IMG/VR virus record: IMGVR_UViG_3300033067_001661
Location: 128,001-192,000 of that record
From: a virus
Lineage: Duplodnaviria; Heunggongvirae; Uroviricota; Caudoviricetes
Direction: 5' to 3' (one strand)
Length of the DNA stretch: 64,000 nt
Part shown: in pieces, positions 1-64,000 of the stretch
Numbering within the stretch: the first letter of the stretch is position 1
Layout: each line of letters opens with the position of its first letter
Notes under the pieces: model-generated
The model's input: the letters and a program-made list of their open reading frames with translations, nothing else
Databases searched by the model: none
Told to the model about the DNA's origin: nothing
Translations under genes and position numbers: made by a program

Positions 1-54
1 CGTTGAAGAGTCCTGAACTCTTAGCGTAATATACGATCCAATTGATGAACTCAT
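1..54 (-). CDS. 5' end of a further gene running off the window (MSSSIGSYITLRVQDSST...)
   Basis: ATG at 54-52 overlaps the TGA of the 51..275 ORF (ATGA coupling); the frame stays open to the window edge. Confidence 0.55.
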   Translation of the reverse strand, partial: MSSSIGSYITLRVQDSST

Positions 55-275
55 AACATTCCTGATTCGTTCGGTTTTGCGTCAGGCGTATCTACGCCAA
101 GTTGGTAAATCTTACTCGAAGGAAGTCTGTTCTTTCTCTTTAACTTATCTTCGATACGGTCAGGCTTGTCAAAAAGAGAAGATTGCCCAGAATCATTCTC
201 TCCTGGGAAGGAACCTGGCTGTCTCTTAAGATCAGACGACAACTTTTGAAAGCTATTTGTTTGGATTACTTTCAA
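51..275 (-). CDS. hypothetical protein (74 aa)
   Basis: Overlaps both neighbours on the operon strand; AGGT SD-like sequence upstream. Confidence 0.6.
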   Translation of the reverse strand: MKVIQTNSFQKLSSDLKRQPGSFPGENDSGQSSLFDKPDRIEDKLKRKNRLPSSKIYQLGVDTPDAKPNESGML

Positions 276-504
276 CGTTGTTACCTTTCGCCATCAAATA
301 TTGCAATCGCTCTCCTGCGACTGTCCAAAGGTTATTGATGCTCTCTTTTGTTCCTGTAATCCTATAAAAAGCATCAATAAAATGGCCGTTCCTCATCAAA
401 GGCAAAGTATTCTCAAGATTTGAGTTTTGCTTCTGCATAGTAGCTACAACCTTCTTAAGGAACTCTATCTCTGACAAATCATTGTAATTCATCTCTTCTG
501 GCAT
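253..504 (-). CDS. hypothetical protein (83 aa, helical)
   Basis: GGAG SD about 7 nt upstream of ATG; tightly packed in the operon. Confidence 0.7.
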   Translation of the reverse strand: MPEEMNYNDLSEIEFLKKVVATMQKQNSNLENTLPLMRNGHFIDAFYRITGTKESINNLWTVAGERLQYLMAKGNNVESNPNK

Positions 505-516
505 ATTTCTTCTCCA

Positions 517-1572
517 TTACCAAACTCTAGTCTTTGACAAAAGCTGTTGCAGCGTCAAGTTGGGAGACGTAACAAGTTCCTTACTCTGTACTCTAAGCAA
601 AAGCTCAAAAGGAAGTTCGGACATTCCCCTCGCTCTTCTTTCAGATTCCACCTTCTCCCAGAGATCTTTGCTAAAATCCTTCAAAGTTTCTGTAGTGGAC
701 CAATCTGGCCCTCTTACAGAGTCAATCATTTTCTCGGTCAATCCCAAGAACCACCAGTTACCTGCATATGGATTAGCCGCAGCCGAAGATTGCGCTGTTT
801 TCAACTTGTCCATTTTTCTTAAGCCAAGCGAAGCCTCTTCCAAGTCCTTTGACTGGCAAATAAGAGACAAAACCGCCAAGAAATTCGCAACTTCTTCGTC
901 TTCGCCAAAAGCAAGACCCAAGAAATCCGTTATTCGTTCTCTCATAAAGAAATTCGAAAACATTTCTCGAATCAAAGCTTCAGGAGAATCTCCTGGCTTC
1001 ATCATAATTCGTAAAGCTTCAACCAACAGGAAAGCAGAACGAACTGAGCTTTTCTCTATATCAAGATTGACAAACAAATAAGGTTCGCCATTATTATCAG
1101 CTTGGACAACTACATCTAGCTCCTGCGATTTCTTAGCGACAATCCTTATGTTTTGTAACTTCAATCCTTTATACGGACAAAAGACATTCTTTATTAGCAT
1201 CCAAACGGCATGAAACTGATCGAGCTTCATGTTGATTACTTCGTTGTCATCGTCCTCATGAGATTTCCCATATTGGGTTTTGAAATCTGCAAGCATTGAA
1301 ATAAAGTATCGCATTAGAGTATAGCGAGCGTCCATGCTACCTATATTTCTACCAGAAACCGAACCAAGAGCATTTATGTAGACCGAATATATAGACGCCA
1401 TAGTGTCTAAAACAGATTTGCTTTTAGGAAGAACAATTTGTCCGTCCCTCAAAGAGGGAGAATCAATTTCTTCGAAAACAACGGGCAAATCGACAAAATC
1501 ACAGTCAAGCCTCTTGCATAAGATTTGCAAGGCCTTAGTTACAAGCAAATAATTACTGATTCTTAGTGCCAT
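517..1572 (-). CDS. hypothetical phage protein (351 aa)
   Basis: Long ORF on the operon strand; no family recognised. Confidence 0.8.
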   Translation of the reverse strand: MALRISNYLLVTKALQILCKRLDCDFVDLPVVFEEIDSPSLRDGQIVLPKSKSVLDTMASIYSVYINALGSVSGRNIGSMDARYTLMRYFISMLADFKTQYGKSHEDDDNEVINMKLDQFHAVWMLIKNVFCPYKGLKLQNIRIVAKKSQELDVVVQADNNGEPYLFVNLDIEKSSVRSAFLLVEALRIMMKPGDSPEALIREMFSNFFMRERITDFLGLAFGEDEEVANFLAVLSLICQSKDLEEASLGLRKMDKLKTAQSSAAANPYAGNWWFLGLTEKMIDSVRGPDWSTTETLKDFSKDLWEKVESERRARGMSELPFELLLRVQSKELVTSPNLTLQQLLSKTRVW

Positions 1573-1605
1573 GTCTATATATTCGAACTTTTATGAAAAA
1601 TCCCT

Positions 1606-2802
1606 TCACGATCTATCATGCTGTAGGTTGATATTGTAGGTCCAAGTTATACCTCTCTTAGGATGGATTCCAAAGAGCTTTTGCTCTGGCTTGTTGCCTG
1701 GCATATTATTGCTCAAAGAATAAACATCAGAACCGACAAAAGAGCCGTTCATAAGAGCTTTACCGCCATGCGTAGTAAACTCAGAACAGTTGTGAAAATG
1801 TCCACAAAGAGTATAATCGGGATTAACTCCAATCATAGCTCCCATCTTCCTCTCAACTTCCAACAGAGAAGTAACAGGAGGATTTTTGGCCTTTACGTCG
1901 TCTCCATGCATCATTAAAAACTTATGGTTTTGAATAGACTTCAACATCCACCAGCTTTTCGTTGTATGGAACTTTATTCTAGGTTCATCCTTGAACTCTT
2001 TCTGTATAAGCTCATAACATAGCAAATCAAAGTTGTTATACTTTTTCTCTGCACCATTTGGGGCTATTCGTCCATGATTTCCGTATATAGCATAGAACTC
2101 AACTTCCTCAAATAGAGTTAGCATGTAATAGAGGAAATCAGATATAGCCTTTTCGCCAATCATAATCTGGTCAAATATTGGAGAGTCAATCCAAACATGA
2201 GACCAAGCGCCTGCCGTATTTGCTCCTTCAACAATATCTCCTAGAGAGAAAATATGAAGCTTCTTAATAGGATACAGATTTGAATGAAGTTCATGAATAT
2301 CGGTAATGGCAAGCTTTAGATTTTCAAGTCTTTGCAAGAAAATGTCTATGTTATATTCAGATAAACCGCCAGTCTCCTCAATCGTATGTTCGTGACCTAT
2401 ATGAAGATCGCTTAGAATAAGACCAATATCTTCTGGCGTCCTATCAGTCTTTGGCGTTTTCGTATAAACAGGAGGAGGCGCAGGAGGGAGCTTTCTCATA
2501 GCATTATACAACTTGTCTGCTATGATATCAGCCTGAAGCCTATATTTCTCAAGATTCTTCTTGACGCTAATATCTCTATTCACCAAGCCCTGCTCTATCT
2601 CGGCATTCCTCTTCTCTTCAAGTTCAGGCTCATAAAAGTCATAACTTGTCCAGTCGGTATCCTTGTTGTACTTTGTTTCAAGAGCCTTTGGCGTGCGATT
2701 TAGCATCGCAGATAAAACCTTGTATGGAGTACCTTTCATTCTTTCCGTATAAAGAATTTTCAGGTCTTCTTCAGTCCATTTTCTAGCTTCAAAGTTTGAC
2801 AT
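1606..2802 (-). CDS. calcineurin-like metallophosphoesterase with N-terminal Myb/HTH-like domain
   Basis: All five MPP motifs: SDLHIG, LGDIVEG, GNHGR, MHGD, GHFH. N-terminal WTEEDLKIL...LSAMLNRTPKALETKY resembles a Myb/HTH. Confidence 0.85.
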   Translation of the reverse strand: MSNFEARKWTEEDLKILYTERMKGTPYKVLSAMLNRTPKALETKYNKDTDWTSYDFYEPELEEKRNAEIEQGLVNRDISVKKNLEKYRLQADIIADKLYNAMRKLPPAPPPVYTKTPKTDRTPEDIGLILSDLHIGHEHTIEETGGLSEYNIDIFLQRLENLKLAITDIHELHSNLYPIKKLHIFSLGDIVEGANTAGAWSHVWIDSPIFDQIMIGEKAISDFLYYMLTLFEEVEFYAIYGNHGRIAPNGAEKKYNNFDLLCYELIQKEFKDEPRIKFHTTKSWWMLKSIQNHKFLMMHGDDVKAKNPPVTSLLEVERKMGAMIGVNPDYTLCGHFHNCSEFTTHGGKALMNGSFVGSDVYSLSNNMPGNKPEQKLFGIHPKRGITWTYNINLQHDRS

Positions 2803-3514
2803 TTTTCATCCTTTTCTTAAGGGCAAATATTACAGCATTATGATCAGCTAGCTGCATTGCTCCGTTTTTCCTAGTCATACCGCTTGGATTTACTCTGTAT
2901 TTGATTAGGTAATCTTGTAAGTTTGCAAATTTCTTACCATACAGAATCGCTCTACACCAAAAATCTAAGTCATGCGCATACCTAATCTTGTTATCAGGAG
3001 AATAACCTCCAACCTCCCTATAGCCTGATAGCCTATACATGGAAGCTGGATTGATAATCGGACATTTTGATTGAGACACAAGCATTCTCACGATTTCTTT
3101 GTGAGAAGCCGGGGGAAAATCCCAATCTCCAATAAAATTTCCCGCCAAATCAATCTTTTTAGCCCTACCTCCAACGCAAAAAATATCGGGATTCTCCTCA
3201 AGATAGTTAAACTGTAACTCAAGACGATTTGACATGCTCACATCGTCAGCGTCATGAATGGCAATATAGTCCGTCACGGCTAAATCTATCGCCTCTTTAG
3301 ACCTAGCTAAAACCCCTCTATTTTCCTGGTAATCAACAAAGCGTATTCTTGGATCAGTAAAAGACTTGATTACTTCTGATGTTCCGTCTGTTGAACCGTC
3401 ATTGATAATGATGAACTCAAAATCCGAAAACGATTGCCCCAAAATAGACAAGATAGACTCTTTTACAAGTCTTTCGCAGTTGTAAGCTGGAGTTATAACG
3501 CTTATCCTAGCCAT
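2789..3514 (-). CDS. glycosyltransferase family 2 (GT-A fold)
   Basis: ISVITPAYN, IIINDGSTDGT, IAIHDADD (DxD), HDLDFW. Confidence 0.92.
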   Translation of the reverse strand: MARISVITPAYNCERLVKESILSILGQSFSDFEFIIINDGSTDGTSEVIKSFTDPRIRFVDYQENRGVLARSKEAIDLAVTDYIAIHDADDVSMSNRLELQFNYLEENPDIFCVGGRAKKIDLAGNFIGDWDFPPASHKEIVRMLVSQSKCPIINPASMYRLSGYREVGGYSPDNKIRYAHDLDFWCRAILYGKKFANLQDYLIKYRVNPSGMTRKNGAMQLADHNAVIFALKKRMKNVKL

Positions 3515-4629
3515 GCCTTCTTTGAGTTGAAAAAGTCGCTATACCTTTCTTTTATCTCGTCCCAATTATAATCGGCAAGAACTTCTTGATATCCGTCTTC
3601 TCCTAGGGAATCTACAAGAGACTTGTCAGAAAGAAGCTCATCTATATGTTTCTCAAAAGCCAAAGAAACAGCAGCGTCAAACTTCTTCATCTCTCTCGGT
3701 CCCGTTACTGAATCAACACAGAAACCGCCCTTCAAATCAGCAACATGACCAACGTTCAAAGCAATCCACGGCTTCTTAGCAGCCATTGCCTCTAAAAGAA
3801 CTATCGGCCCGCATTCTTGCTGAGACGGAAAAACAAAAGCATCGCTTGCAAAATAAGACTGAACAACATGAGACCTTGGAATGTCATTCAAAAACTTCAC
3901 AGGAAGGCCTCGGCATTGATTTGTAATCATCTCCCTCAATCTATTGCCGGGCTGGAAAGCAAGGGTTGAAGATATAAAGACGAATGTAAAGTCCTTACGT
4001 TTTCTACTCAACCTGGCTATGATTGGCGTCAAAAACTCTTGACCCTTCCCAGGGAAGAAGTTAGAAACACAGAGCAGCATCTTTTCTGTGTTTATGCCGT
4101 AATGCAATTTGAAATCAAAATCAGACTTAACAAACTCGCTCATGTCAACCGAATTGTGAATTATTCTAACAGGGATACCCCAGTCTTTACAAGTCTTAAC
4201 GTCAATATAAGACTCGGCATGAGCTAGAACCTTGAATTGTTGATGGTTTCGCCTAAAAAGCTCAGCAATGGCCTTATTTTGAGGTATTTCGGACCTCATT
4301 CTATTCATGCCAACAAGAGCAATGCTTTTATCAGAATTGATTTTCTCAAGATTCTTCAGCATGGCTGGCCACATAAAGAACCAGTCGCTGTAAACCATAA
4401 TATGATCAGCACCTTCAGAAACAAGAAGTTCTATGAACTGTTGCTCATTCAAAAAGCCAACAGGAACAACTTTTACTCCGTTATGATATACAGAATGAGT
4501 GCCATGCTGACAGAAAACCGTACATAAGTTACCTTTAGAAACGATATGTTCAGTTATTTGCTGAACTATCCGCTCGGCTCCACCCGTATGAAAAGGTTGG
4601 GCAAAATTTGTGCAAACAATAAGCTTCAT
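3502..4629 (-). CDS. glycosyltransferase family 4 (GT-B fold)
   Basis: GGAE N-terminal motif, IIHNSVD, KGQE, FVFPSQQECGPIVLLEAMA (E-x7-E). Confidence 0.92.
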   Translation of the reverse strand: MKLIVCTNFAQPFHTGGAERIVQQITEHIVSKGNLCTVFCQHGTHSVYHNGVKVVPVGFLNEQQFIELLVSEGADHIMVYSDWFFMWPAMLKNLEKINSDKSIALVGMNRMRSEIPQNKAIAELFRRNHQQFKVLAHAESYIDVKTCKDWGIPVRIIHNSVDMSEFVKSDFDFKLHYGINTEKMLLCVSNFFPGKGQEFLTPIIARLSRKRKDFTFVFISSTLAFQPGNRLREMITNQCRGLPVKFLNDIPRSHVVQSYFASDAFVFPSQQECGPIVLLEAMAAKKPWIALNVGHVADLKGGFCVDSVTGPREMKKFDAAVSLAFEKHIDELLSDKSLVDSLGEDGYQEVLADYNWDEIKERYSDFFNSKKAWLG

Positions 4630-4630
4630 A

Positions 4631-5341
4631 TTATCTCATTGGCAAAAACGTCTTACCAGACCATTTCTTCTTAAACTTATCGTAACTCTGCGTGAAAAAC
4701 TTCATCCTATCCTTATCTTTACCTAGGGTCTGATGCGGTAAGTGATCTATCTTCGCTAGGCTATTCCAGCCTATTTTGAAACCAGCCTCTCTTGCCCTAA
4801 AGTTGAAATCAGGATCTTCAAAATAAGCGGGATTGAACTGCTCATCAAAAAGTCCTAGCTTATCAACAACCTCTTTCTTTACCATCATTCCGCCGCAACC
4901 GACATAGGTATATGGATCGCCTTTCTTCTTGCAGTTATGTCTTGGCATGAAACTCGAATCCATAAGCCAAGCATCCGCTCCAACTAAATCGTAATTACCG
5001 CTCTCCATAAACTCATGATATTGCTCAAGCCATCCCGCTCGAACAAACTGATCATTATCAAGAAAACACAAAAGTTCTGTTGGGTCAGATTGATAAAGAG
5101 CATAACCCATGTTACGCCCGCCAATAACCCCAAGATTTCTGTCGTTGATAACGAGAGTATGGTTCTTAAACATTGAAAGAGCATCTGTCAAATACTCTTT
5201 CGTTCCGTCTATAGAACCATTGTCAATCATAATAAGATTGAAAACTGAAGGTTCTGTATATTTGAAAAGTAGTTCTATGAATTTCTCCGTTACAGCTTTG
5301 CCATTATAGGAGAGAACTACTATAGTTGTTTGCTTCGTCAT
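4631..5341 (-). CDS. glycosyltransferase family 2 (GT_2_like_c / rhamnosyltransferase-like group)
   Basis: IVVLSYN, IDNGSIDGT, NLGVIGGRNMG, FLDND (DxD), GLFDEQF..YFEDPDFNFRAREAG. Confidence 0.9.
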   Translation of the reverse strand: MTKQTTIVVLSYNGKAVTEKFIELLFKYTEPSVFNLIMIDNGSIDGTKEYLTDALSMFKNHTLVINDRNLGVIGGRNMGYALYQSDPTELLCFLDNDQFVRAGWLEQYHEFMESGNYDLVGADAWLMDSSFMPRHNCKKKGDPYTYVGCGGMMVKKEVVDKLGLFDEQFNPAYFEDPDFNFRAREAGFKIGWNSLAKIDHLPHQTLGKDKDRMKFFTQSYDKFKKKWSGKTFLPMR

Positions 5342-5342
5342 T

Positions 5343-5552
5343 TTACATTCGGTTTACTTTGTCAAGCTTCAAAAGATCAGCATCAGAAATCTCACCTGTC
5401 TGGCAAAACTTCTTTATTTTGTCCAAAGAAACACCAGACAGTTGCGATATCATTTCGCAATCATTACCCATAAATGACAATTCTTCTCTCATTGCCTCTT
5501 TAGATTGCAATAACTTGGATTTCTTCTTCACGGCTTTCTTCTTCATTGCCAT
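5343..5552 (-). CDS. small basic protein, possible XRE-type helix-turn-helix
   Basis: EMISQLSGVSLDKIKKF pattern; Lys-rich N-terminus; fills the gap between coupled genes. Confidence 0.55.
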   Translation of the reverse strand: MAMKKKAVKKKSKLLQSKEAMREELSFMGNDCEMISQLSGVSLDKIKKFCQTGEISDADLLKLDKVNRM

Positions 5553-5558
5553 ATTTCC

Positions 5559-8500
5559 TTACACTATTTCAACGGTATTCGATTGGGTTGCCGTACCTAC
5601 GCTAATACCGTCAAACGGAATTACTTCGGCTTTCCATCTCTGTCCAGAAGCGGTATTCACAGCCGGAACAATTCGGACATTCTGTAGAGATGGAACCTCT
5701 TCAAAGGTTGAAGAGCCGCTCAAGGCCCTAAACCATCTAATCGAACTCTGGTCGTTCTGAGTGCTTCCTTGCTGCTGAGATTCAGCGTCAACATAGGTAT
5801 ATGTCAACTGCAAAGCAGACGCAGAAGAGGCCGTTGGGCTAGGCGATACAGTTACATTCCTAACCGTAGGAGGATCATTTTCTACGGAAACGGCAGCGCT
5901 TGTTACTGGATTTCCAATGATATTCTGAGAAGCAGGAAGTATTGTAACCTCTAGAACATTACCAATGGCAATACCAACAATGTTATTCTTGACTTCACCA
6001 GGTATGATTTCATTATTGGATATTCCACCAACAGTAACCCCAAGATCTCCTCTCTTGAACTCAATTCCATTGACATACCAAATTATCTGAGAGCTAGTAT
6101 TACCGTCGCCGTCTTGGAAGTAAGCAAAATCAGCAAACGCTCTTGTTGTTGTTGTTACTGTATCCTGTAGCGTTCCGTCATTCTTCTTACCCTTGATTGT
6201 TATAGCCGTTATAAATGGAGGAGCCTCTATTGCGGTAACGGAAGGAGAACGAACAATGTCGCTAAACAAGATTCCATCACTGGCCTTAATTGTTGCGTAA
6301 ACAACATCGTCAACCTTCAATATGCTTTCTCCCTTTTCTCTTGCATATTGCTCATAGCTTGTTCCTGCGGGAACATTTTCAGGTCTAAATGACAAAGCGT
6401 AAACCCATATTGGGTCATTAATGTCATTGATGTTATTCCAGATTCTTAGATTACGCAAGTATTCTATTTCAACTCCATTGATATACCAGCGTATAACAGT
6501 TTGATCTGTATCCTCGCTTCTCTGATTGATGTCAAAATACTTGTAAGACAAACTAATCGTCTGATAAATCGTCAATGTACTTGGAACAACTCTAAAGTCA
6601 GTAATAGTCGGCGGTCTCTGCGACAATGGAGGCGGCAAGAAAACATTAGTGTTGTACATATACGCAACACCATCTATTTCAACAGGATTGTAAGAATCCA
6701 TATTGAGGATTCTAACTCCAAGTCTTAGATTTCCTGCGTTCTCTATCGAAACAGAGAATGGTCCAAGCTGCTTAGAAGAAAATACAACAAGTCCCTCTTT
6801 AGGATAAAGTTCATATCCATCAGAGGCAACAGTCTCTCCGTCCTTATCAAGAATGGTTACTCTTGAAGTAACGTCCCACTTGCCATATCTAGCCTTCCAC
6901 ATAAAACCATTAACATTGTCAAGAGGTTCATTAAGAGTTGCGTCCTGCTCTTGATTGTAACGAATAGGTATGAATATCTTTCCATACCTATCCGAAGCAG
7001 GCTGAGCGCCACTATAGTAGTCAGACCAGTTATAAGACAAACTTGTTGTTGCGCCAACCTGTATGGTACTAAGATCTGGTTTATTTGCAGACACCGCAAC
7101 AGCTATTTGCTGAGGGCTAAAATCGGTTGTCTCTGGCTTCAAGTATATAAAGCTTTCAGTTGGTACACTATACTTAATGTTGATGGCAGTTAGAGCAGGA
7201 ACGCCAGGCGTTGGGATAAGATCATACTCGTTCTCTATATAAGAACTCAATCCGCTCAAAAGCGTGACCTTGAACTTGATATATCTAGCATTGACATTTA
7301 CAAGCGATATTTCTGTATTAGGATTGAATGAATCGCTGTAATCTGAATAGTTGAAACCATCTTCACTTGTCGCCATCCTCCAATTACCATCTGTATTTGG
7401 GTATAACTCATAGTCAAGAGATACGGTATTGATAATACTGTTCTTGCTCAAATCAATAACACACTCATACAACCCCCAACCAATTGAGCCTTCTACTCGA
7501 CCCAATGAGTTGTTCAATATCTCGTCAATATAAGCTGCGTCTAGAATGGTCTGGCTTTGTCCGCCAGTCTGATTAGCAATAGTGTCTAGAGAATCTGTAT
7601 CTGTTCGACTTACCAAGGCTGACAAAGTAACTGGGAAAACAACAGAGAAGTTATTGATAACAACAGGAACCTTACCAAAACCGTCGATTGCCTGAACGTC
7701 TTGTATTGCGGTATCAAGCGTATTAATTGAAAGATTCTCTTCATTATCAGTATTGACATAAATAACCTTGGCATATGGATCAAGGTCTTCGTCAAGCATG
7801 ATTACTGCATTTTTAACAAGAGCATCATAGAGAGGCGAAGCTCCAAAAGGAATTTCATTTCTAAGCCTTGTTAAGCCCTTAGCCATGTCCTCAAACTCTC
7901 CATTCTCGACATGAACAATGATTTGAGGTATCCATTCAATATCACTAAAATACTGTACCTCAGGACTTTCTAGCTGAGGAGTCTGCGGCGGATTGAGATC
8001 GAAAACTGGATTATCGCTTTCCTTTAGAGATTGGTCAATGGTTTGATTGTTTTCAGAATCTCTTCCTGGGTCATAGTTGTTTTGGTTGGAGCTTTGCTCG
8101 ACAGCTTGACTTCCTTCAACGCTTCGGCATCCTTCGAATTCTGTAATGTCTCCGCTGGAAGATCCTGAGGAGCCTCCCGAACCACCAGTGTTTGAGCCTG
8201 GCGTGTCTGAGCCTGCCGAACCATCTGTTGTATTATTCGTTGTTGTGGAGTCTTCATTGTCTTTGATATCTATTACTGTTTGACCATAATAAAACTCATC
8301 AAGAACCGTTATACGAACCTTAATGGTATAAGGATTCCTAACCTCGCCTTCTTTGATAAGGAGAGTATTGTTACCTTCGTTTCCGCCTTCACCAGCAACA
8401 GAATCTTGTATACCAAGCTTCTCTTTAATTTCAGATATCTTCTTCAAAATGTCATCGGCTCTTGGAAGCATAATGGTAGATGCTACACCGTCGTAGATAT

Positions 8501-11500
8501 AGAAATCGTTTGAGCTAAAAACAACAGGATAAACAAGTGCGTCTCTAAGCGCTTGATTGTCAGATTGTTGCTGCGATTGATCTCCACCAGCGGTTTGATC
8601 GTTTCCTGCTTGCGAATTTGGGAACAAGAGTATACCTTGAACCAAAACTCTCACTTCCTTCGTAGGATGTTCGCCTACGTCATTAAGCAACTCAATAGAA
8701 ACAGTTGCAGACTGCTTACCGTCAAGACGAATAGAAGACGGGCTAACTCTTGCTTTGATTTGCAAGAATCCGGCTGGGCGACCGCTTGTAAGACCGCCGC
8801 AAGAATAGACATATCTCCAGTTATCACTAGAACAACCAAAAGCTGTCTTAGCCGTAGGCATTCTTTTGCCTTCAGCATATGAATAAACAGGAGAGCCTTC
8901 GGTAATAATATCAAGAAGATTAAGAACTTGAGACTTATCGCTTGTTCCGCCTAAGAAATAATGCTGGTCTAGAATGCTAACACAAGTACCTCTATACCTA
9001 GGAGAAGGAATCTGCCTATAGATATAGTCGTCAAGCGTAATTTCAAGCGTATCCAAATCTATTTCAAATGCATCTGTAACAAACAACAAAGGCTGTTCGC
9101 CTGTCTCTTCATTTCTCTCTCCTGGTATCGCTCCGCCAACAACATGAATCTTTGTTTGATTTGCTTCTACAAACGCAAACGGAGAAACTCTATTATAGAG
9201 AGCTAATTCTTCATCAACAAACTGATTACTCCAACTCCATGTTAAAGTCTCAAAATCAAATACAAGAATTCTGTCATTAACAGCATCAATGCTGCCTCTT
9301 GTTCCAATCTTTCTTATACCACCAATAATGTATGCTTTACCATTTGAAACAACGCAAGCGCCCAAAGCGACTCCATATGTATTCTGGTCAAATACAGGCA
9401 TTGGAGCAAGCTCTTCCCATGTATCATTAGCGATATCATATCTTTCAACCGAACTAGAGATTACAAGTTCCGTTCCATTAGCTGTTATACCGCCAAAGAC
9501 ATATACATAGCCATAGTCCTGAACCGCCATGTGATAGAATCTTGGCGTATTCATTGACTTCTTAATGTACCACTTATCCTCGCCGATATCATACATCTCA
9601 TTATAAGACAAGATAGACTTACCGTTGAGGCCTCCTATCGCAAACAATCTTTCACCATAGGCGTCAAAATCCCAACTTGTCGTCAAGCAACCTCTTGGAT
9701 AGTTCATGGAGGCTTTTACTGCCCATTCATTAGTATAGGTGTCATAAACGTCAAGAGCAGCACTAAAGACATTGCTAACTTCGCCTTCCGGTCTATCCTC
9801 AGGGCCTTCTTCTTTAGGTTGAGAAGGATCGTACTTAATAGTAACGCAGCAAGTCATACTGCGCTCAACGTCGCCTCTCTTGTCATAGTTTGTTTCTGCT
9901 TGAACTTGAGCTTCAAAAGCAGATTCAGGACCAAAAGGAGCAACAAAGAACGAGGCAAAACTTCTAACATTGCCATCAGGATTCAATATTGGATCATTAA
10001 GTTTTTCCGTAAAGATCGTATCATTTTGTAATATGATTTTTTCTGGATTCTTACCGCCAATAGTCAAGAAAACAGGAGTTCCATTAGGAACAGGACGGCC
10101 CTTGAATGTTACTTCAAGAACAAACTCATGAACAGCAACTCCGTCGCAAAGAAGCTTTTCAACAGACTGACCGCTCCTTCTTATGTCAACAATAGATATA
10201 TCAAGAGGCTCTTTCAAATCAATAGTTGTTGGAGGGATACCAGTCTTTAGATCTCCTCCGCCGCGAAGATATCTTGTTTCTCCATTGAAGTTGACGGTTG
10301 TTCTACCATCAATAACAGACAATCCTTTTTTCTTAGCCAAACCTGGTGGAACTTCTATGCAATCGCATGAATTTGAAGATTGGCCAGAATCGCCATTATC
10401 ATCTCCTGCACCCGAATCAGGCTGCGGTCTTCCTATAAACTTGTTTATTCTCAAATAGAAAGTCGTTGTTCCGCCAGTTTGCGCAAGAGGAATCTGAGCA
10501 AAACCTTCGGACTGATTTGCCTCATTAACAACATACTCTTCTATGTCTTCGTCATAGACAACTTCCAAGTTATCGCCATATAGTATTTCAAAGCTGTCAC
10601 CAGACTCTATTTCAACTATTTGTCCATTATCAAGAACAAAGATTGGTCTGCTTGCGTTCTCTGCGCATTGTCTGAAACATTCAGCAGAAGAACCTCCAGT
10701 TACATTTGGATCATGATAAACAGTGCAACGAACAAGGCTATATCCGTCAGCATAAAGCGTGTTTACATACTGAGGCATATCCATAAGGAATCTTGAGCCA
10801 AAGCCTCTTCCTCCAAAATTAGGAGGATATATGATAGCCGGTCTTTCTTCAAAAGCGCTAAGACCGTCATAAACAACTGAAGCCTTAATAGCATAAAGTT
10901 CAGGAAGATAAATAACGTTACCTGGACATGGTACATAAAGCTCCCATGTAACTCCGCAAGCGGGGCCGAAGAAGATCCTTCTTGCCATACCGCCTCTCGT
11001 ATAAGAGAATACGCCTGGTCCTGCTGGAACATTATCTGTTGAATAGAATGGTCTATCCTTGGCGTTTCTTCCTTTTCTTAGATTCCAACGAACAACCTGC
11101 TGATCCGTGACAGGAATCTTTCTTGGCCTATCAATATTTGGGCTATCCGGATCAATGAGATAGATATTCGCCATCTGCTCAGAAACGTCAATACAATTTG
11201 ACTCTGGCGGTTCTATCGTTGTTTCAACTCTCAGTATGTTCTCAAAGACAATATACAACTTCTTACGAGCGTAGTAACCATTGAAACCAACTTTTGTAAA
11301 GAGCATTACCGCCTGAGGTGTTCTTGGGGCGCGAAGGGGAATGTCTGTATATGTAACTTGTCTTGTTGTTCCGTCGCTCAACCTCTGCAATCCAATTCTA
11401 AGAGGAATGGAAGTTGCAGGAGGTTGGACTGAACGACTTCTTCTCGTTGAGAATGTTGGAACAAACGGTCTTCTTTCGCTTGAACCGTCTGTTTGAGAAC

Positions 11501-14500
11501 ATGGATTGCTTCCCGATGCCTCGTCAGGATCGCATTGAGGATCAGAAGCTTCAAAGACAGCGGCGTTACAATTTCCGCCGTCAGGCAAAGCCTGTCCTCT
11601 ATAAGTAACAACAACTCTAGCCATGAACGGTCTTGAACGACGAACCCAACAGCCATCAAACTCCGCAAACTTATCAGGATCAAAAAGAAGACCACCAGAA
11701 GATATAAACTCTTGATCGTCAAGAGGAACGGTTTGCTTACATAGTATCTTTACCATGTCGCCACCGCTAGATGATTGATTATCTGGCAATGGATCGTTTG
11801 TTGAGCCACCAGCAGACCTTCTTCTCTTAGACTTCTTTCGAGTACCAGAACTTGTTATGGTTCCAAAATTTGCCGCATTGTCGCCTATATTGACAAGCTC
11901 CATTGCAAATGGATTTCTCATCTCTATAGTTACAGGCAGCGATTCAAACTGGAAAACATTCTCAGAAGGATTATCTCTATTAGGAATTTCATACGAAACG
12001 GTTATCTGAGCAGAAAGCGAGTTTATAGCAGAAAGAGTATCAAGATCAGGCGTCATCCTAAATACGCCTCTTATAAAGCCGCTTCCAATAACCGTAGAAG
12101 AAAGTATATAGCAATCCTCTGCCTCTGGGGTCAAAGTAGTAGTATTGATAACTTCGCCAAATACATCTTCCGCAAGTTGCGCAGAACCAACAGTAGCCTT
12201 AGCAGTGAACTTAATCCTGCTTGCGTCAGAAATAGGAGCGCCATACTCGTCTGTTATCTCAGCGTATAAAGCGACCCGTTGATCAAACCATGCTTCAATT
12301 TCTTTCTGGAATTTAACAGGAGCATTCCAACCCAAACTTATTGCGTTCTCGTTAACAACTTCGTATCTAAACTGCTTAACTTCAAGAAGCGGAATTCCAT
12401 CTTCATCTGCGTCGTCAAGAGGAATCGTCGAAACGTAAACAGGAGCAGACAAGTTGCCATATCTATCTGCGGCAACAACTGCATAATAGTTTACAATCTC
12501 ATTTTCAAGATTTCTGTCAACAAACTCTACTTGGCTTGGATTGCCGCTAAAAACTAGCAACGCAGAAAAGCTAACGCCGTCGTCATTGTTTATGATCGGC
12601 GGACCCGTATCAGACCAATATACAAAAATCTGCTCAACAGTATCGTTATTAATTGCATTCCATGTCAAATATGTCTTATGATTGCCTGCCCTGATTTGAA
12701 CATTTTCAACAGGCTCAATAAAAGGCGTCGTTATAGCCTTGTTCCTATCGTCTCTACTCTTGAAGGCAGGAATCTTAATAGACAAAATTGGAGAATCAGA
12801 ATCTAAGCTAAAGTTCCCTATAGCATTTTGCGAATAGATACGGAAGTTGTAAATTCTATCATGAACATAATCAAAAGGAAGGGTTACAACAAAATCGCCC
12901 GGTCCTGAATCTGCCTCATAAACCAAATCTCCGTCTTCTTCATTTGAGGGCTTTTCTCCAAAACCCTCAAACACAAGAACAGGTTCGGCGGGGGTTCCAT
13001 TGCTACTTACGGGTGTTTGATAAGAAAATACACCAGCACCAGCCTCTGCTTTTCTTATGATACGGACTTTACCGCCTTCAAAGTTATAATCGTCAGGAAC
13101 AGAGTATCTAACAGCAACAATTCTATCTCCATTATCCAATACTTTTTCAGAAACTCTTTCATAACGAACTGCGGCAGACGCAATATAGTTTACAGATCGA
13201 ATAGTATCATGAACGCTTATCTCAGTAAGCTTACCAAAGAAATGAGAAGCTTTTCCGCCAAGGTATATATGCATTGGCTCTTGACTATAGTAACCCAAAG
13301 CTGTCAAAGAACCGCTACCAGCCTCAACGCCATTAACATAGAACGTAGCCGTAAGAGCCAGGAAATCTACAGTAACAGCAACATGGCTCCAAGCATTAGC
13401 TGTCAAAGCAATATTAGAAGAAGCGAATGTCAAGTCGTCAAAGGTAAAGAACAAGGTTCCGTCCGTATTTGTTCCAAACCTAAATGACATCTTATCTAGA
13501 GAAATAGTCTCTCTAGATATAATGCTTCTCTTGGCTGCAAAATTAAACGGGTAAGCCCAAGCCATGAAAGTGTATTTTGTCTTAATAAACTTACCGTCTT
13601 CGTCGTATCCTAAAAGCTTAGTATCAGTTCCGTTAAACCTAATACCGCTGATGCCGCTTGGAACATCATTATTATTGAGCCAAACTACATCTTCGCTTGA
13701 AGACAAAAGCACAGGATTATCGCTAAAGTCATACGCAAACGTTCCTGTTGATTCATTAAGATGCCAAAGTCCAATAGTATTAGAGTCTCTTTTAACACCT
13801 GAACCTGCAATTGTTCTGTAAGTAAAACCGCCAACTCCACGAGGATAGATCTTGACTCTAGGAGAAGCCTTCAAAAATCTGCCGTTACTGAAAATGCCAT
13901 TTGAATCAAAGGTATATGCGGCATAGTAATATTGTTCGTTTTCTTCAAGCTCGTCGTCAAATGCTCTTTCAACAAAACCTTCTGTAACTATATCTCCGTC
14001 AAGAGGGCCTGTAGGATAAGCTCCAAGCTTTCTAATGATTCGAACACCAGCATATCCGCTTTCTTGATCGGCGAAGAAAGCAGAAGCAACGTCTGCTATA
14101 TTGTTTGTATTTACCTGATCTGTCTCTACAACCGCAAAGAAATTCAGCTTGATAGGAGTAGACCCAAGGCTTAGAAGATTATACTTCACTTCGCCGGGAT
14201 AAGTCGCTTCAAGCCTATCAATCATTCGTCTTGTTATTTCGTGCCTTAGCCCGCCGCTATCGTTCCAGCTAAGAGAACCGCTTTGGTCCATAACAACAGA
14301 AACCAACCTATCAGGAAGATTCAAGGCAACCTTATTCGTAGTTGAATCAATATCAACTATTTTGGTTTGCAAAAATACAGGCTCTAAGTCGTCTATATCA
14401 AACTTCTGAACAACCTTTGTCGCAATAGCCGACGCCGGAACAATCAGTTTACAAGCATTCTCATTTATAGAATCTCTAAACGAGTAAAATCTAATAGCAT

Positions 14501-15353
14501 AGTTTCGAGTACAATCAAGATTCCAAACTCTTAGAGATGAGTCATAAGATAGAGCGCAAGAAACGCTGTAAGGATCAAAGACTGGCTCTTCATTTTCAGC
14601 ATAATCCCAAATAAGGTACAAGTTATCGCTTGATCCAGAAACAAACAAAGCCGCTGCGTAATGCAATGTAAAGCTTATGGAAGAATTTCCAGGCAAAGGG
14701 TCCAAAGCAAAATTGTACCAATTATCGTCTTTGATTTCTTCTATTGTTGTCTTGTAGCTATATATTGGTATCGCGTCGCCGGGAGATATGTTATCATTGA
14801 CTTCGTACATTCTAAAATGCAAAGTCAAAAACTTGCTCTGATACTCTATAGAATCAAGCATTGTTTCAGAAGAACTTATAATCACAGAGTCTATGTAAGA
14901 CTTCTGTGTTTTAGGCTTTATAGATAGCTCAAACTTCTTATTATCTTTGATAACAATTGTTGCAGAAACCCAAGACCATGAGCCTGGAGTTACTGTAGCG
15001 GTATTTTCGGAACTTGAAAAACCGTCAACGAGTAGTTCATAAGAAAACTGAGAAACATCTGTTTGAGTTCTCACTCTAATAAAGACATTATACTTTCCAG
15101 CCTTCGCTGCCGTAACAGGGTAAGACAAGACAGGATAGGAAGGGGTTCCAATGGCCTGAGAAATAGCCATAGAACCTGAGCCGTAAGAACCGTCCACAAC
15201 AACGTCAAATACCGCCGATGGATCGCCTTGCTCAAGCCTTGAAAAATTAGAAGCGTCAAACGCAGCGAAACCGTCTTCCGGCACTAAGAAAGAAGCCGAA
15301 GAATCGGTCTTGCCAACGGTTCGAATAAAAACAGAAGCTTTAGTGAGTATCAT
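5559..15353 (-). CDS. giant multidomain virion/adhesin protein (3264 aa): CBM-like, split vWA, Fn3, LamG, Big-1-like Ig, six-blade Kelch, C-terminal Ig repeats
   Basis: DQSGS MIDAS; LamG (GLWHLNE, FMAWAYP, WSHVAVT, FFGKLTEISVHD); six Kelch GG repeats; IRWYING/IIWYVNG/IRWFR Ig repeats. Confidence 0.85.
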   Translation of the reverse strand: MILTKASVFIRTVGKTDSSASFLVPEDGFAAFDASNFSRLEQGDPSAVFDVVVDGSYGSGSMAISQAIGTPSYPVLSYPVTAAKAGKYNVFIRVRTQTDVSQFSYELLVDGFSSSENTATVTPGSWSWVSATIVIKDNKKFELSIKPKTQKSYIDSVIISSSETMLDSIEYQSKFLTLHFRMYEVNDNISPGDAIPIYSYKTTIEEIKDDNWYNFALDPLPGNSSISFTLHYAAALFVSGSSDNLYLIWDYAENEEPVFDPYSVSCALSYDSSLRVWNLDCTRNYAIRFYSFRDSINENACKLIVPASAIATKVVQKFDIDDLEPVFLQTKIVDIDSTTNKVALNLPDRLVSVVMDQSGSLSWNDSGGLRHEITRRMIDRLEATYPGEVKYNLLSLGSTPIKLNFFAVVETDQVNTNNIADVASAFFADQESGYAGVRIIRKLGAYPTGPLDGDIVTEGFVERAFDDELEENEQYYYAAYTFDSNGIFSNGRFLKASPRVKIYPRGVGGFTYRTIAGSGVKRDSNTIGLWHLNESTGTFAYDFSDNPVLLSSSEDVVWLNNNDVPSGISGIRFNGTDTKLLGYDEDGKFIKTKYTFMAWAYPFNFAAKRSIISRETISLDKMSFRFGTNTDGTLFFTFDDLTFASSNIALTANAWSHVAVTVDFLALTATFYVNGVEAGSGSLTALGYYSQEPMHIYLGGKASHFFGKLTEISVHDTIRSVNYIASAAVRYERVSEKVLDNGDRIVAVRYSVPDDYNFEGGKVRIIRKAEAGAGVFSYQTPVSSNGTPAEPVLVFEGFGEKPSNEEDGDLVYEADSGPGDFVVTLPFDYVHDRIYNFRIYSQNAIGNFSLDSDSPILSIKIPAFKSRDDRNKAITTPFIEPVENVQIRAGNHKTYLTWNAINNDTVEQIFVYWSDTGPPIINNDDGVSFSALLVFSGNPSQVEFVDRNLENEIVNYYAVVAADRYGNLSAPVYVSTIPLDDADEDGIPLLEVKQFRYEVVNENAISLGWNAPVKFQKEIEAWFDQRVALYAEITDEYGAPISDASRIKFTAKATVGSAQLAEDVFGEVINTTTLTPEAEDCYILSSTVIGSGFIRGVFRMTPDLDTLSAINSLSAQITVSYEIPNRDNPSENVFQFESLPVTIEMRNPFAMELVNIGDNAANFGTITSSGTRKKSKRRRSAGGSTNDPLPDNQSSSGGDMVKILCKQTVPLDDQEFISSGGLLFDPDKFAEFDGCWVRRSRPFMARVVVTYRGQALPDGGNCNAAVFEASDPQCDPDEASGSNPCSQTDGSSERRPFVPTFSTRRSRSVQPPATSIPLRIGLQRLSDGTTRQVTYTDIPLRAPRTPQAVMLFTKVGFNGYYARKKLYIVFENILRVETTIEPPESNCIDVSEQMANIYLIDPDSPNIDRPRKIPVTDQQVVRWNLRKGRNAKDRPFYSTDNVPAGPGVFSYTRGGMARRIFFGPACGVTWELYVPCPGNVIYLPELYAIKASVVYDGLSAFEERPAIIYPPNFGGRGFGSRFLMDMPQYVNTLYADGYSLVRCTVYHDPNVTGGSSAECFRQCAENASRPIFVLDNGQIVEIESGDSFEILYGDNLEVVYDEDIEEYVVNEANQSEGFAQIPLAQTGGTTTFYLRINKFIGRPQPDSGAGDDNGDSGQSSNSCDCIEVPPGLAKKKGLSVIDGRTTVNFNGETRYLRGGGDLKTGIPPTTIDLKEPLDISIVDIRRSGQSVEKLLCDGVAVHEFVLEVTFKGRPVPNGTPVFLTIGGKNPEKIILQNDTIFTEKLNDPILNPDGNVRSFASFFVAPFGPESAFEAQVQAETNYDKRGDVERSMTCCVTIKYDPSQPKEEGPEDRPEGEVSNVFSAALDVYDTYTNEWAVKASMNYPRGCLTTSWDFDAYGERLFAIGGLNGKSILSYNEMYDIGEDKWYIKKSMNTPRFYHMAVQDYGYVYVFGGITANGTELVISSSVERYDIANDTWEELAPMPVFDQNTYGVALGACVVSNGKAYIIGGIRKIGTRGSIDAVNDRILVFDFETLTWSWSNQFVDEELALYNRVSPFAFVEANQTKIHVVGGAIPGERNEETGEQPLLFVTDAFEIDLDTLEITLDDYIYRQIPSPRYRGTCVSILDQHYFLGGTSDKSQVLNLLDIITEGSPVYSYAEGKRMPTAKTAFGCSSDNWRYVYSCGGLTSGRPAGFLQIKARVSPSSIRLDGKQSATVSIELLNDVGEHPTKEVRVLVQGILLFPNSQAGNDQTAGGDQSQQQSDNQALRDALVYPVVFSSNDFYIYDGVASTIMLPRADDILKKISEIKEKLGIQDSVAGEGGNEGNNTLLIKEGEVRNPYTIKVRITVLDEFYYGQTVIDIKDNEDSTTTNNTTDGSAGSDTPGSNTGGSGGSSGSSSGDITEFEGCRSVEGSQAVEQSSNQNNYDPGRDSENNQTIDQSLKESDNPVFDLNPPQTPQLESPEVQYFSDIEWIPQIIVHVENGEFEDMAKGLTRLRNEIPFGASPLYDALVKNAVIMLDEDLDPYAKVIYVNTDNEENLSINTLDTAIQDVQAIDGFGKVPVVINNFSVVFPVTLSALVSRTDTDSLDTIANQTGGQSQTILDAAYIDEILNNSLGRVEGSIGWGLYECVIDLSKNSIINTVSLDYELYPNTDGNWRMATSEDGFNYSDYSDSFNPNTEISLVNVNARYIKFKVTLLSGLSSYIENEYDLIPTPGVPALTAINIKYSVPTESFIYLKPETTDFSPQQIAVAVSANKPDLSTIQVGATTSLSYNWSDYYSGAQPASDRYGKIFIPIRYNQEQDATLNEPLDNVNGFMWKARYGKWDVTSRVTILDKDGETVASDGYELYPKEGLVVFSSKQLGPFSVSIENAGNLRLGVRILNMDSYNPVEIDGVAYMYNTNVFLPPPLSQRPPTITDFRVVPSTLTIYQTISLSYKYFDINQRSEDTDQTVIRWYINGVEIEYLRNLRIWNNINDINDPIWVYALSFRPENVPAGTSYEQYAREKGESILKVDDVVYATIKASDGILFSDIVRSPSVTAIEAPPFITAITIKGKKNDGTLQDTVTTTTRAFADFAYFQDGDGNTSSQIIWYVNGIEFKRGDLGVTVGGISNNEIIPGEVKNNIVGIAIGNVLEVTILPASQNIIGNPVTSAAVSVENDPPTVRNVTVSPSPTASSASALQLTYTYVDAESQQQGSTQNDQSSIRWFRALSGSSTFEEVPSLQNVRIVPAVNTASGQRWKAEVIPFDGISVGTATQSNTVEIV

Positions 15354-17077
15354 GTATATATACTTATTTGTTTCTTAAAGACATTATCGTACCAATCTTT
15401 GACTTCAATCAGTACGTCACTCCAGAACGATGTTGTAGGAGTATCCCAAGCCCCTTCCCAAACGCCAAAATTCCTAATGCCTATTGATATTGCATACTTA
15501 ATAGTTTCGACCCAAACCTTTCTAAACTGTACTGTATTTGTATCGTTTGAATTGTAGGGAGAGGAAACCGAACTCTGTACGGAACCGTCATTTCGGACGT
15601 TCCAAGCCGAGAACCAAGGACACATCGGGTTATCCAAACCTCCTGCAACAACACCATTATAGAGTCCCCTTCTCATATGCTGCATTCTAAACCAATTCCA
15701 GTCTGAAAAATCAGCAGGATAATAGTTGGAAAAATCATAAGTCATGTAATTTCTAAAAGTTGACAATCTTGGATCTATTGCCGAAAAACCTTGATTAAAG
15801 AAATTGTTAAGGTCTTCTGAAACATACAGAGAGAAATCAGACTGATCAAAACAATACATACTAGCAGATTGCATCCAGTTAGTAAACGTAGGCATTGTGT
15901 CAAAAATGGCATAACCATTCATCGCTCTTAGACTTGTATTCTGAACGCCAATTCTTGTTGTTTTATGATATTTTGTATACAGGCTTTGTTGCGCGTTTGA
16001 AAAAACCATATTTGGAAAATGCTGCAAAGCAGGCTCACAAGATGCCTTCCATATGCAATAATCTCTAGAAGTAGTATACAAAACAGCAGCCCTCCAAAAA
16101 CCTTCAAAAGCCTTTGGCGTTCTTACATATCCATCGGTAGCAAAATCAAGACAAGGCCAAGAACCTCCGTCTCTATGATTCGCCTGACTCCAAAACTGCT
16201 GAAAAGTTCTTTGCCCATCAACTAAAAAATCCGTATCTGATGAACGCGAATCTTGTAAACAACAACTTATGTATCCAATATCATTAAGACCAAATTGATC
16301 TACACAAGCAAACTGAGCGTGAGTTCCTGATATTGGATAAACCGCAACTCCTGGATAAAAATCCAATCCGGTTGATTCAACATTGAAATTGCAAAAATAT
16401 GGATCTTTGTAACCTATATTAGTAAGACCAAGTTTGAGTTTTGTCCAAAACTCCGTATCCCAACTACTGTTATTATCTATACCGTTCTTTGACCACATAC
16501 CATAATTCAATCCATTCAATATGGAAGGTCTCTCTTCCGGTCTATTCATGAATAGAAAAGTATTAGGCCCATCTGGAGTGCCATTAAGATCAGGAGGAAA
16601 ACCAGGCGGATATCCCCAAGTAAAGTTTCTAATTGAATACTCAAAATCAGTCCTTCCGACAGACTGCATTTGAGAGTTCATATAAGGAATAATCTCTTGA
16701 CAAATTTGATTAACAAAATAGTCAACATTCCTTACAACAAGTCCTGAATCTCTCGGGTTGTACCTGATATGAGGCATAACCCAAGGATGACTCCATAAAG
16801 ATTGATTCTGAACATCTGGTCCTTGCAAACTTCCAGTGAATACACTTTTCTGAAAAGCTTGCTCAAAAAGGAAATAGGGTTCTCTATCAAATTGAGGACG
16901 ACCAATCGGCAAACTTAAATCAGGAACAAAATCTGGAAGTTCTGGCCAATTTCTTTTTGACTGAAAACCAGAACCAACCCTAACTATCTGCCCTTTTCCG
17001 CTAGATTTTCTTCCTATATATTCCATGTTTGACTCTTTAGTTACTCTGTAATACCAGGGATCTCCACAGCCATTCAT
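15350..17077 (-). CDS. hypothetical protein (575 aa), possible glycoside-hydrolase-like TIM barrel
   Basis: GGGGAG SD; aromatic-rich; NFNVE and GIRNFGVWE segments. The fold call is inference. Confidence 0.7.
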   Translation of the reverse strand: MNGCGDPWYYRVTKESNMEYIGRKSSGKGQIVRVGSGFQSKRNWPELPDFVPDLSLPIGRPQFDREPYFLFEQAFQKSVFTGSLQGPDVQNQSLWSHPWVMPHIRYNPRDSGLVVRNVDYFVNQICQEIIPYMNSQMQSVGRTDFEYSIRNFTWGYPPGFPPDLNGTPDGPNTFLFMNRPEERPSILNGLNYGMWSKNGIDNNSSWDTEFWTKLKLGLTNIGYKDPYFCNFNVESTGLDFYPGVAVYPISGTHAQFACVDQFGLNDIGYISCCLQDSRSSDTDFLVDGQRTFQQFWSQANHRDGGSWPCLDFATDGYVRTPKAFEGFWRAAVLYTTSRDYCIWKASCEPALQHFPNMVFSNAQQSLYTKYHKTTRIGVQNTSLRAMNGYAIFDTMPTFTNWMQSASMYCFDQSDFSLYVSEDLNNFFNQGFSAIDPRLSTFRNYMTYDFSNYYPADFSDWNWFRMQHMRRGLYNGVVAGGLDNPMCPWFSAWNVRNDGSVQSSVSSPYNSNDTNTVQFRKVWVETIKYAISIGIRNFGVWEGAWDTPTTSFWSDVLIEVKDWYDNVFKKQISIYT

Positions 17078-17089
17078 TTTACTCCCCTA

Positions 17090-20000
17090 TTAGTTTATTG
17101 TTGAGCCTGTAGCAAGTTTTCTAATGAAGCTCTCGGAGGCAAGTTTGAAGTAGGCATTTCCGAAGAGCCATATGTCTGAATTCACTATCAAAACCTTATG
17201 TATAGTTGGAAGTTTTGAAGTTGTATGAACTACAAAATCATCGGCATAAACAACATAACGACCGTCAGATAGTCCTATTAGCGACTTGGTAAAATCAGAA
17301 TCTATGTCATTAACACCAATAGCAGCAGAGTCTTCAATATCTCCAAGAATATCAAGAAGCTGTAACGAAAGATTTCCGCTATAGAAAGAACCTCCATCTT
17401 GGAAAAGCCCCTTCGTTGTTCCGAACAGCATTTGAGAACGGTGTTTTTGAAGCTTATTGACAATTTGATTGTTTAGAACACCAACCCTATTCCAGTTAAA
17501 TCCATCAGTTGAATAATAACTCTCTCCGCTATCAGAAACAGCCATTGCAGCGTCAGGAGAGGACATAACATTAACAGGTAAAGAAGTTGAAACAACCTTG
17601 GTCCAAGTTGACGAAGAATTCTTCCTTGCGTAAACTCCGTCTTCTGCGCCAATAACAAGATTACTTCCAAATATACTTACAAAACTATGTAATTTCTTTG
17701 GTAAACCAGAGGCCGTATCTTTAGTTATCTTCTGAGTATTTACGTCAAAGAAGTATAACTTAGATTCGTCAAGAATGTAGACAGTATTTTGATATTTTCT
17801 GATATCCTTAACCAAAAGGGTTCTATCAGATTTGAAAGATAGTCTATTTACTTCTTTTGTTACTGTGTTTATTGTTAGAACTCCTCCATAGCCTCCAACA
17901 AAAACATAACCAAGCTCAGGAACGTTTAGTACCGCATTGGCGCATGGAAGAGACAAATTCCTATTGCCAAGGTCCGTAAAGACTTCATAATCAACAGTTG
18001 AGTTTTCCTTATCATACCAATCAGAATTGCATGGAATGCAATATTTAGCTTGATACGGCGGAGCAACAGAATCTTGCAGACCTGGACTAATTCTCTCGCC
18101 AGCAAGACCTCCAGACAGTATGTTGGAATGATGTACTTGGCTCAAATGAGACGGAGCGCCAGAGTTTACCCATTCAAAAGTATCTTCTATCGTCCAATGC
18201 GGCATTCCAACATTCACCAAAGAAGGGTTAACTATATCAAGCTCAACTCTATTATACTTAGCAAGAGCCTTAGGGAGTTCAATGATTCCATCAATAGAAT
18301 TTGCTACTGCAACAATTTCAAAACCTGAATAGTCTTCTGGAAACTGATCGCCAACGCCACCAGAAGGAACGTTCTTATATCTCTGAACACCAAACCCTTC
18401 TATCTGATCTCTCTTTTCGATTCCTCCTAAAGATACAATACCATACTTACCGTACTTCGCAATGAAAGAAGAACTACCTGAAAGGTCGCCTCCAACACCA
18501 AACGATATTGGCGGCGGCGGGTCAACGTCTATGTTGTATGTAAAGTTCCTTTGTTCTATAAACCTTGAAACAGGATACCAATTTTGTTGCATATCTCCCG
18601 TTGTTGCTACAGCATCATTATGAGTATAAACAGTTGCCCACCAGATGGCTCCCTGGCATCCGCTCATGTATAATGATCTGTATGTAAAGTCCGATATGTT
18701 TGGATTTGTATATCCACTTGCTCGAAGATATCCATTCCATATGAAAGGATAAAGAGGCTTATTAGCTATTCTTGCAATATCATGAAAATTCCTAAGAGAC
18801 ATTAAGTAAAAGATTCTTTGCTGTATAGGATCTGCTTGCTTTCTGCCTGTTTGAGAATAATACAAGTTAGCATCGTAATTGGCTGTCCTATCCCAAAGAT
18901 ACATTGCTGGCGAAATGAAATCAAACGCCTGCATCCATTCCTTCCAGTAATAAACTTCCAAATCTCTTAGAGAATTTGTTGCATCAGGATTCTGAGAACC
19001 AAAATCCAAACCGTCTATAGACCATATGCCACGAGTTGGAACTGCTCCAAAAAAGCCTATCTTTTGAACATTCGGTCTTAATTGTCTAATAACATCATTT
19101 AGCTCATTTATCCAAACAATCCAACGTTCAGCCCATTTCTTCTGCAAATAATCGTCTTGTTGTTCAAGAGTCTTACCTGAAGACCATCCTGGCTCCGACT
19201 GATCAACAGCCCATATCCACCAATCTCTCAAAGTTCTTGCAGCCAAGCCAGAAGACGGTGAAGAGCGAATAAGAGTCGGGCTTGCGTATTGACTCATCAT
19301 AATAAGACCGTTTCCAACTTGGACGGCAACTTGATTATTTGAAGTATTGTAAGCTCTTAATTCAAAGTTATGGAAGATACTTCCCGTAAAAGTAGCTGGT
19401 ATATACGGAATTCCACCAGACCTACCAAAGCCAGTTATATTCTGATATAGAGTTGCTTTTGCTTTATCAAGTTTATCTTGTTGAAACAACCAAAGCAAAG
19501 AGTCACCAGATCCTGAAACAAAATCATTTGTAATACCAGAAACAGGAACCCAAGAATGCTGACTTCCGCTTGGTAAAGTCCAATCATAATAAGCATCAAA
19601 CTGATACAACCCTATCATTTCCTGTATATCTGGAACATTTGAACTGTAGGTTATATGAATATCTTTTGGTAAGCAAACTTTTCTACCACCAAGCAATGCG
19701 TCTCCAACTTGACATATCGAAGACCCTCCGCCAAGAGCAAATATGGAAGAATACGTCACAAACGATTCTTTCCAACTTAGCTTATTAGGAAGAAGACATT
19801 CTCTTCTAACAATATAATCAATCGTTACAGGAACCGCCTGATGTACGCTTTCTATATATTGAACATAGTCCTCATATGCTGTGTTTGTTGTTGAAGACGG
19901 TCCATAATCGGCATACCAAGAAGCGATTGGCATGTATACCCAAGGGTCCAAACCAGAAAGCAACAAATCAAGGAACCAATCTCTTCCGCCTTTAGAATAG

Positions 20001-21484
20001 TCTTTGGTTAAAAACTCTGACCTATCAACATATCCAGGAGCAACATAAAGGTATAATGAGTTTTCATTTCTTGCACCAGAAGCCATAGAAACAGAAGGAT
20101 AAGAAGCCCTCCATCCTTGAACATACTGTGTAACATAAGAACTCGTAATATTCTCTGGCAAACCAAGAAGAGATAATCCGCTAGCAGACCTCAAGCCGCC
20201 CTCAAAGAAGTTATCAGTTTCAAACTGATCATGAAGAACTTCGTCTTCTTGGAAATCAACTGCTGGCTCAGTAAAATCACCAAGATTAACCTTGCTCAAT
20301 GTATTATCTGCGGCAAAAATAACTCTAAACTGGTTTTCTTCTTCCCATTCCTTAATTTCAACAAGAGAGTTTCTTAGAGACTGAGGAAGATTAGTAAAGA
20401 ACGCAGGATTCTCTCCTCGGTCATTATTTCCCCAACCGGCAATATTCAAAAACATGACAGCTTGATAGCCATATGTTTTAAGCAAAGAAACATCAACCGT
20501 TGAGTCAAGAAGCTCTCTCCATCCGCTTACTGTTTGAGGATTGACATATTCTTGTCCAGGCAGAGGAAGACGACCTTGCAAACTTTGCTTATCTTGCGTA
20601 CTAAAAAGGTAATATCTTCTCTGATTGTCTCTTGCGGTAAAATATGCCTTCGGAGCATTAGGCCCTGCAAGATTAATACCATATATCCTACCGCTAATTC
20701 TTGGTCCAACATTGGCATCTGAATGGTTAGCCCAGAACCAAACAAAGTAAGGCTCATAAGATCTCAGAGCGGCAGTCCTTCTATAAGAAGCGCTGCCATT
20801 ATATGAAGTGAAAGAGTTGTACTCTTCATATCTTAGCCAAACTTTCCAGGTTCTAGTTTCACCCGCCTGAAACTTATCAACAATACCTTTATCCGTATTG
20901 ACATTTCCCTCTATTCGGAAATAAGCCTTAAGAGTTGAAGCGTCAAAATCTCCATAAATCTTGAATGGATACGAATAGTTAGTCGAAACGCTTGTCATCT
21001 GGCAAGCGGCGCTTGCTAAACCTGTTTTCCAGTTTTCAATAGCCAAGCAAGGAGCAAACCAATTAACGCCATATATAGCGTTTGGATTTCCAAACTTGTC
21101 TGTTGATGGATTCTTGACTGCCGGATAAGCAACAGCCTCAGGTCTCATACCGTATGAATCATGATTCATATGATTGAGAACGTGTCTGTAAAAAGAATTA
21201 GCTCCAGCGCCAACCCAATTGGGATGATACATCCCTGAATTAATACGAACAAATGGAGCAGATTGCTGCACCTGTGTCTTGTTCTTGACTGTAATAGTTA
21301 GATTTACGCCTCTTGATTCAACAAGCTCCCTATTGACAGTTACTTCCCAAGTCGCTCCATTATTTACAAGCGGAGTACCATTGGAACTATCTCTTACAAT
21401 AGAAGAATCATAATCATTTGGGTCAAACCATACGAGTTTCTGGCTATTAGGGCTACCAGCTTCTCTTGGCGAAAATAGTGACAT
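17090..21484 (-). CDS. multidomain protein (1464 aa) with central GH56 hyaluronidase-like barrel and C-terminal beta-propeller
   Basis: IPATFTGSIFHNFE, IRQLRPNVQKIGFFG, FDFISPAMYL, KPLYPFIW, SGCQGAIWW occur in GH56 order; propeller with YYSTDGFNW. Confidence 0.7.
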   Translation of the reverse strand: MSLFSPREAGSPNSQKLVWFDPNDYDSSIVRDSSNGTPLVNNGATWEVTVNRELVESRGVNLTITVKNKTQVQQSAPFVRINSGMYHPNWVGAGANSFYRHVLNHMNHDSYGMRPEAVAYPAVKNPSTDKFGNPNAIYGVNWFAPCLAIENWKTGLASAACQMTSVSTNYSYPFKIYGDFDASTLKAYFRIEGNVNTDKGIVDKFQAGETRTWKVWLRYEEYNSFTSYNGSASYRRTAALRSYEPYFVWFWANHSDANVGPRISGRIYGINLAGPNAPKAYFTARDNQRRYYLFSTQDKQSLQGRLPLPGQEYVNPQTVSGWRELLDSTVDVSLLKTYGYQAVMFLNIAGWGNNDRGENPAFFTNLPQSLRNSLVEIKEWEEENQFRVIFAADNTLSKVNLGDFTEPAVDFQEDEVLHDQFETDNFFEGGLRSASGLSLLGLPENITSSYVTQYVQGWRASYPSVSMASGARNENSLYLYVAPGYVDRSEFLTKDYSKGGRDWFLDLLLSGLDPWVYMPIASWYADYGPSSTTNTAYEDYVQYIESVHQAVPVTIDYIVRRECLLPNKLSWKESFVTYSSIFALGGGSSICQVGDALLGGRKVCLPKDIHITYSSNVPDIQEMIGLYQFDAYYDWTLPSGSQHSWVPVSGITNDFVSGSGDSLLWLFQQDKLDKAKATLYQNITGFGRSGGIPYIPATFTGSIFHNFELRAYNTSNNQVAVQVGNGLIMMSQYASPTLIRSSPSSGLAARTLRDWWIWAVDQSEPGWSSGKTLEQQDDYLQKKWAERWIVWINELNDVIRQLRPNVQKIGFFGAVPTRGIWSIDGLDFGSQNPDATNSLRDLEVYYWKEWMQAFDFISPAMYLWDRTANYDANLYYSQTGRKQADPIQQRIFYLMSLRNFHDIARIANKPLYPFIWNGYLRASGYTNPNISDFTYRSLYMSGCQGAIWWATVYTHNDAVATTGDMQQNWYPVSRFIEQRNFTYNIDVDPPPPISFGVGGDLSGSSSFIAKYGKYGIVSLGGIEKRDQIEGFGVQRYKNVPSGGVGDQFPEDYSGFEIVAVANSIDGIIELPKALAKYNRVELDIVNPSLVNVGMPHWTIEDTFEWVNSGAPSHLSQVHHSNILSGGLAGERISPGLQDSVAPPYQAKYCIPCNSDWYDKENSTVDYEVFTDLGNRNLSLPCANAVLNVPELGYVFVGGYGGVLTINTVTKEVNRLSFKSDRTLLVKDIRKYQNTVYILDESKLYFFDVNTQKITKDTASGLPKKLHSFVSIFGSNLVIGAEDGVYARKNSSSTWTKVVSTSLPVNVMSSPDAAMAVSDSGESYYSTDGFNWNRVGVLNNQIVNKLQKHRSQMLFGTTKGLFQDGGSFYSGNLSLQLLDILGDIEDSAAIGVNDIDSDFTKSLIGLSDGRYVVYADDFVVHTTSKLPTIHKVLIVNSDIWLFGNAYFKLASESFIRKLATGSTIN

Positions 21485-21486
21485 GC

Positions 21487-24400
21487 TTAGCCTCCGCCCT
21501 CATTATTTCTTATTCCCGAATTAGTACCCGAACCTGTCCCTGAACCCGAATTCGTCCCCGAATTGGTCCCTGAACTTGAGTCGGCTCCTGAAGTAGTATC
21601 GTCGTTAGACACAGAAGATCCACCACCAATCGAACCTCCGCCTCCATTAGAGCCAAGAGATCCTGAGCTTCCAATAAGAGACTCTGGCAAGATACCGTCC
21701 GTGTTTAGCTCGCTACCAAAAGAACCAATGTTTGAAGACGTAGAGTTATCTGCGTCTCTTGCCCAATCCTTATAAGAACCAAAGCTACCAAAAACAGCCT
21801 TGTTAACCAACTCGGTTGGATTCAAAAGGATAACCCTAAAAGCAGGAACAGTAAACGGCTGCTCGCTCGTTGTGCCGTCAGCATTCGTCACCTGAACAAC
21901 TCTTGCGCCCTCATAAATCTGGGACAAAAATCTCTCTATACCATACAAGGTTGAAACAACATTATCCTTTGAAAAGCCCGTAAGAGCAGTTATCTGCCCG
22001 TCTGAATTTCTTTCAACCGCAAGCAATTTTGTTCTACTATCTTCAAACTTAGCCTTAGCCAAATCCGCTCCAACCTTATGAGCATTTCTGTCATTATATG
22101 TTGGCAAAACAAGAGAAGCTATGGCAACTGCTGGTTTCTCCGAAACACTCATCTTGTTCATTCTCTTACCGTCAATGAAAAGAGAAACAGCAGATATGTA
22201 GTTTGTATCAGCCCAACCGCCATACTTTGCCTTATACTTTTTGTATTGATTTGCAACAGTAATAACTGAGTTAAGCTTTTGCTTAACATCAAAGCACACA
22301 AACTTCCTGAGCCTATCTTGGCTCGTACTAAATCTATATCCTATAAACTGTTTTTCACCATTTACATAAACTGTTGGTATGACTTCACTTTCGTTTTCCC
22401 AATGCAAAGACAACCTACCAGGTCTATCTGATATGAAAAGCTTATCCTCAGAACCAACAAAAAGCTTATTATCTATAACATCAAGAGATGTTGCTGGTAA
22501 TATCTCATCATTTACTTTAAGTTGAGAAAAAGCTTGTTCAAAAGTAACAGTGAGGTCTGCATAAATGTCACTATCAGAAATGGTTGCCATCAAACCAGAA
22601 TCAGTTGTTATGTAAATTCTGTCATTCCATATAACCATCTTCCTTGATATCGAAGCGTTTTCCATAACGCCAATACGTTCAAAGAACTGAGAGCTAGGAG
22701 ACTTTCTCCATAGCATATAATCCGTTATAGCAAAGAGATAACCATTCGAAGCAACAAGAGCAAATATAGGTCTCTGCTCCGTAAATTCGTCGCTAAAAGT
22801 CCAAGCAACACCACTATTGTAGGTTTCGAAAATACCAAGCTCATTGCTAACAACGATTCTTGATCTATCTTCGTCCCTAAGCATAGCGTATGCTTCAGTG
22901 CTTCTTGGGCCAAAAATAGGGGTCTGCTGGAAAAAGAATGAACCTTGTCCAATATCCCTTCTTAGCTTATACACACCTAAATCGCTACTGCAAAAAACAT
23001 TTCCGTCTTCGTCTTCGCAAATGTCTCGAATAATCTTCGCATTTTCTGCGCCAGCAACTTCAGTCCATATACTAAAATCACCAGCCTGACCGCCACGACC
23101 AAACAAAATACCTCTGTTTGTTGCCGCAAAATACGTCTGATACTTCTCCGAGTAGAAAAACCTAAGAACAGGAGTTATTGTTTCAAATCTTCTATCCCAA
23201 GAAACACCAAAATCTTCGCTTGTATAAATGCCGTCGCTTGTACCTGCTATTAAAACATCAGAATCGCCATGAGCTTGCATAATACAATAGAAAACGATTC
23301 CGTCTCCAAGGTCTTCTTCTCCATCAACAGGAGCGTAGCGATAACCGTCGTCAACAGTTAGAGTGCTTATTTGAACAGGCTCAAGTCTTTCCTTAATTCT
23401 TCCACCATGATTTATAGAAGGAATCTGAACTTTCTCAAATACTCCCACACCAACCTGCTGAGCGCTGACCCCGTTTATCCTACTCTTAGGCAGAATGTTC
23501 TGAACTTCTTCAAGATTTGAAAACCTAACCTCAACAGTTGGAGGTTCAGAAAAAGGAAAGGTCTGTTCTGTTAACTCAAAACCTGTCGCAGCAAGACGAA
23601 TCTCAAAATTTAAAGACCCCTCAACCTTGTTGAGAGAAAACAAAACGCCATAGCTTGAAGCTTCTTCTCCATTTAGATACACCGAATATATCGTTGTTTC
23701 TGAGATATCAGTTTGGGTCGTATAGGTTTGATTATCAGAAGTTTCCCAATCAGAAACAGTAATAACATCGCTAAGGTTTATTCTTCTATCGTTTTCTTCG
23801 TCTATATATTCATGCTTATGAACTGCAAGTCTATTTACTGTTTCTGTTCTTACAGGATCTTCTAGTTTAGCTATGTTTCTAACACTAGAAAGATCAAACT
23901 CTGAAACGCCATTTTTGGTTATAACCTTACCAAGCAAAATCGCATTACTAACTTGTATATTGCTTTCTGTAACAAACAAGTCAGCTTCATTTCTAAACTT
24001 ACGAACAATGTAATACGCTTTACCAGTTTTTGTTAGAGCATTGGCGTCAACATAATAAGTTACAGCAGGCAAAACTGTAGCTATAAGCTGGAAAGAAAAC
24101 TTGTTACCTATAGATCTGTATATCTCATAACCGTCAAATTGTCCTGCTGTTGGTTGCCAAGTTAGTTGAACATTTTGTCCATTCAAAGAATAAGACAAAG
24201 CCGCTGGAGGGTTCAGCGTTGTTGAAGACGTTGGCCTCAAGGTTATAAGAGCGTAATTGATATAACTATCATCAATTGGATTCAAAGATTCTTGACCAAA
24301 CAAATCAACTGTTGTTACAAAGTAGATATAGGTTGTTTCATTTTCAACCTCATAATCCGTATAAGAAAATGTTGTTGCAGAAACGGTCTCAATCAAAGAA

Positions 24401-26157
24401 AAATCACCAGGCTCAATCGAGACGGTATCGAGCGCTCTATAAACTCGATAGCCCGCAACCGCTTCAGTTGGAGCAGCGCTCCATTGAATTGTATTTTGCC
24501 TATCCGCAGCGAAACCTATCTGTTGTCTTGGAGGAGGCGGTTTAGGAAGATCAACAAAATCGGCAAAGTCAAACGAAATTGTCCTTGTCTGGCTTTGATT
24601 ACCAAACTCGTCAACGCAGTATATATCAAAACGATACCTGCTATTTGCTACTGCATAAGACGAACTCAAACTATAAATAGTAGAACGACCAACATTAAGT
24701 TGATCAATCAAGACCGTATCGGTAAGAGTTCCTAGATCTGTTCTTGTTATAGAAAGAACATTATAGCTAAATATTGACTTAGAATTCTCCCATCTCAAAA
24801 TAAGTGTTCTGTCAGGCTTATCTGTTACAGAAAGAGACTGAACGGCTTCTGGCTCTTGAAAAGTTCTAGTAAAATGCCGAACTCTTTTACCTAAACTCTT
24901 AAGACCATCAGCGTCAACGTTTCTAACTGTTATGTAATACAACGTTCTAGGTTCTATGGACTTGTAAAATGTTTGACCATTATTCTTGTAAGGAAAGACC
25001 TCAATAGAACGATACGGAACACCCACAAGCGTTGGAATCCAATCCGAAGTTACAACCGTTCCGTCCGATCTATACTCTTCTATCAATATTTCAGCAGCGC
25101 CGGTGAAGTTTAGATATGGATCGGTATAAGAAATCCAAGATATATTGATACCATTCGTTGAAGCTCCTGAATCAGAAGCATAATCAACTATTTCAACCTG
25201 AACAACGTCAGGAGGACCATCTATCTCAACAGGCAAACCAAGTCTCGTAACTCCTTCAGATTCAATATCCCAACGAGTAACCGTTTTCAAAACGATTAGA
25301 TACCTTTGACCATTCTCAAGACCGTCAATACTAATATCAGCTTTAGAAGAATCAACTTCATATACAGACTGGTCTCCTATTGGTATTCTTTCTTCATTAA
25401 CAGGAGTCATGTAAACTCTGTATGCAAAAACGTTTCCATAAGGAGCGGAATTCCATGAAATATGCAAAACATTACTTGAGTTACCAATTCTAACATTACT
25501 TGGATTAGCAGGAACACTCAAGTCCTTTTCAGTTATCACAAGAACAGCGGATGAAAGCGGACTTGCATTCCCGCTAAAATCATATGCTTTCACCTTGTAA
25601 TAGTATATTGAGTTTTCTTCTAAATCCGTATCGCTAAATTCATTTGAGGACGTTTCTGAAATAAGAGAATAAGAGATGTTATCTCTACTCCTATATATCT
25701 CATAAACATCAAAATCAACATCTGAACTAGCTGTCCAACTTATTGTTGCAGAATCAATAGACTTTGTAACAATATAAAGCCCTGATGGTTGAGCAGGAGG
25801 AGTTGAGTCAACATAATCAATTGAAAGGAAATTGGAAAAGGCGCTAATCTGCCCAATTACGCCAGGCCTCATTCTCATCCATACATATACTGTACTATTA
25901 TCAAGCAATGATTTCTTGTAGTCTCCAAACGTTCTAATAATGTATCTGTCAATCATTCCCCAACCGCTCGAAACATTCAGAGTCAAAGATGACGGAGTTG
26001 ACAATTCCCAGCCTTCTATGACACCAGGGCCAATAAGGTCTGAAATAAAAGCCATATGCGAATCTATACTCATAAACCTACGAGTATCTACAATTTCAGA
26101 GTAGATATCGCCAGTTATGAATGCTTCAAGTCCAAAATGTGGTGTTCTAACAGGCAT
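21487..26157 (-). CDS. tail-fibre/appendage-like protein (1556 aa): conserved N-terminal domain, about 6 Fn3 repeats, BNR propeller, Gly/Ser tail
   Basis: Fn3 motifs (ISWTAS..YEIYRS, YYYKVKAYDFSGNAS); Asp-box YTSEDFGVSW; N-terminus paralogous to 50288..53830. Confidence 0.8.
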   Translation of the reverse strand: MPVRTPHFGLEAFITGDIYSEIVDTRRFMSIDSHMAFISDLIGPGVIEGWELSTPSSLTLNVSSGWGMIDRYIIRTFGDYKKSLLDNSTVYVWMRMRPGVIGQISAFSNFLSIDYVDSTPPAQPSGLYIVTKSIDSATISWTASSDVDFDVYEIYRSRDNISYSLISETSSNEFSDTDLEENSIYYYKVKAYDFSGNASPLSSAVLVITEKDLSVPANPSNVRIGNSSNVLHISWNSAPYGNVFAYRVYMTPVNEERIPIGDQSVYEVDSSKADISIDGLENGQRYLIVLKTVTRWDIESEGVTRLGLPVEIDGPPDVVQVEIVDYASDSGASTNGINISWISYTDPYLNFTGAAEILIEEYRSDGTVVTSDWIPTLVGVPYRSIEVFPYKNNGQTFYKSIEPRTLYYITVRNVDADGLKSLGKRVRHFTRTFQEPEAVQSLSVTDKPDRTLILRWENSKSIFSYNVLSITRTDLGTLTDTVLIDQLNVGRSTIYSLSSSYAVANSRYRFDIYCVDEFGNQSQTRTISFDFADFVDLPKPPPPRQQIGFAADRQNTIQWSAAPTEAVAGYRVYRALDTVSIEPGDFSLIETVSATTFSYTDYEVENETTYIYFVTTVDLFGQESLNPIDDSYINYALITLRPTSSTTLNPPAALSYSLNGQNVQLTWQPTAGQFDGYEIYRSIGNKFSFQLIATVLPAVTYYVDANALTKTGKAYYIVRKFRNEADLFVTESNIQVSNAILLGKVITKNGVSEFDLSSVRNIAKLEDPVRTETVNRLAVHKHEYIDEENDRRINLSDVITVSDWETSDNQTYTTQTDISETTIYSVYLNGEEASSYGVLFSLNKVEGSLNFEIRLAATGFELTEQTFPFSEPPTVEVRFSNLEEVQNILPKSRINGVSAQQVGVGVFEKVQIPSINHGGRIKERLEPVQISTLTVDDGYRYAPVDGEEDLGDGIVFYCIMQAHGDSDVLIAGTSDGIYTSEDFGVSWDRRFETITPVLRFFYSEKYQTYFAATNRGILFGRGGQAGDFSIWTEVAGAENAKIIRDICEDEDGNVFCSSDLGVYKLRRDIGQGSFFFQQTPIFGPRSTEAYAMLRDEDRSRIVVSNELGIFETYNSGVAWTFSDEFTEQRPIFALVASNGYLFAITDYMLWRKSPSSQFFERIGVMENASISRKMVIWNDRIYITTDSGLMATISDSDIYADLTVTFEQAFSQLKVNDEILPATSLDVIDNKLFVGSEDKLFISDRPGRLSLHWENESEVIPTVYVNGEKQFIGYRFSTSQDRLRKFVCFDVKQKLNSVITVANQYKKYKAKYGGWADTNYISAVSLFIDGKRMNKMSVSEKPAVAIASLVLPTYNDRNAHKVGADLAKAKFEDSRTKLLAVERNSDGQITALTGFSKDNVVSTLYGIERFLSQIYEGARVVQVTNADGTTSEQPFTVPAFRVILLNPTELVNKAVFGSFGSYKDWARDADNSTSSNIGSFGSELNTDGILPESLIGSSGSLGSNGGGGSIGGGSSVSNDDTTSGADSSSGTNSGTNSGSGTGSGTNSGIRNNEGGG
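21490..21670 (-). repeat. low-complexity Gly/Ser/Thr/Asn coding repeat (SGTN/SGSG units) at the C-terminus of the 1556-aa protein
   Basis: Imperfect units such as cccgaattagta / cccgaattcgt / cccgaattggt on the + strand. Confidence 0.7.
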
Positions 26158-29100
26158 TTAGATCTTAACTCTCATGCTGACAAATTCATTATTCTCAAGC
26201 TCAAACATAATTGAGAAGTTCTTTACTACAGGAACATCGGAATACGAACCGCAATAGACCTGAGAAGTAGCGTCATTGGCCTTGAATGTAAACGAGTTAC
26301 TGTTGTTTTCAAATACTTCTCCATTGAAAACGTCTATAGACAAGTAATAAGTTTTAGCGGCATCAATATTTGAAAGTAAAGGCGTATAGTTTATCGTCGC
26401 TGTTTGTCCAGGATTTAACGTCTTACCAGAAACTGGCAAAGCGAATTCGTCTGCGAACCAATTAGCGATATCATTTCCGCTAAATGCCGTATGTTTAAGA
26501 TCCGTTCTTTCAGGGTCATTGTAGAACCTTACTCTAAAATGATAAGTCTCAATGTTGGCTGTTGTATTGGTGAAATCAAAGCTTATTGTATCAACATAAG
26601 TTGTTCCGCATGACTGAGTAAATGAGTAGTTGTCATAAACCGTCAAGGTTTCAACCTCATTCGTCATTTCTACTTTGACATAGTAGTATGTATTGCATCG
26701 AAGAGGAGTGTTTCCTATTGGAGTAAAGGACATTGCTGTAGTATTGTTTGGTGGAAGGACTACTCCGCCAGTTGGGAATATGTCTCCATCAGAACTAAAT
26801 CCAACATAAGAATCGCTACTATCAGCATAGTAAACAAGATTCGTTAGCCCTGGGTCTTCGTAGAAGCTAACCTTGAAATTACAAGTTCTTTCAAGATTAT
26901 CCTCGTTCTTGAATGACCACTCGACAGCATTTAACAAAAGAGGCAACCCATACGGGCTATACTCTTCAGGAACAAGGCCAGAAGCTTCAGCCTTTGTTGG
27001 AGTAATAAGTCTTACACCAACCCTAAGGCCACTACCAACTTGAGAATCATCAGTTGTAAAGATTCTATTCTCATCAACTATCTGATACTCTGCAAAATCA
27101 GTAGAGTTATTCGTATTGATACCAAAAACAACGTCAGCGGAAACGGGAAGCAACTTGGTCGAAGTTACTATTCCGCTCTTAACTCTGCTTGGAAGCACAA
27201 AGTTCGTAGTAAAGAAGTGCGTCGAATCGCTAGAAATGCTCTTGATTATAACATTTCTCAAAGACGGACTCAAACCTCTAACTCTACTCTTCATGACTAC
27301 CTTGAACTGTATAAACTGACCAGTCAAGAATGATATATCAGAACTCTGATCTTTACCGTCAACAGAGAATTCAAAAGCTTTATCAAGCAACTCGTCCTTT
27401 GTTGCGGCTGTCTTAACATAAATAGTAACACTTGTATTATCTGGTATGGTTGCGTCCCAAGATATCTTATCCCAAGCAACAAGATTATTTGTTCCATTGA
27501 AGATTTCGCTGAAGTATTCTCCACTCTCCTCTTCAACTATATCAGCCGAGTAGAACCTATCGTTTCCTTCTCTTATTGCAACCGCATTTCCGAATTCGTC
27601 TATTTTGAGAACTCTGTTGCGATTAATAAACGATGCAAGATCAGATATGGAAATTTCGTCAAAGAGATTCTCATTAAGCGTTGATTGCGCATCGTCAGTG
27701 TAAAGATTGGTTTCATTACCAGCCCTATCAATGAGTTTCAAATAAACTCTCTTGACATTTTCAGCCCTTCCAATCTTATAGATGTAAGAGTCAGAAACAA
27801 ACCAAACCGCATTGTCAAGACCGCCAATAACATCTCTAACTTGCTCATTATGAGTGTATTTTGCATTCCATACATTATCTAATGCATAAACTGTATTACC
27901 TATAGCGGCATAAAGCTTATCAGAAATAGTTCTGATAGAATGGACTGCTGAAGGAACAGTCTTGAATGAATGAACAAATGGAGAATCAGGAACCTTAGAC
28001 CTCTTAATCTGTCCATTTGCTGACATTCCCGCAAATATGTATCCTTGTCCGTTTACAGTTGCCTTGCCAATACTCAAGACATTCCTATCAGCATTAACGT
28101 CAACAATCTGTTGAGTACGATTCTTTGGATCAAGCTTGTATATACGACCCTCATATCCTGTTGCCGCATAAAGCTCTCTATCAGATTCAACAAGGGAATA
28201 TATAGCTCCGCTTATGTTTCTGAAAACTTCAGTTGTTGTTGTACCGTCAAAGGAATACAAAGCACCATATCCACCGCCACCGCCGCCAAAGTAAAGAACC
28301 TCGTCAAAGACAACGGCGCAGTAAGCATGAGTATTGGAAGGAAGAGTTCGAAGCAAATCAAACTTCATAGTTGACGAGTTCATAACCCATAACTTTCCAG
28401 AACCGTTAGGGCTACCTGTTCCAGCGTATATTCTACCCTGATACTCAATAAGGAACTCAACAGAAGCGCTTGGATTTGCAACACCGCCAACAACATCCAA
28501 AGTATCTATAAGATCCCATGTCTGGTCAACACCGTTGTAACGATAGACATTGGCTGGCTCGGCTGTGCCTGCCATCATTGCTTGATTTCCGCCAATAGGC
28601 TGATAGCTTAGAAGCCTACGACCCTTGCCGCTCTCAAAAGTAAACTGCCTACTTACGCTATCAAATATCTCTCCAACGTTATGAAGCAAGAATCTTGTAA
28701 AGACAATAGGCTCTAACGGAGTTTCTCCGTCTGAAGTAAAGTTAGTGAAATTGGAAACAATCATCTTGTCAATGCCCGAAACGTCGTCAAAGACTCCTTC
28801 TACATCATCCTCAAGAGGCGATACATTAACCTCAAAAATACTTCTTTCTCTTCTTGTTCCAAGAGTAATCTTTCCTCTTGGTGGAGTTCTGTCAAGAATG
28901 ATCTTATCAAACGGAAGATCGCTAACAGAGTCATTTATCTGAAGAGTGTTTATGTCTCCGCCGGTCGAGGCAAAGATACTTCCATTCGCCGATACAAGCC
29001 TTTCAAGTCTTGTTGCCTTATTGCCAAGAGCAATTTGCTGAGCTTTATTCTGAGCAAAAGTTCCAATCTTCTCAATATCAAAACGAACATTAACTTTGAT

Positions 29101-32100
29101 AATATCTGTTTCAGAAAGAGGATAGCTAAATCTCAATAACTTATCGCTAGGAGAGAACGAGTACCCTCTTGTTATCTTATTACCATTCAAGATAACTTCA
29201 TATACCGTATTCTTGGAAATTACTCTGTTGTCAAGACCAACAACTCGGAATGTCTGTAGGTCATCATTCCTCTTTGGCAAAACAGCGTTAAGCGTAAAGT
29301 CCGAACTTCTAAACTTGGTTATCTCTGTTCTTTCCGTTGTAAAAGACTCTTCTGTAAAAGTTATCTGGAACAAATTATAACCCGAAGCAATCCATAGAAT
29401 ATTGGGATTTCTCCACCTAATGGCTTTTGCATTTACAAAGATTGGAAGGTTTACGTCGCCAACCCCAACCTGAGTTGCAGCAGCAGGAGGAGCATTGGTG
29501 TTATCAAAATTCAACGGAGAAATTCCAACACCAATCATCTTATTGACGCCTGCTGTTGTGGCTATATACCTAATAGCTGTATTACGAATTGCTATATCGT
29601 TAATCTTGTTAGAGTTAAGACCGTTTGCTGTTGTAAAGACAGAAATCTCTCCGCCGCTATAACGAATAAGACCTTCTTCGGAACCAATCCAGGCAACATT
29701 TGAAGCATCAACCTTTACGGTCGTAATCTTATTAGTTGGCAATCCAGAATTCTGGTCAATCTTGATTATATCGTCGTCAGCAACCGCAATAGTCCTTACT
29801 GTTGTTGCATTTTCTTTTGTCAAAACAAGACTTGAATATATGTTGTTTAGACTAACAATGTACAGTCCCTCGCTAGAAGCAATGTACAAGTTATTAAGTC
29901 CGTCAATATCAACACAAACAGGTTTTGCTGGTAAGTTTCCAGAAAGCTTGAAGAAGTATGAATGGTCAGAGCTTGCGTAAATGCCACTAGAGGTTGACAA
30001 GAACATATTAGCTTTCTTGTCAAAAGAAATTGAGTTTACAGAAAGACCTTTGATGTTGTAATTATCAGAATCAAGCAAATAAGCCTTACTCGTATCTCTG
30101 TCATAGTACATCAAACCAATTGATGTTCCAAACCAAGAATCTCCATTGTTATTGCTTGCAACAGCCAAAACTTCAGTCTTTGGCATATTTGTTGTTGCCG
30201 AAGAAACAAGACTTATATTGAATGGATTCACAGCGTCCGATAGGTAGTATCTAAGATTTCCAATAACAAATCTAGAAGCTAAATTATCTGAGAAATCTCC
30301 AAACCTAAGCTCTTTTCTATTCAAATCGCCGTCAAGTCTTCGTTCGCCAAATAAAGTCGTTTCATGATCAGAAACATTATAATCAGGAACAAAGCTAAAA
30401 TCATAAATCAAGTCTCTTACTTGACCAAAAATGTCATTATTATACAGTATCTCTCTTGGGCTTGAAACTTGTAAGTTCTCAAAAAGTATATGCAAGTTAC
30501 CACTAAACTTAGAAGGTATATTAGGCCTAAAAACTTCCTTAGGTAGTCCGAAATCAAAATCAACATCAAATGAAGCTGTATAAGAAGAAGGCTTGTCCTG
30601 ATTACTGCTATACCAAACCTGAGAAGAAGCGTCCCACTTCAACATTGCAATAGACGGGCTTTTCAAACTAACGTCACTTGCTCTTGCTACATATGGGTCA
30701 TAAGGCGAAACAATTTTCTCTTGTTGTTTTTCGAATACTACAAAAATATCGCCTGTTGACGAGTTGAGTCCAGCCTTAGGATGAGTAGAGTCATAGTCGC
30801 CTGTTGTAAGCTGCAAAACAGACTTTGCGAAAACCAATCTAGGATTGATTTGCCTTCCAAAAAGCTGTATGTTGTTATCAACAGTATCTTGCCAAACAAC
30901 AAAGACTTGACCTTTCAAATCAATACAAATGGTAGAGTTATCTGCTCGTACAGACCCTGTACCAGAAACAGAAAAGTCAAAGCCTCCTTGAGCCGCAGAA
31001 TTCCACTTCTTTTGTCCGTCGTCATAAACAGCCATCTTAATTGACGAAGAACCGTTTCTCTCAAAAGCTGTCCAAGACATATATAAAGAAGTGTTGTTAG
31101 AAATAATAGCAGGTCTCTTTGCTCCAACAGCTTCGTTTGTGACCTGAATATCCTGCTTACCAAATGCATTACTCTCCCATTGTCCGTTTGACGCATTTCT
31201 GCGACAGTAGAAAATCTGAGGCTGAGACGCTCTATGATCTTCCCAAACAACGTGAGCATTATTCTTGCTATCAATAGCAATCTTTGGAGCAAACGAATCA
31301 TAAAGATTTGACGTAAGCAAATATGGCTCAGACCATCCATTCACATTCTTTGTTATAACCGCAATATCTGTATAATCAGATCTTGTTGTTTCATAAACAA
31401 CGTAGATATTTCCATAACTATCAACGGCTATACTAGGATTGGATGAACTAAAATCGTCAGATACAATAAGCTCCGGCTCTGACCATTCAGTGTTAGCATC
31501 ATAGTAGCTATAATAGAGTTGTCTTCTATTGATACCCTTACCGTCGTCATGCCATACCGCATGAGTCTTTCCTGTAGAATCACAGAACACAGAAGGTCTA
31601 GCCGCATTTCCTTGATTAGTTGCGGCAAGCTTTATCGTTGTTTCAGCAATCAGCTTGTAAGACTGATCGCTTGCTTTCTTTCCATAGAGTTTGATTCTTG
31701 TCTTCTTTCCAACAAGTCTATAATCAGTCAACTCAGTTGTATCATACAAGAATGATCTTTCTGCGCCTTCAAAGATAATCTCTTGAGGCAAGAACCATAT
31801 GTTTTCGCTACACAAACCATCATTAACATATATACCCGTTCCTTTTGGCTTACCTGTATTAGACGGAGTATCGCTATCCTCAAAATCATCTATTCTAAGG
31901 CTAAAGTCGATTGTCCATCCGCGAGAATTATCAACTCTTTCAAACCAAGGCGTGCCCTTCTTCCTATGACAGTAAAACCATTTACCTGTAGAGTATGTTC
32001 CATATGGGCTTGGATTGTAAGTATCGGTAACTTGATAATCGCCTCTAAGGGCCAAGCTAGGAAACAGCGCGGTTCTTGAGATAGCATCTAATCTAATCGC

Positions 32101-34437
32101 CGATTGAGAAGCAACAGAAATATCATTCGAAAAAACATCAAAGAAGAGAGAGAAGAAATAGTTTGTTGACAAAGATGCTTCTTTGATTTCGTCAACAACC
32201 TGAGATACGCTCTTATTAACAAGATCCGTTGTAAACGCAACGGTGTTTGTTCCTGCTAGATATATTGTCAAAACACTATTTGCAATTTCAATCTCAAACT
32301 CATAGCTAAAAATTGAATCATAAAGAGATATGAAAGAGATAGCTTCGGTATTAACTGTTGAAAATATCTCAACAGTGCTTGAAGATAAGTCCGCCTGCTT
32401 AGAAGAAATAGTTGTATCAATAACAAGACCTTCTTCAATATAGCTTGCTGCGTCAAAAGTTGTTGTTTTAACAAGCTCCCACAAGTTTATTGCCGGGTCA
32501 AATCCTGCTATAAAAACAGAATCGCTATCATACTTTGGTATGAAATATCCATCGAAAAAGCTTGCCCCATAACCATGTCCTATATAGAGAATGCCTTCGT
32601 CAGGAGAGGTTGCAATAGAGTTAATTTTCGTATCAAAAACATCAACATTCTCTGTTGCGGCAAGAGAAGGTTGTTCTGTTTCTATGATCTTATAAACAAC
32701 TCCACTTTCTGTTGGGTTGATTGGATTTGCAGCAACAAGAACATTACCCTCATGCTCCGTAATATCCGCAAGAGACATTCCAGTAAAGTCAACAAATCTC
32801 TCAAGCCTTATATCTGAATAAACAGAGGAACCAGGGTCAAATGCTCCGTCAACATTATAAACAACTCTCTTGAACAAACCTATAGCTTCAGAACCTCCAT
32901 TAGAACCAATTTCAATAAACCTATCCGAAGCAGATTCCTTGAACTCGCCCGTTCCGTCTATAATAAGGCTATTCTGTATGTAAACCTTAATGTCATCAGC
33001 CTTAGCCGTAACAATGAGATTTCTAGGAACAGTCATATCAATATCAAAAATCTTGACATTAGACTTACCAAGCATGAGTTGGCACTTAGTTTCATAGAAC
33101 CTTATTTCCGCAAATCTAGAACCGTCCGCAAAAGAGATTCTCTGATAGCCTTCGCCTGAAACGCTCAAAGACGCCTCAAATGTCCAGCCCTTTGAATTGC
33201 TAACTTCTCTTTCCCACAAGTTTCCGGCAACTCTAAAACTAGACGTTTCATAGTTTGTAAACAAGTCATTCTGATCGCTTGCAGAAACGGATACATAGTA
33301 ATCAATACCTCTTCTAACAATGTTATCAGGTATGGTAAACTTATTATCATAAGTCTCTATTACATTTGTATAGACATTATCAGAACCAGGCGCTGTGCCT
33401 ATCTTTATCTTGGCATATCTACTTGACCTATTGTACGGAGAAATAACGTCCCACTCAAGAGTTGGGTTTACGCTATTGACGTTCAAATTACTTACAAGGC
33501 CATCAACTCTTAGGTTGACCGTCCTAAATCCTGCGTCTTGAATAACAACAGTTCTTGAAGATACTGTTGTTCCTGTAAAAATACCGTCGCTAGGCGTTAC
33601 AGTAAAGAACACTTCGTCATTGGGCTTCAAACCAAGTCTTACAAACTTTTCATCATTAGCTTCGCTAATGAGTTCATTGTTGATATACCATCTTATCTGG
33701 CTCTTATCTTGAACAAGCAAAGTCTGCGTATTTGGATCGTTTACGACATAGTTTGCTTCAAGTATGTCATTAACATTTGGGTTGATTGGTAAAATCTTGA
33801 GCGACTCTGTAACGGGAGGAAACTTTATAATCCTAACGGCCTTTGCCGTTATTGTTGGTCCTTTCTCTAAATTGTCTACAGGCGTAATTTCACAATACCA
33901 AGAATCGCCATACCTAAGATACTCTTTAGATATCTTTTGATAGTTGTCAAACTGATCATAGTGAACGCCGTTCCTAATCCACTTAGTTTTGACCGTTACA
34001 GACTCAGACGACAAACCCAAGTCAAGTTCCAAATCAGTTTGTTCAGACGGCTCTTCGGGAGTTATGCTGGCATGAGTCAAGAATGGCAAACGATTAACAA
34101 TAAAAACAAAACGAACCCATTCGCTTTCTTCGTTTGTCGTGTCTTTTACTCTTATTTGTCCATAGTATTTCTGACCGCGCTGCAAAAACTTTGGCTTAAA
34201 TCTCCAATATTGAGATCTATCTCTTGCGTAAGGTTGGCTCAAAACGTCAGAAATATAGTTTCCTGTTCCCCAATTAACATTATGCGTTCCTATGCGTATT
34301 TCATAGGAAAGCTGCTTGATAGACGGAGTTGTGGTCTGTATATCCCAATTAATCGTAATAACATCAAGAGGCACTTCGATTGAGGTGTCTTGTATGTTTG
34401 TATTGTTTATCTTTACCTGTGTAATTGAAATGGACAT
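26158..34437 (-). CDS. giant multidomain virion protein (2759 aa): Fn3/Ig, duplicated lectin-like unit, BNR-type and Reg_prop propellers, C-terminal FY-x-D repeats
   Basis: HAVWHDD/YVVYE/HVVWED blades; GLPTNKITTVKVDASNVAWIGSEEGL and GLNSNKINDIAI Reg_prop blades. Confidence 0.85.
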   Translation of the reverse strand: MSISITQVKINNTNIQDTSIEVPLDVITINWDIQTTTPSIKQLSYEIRIGTHNVNWGTGNYISDVLSQPYARDRSQYWRFKPKFLQRGQKYYGQIRVKDTTNEESEWVRFVFIVNRLPFLTHASITPEEPSEQTDLELDLGLSSESVTVKTKWIRNGVHYDQFDNYQKISKEYLRYGDSWYCEITPVDNLEKGPTITAKAVRIIKFPPVTESLKILPINPNVNDILEANYVVNDPNTQTLLVQDKSQIRWYINNELISEANDEKFVRLGLKPNDEVFFTVTPSDGIFTGTTVSSRTVVIQDAGFRTVNLRVDGLVSNLNVNSVNPTLEWDVISPYNRSSRYAKIKIGTAPGSDNVYTNVIETYDNKFTIPDNIVRRGIDYYVSVSASDQNDLFTNYETSSFRVAGNLWEREVSNSKGWTFEASLSVSGEGYQRISFADGSRFAEIRFYETKCQLMLGKSNVKIFDIDMTVPRNLIVTAKADDIKVYIQNSLIIDGTGEFKESASDRFIEIGSNGGSEAIGLFKRVVYNVDGAFDPGSSVYSDIRLERFVDFTGMSLADITEHEGNVLVAANPINPTESGVVYKIIETEQPSLAATENVDVFDTKINSIATSPDEGILYIGHGYGASFFDGYFIPKYDSDSVFIAGFDPAINLWELVKTTTFDAASYIEEGLVIDTTISSKQADLSSSTVEIFSTVNTEAISFISLYDSIFSYEFEIEIANSVLTIYLAGTNTVAFTTDLVNKSVSQVVDEIKEASLSTNYFFSLFFDVFSNDISVASQSAIRLDAISRTALFPSLALRGDYQVTDTYNPSPYGTYSTGKWFYCHRKKGTPWFERVDNSRGWTIDFSLRIDDFEDSDTPSNTGKPKGTGIYVNDGLCSENIWFLPQEIIFEGAERSFLYDTTELTDYRLVGKKTRIKLYGKKASDQSYKLIAETTIKLAATNQGNAARPSVFCDSTGKTHAVWHDDGKGINRRQLYYSYYDANTEWSEPELIVSDDFSSSNPSIAVDSYGNIYVVYETTRSDYTDIAVITKNVNGWSEPYLLTSNLYDSFAPKIAIDSKNNAHVVWEDHRASQPQIFYCRRNASNGQWESNAFGKQDIQVTNEAVGAKRPAIISNNTSLYMSWTAFERNGSSSIKMAVYDDGQKKWNSAAQGGFDFSVSGTGSVRADNSTICIDLKGQVFVVWQDTVDNNIQLFGRQINPRLVFAKSVLQLTTGDYDSTHPKAGLNSSTGDIFVVFEKQQEKIVSPYDPYVARASDVSLKSPSIAMLKWDASSQVWYSSNQDKPSSYTASFDVDFDFGLPKEVFRPNIPSKFSGNLHILFENLQVSSPREILYNNDIFGQVRDLIYDFSFVPDYNVSDHETTLFGERRLDGDLNRKELRFGDFSDNLASRFVIGNLRYYLSDAVNPFNISLVSSATTNMPKTEVLAVASNNNGDSWFGTSIGLMYYDRDTSKAYLLDSDNYNIKGLSVNSISFDKKANMFLSTSSGIYASSDHSYFFKLSGNLPAKPVCVDIDGLNNLYIASSEGLYIVSLNNIYSSLVLTKENATTVRTIAVADDDIIKIDQNSGLPTNKITTVKVDASNVAWIGSEEGLIRYSGGEISVFTTANGLNSNKINDIAIRNTAIRYIATTAGVNKMIGVGISPLNFDNTNAPPAAATQVGVGDVNLPIFVNAKAIRWRNPNILWIASGYNLFQITFTEESFTTERTEITKFRSSDFTLNAVLPKRNDDLQTFRVVGLDNRVISKNTVYEVILNGNKITRGYSFSPSDKLLRFSYPLSETDIIKVNVRFDIEKIGTFAQNKAQQIALGNKATRLERLVSANGSIFASTGGDINTLQINDSVSDLPFDKIILDRTPPRGKITLGTRRERSIFEVNVSPLEDDVEGVFDDVSGIDKMIVSNFTNFTSDGETPLEPIVFTRFLLHNVGEIFDSVSRQFTFESGKGRRLLSYQPIGGNQAMMAGTAEPANVYRYNGVDQTWDLIDTLDVVGGVANPSASVEFLIEYQGRIYAGTGSPNGSGKLWVMNSSTMKFDLLRTLPSNTHAYCAVVFDEVLYFGGGGGGYGALYSFDGTTTTEVFRNISGAIYSLVESDRELYAATGYEGRIYKLDPKNRTQQIVDVNADRNVLSIGKATVNGQGYIFAGMSANGQIKRSKVPDSPFVHSFKTVPSAVHSIRTISDKLYAAIGNTVYALDNVWNAKYTHNEQVRDVIGGLDNAVWFVSDSYIYKIGRAENVKRVYLKLIDRAGNETNLYTDDAQSTLNENLFDEISISDLASFINRNRVLKIDEFGNAVAIREGNDRFYSADIVEEESGEYFSEIFNGTNNLVAWDKISWDATIPDNTSVTIYVKTAATKDELLDKAFEFSVDGKDQSSDISFLTGQFIQFKVVMKSRVRGLSPSLRNVIIKSISSDSTHFFTTNFVLPSRVKSGIVTSTKLLPVSADVVFGINTNNSTDFAEYQIVDENRIFTTDDSQVGSGLRVGVRLITPTKAEASGLVPEEYSPYGLPLLLNAVEWSFKNEDNLERTCNFKVSFYEDPGLTNLVYYADSSDSYVGFSSDGDIFPTGGVVLPPNNTTAMSFTPIGNTPLRCNTYYYVKVEMTNEVETLTVYDNYSFTQSCGTTYVDTISFDFTNTTANIETYHFRVRFYNDPERTDLKHTAFSGNDIANWFADEFALPVSGKTLNPGQTATINYTPLLSNIDAAKTYYLSIDVFNGEVFENNSNSFTFKANDATSQVYCGSYSDVPVVKNFSIMFELENNEFVSMRVKI

Positions 34438-34442
34438 CTAGT

Positions 34443-35510
34443 TCATATCCTAACTGATGACTTGTAAAGCTTTAGCGCCCCATCCTGAACCCCAACGATA
34501 GAGTCAGAGCCGAAAGAATTCTTCTTCACAAACTTAACTTCGTCTTTATTGGCAAAATCTCTTCTGACTTGCCACATAGTTCTATCGCCACGAAATAAAG
34601 TTCCGTCATTCCTTCCAGCATAGAAGTTCTTTCCATTGCTCAAAACAGAGGTTACTCCAAGAGCGGTTGGGTCATCGCAAGCGAAGCAATTATTGACAAT
34701 CTCCTTATACAGAAGAGACTTATCTATAACATACTCAACACCAAGATTTATAGCATTTGATATCGTCTTTGCATCAACAATATACTTGCCTATGAAAACA
34801 AGTTCGTCGAGGAAGCCAGCATTATCCCTCAAAAGAGAACTATAACCAATAGCTGACTTATTGATGCTAAAATAGGTTGAGTTTGTATTTATATTCGACG
34901 GAATTGACAGTCCATCCTCGGAGAAAAGATTCGCCTTAACTCCATTTATGTAAACATCCAGTCTTCTTCCAGGCCCATAATACGAAATCCAAAAATGATG
35001 AAGCTTACCGGCTTCGTATCTTTCCGTTTCAACAGCAACCTGTCTCTTGTCTCCTCCTGTTAGAAGAATCTTCATAACATTGAAGCCGTCTTCTCTACTT
35101 TCTTCATATATGACAAAAGTACCGTTACTTGAAGTTACATACCCGGTTGAACTTGTATACAAAAACTCAGACTTATCAAACAATGCCATTCTGTAATAAA
35201 CAGTAAGATTAGTAAGAGGGCTTACGGTTGGCGAAATCCAAAAAGGCCTTAGCCAAAAACCGATTGAAAACTCTGTATTGTTACTGAGCAACAAAGGAAG
35301 CGACATCGACGATTTTGGTCGCATTCTAAGACCATTACCATTCTCCCCTCTTTCTATAAAAGGGAATCTATCACCAAACAATTGTAGAGTTTGTTCACTA
35401 ATCTCATCAATAATAGGAGCAGATTCGAACTTCATGAAGAACTTAACATAATCTCCAATAAGAAGCCTATTGTAATCTGTTGCTAGTATGTTTAGATTGA
35501 TTGTTTCCAT
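34443..35510 (-). CDS. LamG/concanavalin-A-like lectin domain protein
   Basis: FSIGFWLRP, LHHFWISY, VYINGV, GFLDELVF. Start moved to ATG 35510, just after the upstream TAA. Confidence 0.75.
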   Translation of the reverse strand: METINLNILATDYNRLLIGDYVKFFMKFESAPIIDEISEQTLQLFGDRFPFIERGENGNGLRMRPKSSMSLPLLLSNNTEFSIGFWLRPFWISPTVSPLTNLTVYYRMALFDKSEFLYTSSTGYVTSSNGTFVIYEESREDGFNVMKILLTGGDKRQVAVETERYEAGKLHHFWISYYGPGRRLDVYINGVKANLFSEDGLSIPSNINTNSTYFSINKSAIGYSSLLRDNAGFLDELVFIGKYIVDAKTISNAINLGVEYVIDKSLLYKEIVNNCFACDDPTALGVTSVLSNGKNFYAGRNDGTLFRGDRTMWQVRRDFANKDEVKFVKKNSFGSDSIVGVQDGALKLYKSSVRI

Positions 35511-35511
35511 A

Positions 35512-36927
35512 TTACACCTTGCTATAAATAACACTTAGAGAGAATCTATTATTCAAAAACTCGTCATTTGATTCAGAAATAGATCGCTCAATCCAAACAT
35601 AAACAACCTCATTAGGCTTTAGATCTTTACCGCTCGCTCGATTACCTAAAACATTAATTGAAACTGCTGTTGCTTCATTATTGGCGTCGAAAAACTCAGA
35701 AACATTAGAACCGCTTGGAGCTTTCGTTCCTGATTTTGTTCTATGCGAAGGAGCCGTATCTATATAAAACTGGTCGCCAATTGAAATAGAATTTGGCAAT
35801 CTCTCGTCAATTTCTATTGTTCCACTACTTGCTGTAAAGGACTTAACAAGCCTCTTTTGTCCATTGTTATTACCTGATATGAAAACAATAGGAGCGGCTA
35901 CAAAATGATTATCTTCGTAAACTCCAGCTAAATCAGCAACAGCAAATGCAGTTATACCAGTAGACGTAGAAGCTCCTGAATAATAATCGCTATTTGGAGC
36001 CTCAATAGCAAGTCTAACAGTAGATAAGTTATTTCTACTGTTTATCTTGAAGAAAACCTTCATATCTTTAGCAATATCCTCAGCATGTTCATTTTTGATA
36101 GCAATGCATCTATACTGCTTTCTTTCAGGACTAAAGTTCAAATCAAAGAAATCATTCTTCAATATTTCCCGAACGATAGACCCCTTTGAATGACTTCTCA
36201 AAGGAGTATTGTATGCATTTCTTTCTGCTATATAACCAGCATTACTAGACCATTTGCTAATTCTTATGATTTCTTCGCCTATTTGAACGTATTCACTCTT
36301 CTGTAAATCAACTATTGAAAAACCATCACTTACAGATTGTCCAAGATACAATATCTTATCATATATGGAAACTGAAGACAACAAAGCCGCTCCTCTGTAA
36401 AGCTCATTCGTACTAACATAGCCACCCAAAGATTGAGTGTAATTGTTTTGCAATGACACTGGCTCTGCGCTTGTTAGATGATATGTAATATCAGTTGATA
36501 AAGTTGAAAACGTTGAGTTAATGTTTGTTGTTTCTGCGGAAAAATATGCCCAAGTACCAGAAACCGATGTAAAAGCCGTATCTTTAAGGAGCATTGAAGA
36601 CAAATAATCAAAAGAATTAACAGATTCTGCAAAAACCTCGACATAGGTATTCAATGACTTTACTAGCTCTGATATGGGTTGTCCAACTAGCGGTATTTGT
36701 ACAAGAGTAGATTCCGTTCCTGACGAATCAATAAAAACACCCGCCAAAACCTTAATACCCTCAACAGTCAGAACGCAAAACTTTGCAGAAACAAATGGAG
36801 TTACCGAGTTTTCGCTCTTTGCGAACTGAATTCTAAGCGCAGAATCATCAACTGGCTCATAGAGAGCCTTATCCGTCGAAGTCAAATTATAAGTACCTGA
36901 AATCGTTTTTTGAGAGAACAAGCTCAT
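35512..36927 (-). CDS. putative phage structural protein (471 aa)
   Basis: SLGGYVS...YRCIAIKNEH...VYVWIER and EIIR...RNAYNT...H.KG segments resemble tail-associated phage proteins; overlaps the upstream gene. Confidence 0.7.
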   Translation of the reverse strand: MSLFSQKTISGTYNLTSTDKALYEPVDDSALRIQFAKSENSVTPFVSAKFCVLTVEGIKVLAGVFIDSSGTESTLVQIPLVGQPISELVKSLNTYVEVFAESVNSFDYLSSMLLKDTAFTSVSGTWAYFSAETTNINSTFSTLSTDITYHLTSAEPVSLQNNYTQSLGGYVSTNELYRGAALLSSVSIYDKILYLGQSVSDGFSIVDLQKSEYVQIGEEIIRISKWSSNAGYIAERNAYNTPLRSHSKGSIVREILKNDFFDLNFSPERKQYRCIAIKNEHAEDIAKDMKVFFKINSRNNLSTVRLAIEAPNSDYYSGASTSTGITAFAVADLAGVYEDNHFVAAPIVFISGNNNGQKRLVKSFTASSGTIEIDERLPNSISIGDQFYIDTAPSHRTKSGTKAPSGSNVSEFFDANNEATAVSINVLGNRASGKDLKPNEVVYVWIERSISESNDEFLNNRFSLSVIYSKV

Positions 36928-38486
36928 ACAGTGACCTCTAGGAATGATTGTCCGTCGTAAATATGTATCCTCTTGGAGTTTCTAGGAACAATGTAAAGCA
37001 ATGAATTATCTGAGTACAACCTATATAACTGAGACCCAAAGTTCTTGATATACGTTACATTTGTTCCGTCATAATGATAGAGACTTCCATTTTTACATCC
37101 AAAAAATAGCTTATCCCTAAACTGATGCATCGCCAAAATTTCAGAATCAATTTCGCTTAGACTGAAAACTTCCTCTAACACAAAGCCTGTCCATCTATAG
37201 ACCAAAGCGGTACTATCGCTTGTTTGAGCCGAAGCATACAATATATCACCATAGACCGCCAAGCAATTAATTTGCTCATTGACGTATGTTATGAAAGAGC
37301 CATTAGGGTTAAATCTGTGAATAGAAGGCTGGCTACCGTTCTGAGCAAGCCAAACAGTATCAGCATTTTGCGAAACGATATCAGCAATATCGTTGTTATC
37401 AATTTCAAACAAAACTCTAAAGCTTCTTGTTTCAGAGCTAGTTCTATTAGCGCCAAAATCCTGGAACTTAACTTTCAAAGTCTTAACGCCGTCATCCTCT
37501 GTTAGCGCCCAATACTTTACGTTCGCAAATGATTCTGGAGGTCCAACAATATCTTCTTCTGCCTCTTCTATAAACTGCATAGAATGAACACCTGTAACCT
37601 CATCATATGCATACATCTTAACAGAAACGTTTTCATTCCTTGTAAATTGTTCAGAATCGTTGATTTGTATATATCCGCTTGGTGGCTTCGTGTCTATCAA
37701 GAAAAAGCCTTCTTGAATAATAGACACATCTCTAACATTAATTTCTTGCGATTTGTTTCCGTCGTCGTCAGCTAGATAGATAGTTAAAACATAATCGTCT
37801 GAAGGAGGTAATAGCGAAGTATCCCAAACAATAGGGCCTGCGCCAACTGGCATTCTTTGCGCAACAGGAGTGTAAGGAATTTGAGCTTTTAATGAACTGA
37901 AATAAATGTAATACTTAGCTCTTTGAGTAAAGCCATTCATAATACCAGAATCATCAAAAATGAACTTAACTGTTGAGCCGTATCTAGCACCAGGAATAGG
38001 AGAAAGAACTGTTGGAGTAACAGGTTGTGCTTTCCTTATTGAGAAAGAAGCAGCAGAAATAGACATAGTGCTTCTCTCTCCTCTACTATTAACAGCCCTA
38101 ACACCAACTCTAACATTTTGACTCTTAATGCTGTTTCCAACTTTCCACAAAAACTTACCTATTCCAGACGGAACAGAAGCAATCATCTTCCAATCCGGTT
38201 CTGTCATGTAATCATAATTTTCTGTGAAATAAATTTCGTACCAAACTTCCAAATTATCTGTAGAAGGAGGAGACGGCTCTTGCCATGAAACCTCTATTTC
38301 TCTTGTAAGAATATCTTCTCCGCCATTTGGGTAAATAAGTGTTGGCCTATTGATAGCATTCTGTGGACCAGACGTTAAGATAGTCGGGATCGAAGGAGGG
38401 GTTGGTTGCGCAACGACTCTCCACTCGAAACTCAAATCGAATGTATCAGGAACCGACCATATGTATGTTACAGATAAAGTTGACAA
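36924..38486 (-). CDS. Fn3/Ig plus beta-propeller protein (520 aa)
   Basis: YPNGGE Ig start, VGVRAVNSRGE Fn3, DTKPPSG Ig domain, C-terminal propeller blades; TTG start with GGAGG SD. Confidence 0.75.
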   Translation of the reverse strand: MSTLSVTYIWSVPDTFDLSFEWRVVAQPTPPSIPTILTSGPQNAINRPTLIYPNGGEDILTREIEVSWQEPSPPSTDNLEVWYEIYFTENYDYMTEPDWKMIASVPSGIGKFLWKVGNSIKSQNVRVGVRAVNSRGERSTMSISAASFSIRKAQPVTPTVLSPIPGARYGSTVKFIFDDSGIMNGFTQRAKYYIYFSSLKAQIPYTPVAQRMPVGAGPIVWDTSLLPPSDDYVLTIYLADDDGNKSQEINVRDVSIIQEGFFLIDTKPPSGYIQINDSEQFTRNENVSVKMYAYDEVTGVHSMQFIEEAEEDIVGPPESFANVKYWALTEDDGVKTLKVKFQDFGANRTSSETRSFRVLFEIDNNDIADIVSQNADTVWLAQNGSQPSIHRFNPNGSFITYVNEQINCLAVYGDILYASAQTSDSTALVYRWTGFVLEEVFSLSEIDSEILAMHQFRDKLFFGCKNGSLYHYDGTNVTYIKNFGSQLYRLYSDNSLLYIVPRNSKRIHIYDGQSFLEVTV

Positions 38487-38523
38487 TTATACTACTCCTC
38501 CAGGTGCTGGTGCGGGAGCCTGA

Positions 38524-40170
38524 TTAGGCGGATTGACTGGGGGTGCTTGGAGGCGGGGGAGGTGGCGGAGGTGATGGAGGAACATACACAGAGCCTTCTA
38601 CATAATCAATAGAAAGAATCCCTTCCTTCAATCCAACTTCCGAAGTTTCAAATGATACAGAAAATGTCATAGCATTACCATTATTAGGAATAAGAGTATA
38701 AGGAAATGACGGAAGGCCTGATAACGGCATGCTAGCAGAAGAAGAAGTGACAGAATTTATAATCAAATTCTTGTAAATACCTGAATTCTTCAACACAAAA
38801 TATCTTGACAACGAACGGTCTCTTTCAACGGTTCCAAAATCTGTTTCTTGACCATCAACAAGAACCGAATCAGAAGATCCAGAAGAAAAGCCCTCGCTAA
38901 ACTCAATCTTCGATTGTTGCAGAACGGCATAAGTAAGAGTAAAATCATAAACAGAGTTAGTTCTGCTATTAGAAACTATTTGAACACTAATAGATTTACT
39001 ACCTTCAACATTGGTTGATAAGTTGATATTGATATTACCATAAAACGATGGCGGTATAACAGTACCAGGTCCAATAGAACCCGAAGAAAGATTACCGTCT
39101 TCACCGATGGTAACTGATGATATTATCAACGAACTTGAGCCTGTATTATAAACTCTAATTGTAATAACAGTTGTAACACCAATCGGGAATGAAGACAAAG
39201 AAAAAGAAGATCCTTCAACTATTGTATTACCCTGGTAGGACGGAGCAATAGTTGAAAACAAATCTGGGCCAGTTGAAGTTACTGAAAATTGATAACCAAA
39301 AGCAAACCGGCTTATCAATGCATTGCTTTCAACAACTACCGTATCCTCATTAGGGCCTTGAATTTGTGAAAAATACTCAAATGATATTGGAAGAAATTCG
39401 CCTTTCTGAATTTCAGTAATAACTGTAGGCCATGATTCGGCCTCAAATGTAATATATCTATTTTCTGATGAAATTCCACCTTGCGGTATAATGATTTTCT
39501 CATCACCAACGTTATAAAGGTAAAACTTATCTCCACCTGGTTGCTTGATAATATCAGGCAAAGAGGTCGAATCTTTATCTTCCATAACAAAACCAGATTC
39601 AGTTACGGCAAGTAGATAACCAATTTCTGTAGAATTTATTATCTCAATCTCAATTGAATATACTCGTATTTCAACAGTTTCCTGTAAAGGGTTGGTTCCG
39701 TCAAAAGACAGTACAAAATCAAATTTGTCTGAAGATAAATCTTCATCAACTGGTATGTTATTCAAGTAAAAAGAAACTACCGCTGTCTTAATTAAACCTT
39801 CACTATCATCATTTGTAATTCCGTTAACGATTTGAGAATTTAGCTCAAGGTCACCTCCGTCAATTGCAACATAAGGCTGCAAAGAGATAGAAGCTCCCCC
39901 GCCTTTAGTACAATCAAAAGAATACTTAACCTTAAACTTCAAAGCGGCAGTTGTTGGATACTGTGCTATAAACTCGGCAATTTTTACATTTTTGAAATTA
40001 TACGCAATATGTTCTGTTGTAAAAGACTCTTTCTCGGACTGTACAGAAGCCCAAACATCATTAAGAGGATTCTCGCCGAGACTATCAGTAACGTTGCTCC
40101 AAGTCTCTCCCTCTTTTGTTGTCAAGAGATCTAAGTCTTCAGCAAATGAGTTATAATTAGGGGCTGCCAT
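38524..40170 (-). CDS. choice-of-anchor D / ASH-type Ig domain protein with poly-Pro tail (548 aa)
   Basis: IRVYNTGSSSLIISSV, DFGTVE...FVLKNSG..NLII; C-terminal PPSPPPPPPPP. Confidence 0.75.
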   Translation of the reverse strand: MAAPNYNSFAEDLDLLTTKEGETWSNVTDSLGENPLNDVWASVQSEKESFTTEHIAYNFKNVKIAEFIAQYPTTAALKFKVKYSFDCTKGGGASISLQPYVAIDGGDLELNSQIVNGITNDDSEGLIKTAVVSFYLNNIPVDEDLSSDKFDFVLSFDGTNPLQETVEIRVYSIEIEIINSTEIGYLLAVTESGFVMEDKDSTSLPDIIKQPGGDKFYLYNVGDEKIIIPQGGISSENRYITFEAESWPTVITEIQKGEFLPISFEYFSQIQGPNEDTVVVESNALISRFAFGYQFSVTSTGPDLFSTIAPSYQGNTIVEGSSFSLSSFPIGVTTVITIRVYNTGSSSLIISSVTIGEDGNLSSGSIGPGTVIPPSFYGNININLSTNVEGSKSISVQIVSNSRTNSVYDFTLTYAVLQQSKIEFSEGFSSGSSDSVLVDGQETDFGTVERDRSLSRYFVLKNSGIYKNLIINSVTSSSASMPLSGLPSFPYTLIPNNGNAMTFSVSFETSEVGLKEGILSIDYVEGSVYVPPSPPPPPPPPSTPSQSA

Positions 40171-40181
40171 AAATTAAATCC

Positions 40182-41279
40182 TTACGCAGAAACTTCCCAT
40201 TGTATTCTTAGAGATGCATTCCTTTTACCTAAAACTGAAGAATCAAATCTAGTAGTAAACTGAACTGAATTTCCATTATTAGGTTCTAAAACAAAAGGAA
40301 GAGAAGGCAAACCTACGAGGATAGCGCTTCCGTCAACAAGTATATTTGTTACTCGAATACCATAAGAAATGCCGCCATTTTCAAGCGTAATTGTCTTATT
40401 GATTACACTTTTATGATTGAAAGATCCAAGGTTAACTGCATCCCCATCAAATACTTCATTTGAAGACTGTTGTACCTCTAAGCTAAATGGCTTAGCAATC
40501 TCATATATAACAGTAAATACAAATGGATTTTCGTCAGGATCATTTGATGTAACAACAACAACAAATGATTTTTGACCCAAAGAAGCTGTATCCAAAGAAA
40601 CAGTAAGTGTTACATTAGAATTGAAAGATAAATTAACCGCTGAAGATTCTGAAGGATCTGTAATAACAGTTTCATCTCCCTGTATAGAGGTTACGCTAAT
40701 GCCTCCCTGAGGAATAGTAAGTGTAGGAATTGCGTAGTTATATATCTGAAAATTCACAAGACCAACACTTTCTTGAGCAAACTTACCAACATCAATAGAC
40801 GATTGTTGCTGGATGCTACCTGCACTATAAAGAATGGCTATGTCAGGATATGAAACAGAAGGAGCGGTAACTGAAAACAAAAACGTATACTTAAATTCAG
40901 AGTTTGTTGCATCATTAGAAACAACAAACAAGGTTACACCCTTATTGCCAACAACAGATGTATCTATGTATATTTTTACAAAGATACCTTCTTGCGGCAA
41001 TATATCATAGGGCAATTCAATAGCTTCATCTTCATTTACGCTGTAAACTGGTCCGTCTTTTTTGAAGCCAAATATCTTCTCAGAAGTTCCAGACCCGTCA
41101 GTTTTTATACCATCTGAAGGTATAAAAACAGGAGCGGACGAGTCTTTATTAACAATAAAAACGTAAAAAGAGAACGTTGTATTCTGAACAAACGAACCTA
41201 AAGAAAGACTTCCTTCGTCAAAGAGTTCTTCGCCCTCACTTGAAGGACCGAAAATGTATTTTAGTTCGCCACTTGCCAT
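40182..41279 (-). CDS. choice-of-anchor D / ASH-type Ig repeat protein (365 aa, three repeats)
   Basis: VVSNDATNSEFKYTF, VTSNDPDENPFVFTV, ITLENGG; AAGGAG SD. Confidence 0.8.
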   Translation of the reverse strand: MASGELKYIFGPSSEGEELFDEGSLSLGSFVQNTTFSFYVFIVNKDSSAPVFIPSDGIKTDGSGTSEKIFGFKKDGPVYSVNEDEAIELPYDILPQEGIFVKIYIDTSVVGNKGVTLFVVSNDATNSEFKYTFLFSVTAPSVSYPDIAILYSAGSIQQQSSIDVGKFAQESVGLVNFQIYNYAIPTLTIPQGGISVTSIQGDETVITDPSESSAVNLSFNSNVTLTVSLDTASLGQKSFVVVVTSNDPDENPFVFTVIYEIAKPFSLEVQQSSNEVFDGDAVNLGSFNHKSVINKTITLENGGISYGIRVTNILVDGSAILVGLPSLPFVLEPNNGNSVQFTTRFDSSVLGKRNASLRIQWEVSA

Positions 41280-41319
41280 TCAAGACTCCTTAATTCAATA
41301 TCGTCTTAGCCCTATATTA

Positions 41320-41460
41320 TCAACCACCCTGAAGTCCACCTGAGCCTCCTGAGCCTCCACCATTACCGCCTGAGCCATTGCCGCCCGAACCGCCGCCATC
41401 CGGACTGCCACTTCCTTCATAACCAATGTTGTTATTTATAGGGCCAGGTCCGCCTCCAAA
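41320..41460 (-). repeat. Gly/Ser/Asn-rich coding tail of the 2392-aa protein
   Basis: GGGSGGNGSGGNGGGSGGSGG. Confidence 0.7.
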
Positions 41461-44400
41461 CCAATCCGAAGATTCGCCTATACCAAACTTTCTTGTCTTA
41501 TAGTAATCAGGATTACCAAAAGAACCCTTTACATCGCTAGCTGTATACTTTTCTCTGAAAACAGTAAAGTTATTGAAAATTGATACGCTTTGATCAAGAG
41601 TTCCACTTGTTGTCAAAGATATAGATCTTGTTATTGAATCAGAAGAACCACACTGACCAGGTATGTCAAGCGTTATAATGCCAATGCCGTCAATGTTTAT
41701 GATACCATCATCCGCAAAGACACTAAACGTTCCTCTATATACTCCATCTCTTATTTTCTCAACAACAATACCAGTTTGATCATTAATACCTTGCTGATAA
41801 ACATTCATAAGAATACTTGACGAAAGCCCAAGTCTTTCAACAGACTTCAATCTTTCTAACAAAGCAATCTTTTGCTTATCTCTAAACTCAATTCTAGCAT
41901 ATATTGTAGAAACTTCAGTTATATCATCAGATATAGAAGAAAGGTTGCTATTATCTATAACGCTTTCGGTCTTTGATTTACTTACAACAGGATAGCTCTT
42001 GAATTTAGGAACTGGCTGAGAAAAATCTTCGTCAAAGAACAAATCTATTTTGTATTCAAAAGAGTCATACAAAGCCATGAAGTCAACACAAAACGATTCA
42101 GTCTTACCAAAGAAGGTCAAAACCTCACAACAGATTCTCTTAACACCATTACCTGAAGAAGCAACCCAAGGAGCTACAAATCTATTCCTTTCAACGAAGT
42201 ACGCTCTAAAGAAATCTCTTTCAGCAGGGGTTGCAGCCGTATCTTTTTGAGTTTGCTCTGGAAGATCAGGTCCAATAGGAATCCATTCAGACCAATCTTC
42301 GTCGGTTTCATTTCTAAGTCTATAAGCATAAGTTCCAGGAACGCCTATTATGTCAAGTTCAACAAAGCAATCCGTTATAACTGGTATTGGAGTATTAACA
42401 TCAAGGTATGTTGAATACGCAACGCTTCCTGGAGATATTCTAACCTTCTGATATTGATCAACCGTTCTATCTGGCGCTCCGCCAACAACAAAGAAAGATG
42501 GATCAGTTTCGTCCGTAAACATACAAGGCAAAATCAAATCCTTATTCTTTGCGGTAAATTTACAACCCAAACTGCATGACTGATTGTAAACCTTCTTCCC
42601 GTCATGAAGAGTTAGATTGATATTCTGAAATGGATCAATGAAAACAGAAGCATCATACAAATACTTTTCAGTTTCAGAGAAATATGTCAATCTTCTATCA
42701 TAACCACCTTGACCAGAACACTGGAAATTATCATTTTCAGCATCATAAAGAGCCATGAAATAATCAGGAGAAGATGGAGACTGACTATCTAATAGTCTCG
42801 CATATCTAAAATCTTGCCATATAACGTAGAAAATATCATTCTCTGTTACAGATATCTTCGGGAAAAGGCAGTTACCATCTGCAAGAGAAATCCTAAAGTC
42901 TTCAAAACCTTGACCGCTTGAAAGCCAATTCTGAGAGTCATAATCAGTCTTCCAAAAATCAGAAGCAGTCTTTTCGCAAGGACATAGAAGCTCGTATTCT
43001 GATTCAACAAAGAAGCTTCCATTCCTGTAGCTTTCAATAACAACTCTATAAGGAATACCACAAAGCAATGGCTGTCTAACAACACTCGAAGGAGTTAATG
43101 TTGTCTTTGTTTGCGATTCATAAAACTCAAATGGCAATATTTCTGGCGAATAAATAACGCTTATAGACTGACCAGGTTCTACACTAACACCGCTTGAAGG
43201 AAATGAGGAAGACGAAGAGAACCAATTAAGAGTATCAGTCTTTGTAAATGATGACATAACAAGATTCGTCTTTTCAGGATCAGCGTAAAAGCTTACTCTA
43301 AAATGAATATCTTCAGCAACGTCTGAGTTGTTTGAGAATGAACAACTTACGTCGCATCGAGAAGACTGCTTCGATGGACAATAATAAACAAACTGATTTT
43401 CTCCAACAACCGAAGTATTATCAAGCAAAATAACCCTTATCTGGTCTATAACAGGATTTGTATACAAGAATAAATCAAGAGTCTTCCTATCTGCGGATAC
43501 GGTGATGGTATCATTATTTTCAACACCTGCACCACCGCCACCAGGATAAGTAACACCAGGATGACCAAATACCGAGTTTGTAGATCCAAGCTTAGAGCCT
43601 GAAATAAACAACGCTAATATTGGAGAATTAAACTTAACTTTTGCAGTTACGCTTCCCTCTGAACCTTCAGGGTCAAAATGCAACAAAACGCTTCTTATTT
43701 TTTGACCAACCTCAACGCCTGGCAACTCAGTTAAAGAACCGGCAAAAGAAACACCACTATACCCACTTGTATTGAGAGAAGCCAAGCTCTGAGCAGCCAC
43801 CTCAACAGGAGATTCATCCTCAAACTCAAGAAGCGCTCTAACCTCGTTTGATTTTTCAAGTCTACCAGTTTTCAAATTAAGACCGGAATATGGTCGCAAA
43901 ATAGCAATATTCTGTGACGCAACAACATCAATGATGTTTGAGTTGATTTCGTATTCAACAACAGCGTATAAAACTCTTCCAGTTATATTGTCTTCATTAG
44001 ATGGAGTGTAAGAAACAAGATATTGTGTTTCATCAATAGCTGATAAGCCATTGTAAGATATTTGCTTATTATCAACTCTCCATCCATTTATAGATTCTTT
44101 AGAAGATATTCTCTTATACAAAATAGAGTAATCCTTATCTTCGTAAAAGCTAATATTGAAATGGAATAAACTTGTTTCTGTAGCAAGGAATGTAAACTCA
44201 ACAGCACAATTGAGTTGACTAATTGGCAAAACATCAGCATCGTAATAAGGATCTATAGACGAATTCCATTTGTACAAGAACTCATCTACCTCGTCTTGTT
44301 TACAACGATCAACAAGCATTTGATCGGGAACCTTAGACATAGCCGCATAGATTTGATATTTACCGCTTCTAGCGTCTTGCCATGCGATAAGTCTTCTACC

Positions 44401-47400
44401 AACTCCGTCTACGCAAACTGATGGATTAACGCTATTGCTTTTTGAATCAGATATCTTTGTGTCAAATCTAAACGGATTGTTTCTAAGTCTTGAACCACCA
44501 TAATAAACATTCCAATAATCATCTCTATTTGACTGCCAAGCAATATGAATCTTATCAATCTTATCTATGAAAATGTCGGCGCTCTTGTTTTGATAATCAT
44601 TAGAAAGCGTTATTGGTATTTGAGTAAAGTTATTTGTTACATTAAGACTGTAATTTAGATCAAACTCAGGCTGATCAACAAGAAGGCTTTCTGCTGTTGT
44701 AAACGAATCAAGTTCATCATTTAGATCTTCTTCCGCTATAACCATTACAGCGTCTATCTGAGGACCATACTGGACATCCCTTCCGTCATTAAACTGATTA
44801 GACGCATTTTCAAGCTTTATAGTTGTAGTTGTTGAAGTTGCAACAAAACTCATGGAAACTGTTTTCCAATTCATCACAGAAGGGCCTGTTGCGTTTATTG
44901 TAGTAGAAAAAGTCTTTGATGTTGTTCCTAGAGTTGCTTTGACTTTTTTGGTAACAGAACTTCCTTGAACATAACTTTCTGGCTGATTTGCTAGGTCGAA
45001 GAAAACCCAATACTTCTTTCCAACGGTCGTTGCAAAAGAATTTGTTATAAATCCTCTTTGAACTGTCGGAGAAGATAGACCAGTAAGTTCCATCCAACTT
45101 GTTCTATCAGAAGCGCTAAAACCAATCTCTGTATTTGGAATAACCGTTGGCGTTCTTCTATACAAAGCGCCATAGCTAACCGTCCATCCAGTTACAGATT
45201 CGTAACCATTATATAGAGGCAACGAATCCTGATAAGGCATAACCGTTTCTTCAAACGAACCATTTGAAAGTATGTTCTTAACAACATCTGGAACAACCAT
45301 CTGCGCTACATCTCTTTCAAACTCGCTAAAATCAATGTATGAAGGATCAAGAACTAGAGTATGCGGACTTATAGATAGGTTTGCAAAAATCTGCTTTACA
45401 TTTCCGCTCTCATACATATTGCCCTTATAAGGTGTTGACTCATTAATTGAAAAGCCTGATCCAGGAGGAATACCCAAGGCAATATCAAACTTTCTAATCT
45501 GATCAGAAAAATCAGCCAAGAAACTAGAAGCACAAATAATTTTGTTGTTTAGAGAAACAACAATATCCCCGTAATATCTATATTCATTAGCAAAAGCTTC
45601 TCTATCTCTCTTCATAACACCATTTATGTGATCGCTTCCGGCTTTCGCATAATGGACAGAGATCTTAACTTTTTCAGCAGTTGAGAAATCAACATATCCA
45701 TCGAGTAATCTCTTGATAAGATATGTCTTTTTAGCAACTTGGCCTGTTGATTCGTTTTCGCATGTAGCCAACAATAAAGCAAGCTTGTATCTACCTGTAT
45801 TTAGTTCGTATTCTATTTCGTTTGTAAAGCCTTCGCAATCAGATAGCTCAAGTTCGTTTCTTTCGCAAAACTGAGCAAATGTTTCCGTATTCTTAGCCTT
45901 GAATCTAATCTTCTCTGGAATAATAGCAAGCATCCAATGCTTTACATTTGCAGGATTAGCAAGAGACATTCTCTCGTCATACGATGTATAAACAAGAGAC
46001 TGTCTATGAGGAACATCATCAACAACTGCTCCTCCGCTATTTATTTCTATGCTTGAACCGTCAAGCTTGAAAGCACCGCATACTGGTATGAAGTTTTCAT
46101 AAAAAGCCTCATAAGAATCTATAGTGTAAAGGTTCTTGTTCTTAGAATACTTGTAATTACCTGCTGGAGTAAATCCGCTCTTCCATTCTGCAAACTTTGC
46201 TGCTATTTCTTTATCCGTAAGAACGCCAGTTGATAAGTATGGCATCCAAAGGTCAAAAGAAACCTGATAGCTAAGCTGCGCAAAATTCGCAGGGAAATCA
46301 TTTCCAAACTCGTCTTTGGAAAGAGAGTAATAAGCCATAGCAGTATCTTTAGAGCAATCTCCTTCTATAGCAACATAACTTCTGTCGTAAACGGAAACTT
46401 TACCATCATTTGCTATCATTCTAGAAAATGGACTCTGAAGTTTAACTGTTGGCTCTGTAATGGAATACAAATCAACATCTGCTCCAGAAAGAACATTCTT
46501 ATCAAGTATGGACATTAAAATCTGATTATTTACTGGTTTAGCGGACGGTCCAAGAACAGAGTAATACAACTGAGTTGGACCAATCCTGTCTGATTCCCAA
46601 ACAATATGCAGATTTCCAACGCTATCGCATTTTATCTTAGCATTCTTGTTCTCACCAAGTTGAGTTAACTGTTTCCATTGATTATTCTCAACAGACTGAC
46701 CAACTCTAAATGAGTAATAGAATAACTGATAGATTCCATCAACAGGAGCCTGACAAACAACGTAAGCTATTTCCTCTCCTGTATCTTCAATCTTTCTGGA
46801 AGCTATAACAGGATAAGCGCAACTAACCTCTCTATTGAATATGTCATAAACATAAGGCAAGGGATTGACTTCAATTAAGTCATTTTCTGGAAGTTCTTTT
46901 GTTGAATCAACAATAACAAACTTCTGACAATATATACTTTCATAAATGTTTGGACCAATATCATTATTGAATCCATCAGGAACTTCTATTCTTATAAGAT
47001 TGTTTACCATGTCCCTACTAGATATTTCATGGGATTGATAACCAACCTTAGGCGTCAAGAAAACAACAGTATTACCTGAATCCTTTATAGCAGAAGAGTC
47101 AACCAATAGCTCAAGAGTCTTATTGCTCTTTAACTGAACCTCAAGAGTTCCGCTACCAGTATAAACATCCGATCTGATAGTGAATCTTGTATCAGACTTG
47201 ATTTCTATAAAATCACCCTGGTCAACAGCCTTAATCGAATAAAGCCTACATCTTAGGTCATTATTGATTAGTTCAACAAACGAAGTTATAAGCTCAGAAA
47301 GAGTTCCCAAAATAGTAGTGTACTGTATTTCAAAAACAGCACCATCATCAACTCTAAACGTAATACCATACTTCTGATCAACAGCGACTCCGCTCGGAAT

Positions 47401-48498
47401 TGCTGTGTGATAGAACTTTGGTGGCTTAAGAATAGAACCATCCCTAACAGGATTACCATTGTACTTCAAAGAACTTGGCAAATTAGCAATAAAAACTCTA
47501 CTAGAAAGAGTTGGAAAAGCATTCTCGTCGCTCTCAAAAGTTTCTTGAGAACTAAAAACAACAAGACCAGATCCATTAGACAATGATGTTGAAGAAGTTG
47601 AATTGTAAATCCTACATACAGAATCATTATCTACAGGATAAACCTCTTTCAAATCGGAACAAAATCCTATCTTTGAATTGTAAAACGCTGATTCGTCGTC
47701 AAATATGGATATTGAACCAACAACGGCTCCGTCAACGCAAAAGTCATCAAGTTTTTCAAGCTTCAAACCCTGACCAGGTATGGGGTCAAGAATTGCGCAT
47801 TCAGGAGCCTCTGGGTCATTAGTTGCTTGAAGAGCTTTCATCTCTTCGGGAACAAAGTGAATAAAAGAACCAGAGTCATACGTTTCAGCATGCTTATCAG
47901 CAGACTTTGAATACCTAATTGGGAACTTTTGCAACGTTCCCGAAGAAGCAGAAGATCCAGTTAGAACGTCTATCGCTCTAAACGAAATCGAACCCTCTCC
48001 GCTATAGTTCGATTTAACGATAAACTTCTTGTCATTTACGATAACATGAAGACTTGAGTTTGGCTGAGTATGAACCTTGATTGTTGCTTTCTCTTGCAAA
48101 CCAATAAAAGGCGGATACACAGAAATTCTGTCTCCAGTGCTTTTTACTTTTGAACTTTGAACCTGAAAAGCGAACGCTGCAATGTCAGACAGCCTCCAAG
48201 TACCCGACTCTGATTTTTCTTCTACGTTTGCATAAACAGAGATAACACTTGCAGCATCGGCCTCAGAAAGAGCAAGGTCCATTCTTCCTGTAACTTCTGA
48301 TACAGAACCAACAATAATCTTGTCACCAACAACGCTTCCACTAGACAATGTATTAGGCTTCAATACTCTACCAAACGTGGCGTTTTCAAATCCTATTCGA
48401 TAGGTCTTTGACGGAACGAGACCGGAAACAACAAAAGCAATAGCTTTTGTTTCTGCTATTGGAGCGCTGAAAGGTTGTAACTTAAGTTTAGCGGACAC
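41320..48498 (-). CDS. giant multidomain virion protein (2392 aa): discontinuous BNR-type propeller, DUF642/choice-of-anchor-C CBM, FY-x-D repeats, Gly-rich tail
   Basis: HIVWES/HIAWQS/IAWQD/VIWQD blades; NGSFEE...GWTV...YGPQIDAV; GTG start overlapping the GT gene. Confidence 0.85.
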   Translation of the reverse strand: MSAKLKLQPFSAPIAETKAIAFVVSGLVPSKTYRIGFENATFGRVLKPNTLSSGSVVGDKIIVGSVSEVTGRMDLALSEADAASVISVYANVEEKSESGTWRLSDIAAFAFQVQSSKVKSTGDRISVYPPFIGLQEKATIKVHTQPNSSLHVIVNDKKFIVKSNYSGEGSISFRAIDVLTGSSASSGTLQKFPIRYSKSADKHAETYDSGSFIHFVPEEMKALQATNDPEAPECAILDPIPGQGLKLEKLDDFCVDGAVVGSISIFDDESAFYNSKIGFCSDLKEVYPVDNDSVCRIYNSTSSTSLSNGSGLVVFSSQETFESDENAFPTLSSRVFIANLPSSLKYNGNPVRDGSILKPPKFYHTAIPSGVAVDQKYGITFRVDDGAVFEIQYTTILGTLSELITSFVELINNDLRCRLYSIKAVDQGDFIEIKSDTRFTIRSDVYTGSGTLEVQLKSNKTLELLVDSSAIKDSGNTVVFLTPKVGYQSHEISSRDMVNNLIRIEVPDGFNNDIGPNIYESIYCQKFVIVDSTKELPENDLIEVNPLPYVYDIFNREVSCAYPVIASRKIEDTGEEIAYVVCQAPVDGIYQLFYYSFRVGQSVENNQWKQLTQLGENKNAKIKCDSVGNLHIVWESDRIGPTQLYYSVLGPSAKPVNNQILMSILDKNVLSGADVDLYSITEPTVKLQSPFSRMIANDGKVSVYDRSYVAIEGDCSKDTAMAYYSLSKDEFGNDFPANFAQLSYQVSFDLWMPYLSTGVLTDKEIAAKFAEWKSGFTPAGNYKYSKNKNLYTIDSYEAFYENFIPVCGAFKLDGSSIEINSGGAVVDDVPHRQSLVYTSYDERMSLANPANVKHWMLAIIPEKIRFKAKNTETFAQFCERNELELSDCEGFTNEIEYELNTGRYKLALLLATCENESTGQVAKKTYLIKRLLDGYVDFSTAEKVKISVHYAKAGSDHINGVMKRDREAFANEYRYYGDIVVSLNNKIICASSFLADFSDQIRKFDIALGIPPGSGFSINESTPYKGNMYESGNVKQIFANLSISPHTLVLDPSYIDFSEFERDVAQMVVPDVVKNILSNGSFEETVMPYQDSLPLYNGYESVTGWTVSYGALYRRTPTVIPNTEIGFSASDRTSWMELTGLSSPTVQRGFITNSFATTVGKKYWVFFDLANQPESYVQGSSVTKKVKATLGTTSKTFSTTINATGPSVMNWKTVSMSFVATSTTTTIKLENASNQFNDGRDVQYGPQIDAVMVIAEEDLNDELDSFTTAESLLVDQPEFDLNYSLNVTNNFTQIPITLSNDYQNKSADIFIDKIDKIHIAWQSNRDDYWNVYYGGSRLRNNPFRFDTKISDSKSNSVNPSVCVDGVGRRLIAWQDARSGKYQIYAAMSKVPDQMLVDRCKQDEVDEFLYKWNSSIDPYYDADVLPISQLNCAVEFTFLATETSLFHFNISFYEDKDYSILYKRISSKESINGWRVDNKQISYNGLSAIDETQYLVSYTPSNEDNITGRVLYAVVEYEINSNIIDVVASQNIAILRPYSGLNLKTGRLEKSNEVRALLEFEDESPVEVAAQSLASLNTSGYSGVSFAGSLTELPGVEVGQKIRSVLLHFDPEGSEGSVTAKVKFNSPILALFISGSKLGSTNSVFGHPGVTYPGGGGAGVENNDTITVSADRKTLDLFLYTNPVIDQIRVILLDNTSVVGENQFVYYCPSKQSSRCDVSCSFSNNSDVAEDIHFRVSFYADPEKTNLVMSSFTKTDTLNWFSSSSSFPSSGVSVEPGQSISVIYSPEILPFEFYESQTKTTLTPSSVVRQPLLCGIPYRVVIESYRNGSFFVESEYELLCPCEKTASDFWKTDYDSQNWLSSGQGFEDFRISLADGNCLFPKISVTENDIFYVIWQDFRYARLLDSQSPSSPDYFMALYDAENDNFQCSGQGGYDRRLTYFSETEKYLYDASVFIDPFQNINLTLHDGKKVYNQSCSLGCKFTAKNKDLILPCMFTDETDPSFFVVGGAPDRTVDQYQKVRISPGSVAYSTYLDVNTPIPVITDCFVELDIIGVPGTYAYRLRNETDEDWSEWIPIGPDLPEQTQKDTAATPAERDFFRAYFVERNRFVAPWVASSGNGVKRICCEVLTFFGKTESFCVDFMALYDSFEYKIDLFFDEDFSQPVPKFKSYPVVSKSKTESVIDNSNLSSISDDITEVSTIYARIEFRDKQKIALLERLKSVERLGLSSSILMNVYQQGINDQTGIVVEKIRDGVYRGTFSVFADDGIINIDGIGIITLDIPGQCGSSDSITRSISLTTSGTLDQSVSIFNNFTVFREKYTASDVKGSFGNPDYYKTRKFGIGESSDWFGGGPGPINNNIGYEGSGSPDGGGSGGNGSGGNGGGSGGSGGLQGG

Positions 48499-49585
48499 GG
48501 TAAATATTCTCCATTATCTTTCCAAAAGCATCGGCAGCAACCCTATATGTAAAGTTGTTATGAACATAGTCATATGCCCTATCTGCTTTTCCCATAGTCT
48601 CGTCTTGATTTGAATAAACCCTTCTCATAGCGTCTTGAACTGATTGAATCGTTATTCGGGGCCACTTCTTATTGAAAAACTGAACGATGTTATCCATATT
48701 AGAATGAAGCATGAAACCCGAAGGTTCGATAAGGGTGCATCTGTCCTCTGAAGCATAGTCCTGACATCCTGAAAAATTTGTTATAATGATTGGCACTTTG
48801 ATAGCCATACATTGCAATCCAGGAAGGCCAAATCCTTCGCCTAAAGTTGGCATAACTAAACAGTTGGCTGACTTATAGAAGGACGGTAAATAAGAGTCGT
48901 CGAATATTCTTCTTTCAAACAAAATGGGAGCGAATTCCTTCTTTAAGCCAAGAGTTGTCTTAATTTTTGCAACTTCTTGCGTTGCAAGCTGAGTCTTGTC
49001 TGTTTTTATGAGAAGCTGAACATTGTCAGAAGACGAAAACTCTCTACAAAAAGCCTCGATAAGCTCCTGCCATCCTTTTCTCTTTTTCCATGTCCCAACA
49101 AACAAGAAAGTGTACTTATCATGTTTGTCAAGAGGTATTACATCTTTATGCCAGTTTTCACTATTGAAAGTATGAGGTAGGTAAAACATAGGCTTGTAAA
49201 TACCGGCATGAGCAAATATCTTGTAATTAAACTGCGACGGACAAGCAATGGCGTCAAGTCTATTAAGAAGTTCAACCCACTTTTCTGGAGGCTCAAACGT
49301 CTCAAAAGTTGCAAAACCAATAGACTTATAAGTTCTTGGTATCCTCATTTGCATAGGAGGAATACAGTGATAAACTTGCGTTGCTCTAGGATTTGGCAAC
49401 TTTCTAAACAAGGGATCAAGTATAGACAATGACTTTTTACTGAACGATTGCTTTGAAAGGCTACCATTCAGAGGAACAACCCTAATATCATACTGCTTAG
49501 TTTCAAGGAGAGCAGAAACAACGTCAAACGCTGCTTGCCCATATCCTGTTTCGTTGAAAAAACCTATCCACTCAATTGGAATCAT
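48488..49585 (-). CDS. glycosyltransferase family 4 (GT-B fold)
   Basis: TGYG, FETFE, RKGW, PTLGEGFGLPGLQCMA. Start moved to 49585 because GGAGG lies 7 nt upstream. Confidence 0.9.
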   Translation of the reverse strand: MIPIEWIGFFNETGYGQAAFDVVSALLETKQYDIRVVPLNGSLSKQSFSKKSLSILDPLFRKLPNPRATQVYHCIPPMQMRIPRTYKSIGFATFETFEPPEKWVELLNRLDAIACPSQFNYKIFAHAGIYKPMFYLPHTFNSENWHKDVIPLDKHDKYTFLFVGTWKKRKGWQELIEAFCREFSSSDNVQLLIKTDKTQLATQEVAKIKTTLGLKKEFAPILFERRIFDDSYLPSFYKSANCLVMPTLGEGFGLPGLQCMAIKVPIIITNFSGCQDYASEDRCTLIEPSGFMLHSNMDNIVQFFNKKWPRITIQSVQDAMRRVYSNQDETMGKADRAYDYVHNNFTYRVAADAFGKIMENIYRVR

Positions 49586-50198
49586 AAACATCCCTCCATC
49601 TCTCTCCGACCTGTTTAGAAAATGAAGTTATGGTTTCTGGTTTTATTTTCTTTTTATCTGCAAGTCTATGACAATTTGGACATAAATAACTTAAGTTGTC
49701 ATGAGAGTTGGCATTTGGTATTTTTCTACCATATATATGATGAAGATCGCAGATGTCTTCAGCCCATCCACATTGAGAACATCCTATTTTCAAATTAACC
49801 AAAACTCTTTTTCTGGGTATAGAATTAAGATTCCAAATAGAATCAACTCCGGTAAATCTTTCTTTTGCTTTTATTTTAGTCCAGTTTGAGTTTTTTCTAT
49901 CATTAGCATAATACTTACCTGAACATAGTTTACTACAAAACTTGCGCCTCTTTTCATATCCATTATCAAACTCATTACAACAAAATAAACATTTTGAAAT
50001 CTTACATCCAGGTTTCTTTGGCATACTACTACCGCATTTGCGCGAGCAGCACTTTCTTAAATCTTTGCTAGTAAATTCTTTTTTACAAAAAGCGCATATT
50101 CTTGAATGCGCTATGTTCCAACATTTTTTGCTACAGTATTTTGAGCCAGAAGCTTTACTTTCAAATACAGATTTACATACACAACAAACAACATTCAT
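49572..50198 (-). mobile_element. free-standing HNH homing-type endonuclease with three N-terminal Cys4 zinc-finger repeats
   Basis: CSQCG...DLHHI...NSHDNLSYLCPNCH; C..C...F....K.CS..C three times; AT-rich (27-30% GC in the two 60-nt lines counted). Confidence 0.85.
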
Positions 50199-50200
50199 AA

Positions 50201-50256
50201 AATTCTCCGATATCAGTTATTCCGTGATACTGGATACACAGATAATCGGAAGAATT
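50201..50256 (-). promoter_or_regulatory. RNA hairpin sequestering the HNH gene ribosome-binding site
   Basis: mRNA AAUUCU-U-CCGAU-U-AUC ... GAU-AUCGG-AGAAUU; the 3' arm contains the GGAG SD (50205-50208) 6 nt before ATG 50198. Confidence 0.7.
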
Positions 50257-50291
50257 CCTCTTATTTCTTCAATGTACTCAATTGGGGTCAT
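50217..50291 (-). CDS. 24-aa leader ORF (MTPIEYIEEIRGILPIICVSSITE), probable remnant of the GT4 N-terminus
   Basis: ATGA overlap with the stop of 50288..53830; first 22 nt match the GT4 start at 17/22 positions. Confidence 0.5.
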   Translation of the reverse strand: MTPIEYIEEIRGILPIICVSSITE

Positions 50292-53200
50292 GTGCTAACA
50301 ATAACATCGCCTGTAAACTTGGCCCTTACATCGTTTACTTTGCTGAAAAGGCCTCCGCTTACCTGCCAAACAATGTTACCGTCAGAATCAACCTTGATTA
50401 CCCTACCTGCGTTTCCAATAAACGATGTTTCTGCGATAACAACATTAGTATTGTCGTCCAAAACAGCGTCCGAAGGGTAAGCATTATCAGAAGCAAAATA
50501 CTCAAAACTGATAGACTTATCTCTTCTGCTCAGAATAATTGTCTTACCCCTATAGTTTGCCAACTTTCTTATAGCTTGCTGTTCATAGGTTTCAACACCA
50601 TCGCCGCCATCTGGAGCAGGTAAAGGGTCTGACTCTTGAACCAGACCACTCACAAGAATTTTTTCAGAGTCTATCTCATAGACCGACCCCAAAGTAAAAT
50701 CAGAGAATGTCAACGCATTATAGCTGAATATGACCTCTTCATTATTGAAGTTGATTTCAACCAAAGACGGAGCCTCTTCTGGGGTATCCGTTCCGCTACC
50801 GTCGTCGGCTGCAATAATGTTCAATATAAGCGTATTGGTAGTTGTTGCTATTGTCTCGCCTGTATCTGTCTGTATATAAACAGCAGTAAAGACCAACTGC
50901 CATGTTCTTATTTGAGTATCATTGGGAGAGTTTAGACTAACTGTTGCAACATTTCCTGGTAAAGGAGCCTCAAAGCTAACAATATCTTGTATTGCAGCAG
51001 GAACATTTCTTTCCCAACGAAGTTCAAAACCATCACCAGGAGGGTCAACCTCGACCGTAAACGTCGTACTATCTCCAACCTTCAATGTAAGATTTGTAGT
51101 CGTACCAGTGTCAATCGCTTCCTCTTCTACCTTGGAATTACAAATCATCCAAGTTCCACTACTTGTTACATTCGCAAAGACAGGTCTCTTAACATCGTTC
51201 ATGTAAACGAAATCGCCTATAAAAACCAAAAGGCCTCTATTCGTAATTAGTCGTCTTGCGCTATCAGGATAGACAAATGGAGTTGGCAAGAAACCCGAGA
51301 GAAGGTCTACATACACATCAAAATTAGGGTCTTGAAGCTGCTCTACCTTATCGTTTGTAATACTTATTTCAAGCAACTTAGGACTCTTACCAGAGTCAAG
51401 AATCTCGTCTTGCTCACCAAAAAGAATACTTGCAGAACCTATCCAGAGCCTTATTTTGGTTATATCAACCTTAGTAGGATCAATGTCTTGACTAAACGCA
51501 ATGGTCAAAACACCCTTTCTTTGATTGTAAACAGCAGTAAGAGGATAGAACGAAGACGAGTCGCTAACATTATGCCCTCCAACACCTCTAACAAATTCTC
51601 CAGCAGGAGTTACCTCTATGACTCTATCATTCTTCGTATCTGCAATAATGAAGTTTCTAGTCTCAAGCCTATAAACAGAAAATGGATTGTTGAATCCTGG
51701 CGAAAAATCTGGCGAAGCTATATCAATCGCTTGCTGCGGAGAGAGTAACGTTCTAAACAAAAGACCTCTGAAGCCATAAACAGCCGTTCCTTCAGGATCG
51801 TTTTCATTAACACCGTTTTGATAAATGTAGTAAATATCGCCTACTGAAATGGGTTCTTGCAAAACAATCTTTGAGTAAAATGGATTGAACTCGTCAATGG
51901 TTTGCTTTTGATTTGTATAAGAACCTCTATCCCAATCCTGAGCAGTAGATATAGTAAAACCAGTTATATTGGAGCTAACAACAAGCTGTAACTCAAGACT
52001 CTGCAACGTAGGCGTAAAAGTTCTATCTGGATTAGAAACCAAAACAACTTCTATTTCTGCGTCAGTTCCATAAAGAGAAAATACGTCTCCCGATCTTAGA
52101 ACAGGAGTATATATCGCTCTATTGAGCAAAGACGGAGAGTTCGCAACCCTAACTCTAACCCTTACGTCACAATCCTCTGGAATAAGAGCGTCATAGTTGA
52201 TAGCGCTAAATACAACAGGAACTCCGCTAGAGTACCTAAACCTAATCAATCCGCTAGGAGGGAACAAGCTCTGATTGCGAAGGAATATATTGTCAACCCA
52301 GAAGACATGCTTTGTAACAGTATCGTCGGTATAAAAGACAACTTCTCTAATGTCATTCTTGTCTTCTTCCGAAATGTCAAAAACTCGCCTCTCAAAACCA
52401 TTGAATACGGGGTCAACATTATCTGTTATCTCGTCAGGACCAAGAACAAGGTAAGACTGCGACTGCTTCTTTGTATCTCCTTCGCCATTGACAAAGTACA
52501 TATAGACAGCGCCATGAGATATAGACAAGCTCTTTACATCAAGGATAAGTTCGTCATACAAACTCCAATCTCTATTCTGCGTTAGAACTCTCTTGTAAAT
52601 AATCCTAGAGTCTCTTTCTGTTTCAAACTTGCCGCTATAAAAGCCTTGAGTTCGTAAAGCAGAAGAGTCTTCCGAAGTTACGCCTATCTTGTCTGTCGTT
52701 ATCTCAACTTGCGTTGTAAAGCCAGGAATAGGTACGCCAGCCCTAGGAACTTGCTCAAAGTCTTCAACTTGGGTTGAACTGCTACCGCCTCTTGTTAGAG
52801 TAACAGTATCTCTTGTAATTGTTACATTCTGTCTGTCAGTTGCCGTGAAGAAAGCAGGATTAGAAGCCCAGTAAATAGAAATAATCGAACCGTCTTGAAC
52901 TGGCTTTCCAGATATACAATGGGTATCAAGACTTACATTCGCTGTAGTGGCGTCAAAGTCAATACCTGCGTCTGGCGTAATACCAGGATAACAAACATGA
53001 AGATTTGGGAAATCAACAAGATCGCTAAGGTTCAGATTCATGCTATTCGCAAGATAGTGCTGAGCCGTAATAAGCTTCATTGTATTAACAGAGCCAATCT
53101 CGCCAAGAAGCTGTCTATTGCCAGAACTTATCAATCTTGTAAAAGAATCGAGAGCGGCATGCGTCAAAAGGCCATTGTTCTCTAAGTCATTATGGTCAAG

Positions 53201-53830
53201 CTGTGGCACTCTTTCTGGAGAGAGTCTTCCGCTGTTGACTTTTGAAGCGTCAAAGTCTTCAAGCCTAGCGCCTGGAAGCTGATTACGAGTTTCGGTCTGC
53301 AAATCAATCTTGCTTGGAGTTCCTCTATGCTTATGCTTTGCAACCTCGTCTTTAATGAACTCAAGAAAACTTATTTCTTCTCTAAAGTTCAGATCAATAC
53401 TTGTTATGCCTGTTTCGCCAGTTGTAACCCTTGCAAGTCTAATGGCGTTTCTAGAAGGAAGGCTTCTACTCCATACAAAGTCAACTCTTCTTGAACGAAC
53501 TGTTCCGCTTGTAAGTATGGCATAGATATCAAATGTTTCGCCAGGAGGCAGATCCAAAACTTCTCCTGTGGATTCGGTTTGAACAGCAAGCGAAGAAATA
53601 ATACCTAAGCCAGGTGTTATATCAACAGCGATGGTATTGCTACCTATGTTGTCTCTTTCCGTAATGGTCCAACCGCTTATGACTCCGTTACCAAAGACAG
53701 AGTACAAACCATAAAGCTGTTTATCAATGACAAGAAAACGGTCAATCTCTTTTTGGACATTGATACCGTCGCCAAGGTCGTCGCCATAGGTAAAGTAAGC
53801 TAAACCGTAAAATGGAGTTGAACCTGCCAT
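50288..53830 (-). CDS. tail-fibre/appendage-like protein (1180 aa): conserved N-terminal domain, CBM-like domain, NHL/arylsulfotransferase-like propeller segments
   Basis: N-terminus paralogous to the 1556-aa protein; RDWSLYDELILDVKS CBM11-like; IIADTKNDRVIEV and GRVIKVDSDGNIVWQ. Confidence 0.8.
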   Translation of the reverse strand: MAGSTPFYGLAYFTYGDDLGDGINVQKEIDRFLVIDKQLYGLYSVFGNGVISGWTITERDNIGSNTIAVDITPGLGIISSLAVQTESTGEVLDLPPGETFDIYAILTSGTVRSRRVDFVWSRSLPSRNAIRLARVTTGETGITSIDLNFREEISFLEFIKDEVAKHKHRGTPSKIDLQTETRNQLPGARLEDFDASKVNSGRLSPERVPQLDHNDLENNGLLTHAALDSFTRLISSGNRQLLGEIGSVNTMKLITAQHYLANSMNLNLSDLVDFPNLHVCYPGITPDAGIDFDATTANVSLDTHCISGKPVQDGSIISIYWASNPAFFTATDRQNVTITRDTVTLTRGGSSSTQVEDFEQVPRAGVPIPGFTTQVEITTDKIGVTSEDSSALRTQGFYSGKFETERDSRIIYKRVLTQNRDWSLYDELILDVKSLSISHGAVYMYFVNGEGDTKKQSQSYLVLGPDEITDNVDPVFNGFERRVFDISEEDKNDIREVVFYTDDTVTKHVFWVDNIFLRNQSLFPPSGLIRFRYSSGVPVVFSAINYDALIPEDCDVRVRVRVANSPSLLNRAIYTPVLRSGDVFSLYGTDAEIEVVLVSNPDRTFTPTLQSLELQLVVSSNITGFTISTAQDWDRGSYTNQKQTIDEFNPFYSKIVLQEPISVGDIYYIYQNGVNENDPEGTAVYGFRGLLFRTLLSPQQAIDIASPDFSPGFNNPFSVYRLETRNFIIADTKNDRVIEVTPAGEFVRGVGGHNVSDSSSFYPLTAVYNQRKGVLTIAFSQDIDPTKVDITKIRLWIGSASILFGEQDEILDSGKSPKLLEISITNDKVEQLQDPNFDVYVDLLSGFLPTPFVYPDSARRLITNRGLLVFIGDFVYMNDVKRPVFANVTSSGTWMICNSKVEEEAIDTGTTTNLTLKVGDSTTFTVEVDPPGDGFELRWERNVPAAIQDIVSFEAPLPGNVATVSLNSPNDTQIRTWQLVFTAVYIQTDTGETIATTTNTLILNIIAADDGSGTDTPEEAPSLVEINFNNEEVIFSYNALTFSDFTLGSVYEIDSEKILVSGLVQESDPLPAPDGGDGVETYEQQAIRKLANYRGKTIILSRRDKSISFEYFASDNAYPSDAVLDDNTNVVIAETSFIGNAGRVIKVDSDGNIVWQVSGGLFSKVNDVRAKFTGDVIVST

Positions 53831-53834
53831 CTAT

Positions 53835-54038
53835 TTATGCTCCGACTCTTCCGCCCCTCGTAACGCCAACAATCATAACGCCTTCTGCTGCCGTACTACG
53901 AGAAAGCTGATACAAACCCATTCCTCTATAACCTTGTCGGCTATTCCTAATTGCAAGAAAGTTCTCGGAAGAATTTCTATCCTTCTTAATCTCATTGCGA
54001 ACTTTATTGAATACGCCTGTTGCTTGATTCTTTGACAT
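53835..54038 (-). CDS. small basic hypothetical protein (67 aa)
   Basis: AGGAGG SD inside the end of the upstream gene; fills the gap exactly. Confidence 0.7.
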   Translation of the reverse strand: MSKNQATGVFNKVRNEIKKDRNSSENFLAIRNSRQGYRGMGLYQLSRSTAAEGVMIVGVTRGGRVGA

Positions 54039-54039
54039 C

Positions 54040-57000
54040 TTATCCTCCTAAAACGTTTCCGCTAATAGACCCATTGGCTCCCAATCCAATCTCGTTCGTA
54101 TTACCCCATTCAATATCTTGTCTTGGGAAGAGCCATAAGCATTCAAAATCTTGATACCATGTATTCTTTGAAGCGTCAACCTCGCTCTTTATCGAACTTA
54201 TAACAAGAGGTTGTTTCTCTCTTGAACCAAGAGGCTGAAATGTAATAACATCAAGAGCCTTTAGCTTATTTCTTCCAATTGCTTTGAAAGAAACCTTTAT
54301 TGGAGGGATAAACATTCTGGTGTAATTCTTGACAATCCACTTCACTGTATCTGCGCTACCAAATATACCGTCCATCTGCAAGAAAGGCTTACGGTATCCT
54401 ATAAAGCCTGGCGAATCAGGATCATTAAGAGAAGCATAGTTTGTATGACCAGCAACAAAGACTTCTCCATTTGGCGAAGTAGAAAGAACTTTGATTTCGT
54501 TCATAACATCTTGAACAACTCTTTCAACCTTATAATCGCCAACGATCTGCCTATTCATTTCAGCGCCGCCAACCGCCAACTGCTTTGGCGTTGCAAAAAA
54601 ATCAACCTTACTAAGTCTTGCCCAATCCTGTATGGTCCAGTTTGTTTGCGAGCCAGACTGCCCTCCCCATATTTCTTGGTCATAAGGAAGCGGCTCAAAA
54701 TGAAACACGCCAAGTCTATCAAAGTATGCAACCTTATTGGCAAGCAGAGACATCTTCTTTACAGCGTCCCAATAGTTGCTTCCGTCAGGGAACTTCAAAA
54801 ATGGAGATTGCAAAATATCATAAGAGCCAGGAAGGGCGTATTCTCTATTATAGATTTTGTCGCCGTTATAATAGAAAGTATGCCATCCGCCTTGGTACTG
54901 AGATAAAGCAAGACTTCTAATCAAAGACCCAGGCTCAAACGTAGAATCATTATCCTCTCCGTCCCTAAGCCCTGCCATCTGCATAATATCGTAAACCGCA
55001 TTTACATCCCTCATTCTGTCAAAGAATGGAGAGTTCAAGAACATCTGATCTTTCAGTATCTTAGAATAATCATTCAGTTTACAATCTAGAATCTTTTTAT
55101 TAGTTTCAGTTGTAACAGTTCCGCCATGACAAAAACCAGTGAAAACAATCCTATCTTTAGGATTAGCTGGAGTTGGCATAATACCATCTTCCCACCAAAT
55201 GCTAATCTGCAAATAGAATGTTTTATCAGCCAAAGAATACAGATAGTTTGATTGATTATTCCTAAACTTCATACCGTCGCTTACAAGGAACGATATCGAA
55301 CCGCTATGTTCAAGTTCTTGCCATTCCGTTTCTGACCATTCATCGCTAAAAGCAAGAACGTGCTGGCTTACGTCAACAGGGCTTCTTTCAAAGATACATC
55401 CCTTTGGCGGAACAAACATTCTAAAGTAGTATAGAATTGGAGTAACACAATCATTGAGCAGCCATCCTGTTCCGGCATTGTCTATAACAGGAAAAAGATA
55501 ACCGCCAGGCAGCGCTGTTATAGCAACTTGGAAAAGCTTACTTCTATTAGAGGTTGAACCTTGATCAAGAACACATTCGGAAGCGTCAACCTCAAGAATA
55601 GATTCAAGGTTCAACCTTGTTCCCGTTCCGCCATTAGCTTTCATCATGTCTGGAGCTTTACCGTAGTTCCAAACAGCCCTAGGTTGAACGTCTATAGCAT
55701 ATGTTGTTGTCTTCTCAGCAGGACCGCTTGGTTCTGTTGCATTACCAGACTCCTCTTCTGGAACGCCAGACGAGCTTCTTCTTGCGGCTATTTCCTTGTA
55801 AACACCAGCCTCGTTTGTATATTGTTGATTTTCAAGATAGACAGTAACATCAGGGTCCAAGCTCTTGCCTTTATCTCTGAAAAGAAACTGAACATCCTTA
55901 ACGTCTATTGGTCCTTGTACAGAAAACGGTTGAGGTAAAACAAACTTGTTCAGCTTTGTATACAGCATTGGCGAGAAAGTAAACTGACAGTTACGATTTC
56001 CTCCCATTATGGCTATTCTACCAAAAGGGATGAGCATTTGTACTGTCTTATAGTTGACTTGACTTTCGCTAATAGGAACGCCAACCGGAGTTGAAGTAAG
56101 GTCTATATCCTTTCTAGATATAACCCAAGGGTTATTCTCATATCCAGAAAAAGTAACAACGATATTACCGGCATGCTGTCTAATAGAAACCTTCAGCTTT
56201 TCCTGCCTCAAAAGAGTAGCAGAAGAAGCTGCGTCATACGTTGAAAGCTTTCTTAACTTCTTATTTCTACCTAGAACATCAAAATCAACACTTATAACTT
56301 CCTTTAATGAAATTCCGCCAGCGTCTGTTCTTCCCGTATCTTCGTCGGTATTAGTTCTGCATTTTTCAGGTTCATTAGAAGTTGATGTTCTTGGCGGAGG
56401 CTGCGTCCTTTGGTTGGAATTATCAGCTTGAACCCTACAAGTAAGAGTTGGAGATTTTCCGCATTGGCAGAAAAATGGGAAGTTATTTTCTGATATAATG
56501 AGCCAATAATTATGCAAAGGATCTTCAACGCCTATCTCAATTATATAGTACATCTGTCTACTAAGATCAAGAGATTTCTTTCTCTCTTCCGCTATTTCGC
56601 TGCTTCTATCTCTGGCAGGATTGAAAAAATCTCCTGGATCAAAAGCTCCGCAAATAGAAGTCTCTGTAATAGAGTTGACATCTAAAAACGAAAACTTATC
56701 AAGCATTCTGTAGACATTGGACTTGTTAGCTATAGCGCTACTTTCTCTTGCTCCTGTAATAAACTCAACAACAAAGTCTTCTCCTTGAAAAACAGGAGTC
56801 CTCTTGAAAACTCTCCAATGAGCGCCAGGATTGATACCGTAATAGATATTGCCTCCCGGAGAGAAGAATGGCTTTAGGTTTGCTTGAGCAATAACAGCGG
56901 CAGGATCTCCTGTCTGAGCTATACCAACCATCGCTGGCATGGCAACGGTATTCTTTGTTTTTGGAATAGTATCCGCAAGACCTTCGCTTGTTGCCTGTAT

Positions 57001-57627
57001 GCCAAACGACTGACCTGCTTGATAAGAAATATACTTCCATTGAGGACAGAATGACTTTATCATTCTAACAACAGGACTTGTTATTTTAGATATAGAATTG
57101 TATTCTGACGGCATCAGGTTGATATCGCAATATAAACTTCCGTCAGCTATCCATGTTTGATGGGAAGCAATCGAATTCGAAAAGACCGCAGAGTTACCTT
57201 CAAGAATAAGAAGATTAGAAGTCAAGTCCTTATCAAGAGCCAAAAACTCAAAAGAGCTAAGAGTATAGGTTCCTTTCTTCCAATCAAAATCTCTGCCTTC
57301 CTGAACTGTTGAACGAGACATCTCTGCTTTTAGCGAATTCTTTTCCGCTTTCTCTTCAGCGTCGGGTTTCAGAAAAGCCAAAAAGTTATCTATGTAGAAG
57401 TTGGGTATAGGCCTTAAGAAAGCACCGTCCAAGCCAGGTATTGATAGTAAAGTATTCCTCAAGGTCTGAGGAGCAAACTGCAAAGTTTCAGGCGAAAAGA
57501 TAAATGATTGATCTTGTCTAAGCCTATCATAGATAGGACAATTAGCCCAAATCAAGCATTTGAACTTAAGCTGACCAGGACGGCCCGGTGAAGCTGTTTC
57601 CCAATCTTTACAGCCATTTGCCATCAA
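54040..57627 (-). CDS. putative baseplate hub / tail-tip protein with long N-terminal extension (1195 aa)
   Basis: C-terminal 450 aa follow the hub pattern: VDVSQHV, IVFTGF, CKLNDYSKILKD, YWDAVKKM..AYFDRLGVFHF, MNEIKV, FKAIGRNKLKALDVI, VISSIKSEVD; second gene after the tape-measure-like gene. Confidence 0.65.
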   Translation of the reverse strand: MMANGCKDWETASPGRPGQLKFKCLIWANCPIYDRLRQDQSFIFSPETLQFAPQTLRNTLLSIPGLDGAFLRPIPNFYIDNFLAFLKPDAEEKAEKNSLKAEMSRSTVQEGRDFDWKKGTYTLSSFEFLALDKDLTSNLLILEGNSAVFSNSIASHQTWIADGSLYCDINLMPSEYNSISKITSPVVRMIKSFCPQWKYISYQAGQSFGIQATSEGLADTIPKTKNTVAMPAMVGIAQTGDPAAVIAQANLKPFFSPGGNIYYGINPGAHWRVFKRTPVFQGEDFVVEFITGARESSAIANKSNVYRMLDKFSFLDVNSITETSICGAFDPGDFFNPARDRSSEIAEERKKSLDLSRQMYYIIEIGVEDPLHNYWLIISENNFPFFCQCGKSPTLTCRVQADNSNQRTQPPPRTSTSNEPEKCRTNTDEDTGRTDAGGISLKEVISVDFDVLGRNKKLRKLSTYDAASSATLLRQEKLKVSIRQHAGNIVVTFSGYENNPWVISRKDIDLTSTPVGVPISESQVNYKTVQMLIPFGRIAIMGGNRNCQFTFSPMLYTKLNKFVLPQPFSVQGPIDVKDVQFLFRDKGKSLDPDVTVYLENQQYTNEAGVYKEIAARRSSSGVPEEESGNATEPSGPAEKTTTYAIDVQPRAVWNYGKAPDMMKANGGTGTRLNLESILEVDASECVLDQGSTSNRSKLFQVAITALPGGYLFPVIDNAGTGWLLNDCVTPILYYFRMFVPPKGCIFERSPVDVSQHVLAFSDEWSETEWQELEHSGSISFLVSDGMKFRNNQSNYLYSLADKTFYLQISIWWEDGIMPTPANPKDRIVFTGFCHGGTVTTETNKKILDCKLNDYSKILKDQMFLNSPFFDRMRDVNAVYDIMQMAGLRDGEDNDSTFEPGSLIRSLALSQYQGGWHTFYYNGDKIYNREYALPGSYDILQSPFLKFPDGSNYWDAVKKMSLLANKVAYFDRLGVFHFEPLPYDQEIWGGQSGSQTNWTIQDWARLSKVDFFATPKQLAVGGAEMNRQIVGDYKVERVVQDVMNEIKVLSTSPNGEVFVAGHTNYASLNDPDSPGFIGYRKPFLQMDGIFGSADTVKWIVKNYTRMFIPPIKVSFKAIGRNKLKALDVITFQPLGSREKQPLVISSIKSEVDASKNTWYQDFECLWLFPRQDIEWGNTNEIGLGANGSISGNVLGG

Positions 57628-60600
57628 TCATTCCCTTTTTGCGTATTCTATATCTAGTATCGGTGTTTCGGGATAAGAAAACGCTCTGAAACTACCAGAT
57701 GCGTCCTTATAGAAAAATCTAAGGAAACCGTTACCCGTTGAATAACCAATTGAGGGTGTCTCTGATATAGAGAATCCATCGCCAAATACATCTACATCTC
57801 CATACGGGAAAACAACATTAGTTTCCTTGTTCTTAATGGCAATCTTTAGTTCTGGAGAAATTGCGCCAACGACAAAAACAGGCTTAGCCGTTTCTGAATC
57901 AGGACCAAGAAGATCTTGTATCTTAACATCACTAGCAATACTTGCCTTAGAAATGAAGTTTCTTATGAACAACATACCCTCAACCTGATAAGTTAGGTAC
58001 GCAACATCAGACTTGTAATCTATTGCAAATCCAAGCAATTTGATTGATTTCAATTCTTGCAAATCACTATTCTTATGAACAAGCAAGCCTTCTTCAAAGA
58101 AATCATACCAAGCGGCCCCGCCATTTGAACTACCCCTACAGTACAAACGACCATTTGCAACAAATAGAACCTTGAACTGACCCGAAGAATCTCTAAAAGC
58201 AATAAAATCAACGTCGGGGAACCCCTCTTCGTAATTCTTTTCGTCCCCAGCAAGAGCTATACGATAATCTGTTCTTCTTGCATTTCTCATCGCTTCCGTA
58301 GTCGCAAGTTGCGTTTGAAGATAATCTCCCGCTACGTTGCCAACAACTATATTACTTGGAGTAGACCTTAACTTTTGTCCAGCTTCAGAAAAATGATACA
58401 AGCCATACATCGCTAACGTATTTTCATCTAATCTATTCGGTCTCTTATATGCCAAAAATGCGTCTTCATAAACGAATAAACTAGCATCTATCTCTTTATG
58501 CATCAAAGCATCATTCAAAACATAAAATAGGTGTATTTTATTGCTAAAATCGTCCATTACAGCATATGGAGCCGAAACGCTTTCTCCAACCACGGTTCTA
58601 ACAAGACCCTTAAAATCATACCATGTATAACCATAATCAGGGGACAATAGACAAGATATCTCTCTCGCCGTCTGCTCTTGAAGGCCTGGCATTGCGCCGT
58701 CAGGATAAGGTCCAACTACATGAGAACCGTCAGCATTGCGTCCATTATTAGAAGTATCGCCTTCGCCGCCCTTTTCGTCTTCATAGAAAACAAGCCATCG
58801 ACCAGAAGGATCAAAGCATGTCGCAACATTGCTTGTTGATATCTTATACTTCTGATATTCTTCCTCTTCCAAAGACTCCGCTTCGATATATTCAATATCC
58901 ATGTATTTAAGTATATCGCCGTCTATGAACCAACTTTCAGCATTTATGTAACGAGTATCAACGCAAACAATCCTTGCGTCCTTTTTGAAACTTCCTTGAT
59001 AAGGAATAGCAACATTATCAACAACATTCTTTGAAGACGGAAAAACAAAAGAAACCATTCGTTTTGAATTATCCAAAAATGCTCTGTTATTCGGTATGTA
59101 TTTGATTGTTATTTTTCTAAGTCTTCTTCCGGATAAGCCGGCAACATTAATCCTGCCAGTAGTTTGATCTCTTGTGAAAACCAACTTGTCAGTTTTGATA
59201 ATTGTAGGAGAAACCTTGCTCATAAGAATCAAAGCATTTTCTGTTGATATCTCTATGCCTCTATAATATCCCGGTTGATCTCCTATGAGATTATCATATC
59301 CGCCATACTTGATACTCTCGCCCGTAAGCGACGTATCAAGCTGAGGAAGAGTATGACCCTCTGAAGTAAGATTTTCTCTTTCCATTTCGGAAAAATCTTT
59401 ATTGATTACGCCTTCTTCGAAAACCCTGAAGTTCGTTGTTCCATTAGAACTATCAGGATAAACAAGACAAGCTTGATACTTATTAGGGTCTGTAGTGACT
59501 GCATAGTTTTCAGTAAAGGCCGGTCTTGTACCAACCCATATAGCTCCGTCGCCTCGAATAGGATTAACTGCCTGAAACTTTTCAACATAGATACGAGACT
59601 TAGAAGAAAGTCCTTGCAAAAAGGTAGGAGTCCTCAAGAGCATATCAGCTTGTATAGTACCTTTTGTGCAGAATCCAAAATCGTAGGTAAATGTTACGTT
59701 GCAAGTATACAAAGTTCCAGAACCCTGCATCGGAACCGAATCGAACTTAGCGCTTGTTAGATCATAATCGTCTCTGCCTGGAGACAAGTTTTTGATAAGA
59801 TCCAAGTTCGCAAAACCAACTCCAGTATTAGGTATGTCTTTGTTATATATAGTACAATTTGAAAGCGCCTTTGCTAATCTTCTTTCATATCCAAACTTCT
59901 CATTATCATAGCAAACAGAATTGACATGATCGCTTATATCAAAAAGAAAATCATCAAAAAAAGCTCTAGCCTCATCGCCGCCTAGAATCAACTGCCCACT
60001 TGAATCAAAAGCATTACTCGTTGACTGAACTTCTTGCAAGAAAGAGTCAAACCAAGCCTGATCTCTTATAGACGCCCTAGGAATCAACAATCGAACTTCA
60101 TTGTTATTTCTAAAACTACAAGATAGTATACCTCTTGAGTCTGCAAAATAACAACCCATTATGAACTGGTTTCTATTTGCCTTTTCAAGCTTTGATTCGA
60201 TTAGTCGCTGACATTCCATATCCGTCAAAAGGATTCTTTGAGTAAGCCTTTGAATTCTTCTTGTCTTTTCTGTTTCAGTAAGAGAAGCATTATTCTGTAT
60301 TTCAAGGATTTGACTTTGTATCTCGGCGTCATTAACGAAATCCGCCAAAGCTGCTCGTTCCGAGGAATTCTTTCTAACCTTAAACTTGAACTTCTTAAAG
60401 TTCCAACCCTTTACCAAATCAAGAGGAGGTAACTGATAAACGCTTTGATCTGGAAAAAGGAAAAAGTTAGTTATGTTCTCTATAGCATGCCTAAAAAGAG
60501 GCGTTCCGCCAACGTAAGATATATAGACCTTATCGCCAGCCTTCAACGCAACAGTAGGCGGAGCGTCTGCGGGAGGCGGATTGTTCGGGTCTGTTTGCTC

Positions 60601-61503
60601 GGAAAGATTGAAAGAAACAACCTTATCAGCTAGATCGTCGGTGCTACCATTCCAAAAACAATGACCATTTGTTCTATCAAACTCATTATCAGCCCTATAA
60701 CGATTTTTCCTCTCGTCTCGAACAATTCCCGTAAACAAATTGGTTGCGTCAGAATATTTGTAGTTCTCAAACTCCGCCTGTATCTGTCCTTCAGGAGACT
60801 GAGGCCAACCTCTAATTCTACCACCCGAATTACCAAGATTCTCTAGCTCATTAAGATCTGACAAGCCCAAAAGAATCCTCATATCGCTATCTGTTAGTTC
60901 ACTAGGCGCAACTCTTCTACCAAGCCTTTGTTCTACTTCGTCAGCGGGAGTTGCTCTTGCTCTAGCTATTTGCTCTTCTGTTAGCGGCGTGTCTGGCGTA
61001 ACAAATACTATTGGCGCTCTTGTTATACCAAGAACTCCCAAAACATAATCTGGCAAAGTAATTTGCTTACTTGTTATATTCTCTTGGGTAAGAACAATTT
61101 CTCTATTAAGTCTTGTTTCTGAATCGCAAACATGAAACGTCCACCTAGACAAGGTTCTTTCAGCATCGCCTTGCAAAGAGCAACCAAGAGCAGAACCTAT
61201 ACCAAAACCTGCTCCGCCTCCAAGAGTTCCAAATATGAAACCAGTATTACCACCTGGCGATAAATCATTAAGACTTGTTCCCGTGACTCTTGTTCTTACT
61301 CCAAACCAAAACTCAGCATACAATCTATCTGCGGGAAGCAAACGTATAACCTCTCGTTCAGAGATTATTTGTCCTCCCTGATTACGAGTTCTAGGTCTAG
61401 CTGTTGTTCCTGTTTCTGGAATATAGCCATTTGGAATAAGGTCTATATTGTCATAAGCAAGAACACTGCTAGGTAAAAGATTGCCTAAGCATATATTGGG
61501 CAT
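57628..61503 (-). CDS. putative structural protein with Asp-box/BNR repeats (1291 aa)
   Basis: SPDYGYTW and SSNGGAAW Asp-boxes; directly downstream of the tape-measure-like gene. Confidence 0.75.
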   Translation of the reverse strand: MPNICLGNLLPSSVLAYDNIDLIPNGYIPETGTTARPRTRNQGGQIISEREVIRLLPADRLYAEFWFGVRTRVTGTSLNDLSPGGNTGFIFGTLGGGAGFGIGSALGCSLQGDAERTLSRWTFHVCDSETRLNREIVLTQENITSKQITLPDYVLGVLGITRAPIVFVTPDTPLTEEQIARARATPADEVEQRLGRRVAPSELTDSDMRILLGLSDLNELENLGNSGGRIRGWPQSPEGQIQAEFENYKYSDATNLFTGIVRDERKNRYRADNEFDRTNGHCFWNGSTDDLADKVVSFNLSEQTDPNNPPPADAPPTVALKAGDKVYISYVGGTPLFRHAIENITNFFLFPDQSVYQLPPLDLVKGWNFKKFKFKVRKNSSERAALADFVNDAEIQSQILEIQNNASLTETEKTRRIQRLTQRILLTDMECQRLIESKLEKANRNQFIMGCYFADSRGILSCSFRNNNEVRLLIPRASIRDQAWFDSFLQEVQSTSNAFDSSGQLILGGDEARAFFDDFLFDISDHVNSVCYDNEKFGYERRLAKALSNCTIYNKDIPNTGVGFANLDLIKNLSPGRDDYDLTSAKFDSVPMQGSGTLYTCNVTFTYDFGFCTKGTIQADMLLRTPTFLQGLSSKSRIYVEKFQAVNPIRGDGAIWVGTRPAFTENYAVTTDPNKYQACLVYPDSSNGTTNFRVFEEGVINKDFSEMERENLTSEGHTLPQLDTSLTGESIKYGGYDNLIGDQPGYYRGIEISTENALILMSKVSPTIIKTDKLVFTRDQTTGRINVAGLSGRRLRKITIKYIPNNRAFLDNSKRMVSFVFPSSKNVVDNVAIPYQGSFKKDARIVCVDTRYINAESWFIDGDILKYMDIEYIEAESLEEEEYQKYKISTSNVATCFDPSGRWLVFYEDEKGGEGDTSNNGRNADGSHVVGPYPDGAMPGLQEQTAREISCLLSPDYGYTWYDFKGLVRTVVGESVSAPYAVMDDFSNKIHLFYVLNDALMHKEIDASLFVYEDAFLAYKRPNRLDENTLAMYGLYHFSEAGQKLRSTPSNIVVGNVAGDYLQTQLATTEAMRNARRTDYRIALAGDEKNYEEGFPDVDFIAFRDSSGQFKVLFVANGRLYCRGSSNGGAAWYDFFEEGLLVHKNSDLQELKSIKLLGFAIDYKSDVAYLTYQVEGMLFIRNFISKASIASDVKIQDLLGPDSETAKPVFVVGAISPELKIAIKNKETNVVFPYGDVDVFGDGFSISETPSIGYSTGNGFLRFFYKDASGSFRAFSYPETPILDIEYAKRE

Positions 61504-61507
61504 TTAA

Positions 61508-64000
61508 TTACGCCTGTCTCATTTCCTTAAGAACCTGAGGTATAGCTTCTCTTGCAGCCGCAACAGCAACTTGAGTCATTGCATGCTTGAATGCATTTAT
61601 AACTTCATTACTATTTATTGAGTCTTTAACTGTATTTGGAAAAGACTTTACATTCTCTCCTGACCCAGAAGCCAAGACTTTATCTTGTATTATTAGATTG
61701 TACATATTCAAATCTTCTTCATATTTCTTCTTCATCTCTTGCAATTTGAAGTAATTCTTCTGCCTGCCTTCGAGCTTTTGTTCTTTTGTCATTCCTGAAA
61801 GATCTGTGGAATAAGTCTTCTCCCAACCACTCGCCCAATTTGTCAAACTATTCTTGCTACTACCAAATAAACCCGAACTAAAATACGAAGCGTAATCCGC
61901 AATACCACCAAATCCTTGAGAAACTAAGCCCTTAGCAGCTTTAGACACAGGCGATTCGCTTGACTCTTGACCCAAAGCCCTAGTTTGAGCGCCAACAAGC
62001 TGCTCCATTCTTCTAATTTCTTCTTCATCAGCAACTAACTTAGAAAGATAATCGTTGTTGTTCTGAACAACTTCTACAACAGCCGGAACGTCAGCTTTAT
62101 TTTGCTCGACCTCTTTTGCTTTTTCCTTTGTTACATAAGGAGAAACCGCTCCCGCAAAACTTCCAGAATCAGGAGCAACAACCGAACTATTCATAAGAGA
62201 CGGGTTCCCGGTGACTCCAACAAAACCGCTTGCCGCTGTTGTAAGCTTTGTCAAAGCAGAAGCCGAATCTTCTGTCGCCTTCTTATGCTCGTCAAACGCC
62301 TGAGAGCTACCATAAAGAGCATCCGAAACCGCCGCAGCAACTGAACCGCCAGGGCCAGAATTGACCTTATTGATTACTGCATTTGCTCCGTTTCTAAGGA
62401 AATCCGTACCAGAACCAGTAAAGTCTCCGAACTGCGAAAGAACTGCCTTTTCAGCAGCACCAGCAGCACCTTCGGTCAAGCTTCCCGCGCCAAATCTTCC
62501 AGACTCTCTACGACCCTCAAGCTCAGAACCTGCTCTAAGCGCCCTAACTCTATCAGGAGCGCCAAATACTAAGCTACCAAGTCTCTTTTCTTGAGATATA
62601 ACAATACGAGTAAATACACCAGCACCAGTTGTCATGGCGGCAATAGCTGATATATAACCTTCTCTCAAAGCTTTTGTAAGCTCAGCCTGCTTTCTAATTT
62701 GCTCTGTATACTTTGTTCCAAGTTCAAGCCTCTTATTCTCGAAACTGAAATCGCTTGCCTGCCTATCTTTCTGAATCTTCTGTCTTTCCTCTTCTGATTC
62801 AGCAGCCGCAAGTAAGGTTTGAAACCTTTGGTTTTCTTTTTGCTGCTCTTGATCTAAAAGAGCAATTGTTTCTAGAGTTATTCGTTTTTCATTTTCAATA
62901 GACTTAACAACTTGCATCTGCATACCAACGCTTGCTCTGAGTCCCATTCCAAGAGAATCTGCAAGATTCTTTCGAGACTCATCAAAAGCTGTTTGTTTAT
63001 TAGATTGTTCAGCCGCCTGGCTTCCTGCTTCAACAATTTTGTCAGCAATGGAAGCTCCTTGTTTGCGTAAATTATTTTGCTCTGCAAGCTGCTTATTGTA
63101 GTCTCTAATAGTCTTAAGCGGAATCAATGTCGCATCTGTAAGATTCTTCTCCATCTCATTAGCTTCATCAACCTTACCAGCAGCGCGCAATTGATCGGCC
63201 TCAGCTACTAAAGATTGCATTCTCTCAGGGCTAATGCCGCTTCTTTCAGATCCCTGTCTGATAACTTTCATATACTCGTCATTTGCTTTTTTAGCTTCAT
63301 CAAGCCTTCTTCTAAACTCATCAAGATTTTCTCCTAAAGCGGAGCCAAATCCACCTGTCAGATTCTGCGTCATACCAAAAAAGCCAATAAAGCTATCAAG
63401 AATAGCCTTTTGAGAATTAAGCAAATCAACTTGTATTTTATATCGTTCTTCTACACTCTTAAGTCTTATTGTGTATTGCGTAAGAGTCTCTAAGTTTTTA
63501 TTATCAGCTTCCCATACTTTTTTGCGAATATCCAATAAAGCTTGAGCTTTATTATTTTGCTCCTGCATTTCTGCAAGATTTCTATTATTGAAATCTAGTT
63601 TCTTCTGAAGATATTCAATTTGCTTAGCATCTCCGGCTTGCCTTGCCTCTGCAAGCTCAGCTTCTAGTGGAATAATTTCACTTTTTATGAAAGCGGCTTC
63701 TTGTTTTTTAGCCTCGCTTGCACCAGTTGCTCCACTCGCTATTAAATCTTGCTCATTTGCCCTGTCTCTTAGAGCAAGCATCTGATTTTTCTTTTCTCTC
63801 GCAGATTTTACTTCATTAGCTTCTTCATTTTCAAACCAAGCAGCAATAAGTCCACCAATACCGCCTATAACGCCTCCTGCTACAGCACCGATAGCAGTAC
63901 CCAAAACAGGAACAACACTTCCAACGATGGCTCCCGTCGCGGCTCCGAGAGCGATTCCTCCTCCGAAGCCAGCAACCTTACCAACATCGCTTTCCATGAA
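61508..64000 (-). CDS. tail tape measure-like protein, C-terminal portion (5' end outside the window)
   Basis: Gly-zipper hydrophobic segment GGGIALGAATGAIVG...GGLIAAWF, long Ala/Glu/Lys/Gln coiled coils; frame open to the window edge. Confidence 0.7.
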   Translation of the reverse strand, partial: FMESDVGKVAGFGGGIALGAATGAIVGSVVPVLGTAIGAVAGGVIGGIGGLIAAWFENEEANEVKSAREKKNQMLALRDRANEQDLIASGATGASEAKKQEAAFIKSEIIPLEAELAEARQAGDAKQIEYLQKKLDFNNRNLAEMQEQNNKAQALLDIRKKVWEADNKNLETLTQYTIRLKSVEERYKIQVDLLNSQKAILDSFIGFFGMTQNLTGGFGSALGENLDEFRRRLDEAKKANDEYMKVIRQGSERSGISPERMQSLVAEADQLRAAGKVDEANEMEKNLTDATLIPLKTIRDYNKQLAEQNNLRKQGASIADKIVEAGSQAAEQSNKQTAFDESRKNLADSLGMGLRASVGMQMQVVKSIENEKRITLETIALLDQEQQKENQRFQTLLAAAESEEERQKIQKDRQASDFSFENKRLELGTKYTEQIRKQAELTKALREGYISAIAAMTTGAGVFTRIVISQEKRLGSLVFGAPDRVRALRAGSELEGRRESGRFGAGSLTEGAAGAAEKAVLSQFGDFTGSGTDFLRNGANAVINKVNSGPGGSVAAAVSDALYGSSQAFDEHKKATEDSASALTKLTTAASGFVGVTGNPSLMNSSVVAPDSGSFAGAVSPYVTKEKAKEVEQNKADVPAVVEVVQNNNDYLSKLVADEEEIRRMEQLVGAQTRALGQESSESPVSKAAKGLVSQGFGGIADYASYFSSGLFGSSKNSLTNWASGWEKTYSTDLSGMTKEQKLEGRQKNYFKLQEMKKKYEEDLNMYNLIIQDKVLASGSGENVKSFPNTVKDSINSNEVINAFKHAMTQVAVAAAREAIPQVLKEMRQA

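What the first reader, a model, noticed from the sequence alone, without database searches (positions are those of the whole stretch)
1606..49585. Candidate virion glycosylation system: four glycosyltransferases embedded in a giant-phage tail/appendage operon
Seen: a GT4 (48488-49585) overlaps the start of the 2392-aa structural gene. A GT2-GT4-GT2 trio (2789-5341) follows the 3264-aa protein (with only a 69-aa gene between) and is coupled to a metallophosphoesterase. The GTs therefore bracket about 43 kb of giant beta-rich proteins, several with Ser/Thr/Gly-rich linkers or tails. Established: some actinobacteriophages encode GTs that glycosylate their own virion proteins. Inference: this phage may build an oligosaccharide on its appendage proteins while also carrying lectins and glycan hydrolases, i.e. 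a combined glycan write/read/cut module. I know of no characterised phage with this arrangement.
Basis: partly seen in the sequence, partly recalled or inferred. Interest (0 to 1): 0.8.

Follow-up and report, generated by a model that had tools for sequence, protein, structure and literature searches.

The report
Glycosyltransferases fixed inside megaphage virion genes
An uncultured wastewater phage of about 500 kb keeps sugar-adding enzymes wired into its tail genes, in the same places across a whole clade, so its particle is probably sugar-coated; this is untested, and the enzyme families alone cannot say what receives the sugar.

Summary
Four real glycosyltransferase (GT) genes lie at the stated places in the tail operon of a 333-kb fragment of a huge phage.

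- GT4-a (48488-49591) lies between the 1180-aa gene and a 2392-aa-family gene in 21 of 23 related loci, down to 35% identity of the 1180-aa protein.
- The GT2-GT4-GT2 trio stays at the end of the giant-gene run in all 15 relatives examined.

All four GTs are soluble and keep their catalytic motifs.

Outside the window:
- A paralogue of GT4-a follows the capsid gene, and another GT-B protein precedes the tail-tube gene.
- A separate island carries GDP-sugar enzymes and more GTs.

No membrane steps of envelope-glycan synthesis were found, and several relatives lack a ThyA-type hydroxymethylase.

Corrections:
- The "metallophosphoesterase" is an SbcD-like DNA exonuclease, and it is not conserved at that spot.
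- No glycan hydrolase could be confirmed.
- No Ser/Thr acceptor tag is conserved.

Virion glycosylation is the best reading (about 0.45) but is unproven. This scan has flagged similar candidate virion-glycosylation modules in other phages.

The parts
48488..49591 (-). GT4-a: soluble GT-B (GT4-type) glycosyltransferase. It is a core gene of the baseplate/appendage module.
   Evidence: Pfam. AF2 model pLDDT 93.9 with a GT-B fold. Best PDB match is the chlorovirus NY-2A GT 3oy2, E 6e-16. E252 and Q260 (an EX7Q motif) are invariant in 34 orthologues. Present at this position in 21 of 23 related loci.
49572..50198 (-). HNH homing endonuclease, an optional insertion between the 1180-aa gene and GT4-a.
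   Evidence: phrog_1271 E 2e-15. Absent in the 99%-identical L009 and in L012-L014. Other HNH genes occupy the same junction in L039, L042 and L045.
50288..53830 (-). 1180-aa conserved tail/baseplate protein, the upstream partner of GT4-a.
   Evidence: No Pfam or PHROG hit. It is the most conserved tail protein, 35-81% identical in relatives. In relatives without the HNH, its stop overlaps the GT4-a start by 4 nt.
41320..48498 (-). 2392-aa appendage protein with a DUF642 carbohydrate-binding-like domain. It is the downstream partner of GT4-a and a candidate acceptor.
   Evidence: DUF642 E 6.6e-11. A member of this family follows GT4-a in 20 of 21 loci and is absent in both loci that lack GT4-a. 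Its start overlaps the GT4-a stop by 8-11 nt.
5559..15353 (-). 3264-aa appendage protein (LamG, Kelch propeller). It is the last giant gene before the trio.
   Evidence: A homologue precedes the trio in 12 of the 13 relatives examined.
5343..5552 (-). 69-aa optional ORF, not part of the GT system.
   Evidence: Deleted in the 97-99% identical relative L015, which keeps only the last 11 nt. Present in L017.
4631..5341 (-). GT2-1: soluble GT-A (GT2) glycosyltransferase.
   Evidence: Pfam E 1.2e-16. The DxD motif (D95, D97) and the ED motif (E175, D176) are invariant in 9 relatives. No transmembrane segment.
3502..4629 (-). GT4-b: soluble GT4 glycosyltransferase.
   Evidence: Pfam E 1.7e-15. EX7E motif (E272, E280) invariant in 8 relatives.
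2789..3514 (-). GT2-2: soluble GT-A (GT2) glycosyltransferase.
   Evidence: Pfam E 1.5e-28. D88, D90 and D91 are invariant. The nearest named families are EpsE and TuaG, far below their cut-offs.
1606..2802 (-). SbcD/Mre11-like DNA exonuclease, the first gene of the replication/recombination module. It is not a sugar enzyme.
   Evidence: phrog_284 E 1.2e-46. Missing at this position in G003, G004 and G005.
517..1572 (-). 351-aa conserved protein of unknown function. It follows the trio in all relatives.
   Evidence: No hit in Pfam, PHROG or NCBIfam. Atlas scores stay below 0.9. Conserved at 28-97% identity.
21487..26157 (-). 1556-aa fibre protein with fn3 repeats and a Ser/Thr/Gly-rich C-terminal tail (residues 1491-1552). 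It is a possible acceptor.
61508..64000 (-). C-terminal 829-830 aa of a 1243-aa tape-measure-like protein whose start lies beyond the window's end. It marks the region as a tail module.
   Evidence: PHROG tape-measure and tail-lysin hits. A tail-tube gene (PF18906, E 6.7e-13) lies just upstream, outside the window.

Best explanation
The window is the tail and appendage part of one long minus-strand virion operon of an uncultured megaphage. Its complete relatives are 460-550 kb. Its capsid protein is 49% identical to that of Bacillus phage G.

Proposed mechanism:
- The four GTs are soluble cytoplasmic Leloir enzymes made together with the structural proteins.
- They most likely add sugars directly to virion proteins before or during assembly.
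- GT4-a probably acts on or with the appendage protein encoded by the gene that overlaps its stop codon (the 2392-aa family).
- The GT2-GT4-GT2 trio either extends that glycan or decorates the last giant protein (the 3264-aa family).
- Phage-made GDP-6-deoxy-sugars from a separate island may be among the donors.

Shown: enzyme identity, intact motifs, solubility, fixed position, translational coupling, co-occurrence with the 2392-aa family, and the absence of membrane-step genes.

Inferred: late co-expression, protein as the acceptor, which protein it is, and which sugar is used.
For: Position:
- GT4-a lies between the 1180-aa and 2392-aa-family genes in 21 of 23 loci. Both loci that lack it also lack the 2392-aa family (Fisher p 0.012, loci not phylogenetically independent).
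- GT4-a identity tracks 1180-aa identity (Spearman 0.77). GT4-a is as conserved (37-72%) as the best-conserved tail proteins.
- Overlapping stop and start codons occur on both sides of GT4-a.
- The trio keeps its place 38-45 kb downstream of GT4-a: 5 close relatives, G001-G005 and G009-G010.

More GTs in the virion operon:
- A GT4-a paralogue (hhalign probability 99.9%) sits just downstream of the major head protein gene.
- A further GT-B protein sits just upstream of the tail-tube gene.
- Both are conserved in G001 and G002.

Enzyme properties:
- Catalytic motifs are invariant.
- There are no transmembrane or signal segments.

What the phages lack:
- No phage-encoded priming transferase, flippase, or Wzy/ligase in six genomes, four of them complete.
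- No ThyA-type hydroxymethylase in G000, G001 or G003, although all three keep GT4-a and the trio.

Other:
- GMD and a GMER-like gene are present.
- The best structural match of GT4-a is a chlorovirus GT.
Against: - There is no direct evidence of any glycan on any virion protein.
- GT2 and GT4 are generic families. GT4-like enzymes also glycosylate DNA (PMC13326640), lipids and small molecules.
- No conserved acceptor motif was found. The capsid and tube C-termini differ between relatives, and the Gly/Ser tails are variable.
- The virion operon also holds non-structural genes, such as HNH genes and an actin-like gene noted earlier, so position alone is weak evidence.
- The trio lies exactly at the border with the replication module.
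- In GT4-a the second Glu of the EX7E motif is Gln.
- The GT-B gene beside the tube gene lacks the first Glu of EX7E.
- The literature on huge phages assigns such GTs to host-envelope glycans (PMC7824862; 10.64898/2026.10.24.761521).
Confidence: 0.45

Rival explanations
1. Host-envelope glycan remodelling. The GTs act on host lipid-linked or nascent polysaccharide (LPS, capsule or teichoic-type) intermediates in the cytoplasm. This would change the cell surface, for example to block superinfection or to stop progeny sticking to debris.
For: - The nearest named families of GT2-2 and GT4-b are EPS, teichuronic-acid and LPS enzymes. PHROG labels are 'GtrB-like' and 'moron'.
- The genome has a GDP-sugar island with further GTs.
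- This is the published reading for jumbo-phage GT clusters (PMC7824862).
Against: - All those family scores are far below the cut-offs.
- The GT2s lack the GtrB membrane helices.
- No priming transferase, flippase or polymerase was found in six genomes.
- Fixed, translationally coupled positions inside the tail operon across the clade contrast with the sporadic, polymorphic clusters described for envelope modification.
Confidence: 0.2
2. Late or virion-delivered effector. One or more GTs glycosylate a host or phage non-structural protein or a small molecule, possibly after being packaged and ejected with the DNA. This would act as a counter-defence.
For: - GT4-a and nearly all listed orthologues match Pfam PF20706, 'GT4 in conflict systems'. 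Those domains are predicted effectors acting on macromolecules (PMC8195603).
- From general knowledge, genes for packaged enzymes are often found among structural genes.
Against: - The PF20706 match covers only the C-terminal half and scores below the generic GT4 models.
- No sensor or NTPase partners lie nearby.
- The tight pairing with the 2392-aa family is better explained by an enzyme-substrate or assembly relation.
Confidence: 0.12
3. DNA glycosylation. The GTs decorate hydroxymethylated or hydroxylated pyrimidines in phage DNA to evade restriction.
For: - The trio abuts an exonuclease, a helicase and a DNA methylase.
- Phage DNA arabinosyl-transferases resemble the same GT4 structures (3mbo, 3c4q, 6kih) that GT4-a and GT4-b match (PMC13326640).
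- GT-A and GT-B DNA GTs are widespread (10.1101/2023.12.21.572611).
Against: - Such GTs cluster with a ThyA-type enzyme or with a 5mYOX dioxygenase plus a C5-methylase (same papers).
- No ThyA homologue was found in G000, G001 or G003, and none lies near the GTs.
- No Tet_JBP hit was found, but that search's control was silent.
- GT4-a sits in the baseplate module, not among DNA genes.
Confidence: 0.07
4. Non-catalytic role. GT4-a serves as an assembly chaperone or structural adaptor for the neighbouring appendage protein.
For: - Translational coupling on both sides and strict pairing with the 2392-aa family.
- The EX7E motif is altered to EX7Q.
Against: - The donor-binding and first-Glu residues are invariant over 34 orthologues.
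- The fold is a complete two-domain GT-B at pLDDT 93.9.
- The trio keeps all its catalytic residues.
Confidence: 0.06

Closest known systems
Virion glycosylation of mycobacteriophages (Che8, Corndog, Myrna; Freeman et al. 2023, Cell Host Microbe 31:1216). Known to me only through citing papers (PMC12619734, PMC11256854); the paper itself is not held.
   Same: Phage-encoded soluble GTs are proposed or shown to decorate the phage's own structural proteins in the cytoplasm.
   Different: - There, glycans sit on C-terminal extensions of the capsid and tail-tube subunits. Here no conserved C-terminal tag exists.
- Here the conserved GTs are embedded in the baseplate and fibre genes of a huge phage from wastewater.
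- GT4-a finds no Mycobacterium phage by tblastn, only Streptomyces, Arthrobacter and Rhodococcus phage GTs at 22-29% identity.
- Nothing here has been shown experimentally.
Chlorovirus capsid glycosylation by virus-encoded cytoplasmic GTs and GDP-sugar enzymes (PBCV-1; my own knowledge). The NY-2A B736L structure is PDB 3oy2.
   Same: - 3oy2 is the best solved-structure match for both GT4-a and the tube-side GT-B protein.
- Both viruses encode GMD plus a GMER-like enzyme and many GTs without membrane machinery.
   Different: - That is a virus of a eukaryotic alga.
- The function of B736L itself is not established.
- Sequence identity is only about 15%.
Polysaccharide-modification GT clusters of jumbo phages and cyanophages (Iyer et al. 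2021, PMC7824862).
   Same: NDP-sugar enzymes plus several paralogous GTs. This fits the island at genome 79.6-93 kb.
   Different: Those clusters are described as sporadic and polymorphic and as aimed at host polysaccharide. GT4-a and the trio are single, fixed, translationally coupled genes in the virion operon.
DNA-hypermodifying phage GTs (Pyle et al. preprint, 10.1101/2023.12.21.572611; arabinosyl-5-hydroxycytosine pathway, PMC13326640).
   Same: The same broad folds (GT-A, and GT4-like GT-B).
   Different: The defining neighbours (a ThyA-type enzyme, or 5mYOX plus a C5-methylase, a dCTPase and a kinase) are absent near these GTs. A ThyA-type gene is also absent from several genomes that keep the GTs.
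Bacillus phage G (Donellivirus gee, 497.5 kb), the closest cultured phage by capsid protein.
   Same: Major head protein 49% identical. Similar genome size.
   Different: - Phage G has no homologue of the 1180-aa protein.
- It gave no GT4-a hit.
- No GT is annotated next to its capsid gene.

Membership tests
GT4 / Pfam Glycos_transf_1 (retaining GT-B) | Profile match above the gathering score | tested here: met
   GT4-a 51.5-56.4 bits and GT4-b 56-57 bits, against cut-offs of 26-27.
GT4 / Pfam Glycos_transf_1 (retaining GT-B) | Two-Rossmann-domain GT-B fold | tested here: met
   GT4-a AF2 model pLDDT 93.9. Top PDB matches are all GT4 enzymes. GT4-b was not folded.
GT4 / Pfam Glycos_transf_1 (retaining GT-B) | EX7E motif | tested here: inconclusive
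   GT4-b has E272 and E280 invariant. GT4-a has E252 and Q260 invariant, so its second Glu is Gln.
GT2 / Pfam Glycos_transf_2 (inverting GT-A) | Profile match above the gathering score, plus a DxD motif | tested here: met
   100.3 and 61.6 bits, against a cut-off of 23.3. D88, D90 and D91 in GT2-2, and D95 and D97 in GT2-1, are invariant.
Actinobacteriophage-type virion glycosylation | Glycan demonstrated on virion proteins | not testable with these tools
   Needs glycoproteomics or staining of particles or recombinant proteins.
Actinobacteriophage-type virion glycosylation | Ser/Thr-rich C-terminal acceptor extensions on capsid and tail-tube subunits | tested here: not met
   The capsid protein ends ...LTGSVT here and ...EVSEAS in G002. 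The tube protein ends ...FQPLT here...RPDA in G001 and ...NPDD in G002.
Actinobacteriophage-type virion glycosylation | GTs homologous to the mycobacteriophage enzymes | tested here: inconclusive
   tblastn of GT4-a against 50,697 phage records hit Streptomyces, Arthrobacter and Rhodococcus phage GTs at 22-29% identity, and no Mycobacterium phage. Whether those hit phages are glycosylated is not known to me.
DNA-glycosylating phage GT pathways | ThyA-type hydroxymethylase/hydroxylase, or 5mYOX plus C5-methylase, in the genome and usually adjacent | tested here: not met
   PF00303 is absent from G000, G001 and G003. It is present but distant from the GTs in G002, G004 and G005. PF12851 was absent in five genomes, but its control search was silent, so that part is inconclusive.
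Gtr-type O-antigen conversion (GtrA/B/C) | GtrB-type GT2 with C-terminal membrane helices | tested here: not met
   The GT2s are 236 and 241 aa. The maximum 19-residue hydropathy is 1.1. PHROG 'GtrB-like' matches cover only the N-terminal half. GtrA and GtrC were not searched.
Wzx/Wzy- or ligase-dependent envelope glycan pathway encoded by the phage | Priming phosphoglycosyl transferase, flippase, and polymerase or ligase | tested here: not met
   PF02397, PF00953, PF01943 and PF04932 are absent from six genomes. Controls were positive. Host enzymes could still supply these steps.

The most novel reading that the evidence does not exclude
A whole clade of megaphages of about 500 kb glycosylates its own particle with GTs dedicated to each part. 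GT4-a and the 2392-aa-family appendage protein would form an obligate enzyme-substrate pair. In one sub-lineage, a duplicated copy would serve the head and a further GT-B protein the tail tube. The trio would finish the fibre glycans using phage-made GDP-deoxy-sugars. This would be the first virion glycosylation system built into tail genes, and the first outside actinobacteriophages.
Probability: 0.3. Interest if true: 0.75.

Novelty: new variant of a known kind. Interest (0 to 1): 0.55.

Why it matters
If the particle is glycosylated, phage self-glycosylation would extend from actinobacteriophages to huge environmental phages, and from head and tube subunits to host-recognition appendages. 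A sugar coat on fibres could alter host range, resistance to proteases in sludge, and recognition by lectins or grazers.

It would also mean that GTs in huge phages should not be filed automatically as host-envelope 'auxiliary metabolic genes'.

The conserved order (1180-aa gene, GT4-a, 2392-aa-family gene) gives a concrete enzyme and candidate-substrate pair. It can be tested by co-expression without a cultured host.

Tried and rejected
- C-terminal acceptor tags (Thr or Ser ends), suggested by earlier scan notes: not conserved on capsid or tube. The Gly/Ser tail of the 2392-aa protein is missing in L012 and L013.
- Sigma-70 promoter and intrinsic-terminator scan of 1-6000: counts equal the shuffled expectation, so it says nothing about operon limits.
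- NCBIfam: no GT reaches any named family's cut-off.
- PDB sequence searches of the 1464-, 2759- and 2392-aa proteins for hydrolase domains: no hit. PHROGs on the giant proteins: only unnamed families.
- Genes inserted next to the GTs in relatives are HNH, DUF4238, zinc-finger or unknown genes, not sugar enzymes.
- The 351-aa protein: Atlas scores below 0.9, no lead.
- Metatranscriptome contigs from one wastewater study bridge the 2392|GT4-a and GT4-a|HNH|1180 junctions. DNA carry-over cannot be excluded, and the uncovered part at 54.4-58 kb proves nothing.
- The Tet_JBP search had a silent control.
- No cultured phage carries the 1180-aa protein, so no laboratory model was found.
- The count of 6 of about 10 GT-like genes inside the virion operon (about a third of the record) is not significant by itself.
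Full report
WHAT IS THERE

The window is bases 128001-192000 of a single 333,623-bp IMG/VR virus record, which CheckV rates about 66% complete. Every large gene is on the minus strand.

- GT2-2, 2789-3514, E 1.5e-28.
- GT4-b, 3502-4629, E 1.7e-15.
- GT2-1, 4631-5341, E 1.2e-16.
- GT4-a, 48488-49591, E 5e-15.

GT4-a overlaps the GTG start of the 2392-aa gene by 11 nt. The trio genes are separated by a 1-nt gap or overlap by 13-14 nt.

The tail context is real:
- The 829-830 aa at 61508-64000 are the C-terminal part of a 1243-aa tape-measure-like protein.
- A tail-tube gene (PF18906, E 6.7e-13) lies about 3 kb beyond the window.
- Further upstream lie a major head protein (phrog_2522, E 3.6e-61) and a prohead-protease-like gene.

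The giant proteins carry LamG, Kelch, fn3, Ig and DUF642 domains. No glycoside-hydrolase catalytic domain was detected by Pfam, PHROGs or PDB-sequence search.

The 'metallophosphoesterase' (1606-2802) is an SbcD/Mre11-type exonuclease: phrog_284, E 1.2e-46, with Pfam only 19.7 bits. Downstream of it come a 351-aa unknown protein, an SF2 DNA helicase, a Dam-like methylase, IF3, a DnaC-like loader and DnaB. The trio therefore lies at the border between the virion and replication modules. In the three distant relatives G003, G004 and G005 the exonuclease is not at this position, while the trio, the 351-aa gene and the helicase are.

The 69-aa ORF is an optional gene. It is deleted in a 97-99% identical relative.

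Ser/Thr/Gly-rich stretches exist in three giant proteins. The tail of the 2392-aa protein is missing in two close relatives.

THE SYNTENY TEST

GT4-a. Protein-guided scans of IMG/VR gave 24 loci with a homologue of the 1180-aa protein, at 35-99% identity. One of them is cut off by its contig end.
- In 21 of the 23 informative loci a GT4-a orthologue (37-98% identical) follows the 1180-aa gene.
- In 20 of those 21, the next gene belongs to the 2392-aa family.
- The two loci without GT4-a also lack that family (Fisher p 0.012, with the caveat that the loci are related).
- In relatives without the HNH gene, the GT4-a start overlaps the 1180-aa stop by 4 nt. The downstream giant gene overlaps the GT4-a stop by 8-11 nt.
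- GT4-a is as conserved as the best-conserved tail protein, and their identities co-vary (rho 0.77).

The trio. It follows the 3264-aa homologue in all eight close relatives. It also does so in G001, G002, G004 and G005; in G003 no 3264-aa homologue was recognised next to it. It is 38-45 kb downstream of GT4-a in five close relatives and 35-50 kb downstream in G001-G005, G009 and G010. In G003 and G004 it is interrupted by unrelated inserted genes.

These GTs are therefore vertically inherited core genes of the module, not recent additions.

BEYOND THE WINDOW

Two more GT-B genes lie in the same operon:
- GT4-d (genome 234345-235724) lies about 0.7 kb downstream of the major head protein gene. 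It is a clear paralogue of GT4-a (hhalign probability 99.9%, E 9e-36) with an intact EX7E motif.
- GT4-c (genome 196852-198009) lies about 0.6 kb upstream of the tail-tube gene. It is a confident GT-B fold (pLDDT 89.5; best PDB match 3oy2) but lacks the first Glu of EX7E.

Both keep their positions in G001 and G002. Both are absent from the more distant complete genomes G003 and G004. They are therefore additions in one sub-lineage, whereas GT4-a and the trio are clade-wide.

A separate island at genome 79.6-93 kb encodes:
- GDP-mannose 4,6-dehydratase (440 bits);
- a GMER-like reductase and a second GMD-like enzyme;
- a GT32-like DxD protein;
- at least one GT2 (two GT2 hits);
- a weak GT47-like hit.

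Relatives carry 11-17 GT hits each.

WHAT THE ENZYMES SAY

All catalytic signatures are invariant across relatives:
- GT2-2: D88, D90, D91.
- GT2-1: D95, D97 and E175, D176.
- GT4-b: E272, E280.
- GT4-a: E252, Q260.

None has a transmembrane or signal segment.

GT4-a folds as a complete GT-B enzyme (pLDDT 93.9). Its best solved match is the chlorovirus NY-2A glycosyltransferase 3oy2. After that come generic GT4 enzymes with protein, lipid, sugar and small-molecule acceptors. No NCBIfam equivalog cut-off is reached. The family therefore does not reveal the acceptor.

WEIGHING THE ACCEPTORS

DNA.
- Published DNA-glycosylating GTs, some of them GT4-like, cluster with a ThyA-type enzyme or with a 5mYOX dioxygenase plus a C5-methylase (10.1101/2023.12.21.572611; PMC13326640).
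- No ThyA homologue exists in G000, G001 or G003, which all keep GT4-a and the trio.
- Tet_JBP was not found, but that search had a silent control.

Host envelope.
- Six genomes, four of them complete, have no priming transferase, flippase, or Wzy/ligase.
- The GT2s lack GtrB-type helices.
- Host enzymes could still supply those steps.
- The literature reads huge-phage GTs this way (PMC7824862; 10.64898/2026.10.24.761521). That reading fits the variable sugar island better than the fixed operon GTs.

Virion protein.
- This fits the fixed, translationally coupled positions and the pairing with the 2392-aa family.
- It also fits the paralogue beside the capsid gene and the purely cytoplasmic tool-kit.
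- It has no direct support and no conserved acceptor motif.

I put virion glycosylation at about 0.45, envelope remodelling at 0.2, a late or packaged effector at 0.12, DNA at 0.07 and a non-catalytic role at 0.06.

CONTEXT

- The phage recurs in wastewater and activated-sludge data from at least eight studies.
- Contigs from four metatranscriptome libraries bridge the GT4-a junctions. That is compatible with a polycistronic RNA but does not prove it.
- The closest cultured phage by capsid protein is Bacillus phage G (49% identity). Phage G lacks the 1180-aa protein, gave no GT4-a hit, and has no GT annotated by its capsid gene.
- GT4-a has at least 322 homologues at E <= 1e-10 in the large protein collection. 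The best 120 are all at least 45% identical and many lie on contigs of 200-550 kb.
- Earlier notes of this scan flagged GT-plus-Thr-tag modules in other phages as candidate virion glycosylation. That tag rule does not apply here.

VERDICT

The arrangement is a new variant of a known kind of system, but its function is untested.

Noticed in passing
window 49572-50291; L028/L029, L039, L042, L045: The junction between the 1180-aa gene and GT4-a is a repeated landing site for HNH endonuclease genes. ORFs of four different lengths (208-212, 239, 312 and 326 aa) occupy it in different relatives, and the 312-aa one also has a CapR domain. A 99%-identical strain has none.
   Followed up: partly
genome 79.6-93 kb (L058), outside the window: A sugar island. 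It holds GDP-mannose 4,6-dehydratase, a GMER-like reductase, a second GMD-like gene, a GT32-like DxD protein, a weak GT47-like hit and GT2 genes. The phage can probably make GDP-6-deoxy-sugars.
   Followed up: partly
genome 234345-235724 and 196852-198009 (L060, L055): Two further GT-B genes in the virion operon. One is a GT4-a paralogue after the major head protein gene. The other precedes the tail-tube gene and lacks the first Glu of EX7E. Both are present in G001 and G002 and absent in G003 and G004.
   Followed up: yes
window 5343-5552 versus L015:9277-9288: The 69-aa lysine-rich ORF is deleted in a 97-99% identical relative, which keeps only its last 11 nt. A relative that is 66-76% identical in the neighbouring genes keeps the ORF at 90% amino-acid identity over 51 residues.
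   Followed up: partly
L015:14576-17497, L018:14567-17119 versus genome 126519-128054: The SF2 helicase downstream of the trio is 973 and 850 aa long in two relatives, against 511 aa here. That suggests an intein or other insertion in those copies.
   Followed up: no
L052:2-9003, L053:79-11428: The 3264-aa protein is encoded as two or three consecutive genes in the distant relatives G004 and G005.
   Followed up: no
window 38524-40170: The 548-aa protein ends in a proline run (…PPSPPPPPPPPSTPSQSA).
   Followed up: no
G004:C1:279973-280491, G005:C1:249915-250307: These relatives carry divergent ThyA-like genes (42 and 37 bits, ORFs of about 325 aa). G002 has a canonical thymidylate synthase (418 bits). 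The divergent ones might be pyrimidine hydroxymethylases in those relatives only.
   Followed up: no
genome 236441-237334 (L060): The major head protein is 49% identical to gp27 of Bacillus phage G. This places the uncultured clade near the largest cultured phage, while the tail module has no counterpart there.
   Followed up: partly
L048 (contig start to 13656): One relative has a 540-aa version of the 1180-aa protein followed directly by a homologue of the 1556-aa fibre protein. It has no GT4-a and no 2392-aa-family gene.
   Followed up: partly

Follow-up and report, generated by a model that had tools for sequence, protein, structure and literature searches.

The closest described counterparts of the locus analysed here are found among the homing endonuclease genes of T4 and its family, where ribosome binding sites (RBS) are sequestered by RNA hairpins. 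Such hairpins occur before the genes of I-TevI, I-TevII, I-TevIII and segB, as well as mobE of the Aeromonas phage Aeh1, and late promoters relieve the resulting repression (PMC2988022). The first-pass annotation of this locus had invoked T4-type endonucleases with RBS-occluding hairpins as its precedent, and in this respect the literature agrees with it. A second form of control has been put forward within the same family: translational coupling was proposed for T4 mobE at the sequence UAAUGA, and re-initiation by scanning was proposed for segC, segF, mobA and mobC (PMC2988022).

Short ORFs that serve the translation of a downstream gene are also described for integrons and plasmids. According to PMC8876359, which cites Hanau-Bercot et al., ORF-11 and ORF-18 of the integron attI1 site are short chimeric ORFs that drive the translation of gene cassettes by termination-reinitiation. 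In the same source, the stop codon of ORF-18 is placed in the 5' UTR of the cassette, 45 bp before the gene, and relief of attC stem-loops is likewise ascribed to the short ORFs. For the plasmid pairs R1 tap-repA, IncI2 repR-repA and IncB/IncI1 repY-repZ, PMC8053102, citing Blomberg et al. 1992, states that translation of the rep gene needs translation of a leader peptide, which has 19 aa in the case of repR.

The locus belongs to an uncultured phage that recurs in wastewater and activated-sludge runs. The window, that is, the whole stretch of 64,000 nucleotides that was analysed, comprises bases 128001–192000 of a 333.6-kb IMG/VR viral contig judged to be 66% complete. Since related contigs are 494–506 kb in length, the source is considered to be a jumbo phage of ~500 kb. 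The T4-type setting that had been assumed at the outset was not borne out: a blastn search identified no DNA relatives among cultured phages, and a tblastn search against cultured phages returned only HNH genes of ~30% identity in crAss-like and Lak phages. Shine-Dalgarno (SD)-like words are present before 60% of the gene starts of this genome versus 22% of control positions, and SD-dependent initiation is plausible for this phage on these grounds.

Within the window, the minus-strand genes of interest follow one another without gaps in the order of an 1180-aa ORF, a short leader, an 18-nt spacer, an HNH endonuclease gene, a GT4-family glycosyltransferase (GT) gene and a 2392-aa ORF. The features referred to below are as follows.

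50288–53830, minus strand: ORF of 1180 aa, a putative fibre or structural protein; its TGA (50290–50288) overlaps the leader ATG as ATGA.
50217–50291, minus strand: leader ORF of 24 codons, with ATG at 50291–50289 and TAA at 50219–50217, in the same frame as the HNH ORF.
50272–50291, minus strand: relic of the ancestral GT start, 20 nt, with the same sequence as the GT start in the empty-site relative L002.
49566–50271, minus strand: HNH cassette of 706 bp, present as a single 706-bp indel relative to L002 across 8.7 kb of ~97% identity.
50217–50259, minus strand: block of 43 nt identical to the cassette variant L003, covering the hairpin 5' arm and apical region as well as the leader stop.
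50245–50258, minus strand: 5' arm of the hairpin in predicted folds, spanning leader codons 12–16.
50199–50211, minus strand: 3' arm of the hairpin, which holds the SD GGAG (50208–50205) and ends 1 nt before the HNH ATG.
49572–50198, minus strand: HNH endonuclease ORF of 208 aa (phrog_1271, HNH endonuclease, E = 2e-15).
49593–49597, minus strand: GGAGG in the 3' end of the HNH ORF, 7 nt upstream of the GT ATG at 49585.
48488–49585, minus strand: GT4-family glycosyltransferase (Pfam Glyco_trans_1_4, E = 5e-15; phrog_2170, E = 3.5e-34).

The upstream gene had initially been described as late and structural. Since the 1180-aa protein has no family match in either Pfam or PHROG, this description comes from the neighbouring genes and is kept here as putative. 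The final 264 nt of the ORF are identical to those of L002 (IMG/VR 3300020576_005843), and the identity continues to a point 20 nt downstream of the leader ATG. In L002, the same ATGA junction leads straight into the GT gene (MTPIEYIAFF...). Because this 97%-identical relative lacks the 706-bp cassette, the GT gene originally began at the leader ATG, and the 24-codon ORF that had been traced to a relic GT start is substantiated by a shared junction without an insert. In the empty-site relatives L002, L006 and L007, the GT gene starts at this same ATG, and the latter two also use the ATGA overlap. No SD was found before the GT start in any empty-site relative (L002, L005, L006, L007), which suggests that ancestral GT initiation relied on coupling to the gene upstream. 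With 264 nt on one side and 20 nt on the other identical to L002, the determinants of initiation around the leader ATG are intact, and from this we infer that the leader would be translated in the phage. As the leader start has no SD, the flux of ribosomes through it may be small.

The leader ORF crosses the 5' arm of the hairpin and ends at 50217, shortly before the arm that holds the SD, just as the first-pass annotation had read it from the sequence. The HNH ATG at 50198 is reached after an in-frame spacer of 18 nt that carries the GGAG. Measured from the leader stop, the 3' arm lies 4–5 nt away, the SD 8 nt and the HNH AUG 18 nt. Only the first 20 nt of the leader, or its first 6.7 codons, belong to the insertion scar. 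Of the three frames in which the cassette can be entered, two meet a stop within 10 nt and the sole open frame is that of the leader.

The cassette sits 20 nt into the GT gene and is bordered by a direct repeat (repeat family D2), of which the relic at 50291–50272 is the upstream copy and 49585–49566 the other. The 5' leader and hairpin module of the cassette is followed by the HNH ORF, and the cassette also provides the GT gene with an SD and with a start copy of the donor type. Since the two arms of the hairpin lie within the 706-bp insert together with the leader stop and the HNH SD, the module was brought by the element and not improvised from host sequence. The earlier proposal that an insertion scar had been reused is therefore correct for the start codon, which is the old GT start, but not for the arms, the stop and the SD, which arrived with the cassette. 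Retention of the leader frame may come for free, given that each round of homing uses the relic as its left homology arm.

In the HNH protein, three Cys-rich repeats at the N-terminus precede a nuclease core of the pattern CxxC..HH..N..CxxCH, and the protein aligns to the HNH domains of IscB in the PDB. Its match to Pfam HNH (E = 8e-4, 19.9 bits) is under the gathering cut-off, and in a genome scan the score was 23.5 bits, over the cut-off. Filled and empty alleles are both present in wastewater runs: these 706 bp are missing from contigs of runs X11 and X16, and the contig with the HNH gene was found in runs X1 and X10. The insert is also absent from the more distant relatives L005, L006 and L007. 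A further copy of the HNH gene occupies the same site in L003, L004 and L015, whose copies are identical to one another, with 88% amino acid identity to the HNH protein of the window and only 72% for the GT protein. At the DNA level, identity to L003 is 71–74% in the upstream gene, 86% in its last 250 nt and ~87% in the cassette, and it drops to ~63% roughly 25 nt into the GT gene. No comparable jump in identity occurs in L005–L007. Taken together, an intact HNH nuclease ORF, a site-exact presence and absence of the cassette and a raised flank identity form the pattern that would be expected if a free-standing endonuclease gene had spread by intronless homing with co-conversion. Since L002 shares the 250-nt tract, the pattern fits transfer in either direction.

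The second copy of the GT start (49585–49566) closes the insert. The first ~24 nt of the GT gene are of the donor type, encoding MIPIEWIG versus MTPIEYIA in L002, and two more donor-type bases follow at 49563 and 49562; beyond these differences, 150 nt are identical to L002. The GGAGG in the HNH 3' end is, by its position, the apparent new SD of the displaced GT gene. A GGAG is found at the same place in L003, whereas the alleles without the insert lack an SD and depend on the ATGA overlap.

The predicted stem consists of 8 and 5 base pairs around a single bulged U, with a weaker upper extension. An inverted repeat that pairs over the HNH SD had already been noted at 50201–50256, and the pairing was recovered over slightly wider boundaries (50258–50199). 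When the 67-nt hairpin was folded alone, an energy of -19.6 kcal/mol was obtained (z = -3.2), and 2 of 200 shuffled sequences were as good. Random 67-nt windows of the genome averaged -10.7 kcal/mol and 2.9% of them reached -19.6 kcal/mol. The fold of a 116-nt context was unremarkable overall (z = -0.51) with the hairpin retained in the centroid, and in a 210-nt context the hairpin was part of the minimum free energy (MFE) structure with the SD paired at a probability of 0.989. The hairpin is thus predicted to be stable, as the first-pass annotation had required of it.

Occlusion of the HNH SD was compared with that of 270 gene starts of the genome, which were crudely called. By SD pairing probability the HNH start ranks 3–4 of 270. 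The net cost to open its SD is 9–11 kcal/mol versus a median of ~3, for a rank of 10–15. When the entire footprint from -20 to +12 must be opened, the HNH start ranks only 55–66, because the AUG and the first codons are unstructured. From these models, masking of the SD appears to be real and above chance, at about the top 5%, but it is not singular in this genome.

Several other signals were considered for the hairpin region. No Rfam match was obtained at E <= 1. The hairpin was not called as an intrinsic terminator by a terminator scan; the only terminator-like hairpin is located at 50112–50091, within the HNH ORF, and it is degraded in L003. A T4-like late promoter within the hairpin was not adopted either, as the leader has no sigma-70-like site, with the proviso that the phage's own consensus may differ. 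Motifs from the 43-nt block did not recur elsewhere in the genome, and k-mer enrichment over 119 upstream regions yielded only words of tRNA T-loops, words resembling an SD and a weak TAGAGTAT motif, all of them outside the block. Contigs from RNA libraries span the region; contigs alone give no transcription, strand or ends. Elsewhere in this genome, SD-occluding hairpins are found in regions without an obvious upstream ORF (uORF), and an enrichment for nucleases among the other SD-occluded genes was judged by eye only.

Scans of IMG/VR, metagenomes and GTDB for further variants of the cassette produced only the L003/L004/L015 type, whose copies are mutually identical, and no new variant with the HNH gene appeared among the wastewater-run contigs. 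A variant of 79% identity (P0002) was found in Logan only. One match to a degenerate pattern (L023) was discarded as a chance match in a Methanobacterium MAG. The distant HNH relatives L010–L014, L016 and L017 have no SD hairpin. With respect to the window, the L003 leader is shortened to 21 codons by a 9-nt in-frame indel and retains the same frame, the TAA, the last 13 codons and the 18-nt spacing. The chance that one indel stays in frame is 1-in-3.

The 43-nt block is the second-longest identical run in the 3.3 kb that could be aligned to L003. Since synonymous-site identity of the HNH gene to L003 is ~0.75, or ~25% diverged, a perfect run of 43 nt looks constrained. A perfect run of 57 nt is also found inside the HNH ORF, in the motif region, so the conservation is uneven and calls for a cautious reading. 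In L003, the 18-nt spacer carries six changes and the stem energy is nearly the same. Within the 3' arm, a C to U change converts a G-C pair to G.U, an added G pairs with the bulged U, and a terminal U is lost, leaving a continuous stem of 13 bp at -18.2 kcal/mol. No compensatory changes on both sides of a pair were observed between the window and L003 (n = 2 variants).

On the most likely reading of this arrangement, the hairpin would damp HNH translation, and it would be opened by ribosomes that re-start at the relic ATG and then begin anew 18 nt past the leader stop. Judged from the sequence, the chance that the locus operates as such a relay is put a little below even. In the polycistronic mRNA, the stem-loop would keep free 30S subunits from the HNH start. 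Ribosomes ending the 1180-aa gene would re-start at the overlapping ATGA, the old start of the GT gene, and on translating the leader they would pass through the 5' arm and melt the stem before stopping at the UAA, 4 nt short of the 3' arm. By the known footprint sizes, a ribosome standing at the UAA would overlie the beginning of the 3' arm with the 5' arm behind it, so that the stem should be unable to close. Until the stem forms again, the SD and AUG could then catch either the ribosome that has just terminated or a fresh 30S subunit. As a result, HNH output would be a small fixed fraction of the translation of the upstream gene, and the GT gene, having been displaced, would gain its new SD from the HNH 3' end. 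For the three functional steps of the relay, namely leader translation, repression by the hairpin and re-initiation, we infer the outcome from the layout of the locus.

If a ribosome were to pause at the leader stop, it could also cover the SD and so keep it blocked. The leader would then be a negative element, with ribosomes ending at the UAA covering the SD 8 nt downstream and adding to the repression. From known footprint sizes, this distance should be inside the footprint of a terminating ribosome, and PMC13285730 lists RBS occlusion by uORF ribosomes beside coupling in bacteria. A strong stem already closes the SD, however, and occlusion would add little; furthermore, a stop-start distance of 18 nt with an intervening SD is the typical geometry of re-initiation under the scanning model (PMC2988022). 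Such a role is therefore very improbable. A more serious contender, although still a doubtful one, is that the stem acts without the leader in the manner of T4. The hairpin would repress the read-through mRNA, the endonuclease would be made from a shorter transcript, arising at a phage promoter or processing site in or beyond the 5' arm, or remain permanently low, and the leader would be a by-product that any insertion 20 nt past a start codon must leave. Such control is documented for I-TevI/II/III, segB and Aeh1 mobE, and this genome has its own SD-occluding hairpins without an obvious uORF. The conserved 43-nt block also exceeds the needs of the stem and could hold a promoter or an operator. 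Yet the leader has no sigma-70-like promoter, subject to the phage's own consensus, no motif of the block recurs, and no enriched upstream motif falls in it. Moreover, the 5' arm has to be unwound by any ribosome that sets out from the intact relic start, which makes some degree of coupling hard to avoid.

It is also conceivable, at a lower probability still, that the region has no dedicated function and that a moderately stable chance structure has come to lie beside a neutral relic, the conservation being due to recent shared descent or to gene conversion in patches. An equally good fold is reached by about 3% of random windows, the full-footprint rank is only 55–66 of 270, and no covariation is seen in the two variants. 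The 57-nt perfect run in the HNH ORF means that such conservation is not specific to the leader, and the probability that a uORF stays open over 17 codons of new sequence is estimated from stop-codon frequency at ~0.3 for this base composition. It is more difficult to attribute to chance that the SD itself is 0.99 paired, at rank 3–4 of 270, or that six changes in the L003 spacer barely alter the energy of the stem. A 43-nt perfect block would be expected with an estimated probability of 0.75^43, or ~4e-6, a value that becomes ~0.003 if the overall identity of 87% is used. On balance, absence of function is regarded as rather improbable.

If the relay is correct, it can be extended to a more general proposal, one that is unlikely but worth stating. 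Open-frame entry, an SD-masking stem and a stop may together constitute a portable module that, once the element has homed to a site just past a coupled start, turns this start into a leader ORF that drives and meters nuclease synthesis. The relic would act both as homology arm and as entry point, and it would be regenerated in frame in each host, while the 43-nt block may add an operator or a promoter.

Should the relay work as proposed, a selfish nuclease would have entered a packed operon and taken the coupling signal of the interrupted gene for its own low expression, with the host gene compensated by a new SD. It would represent a compact case of a 'good citizen' homing endonuclease, and extend this behaviour beyond the T4 family to a huge uncultured phage. 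It would also join two literatures, that of phage homing-endonuclease hairpins and that of the chimeric uORFs of integrons and plasmids. Since empty and filled alleles together place the homing site and both ends of the cassette with single-nucleotide precision, the system is easily tested with reporters.

As in the T4-family hairpins, the message is a polycistronic phage transcript in which a consensus SD near the AUG is held in the 3' arm of a stem-loop, and the presumed purpose in both cases is to keep nuclease synthesis low or delayed. In T4, a late promoter provides transcripts without the 5' arm; here, none was identified and a short ORF crosses the 5' arm instead. The phage is also an unrelated jumbo phage of ~500 kb. 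As with T4 mobE, segC, segF, mobA and mobC, translation of the endonuclease would be slaved to upstream termination with a low yield. In T4, the endonuclease ORF overlaps the host gene, whereas here a 24-codon relay ORF is interposed together with an SD-occluding hairpin.

The likeness to integron ORF-11 and ORF-18 is that the start codon of the short ORF belongs to the recipient platform and its stop codon to the inserted cassette. In the integron, ORF-11 is equipped with an SD of its own and is of use mainly to cassettes without a translation initiation region (TIR), in contrast to the leader of this locus, which has no SD and begins at an ATGA overlap. The cassette gene here also has a good SD, placed under a hairpin, and the element is a homing endonuclease. 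The plasmid rep leaders share with this locus a short peptide ORF just upstream of the gene to be translated; the downstream gene is coupled to it in the plasmids and would be so here. They are gated by an antisense RNA or a protein, whereas no such regulator is evident here, and they are dedicated genes while the leader of this locus is the relic of a host gene. The tap leader has 24 aa.

The earlier remark that no described case was known thus requires qualification, since the parts are known singly from T4 mobE and its counterparts, from integron ORF-11 and ORF-18, and from R1 tap-repA. In the literature searched, no description was found of these parts combined in one homing endonuclease. 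The locus is a combination of known parts, and it is assembled in the homing endonuclease of an unrelated jumbo phage.

The homologous start of the glycosyltransferase (GT) gene interrupted by the HNH cassette is the second ATG at window position 49585 on the minus strand rather than the first ATG at 49591, which the ORF listing chose. The HNH stop codon (49574-49572) falls 11 nt inside the GT gene. A Shine-Dalgarno (SD) motif lies within the 3' end of the HNH gene, as follows.

Window 49593-49597, minus strand: GGAGG, 7 nt 5' of the GT start ATG at 49585

From its position, this motif is predicted to be a new SD by which the cassette replaces the lost ATGA coupling of the host gene.

Alignment of contigs from four wastewater sequencing runs (X1, X10, X11 and X16) to window 49400-50700 demonstrated that filled and empty alleles coexist in these samples; a more divergent strain (~89% identical) carries a 697-bp skip at the same place. 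Next to the homing site, the last ~250 nt of the 1180-aa gene (window 50292-50540, minus strand) are 86% identical to L003, a relative with an HNH gene at the same site, compared with 71-74% farther upstream. The same tract has no differences from the HNH-less relative L002, where about seven would be expected. On these identities it appears to have arisen by co-conversion or recombination; since it is common to L002, the tract does not fix the direction of transfer.

Residues 1-100 of the HNH protein (ORF 49572-50198), its N-terminal half, comprise three tandem Cys-rich modules of ~30 aa each with the pattern CxxC ... K-x-C-S-x-K-C, presumably zinc-ribbon DNA-binding repeats. Distant HNH relatives have the Cys-rich repeats and lack the hairpin that pairs with the SD. 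A Pfam HNH scan of the genome gave five further matches (source contig coordinates, G000:C1).

39523-39822: HNH match
290329-290976: HNH match
13094-13522: weak HNH match, with a small CCTC..GAGG hairpin covering the SD
116-676: HNH match
95705-96295: HNH match

Only two of the five exceed the Pfam cut-off, the remaining three being weak (E = 0.0016-0.028).

Of the 14 gene starts at which opening the SD costs most, several belong to genes that resemble nucleases or endonucleases, as judged by eye only, including one RuvC-like, one Cys-rich endonuclease-like and another with an HNH-like motif. These loci lie outside the window (G000:C1).

299212-299508: nuclease-like by eye
60909-61553: nuclease-like by eye
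12157-12579: nuclease-like by eye
15480-15929: nuclease-like by eye
303647-304657: nuclease-like by eye

Judging from these by-eye identities, this phage may generally use hairpins that mask the SD to damp its nucleases.

A further hairpin was identified inside the HNH ORF.

Window 50091-50112, minus strand: terminator-like hairpin followed by a T-run

Because it is degraded in L003 (-11.0 versus a different, weaker fold), this hairpin is probably non-functional. T4 mobE is reported to have an internal terminator, which this hairpin resembles.
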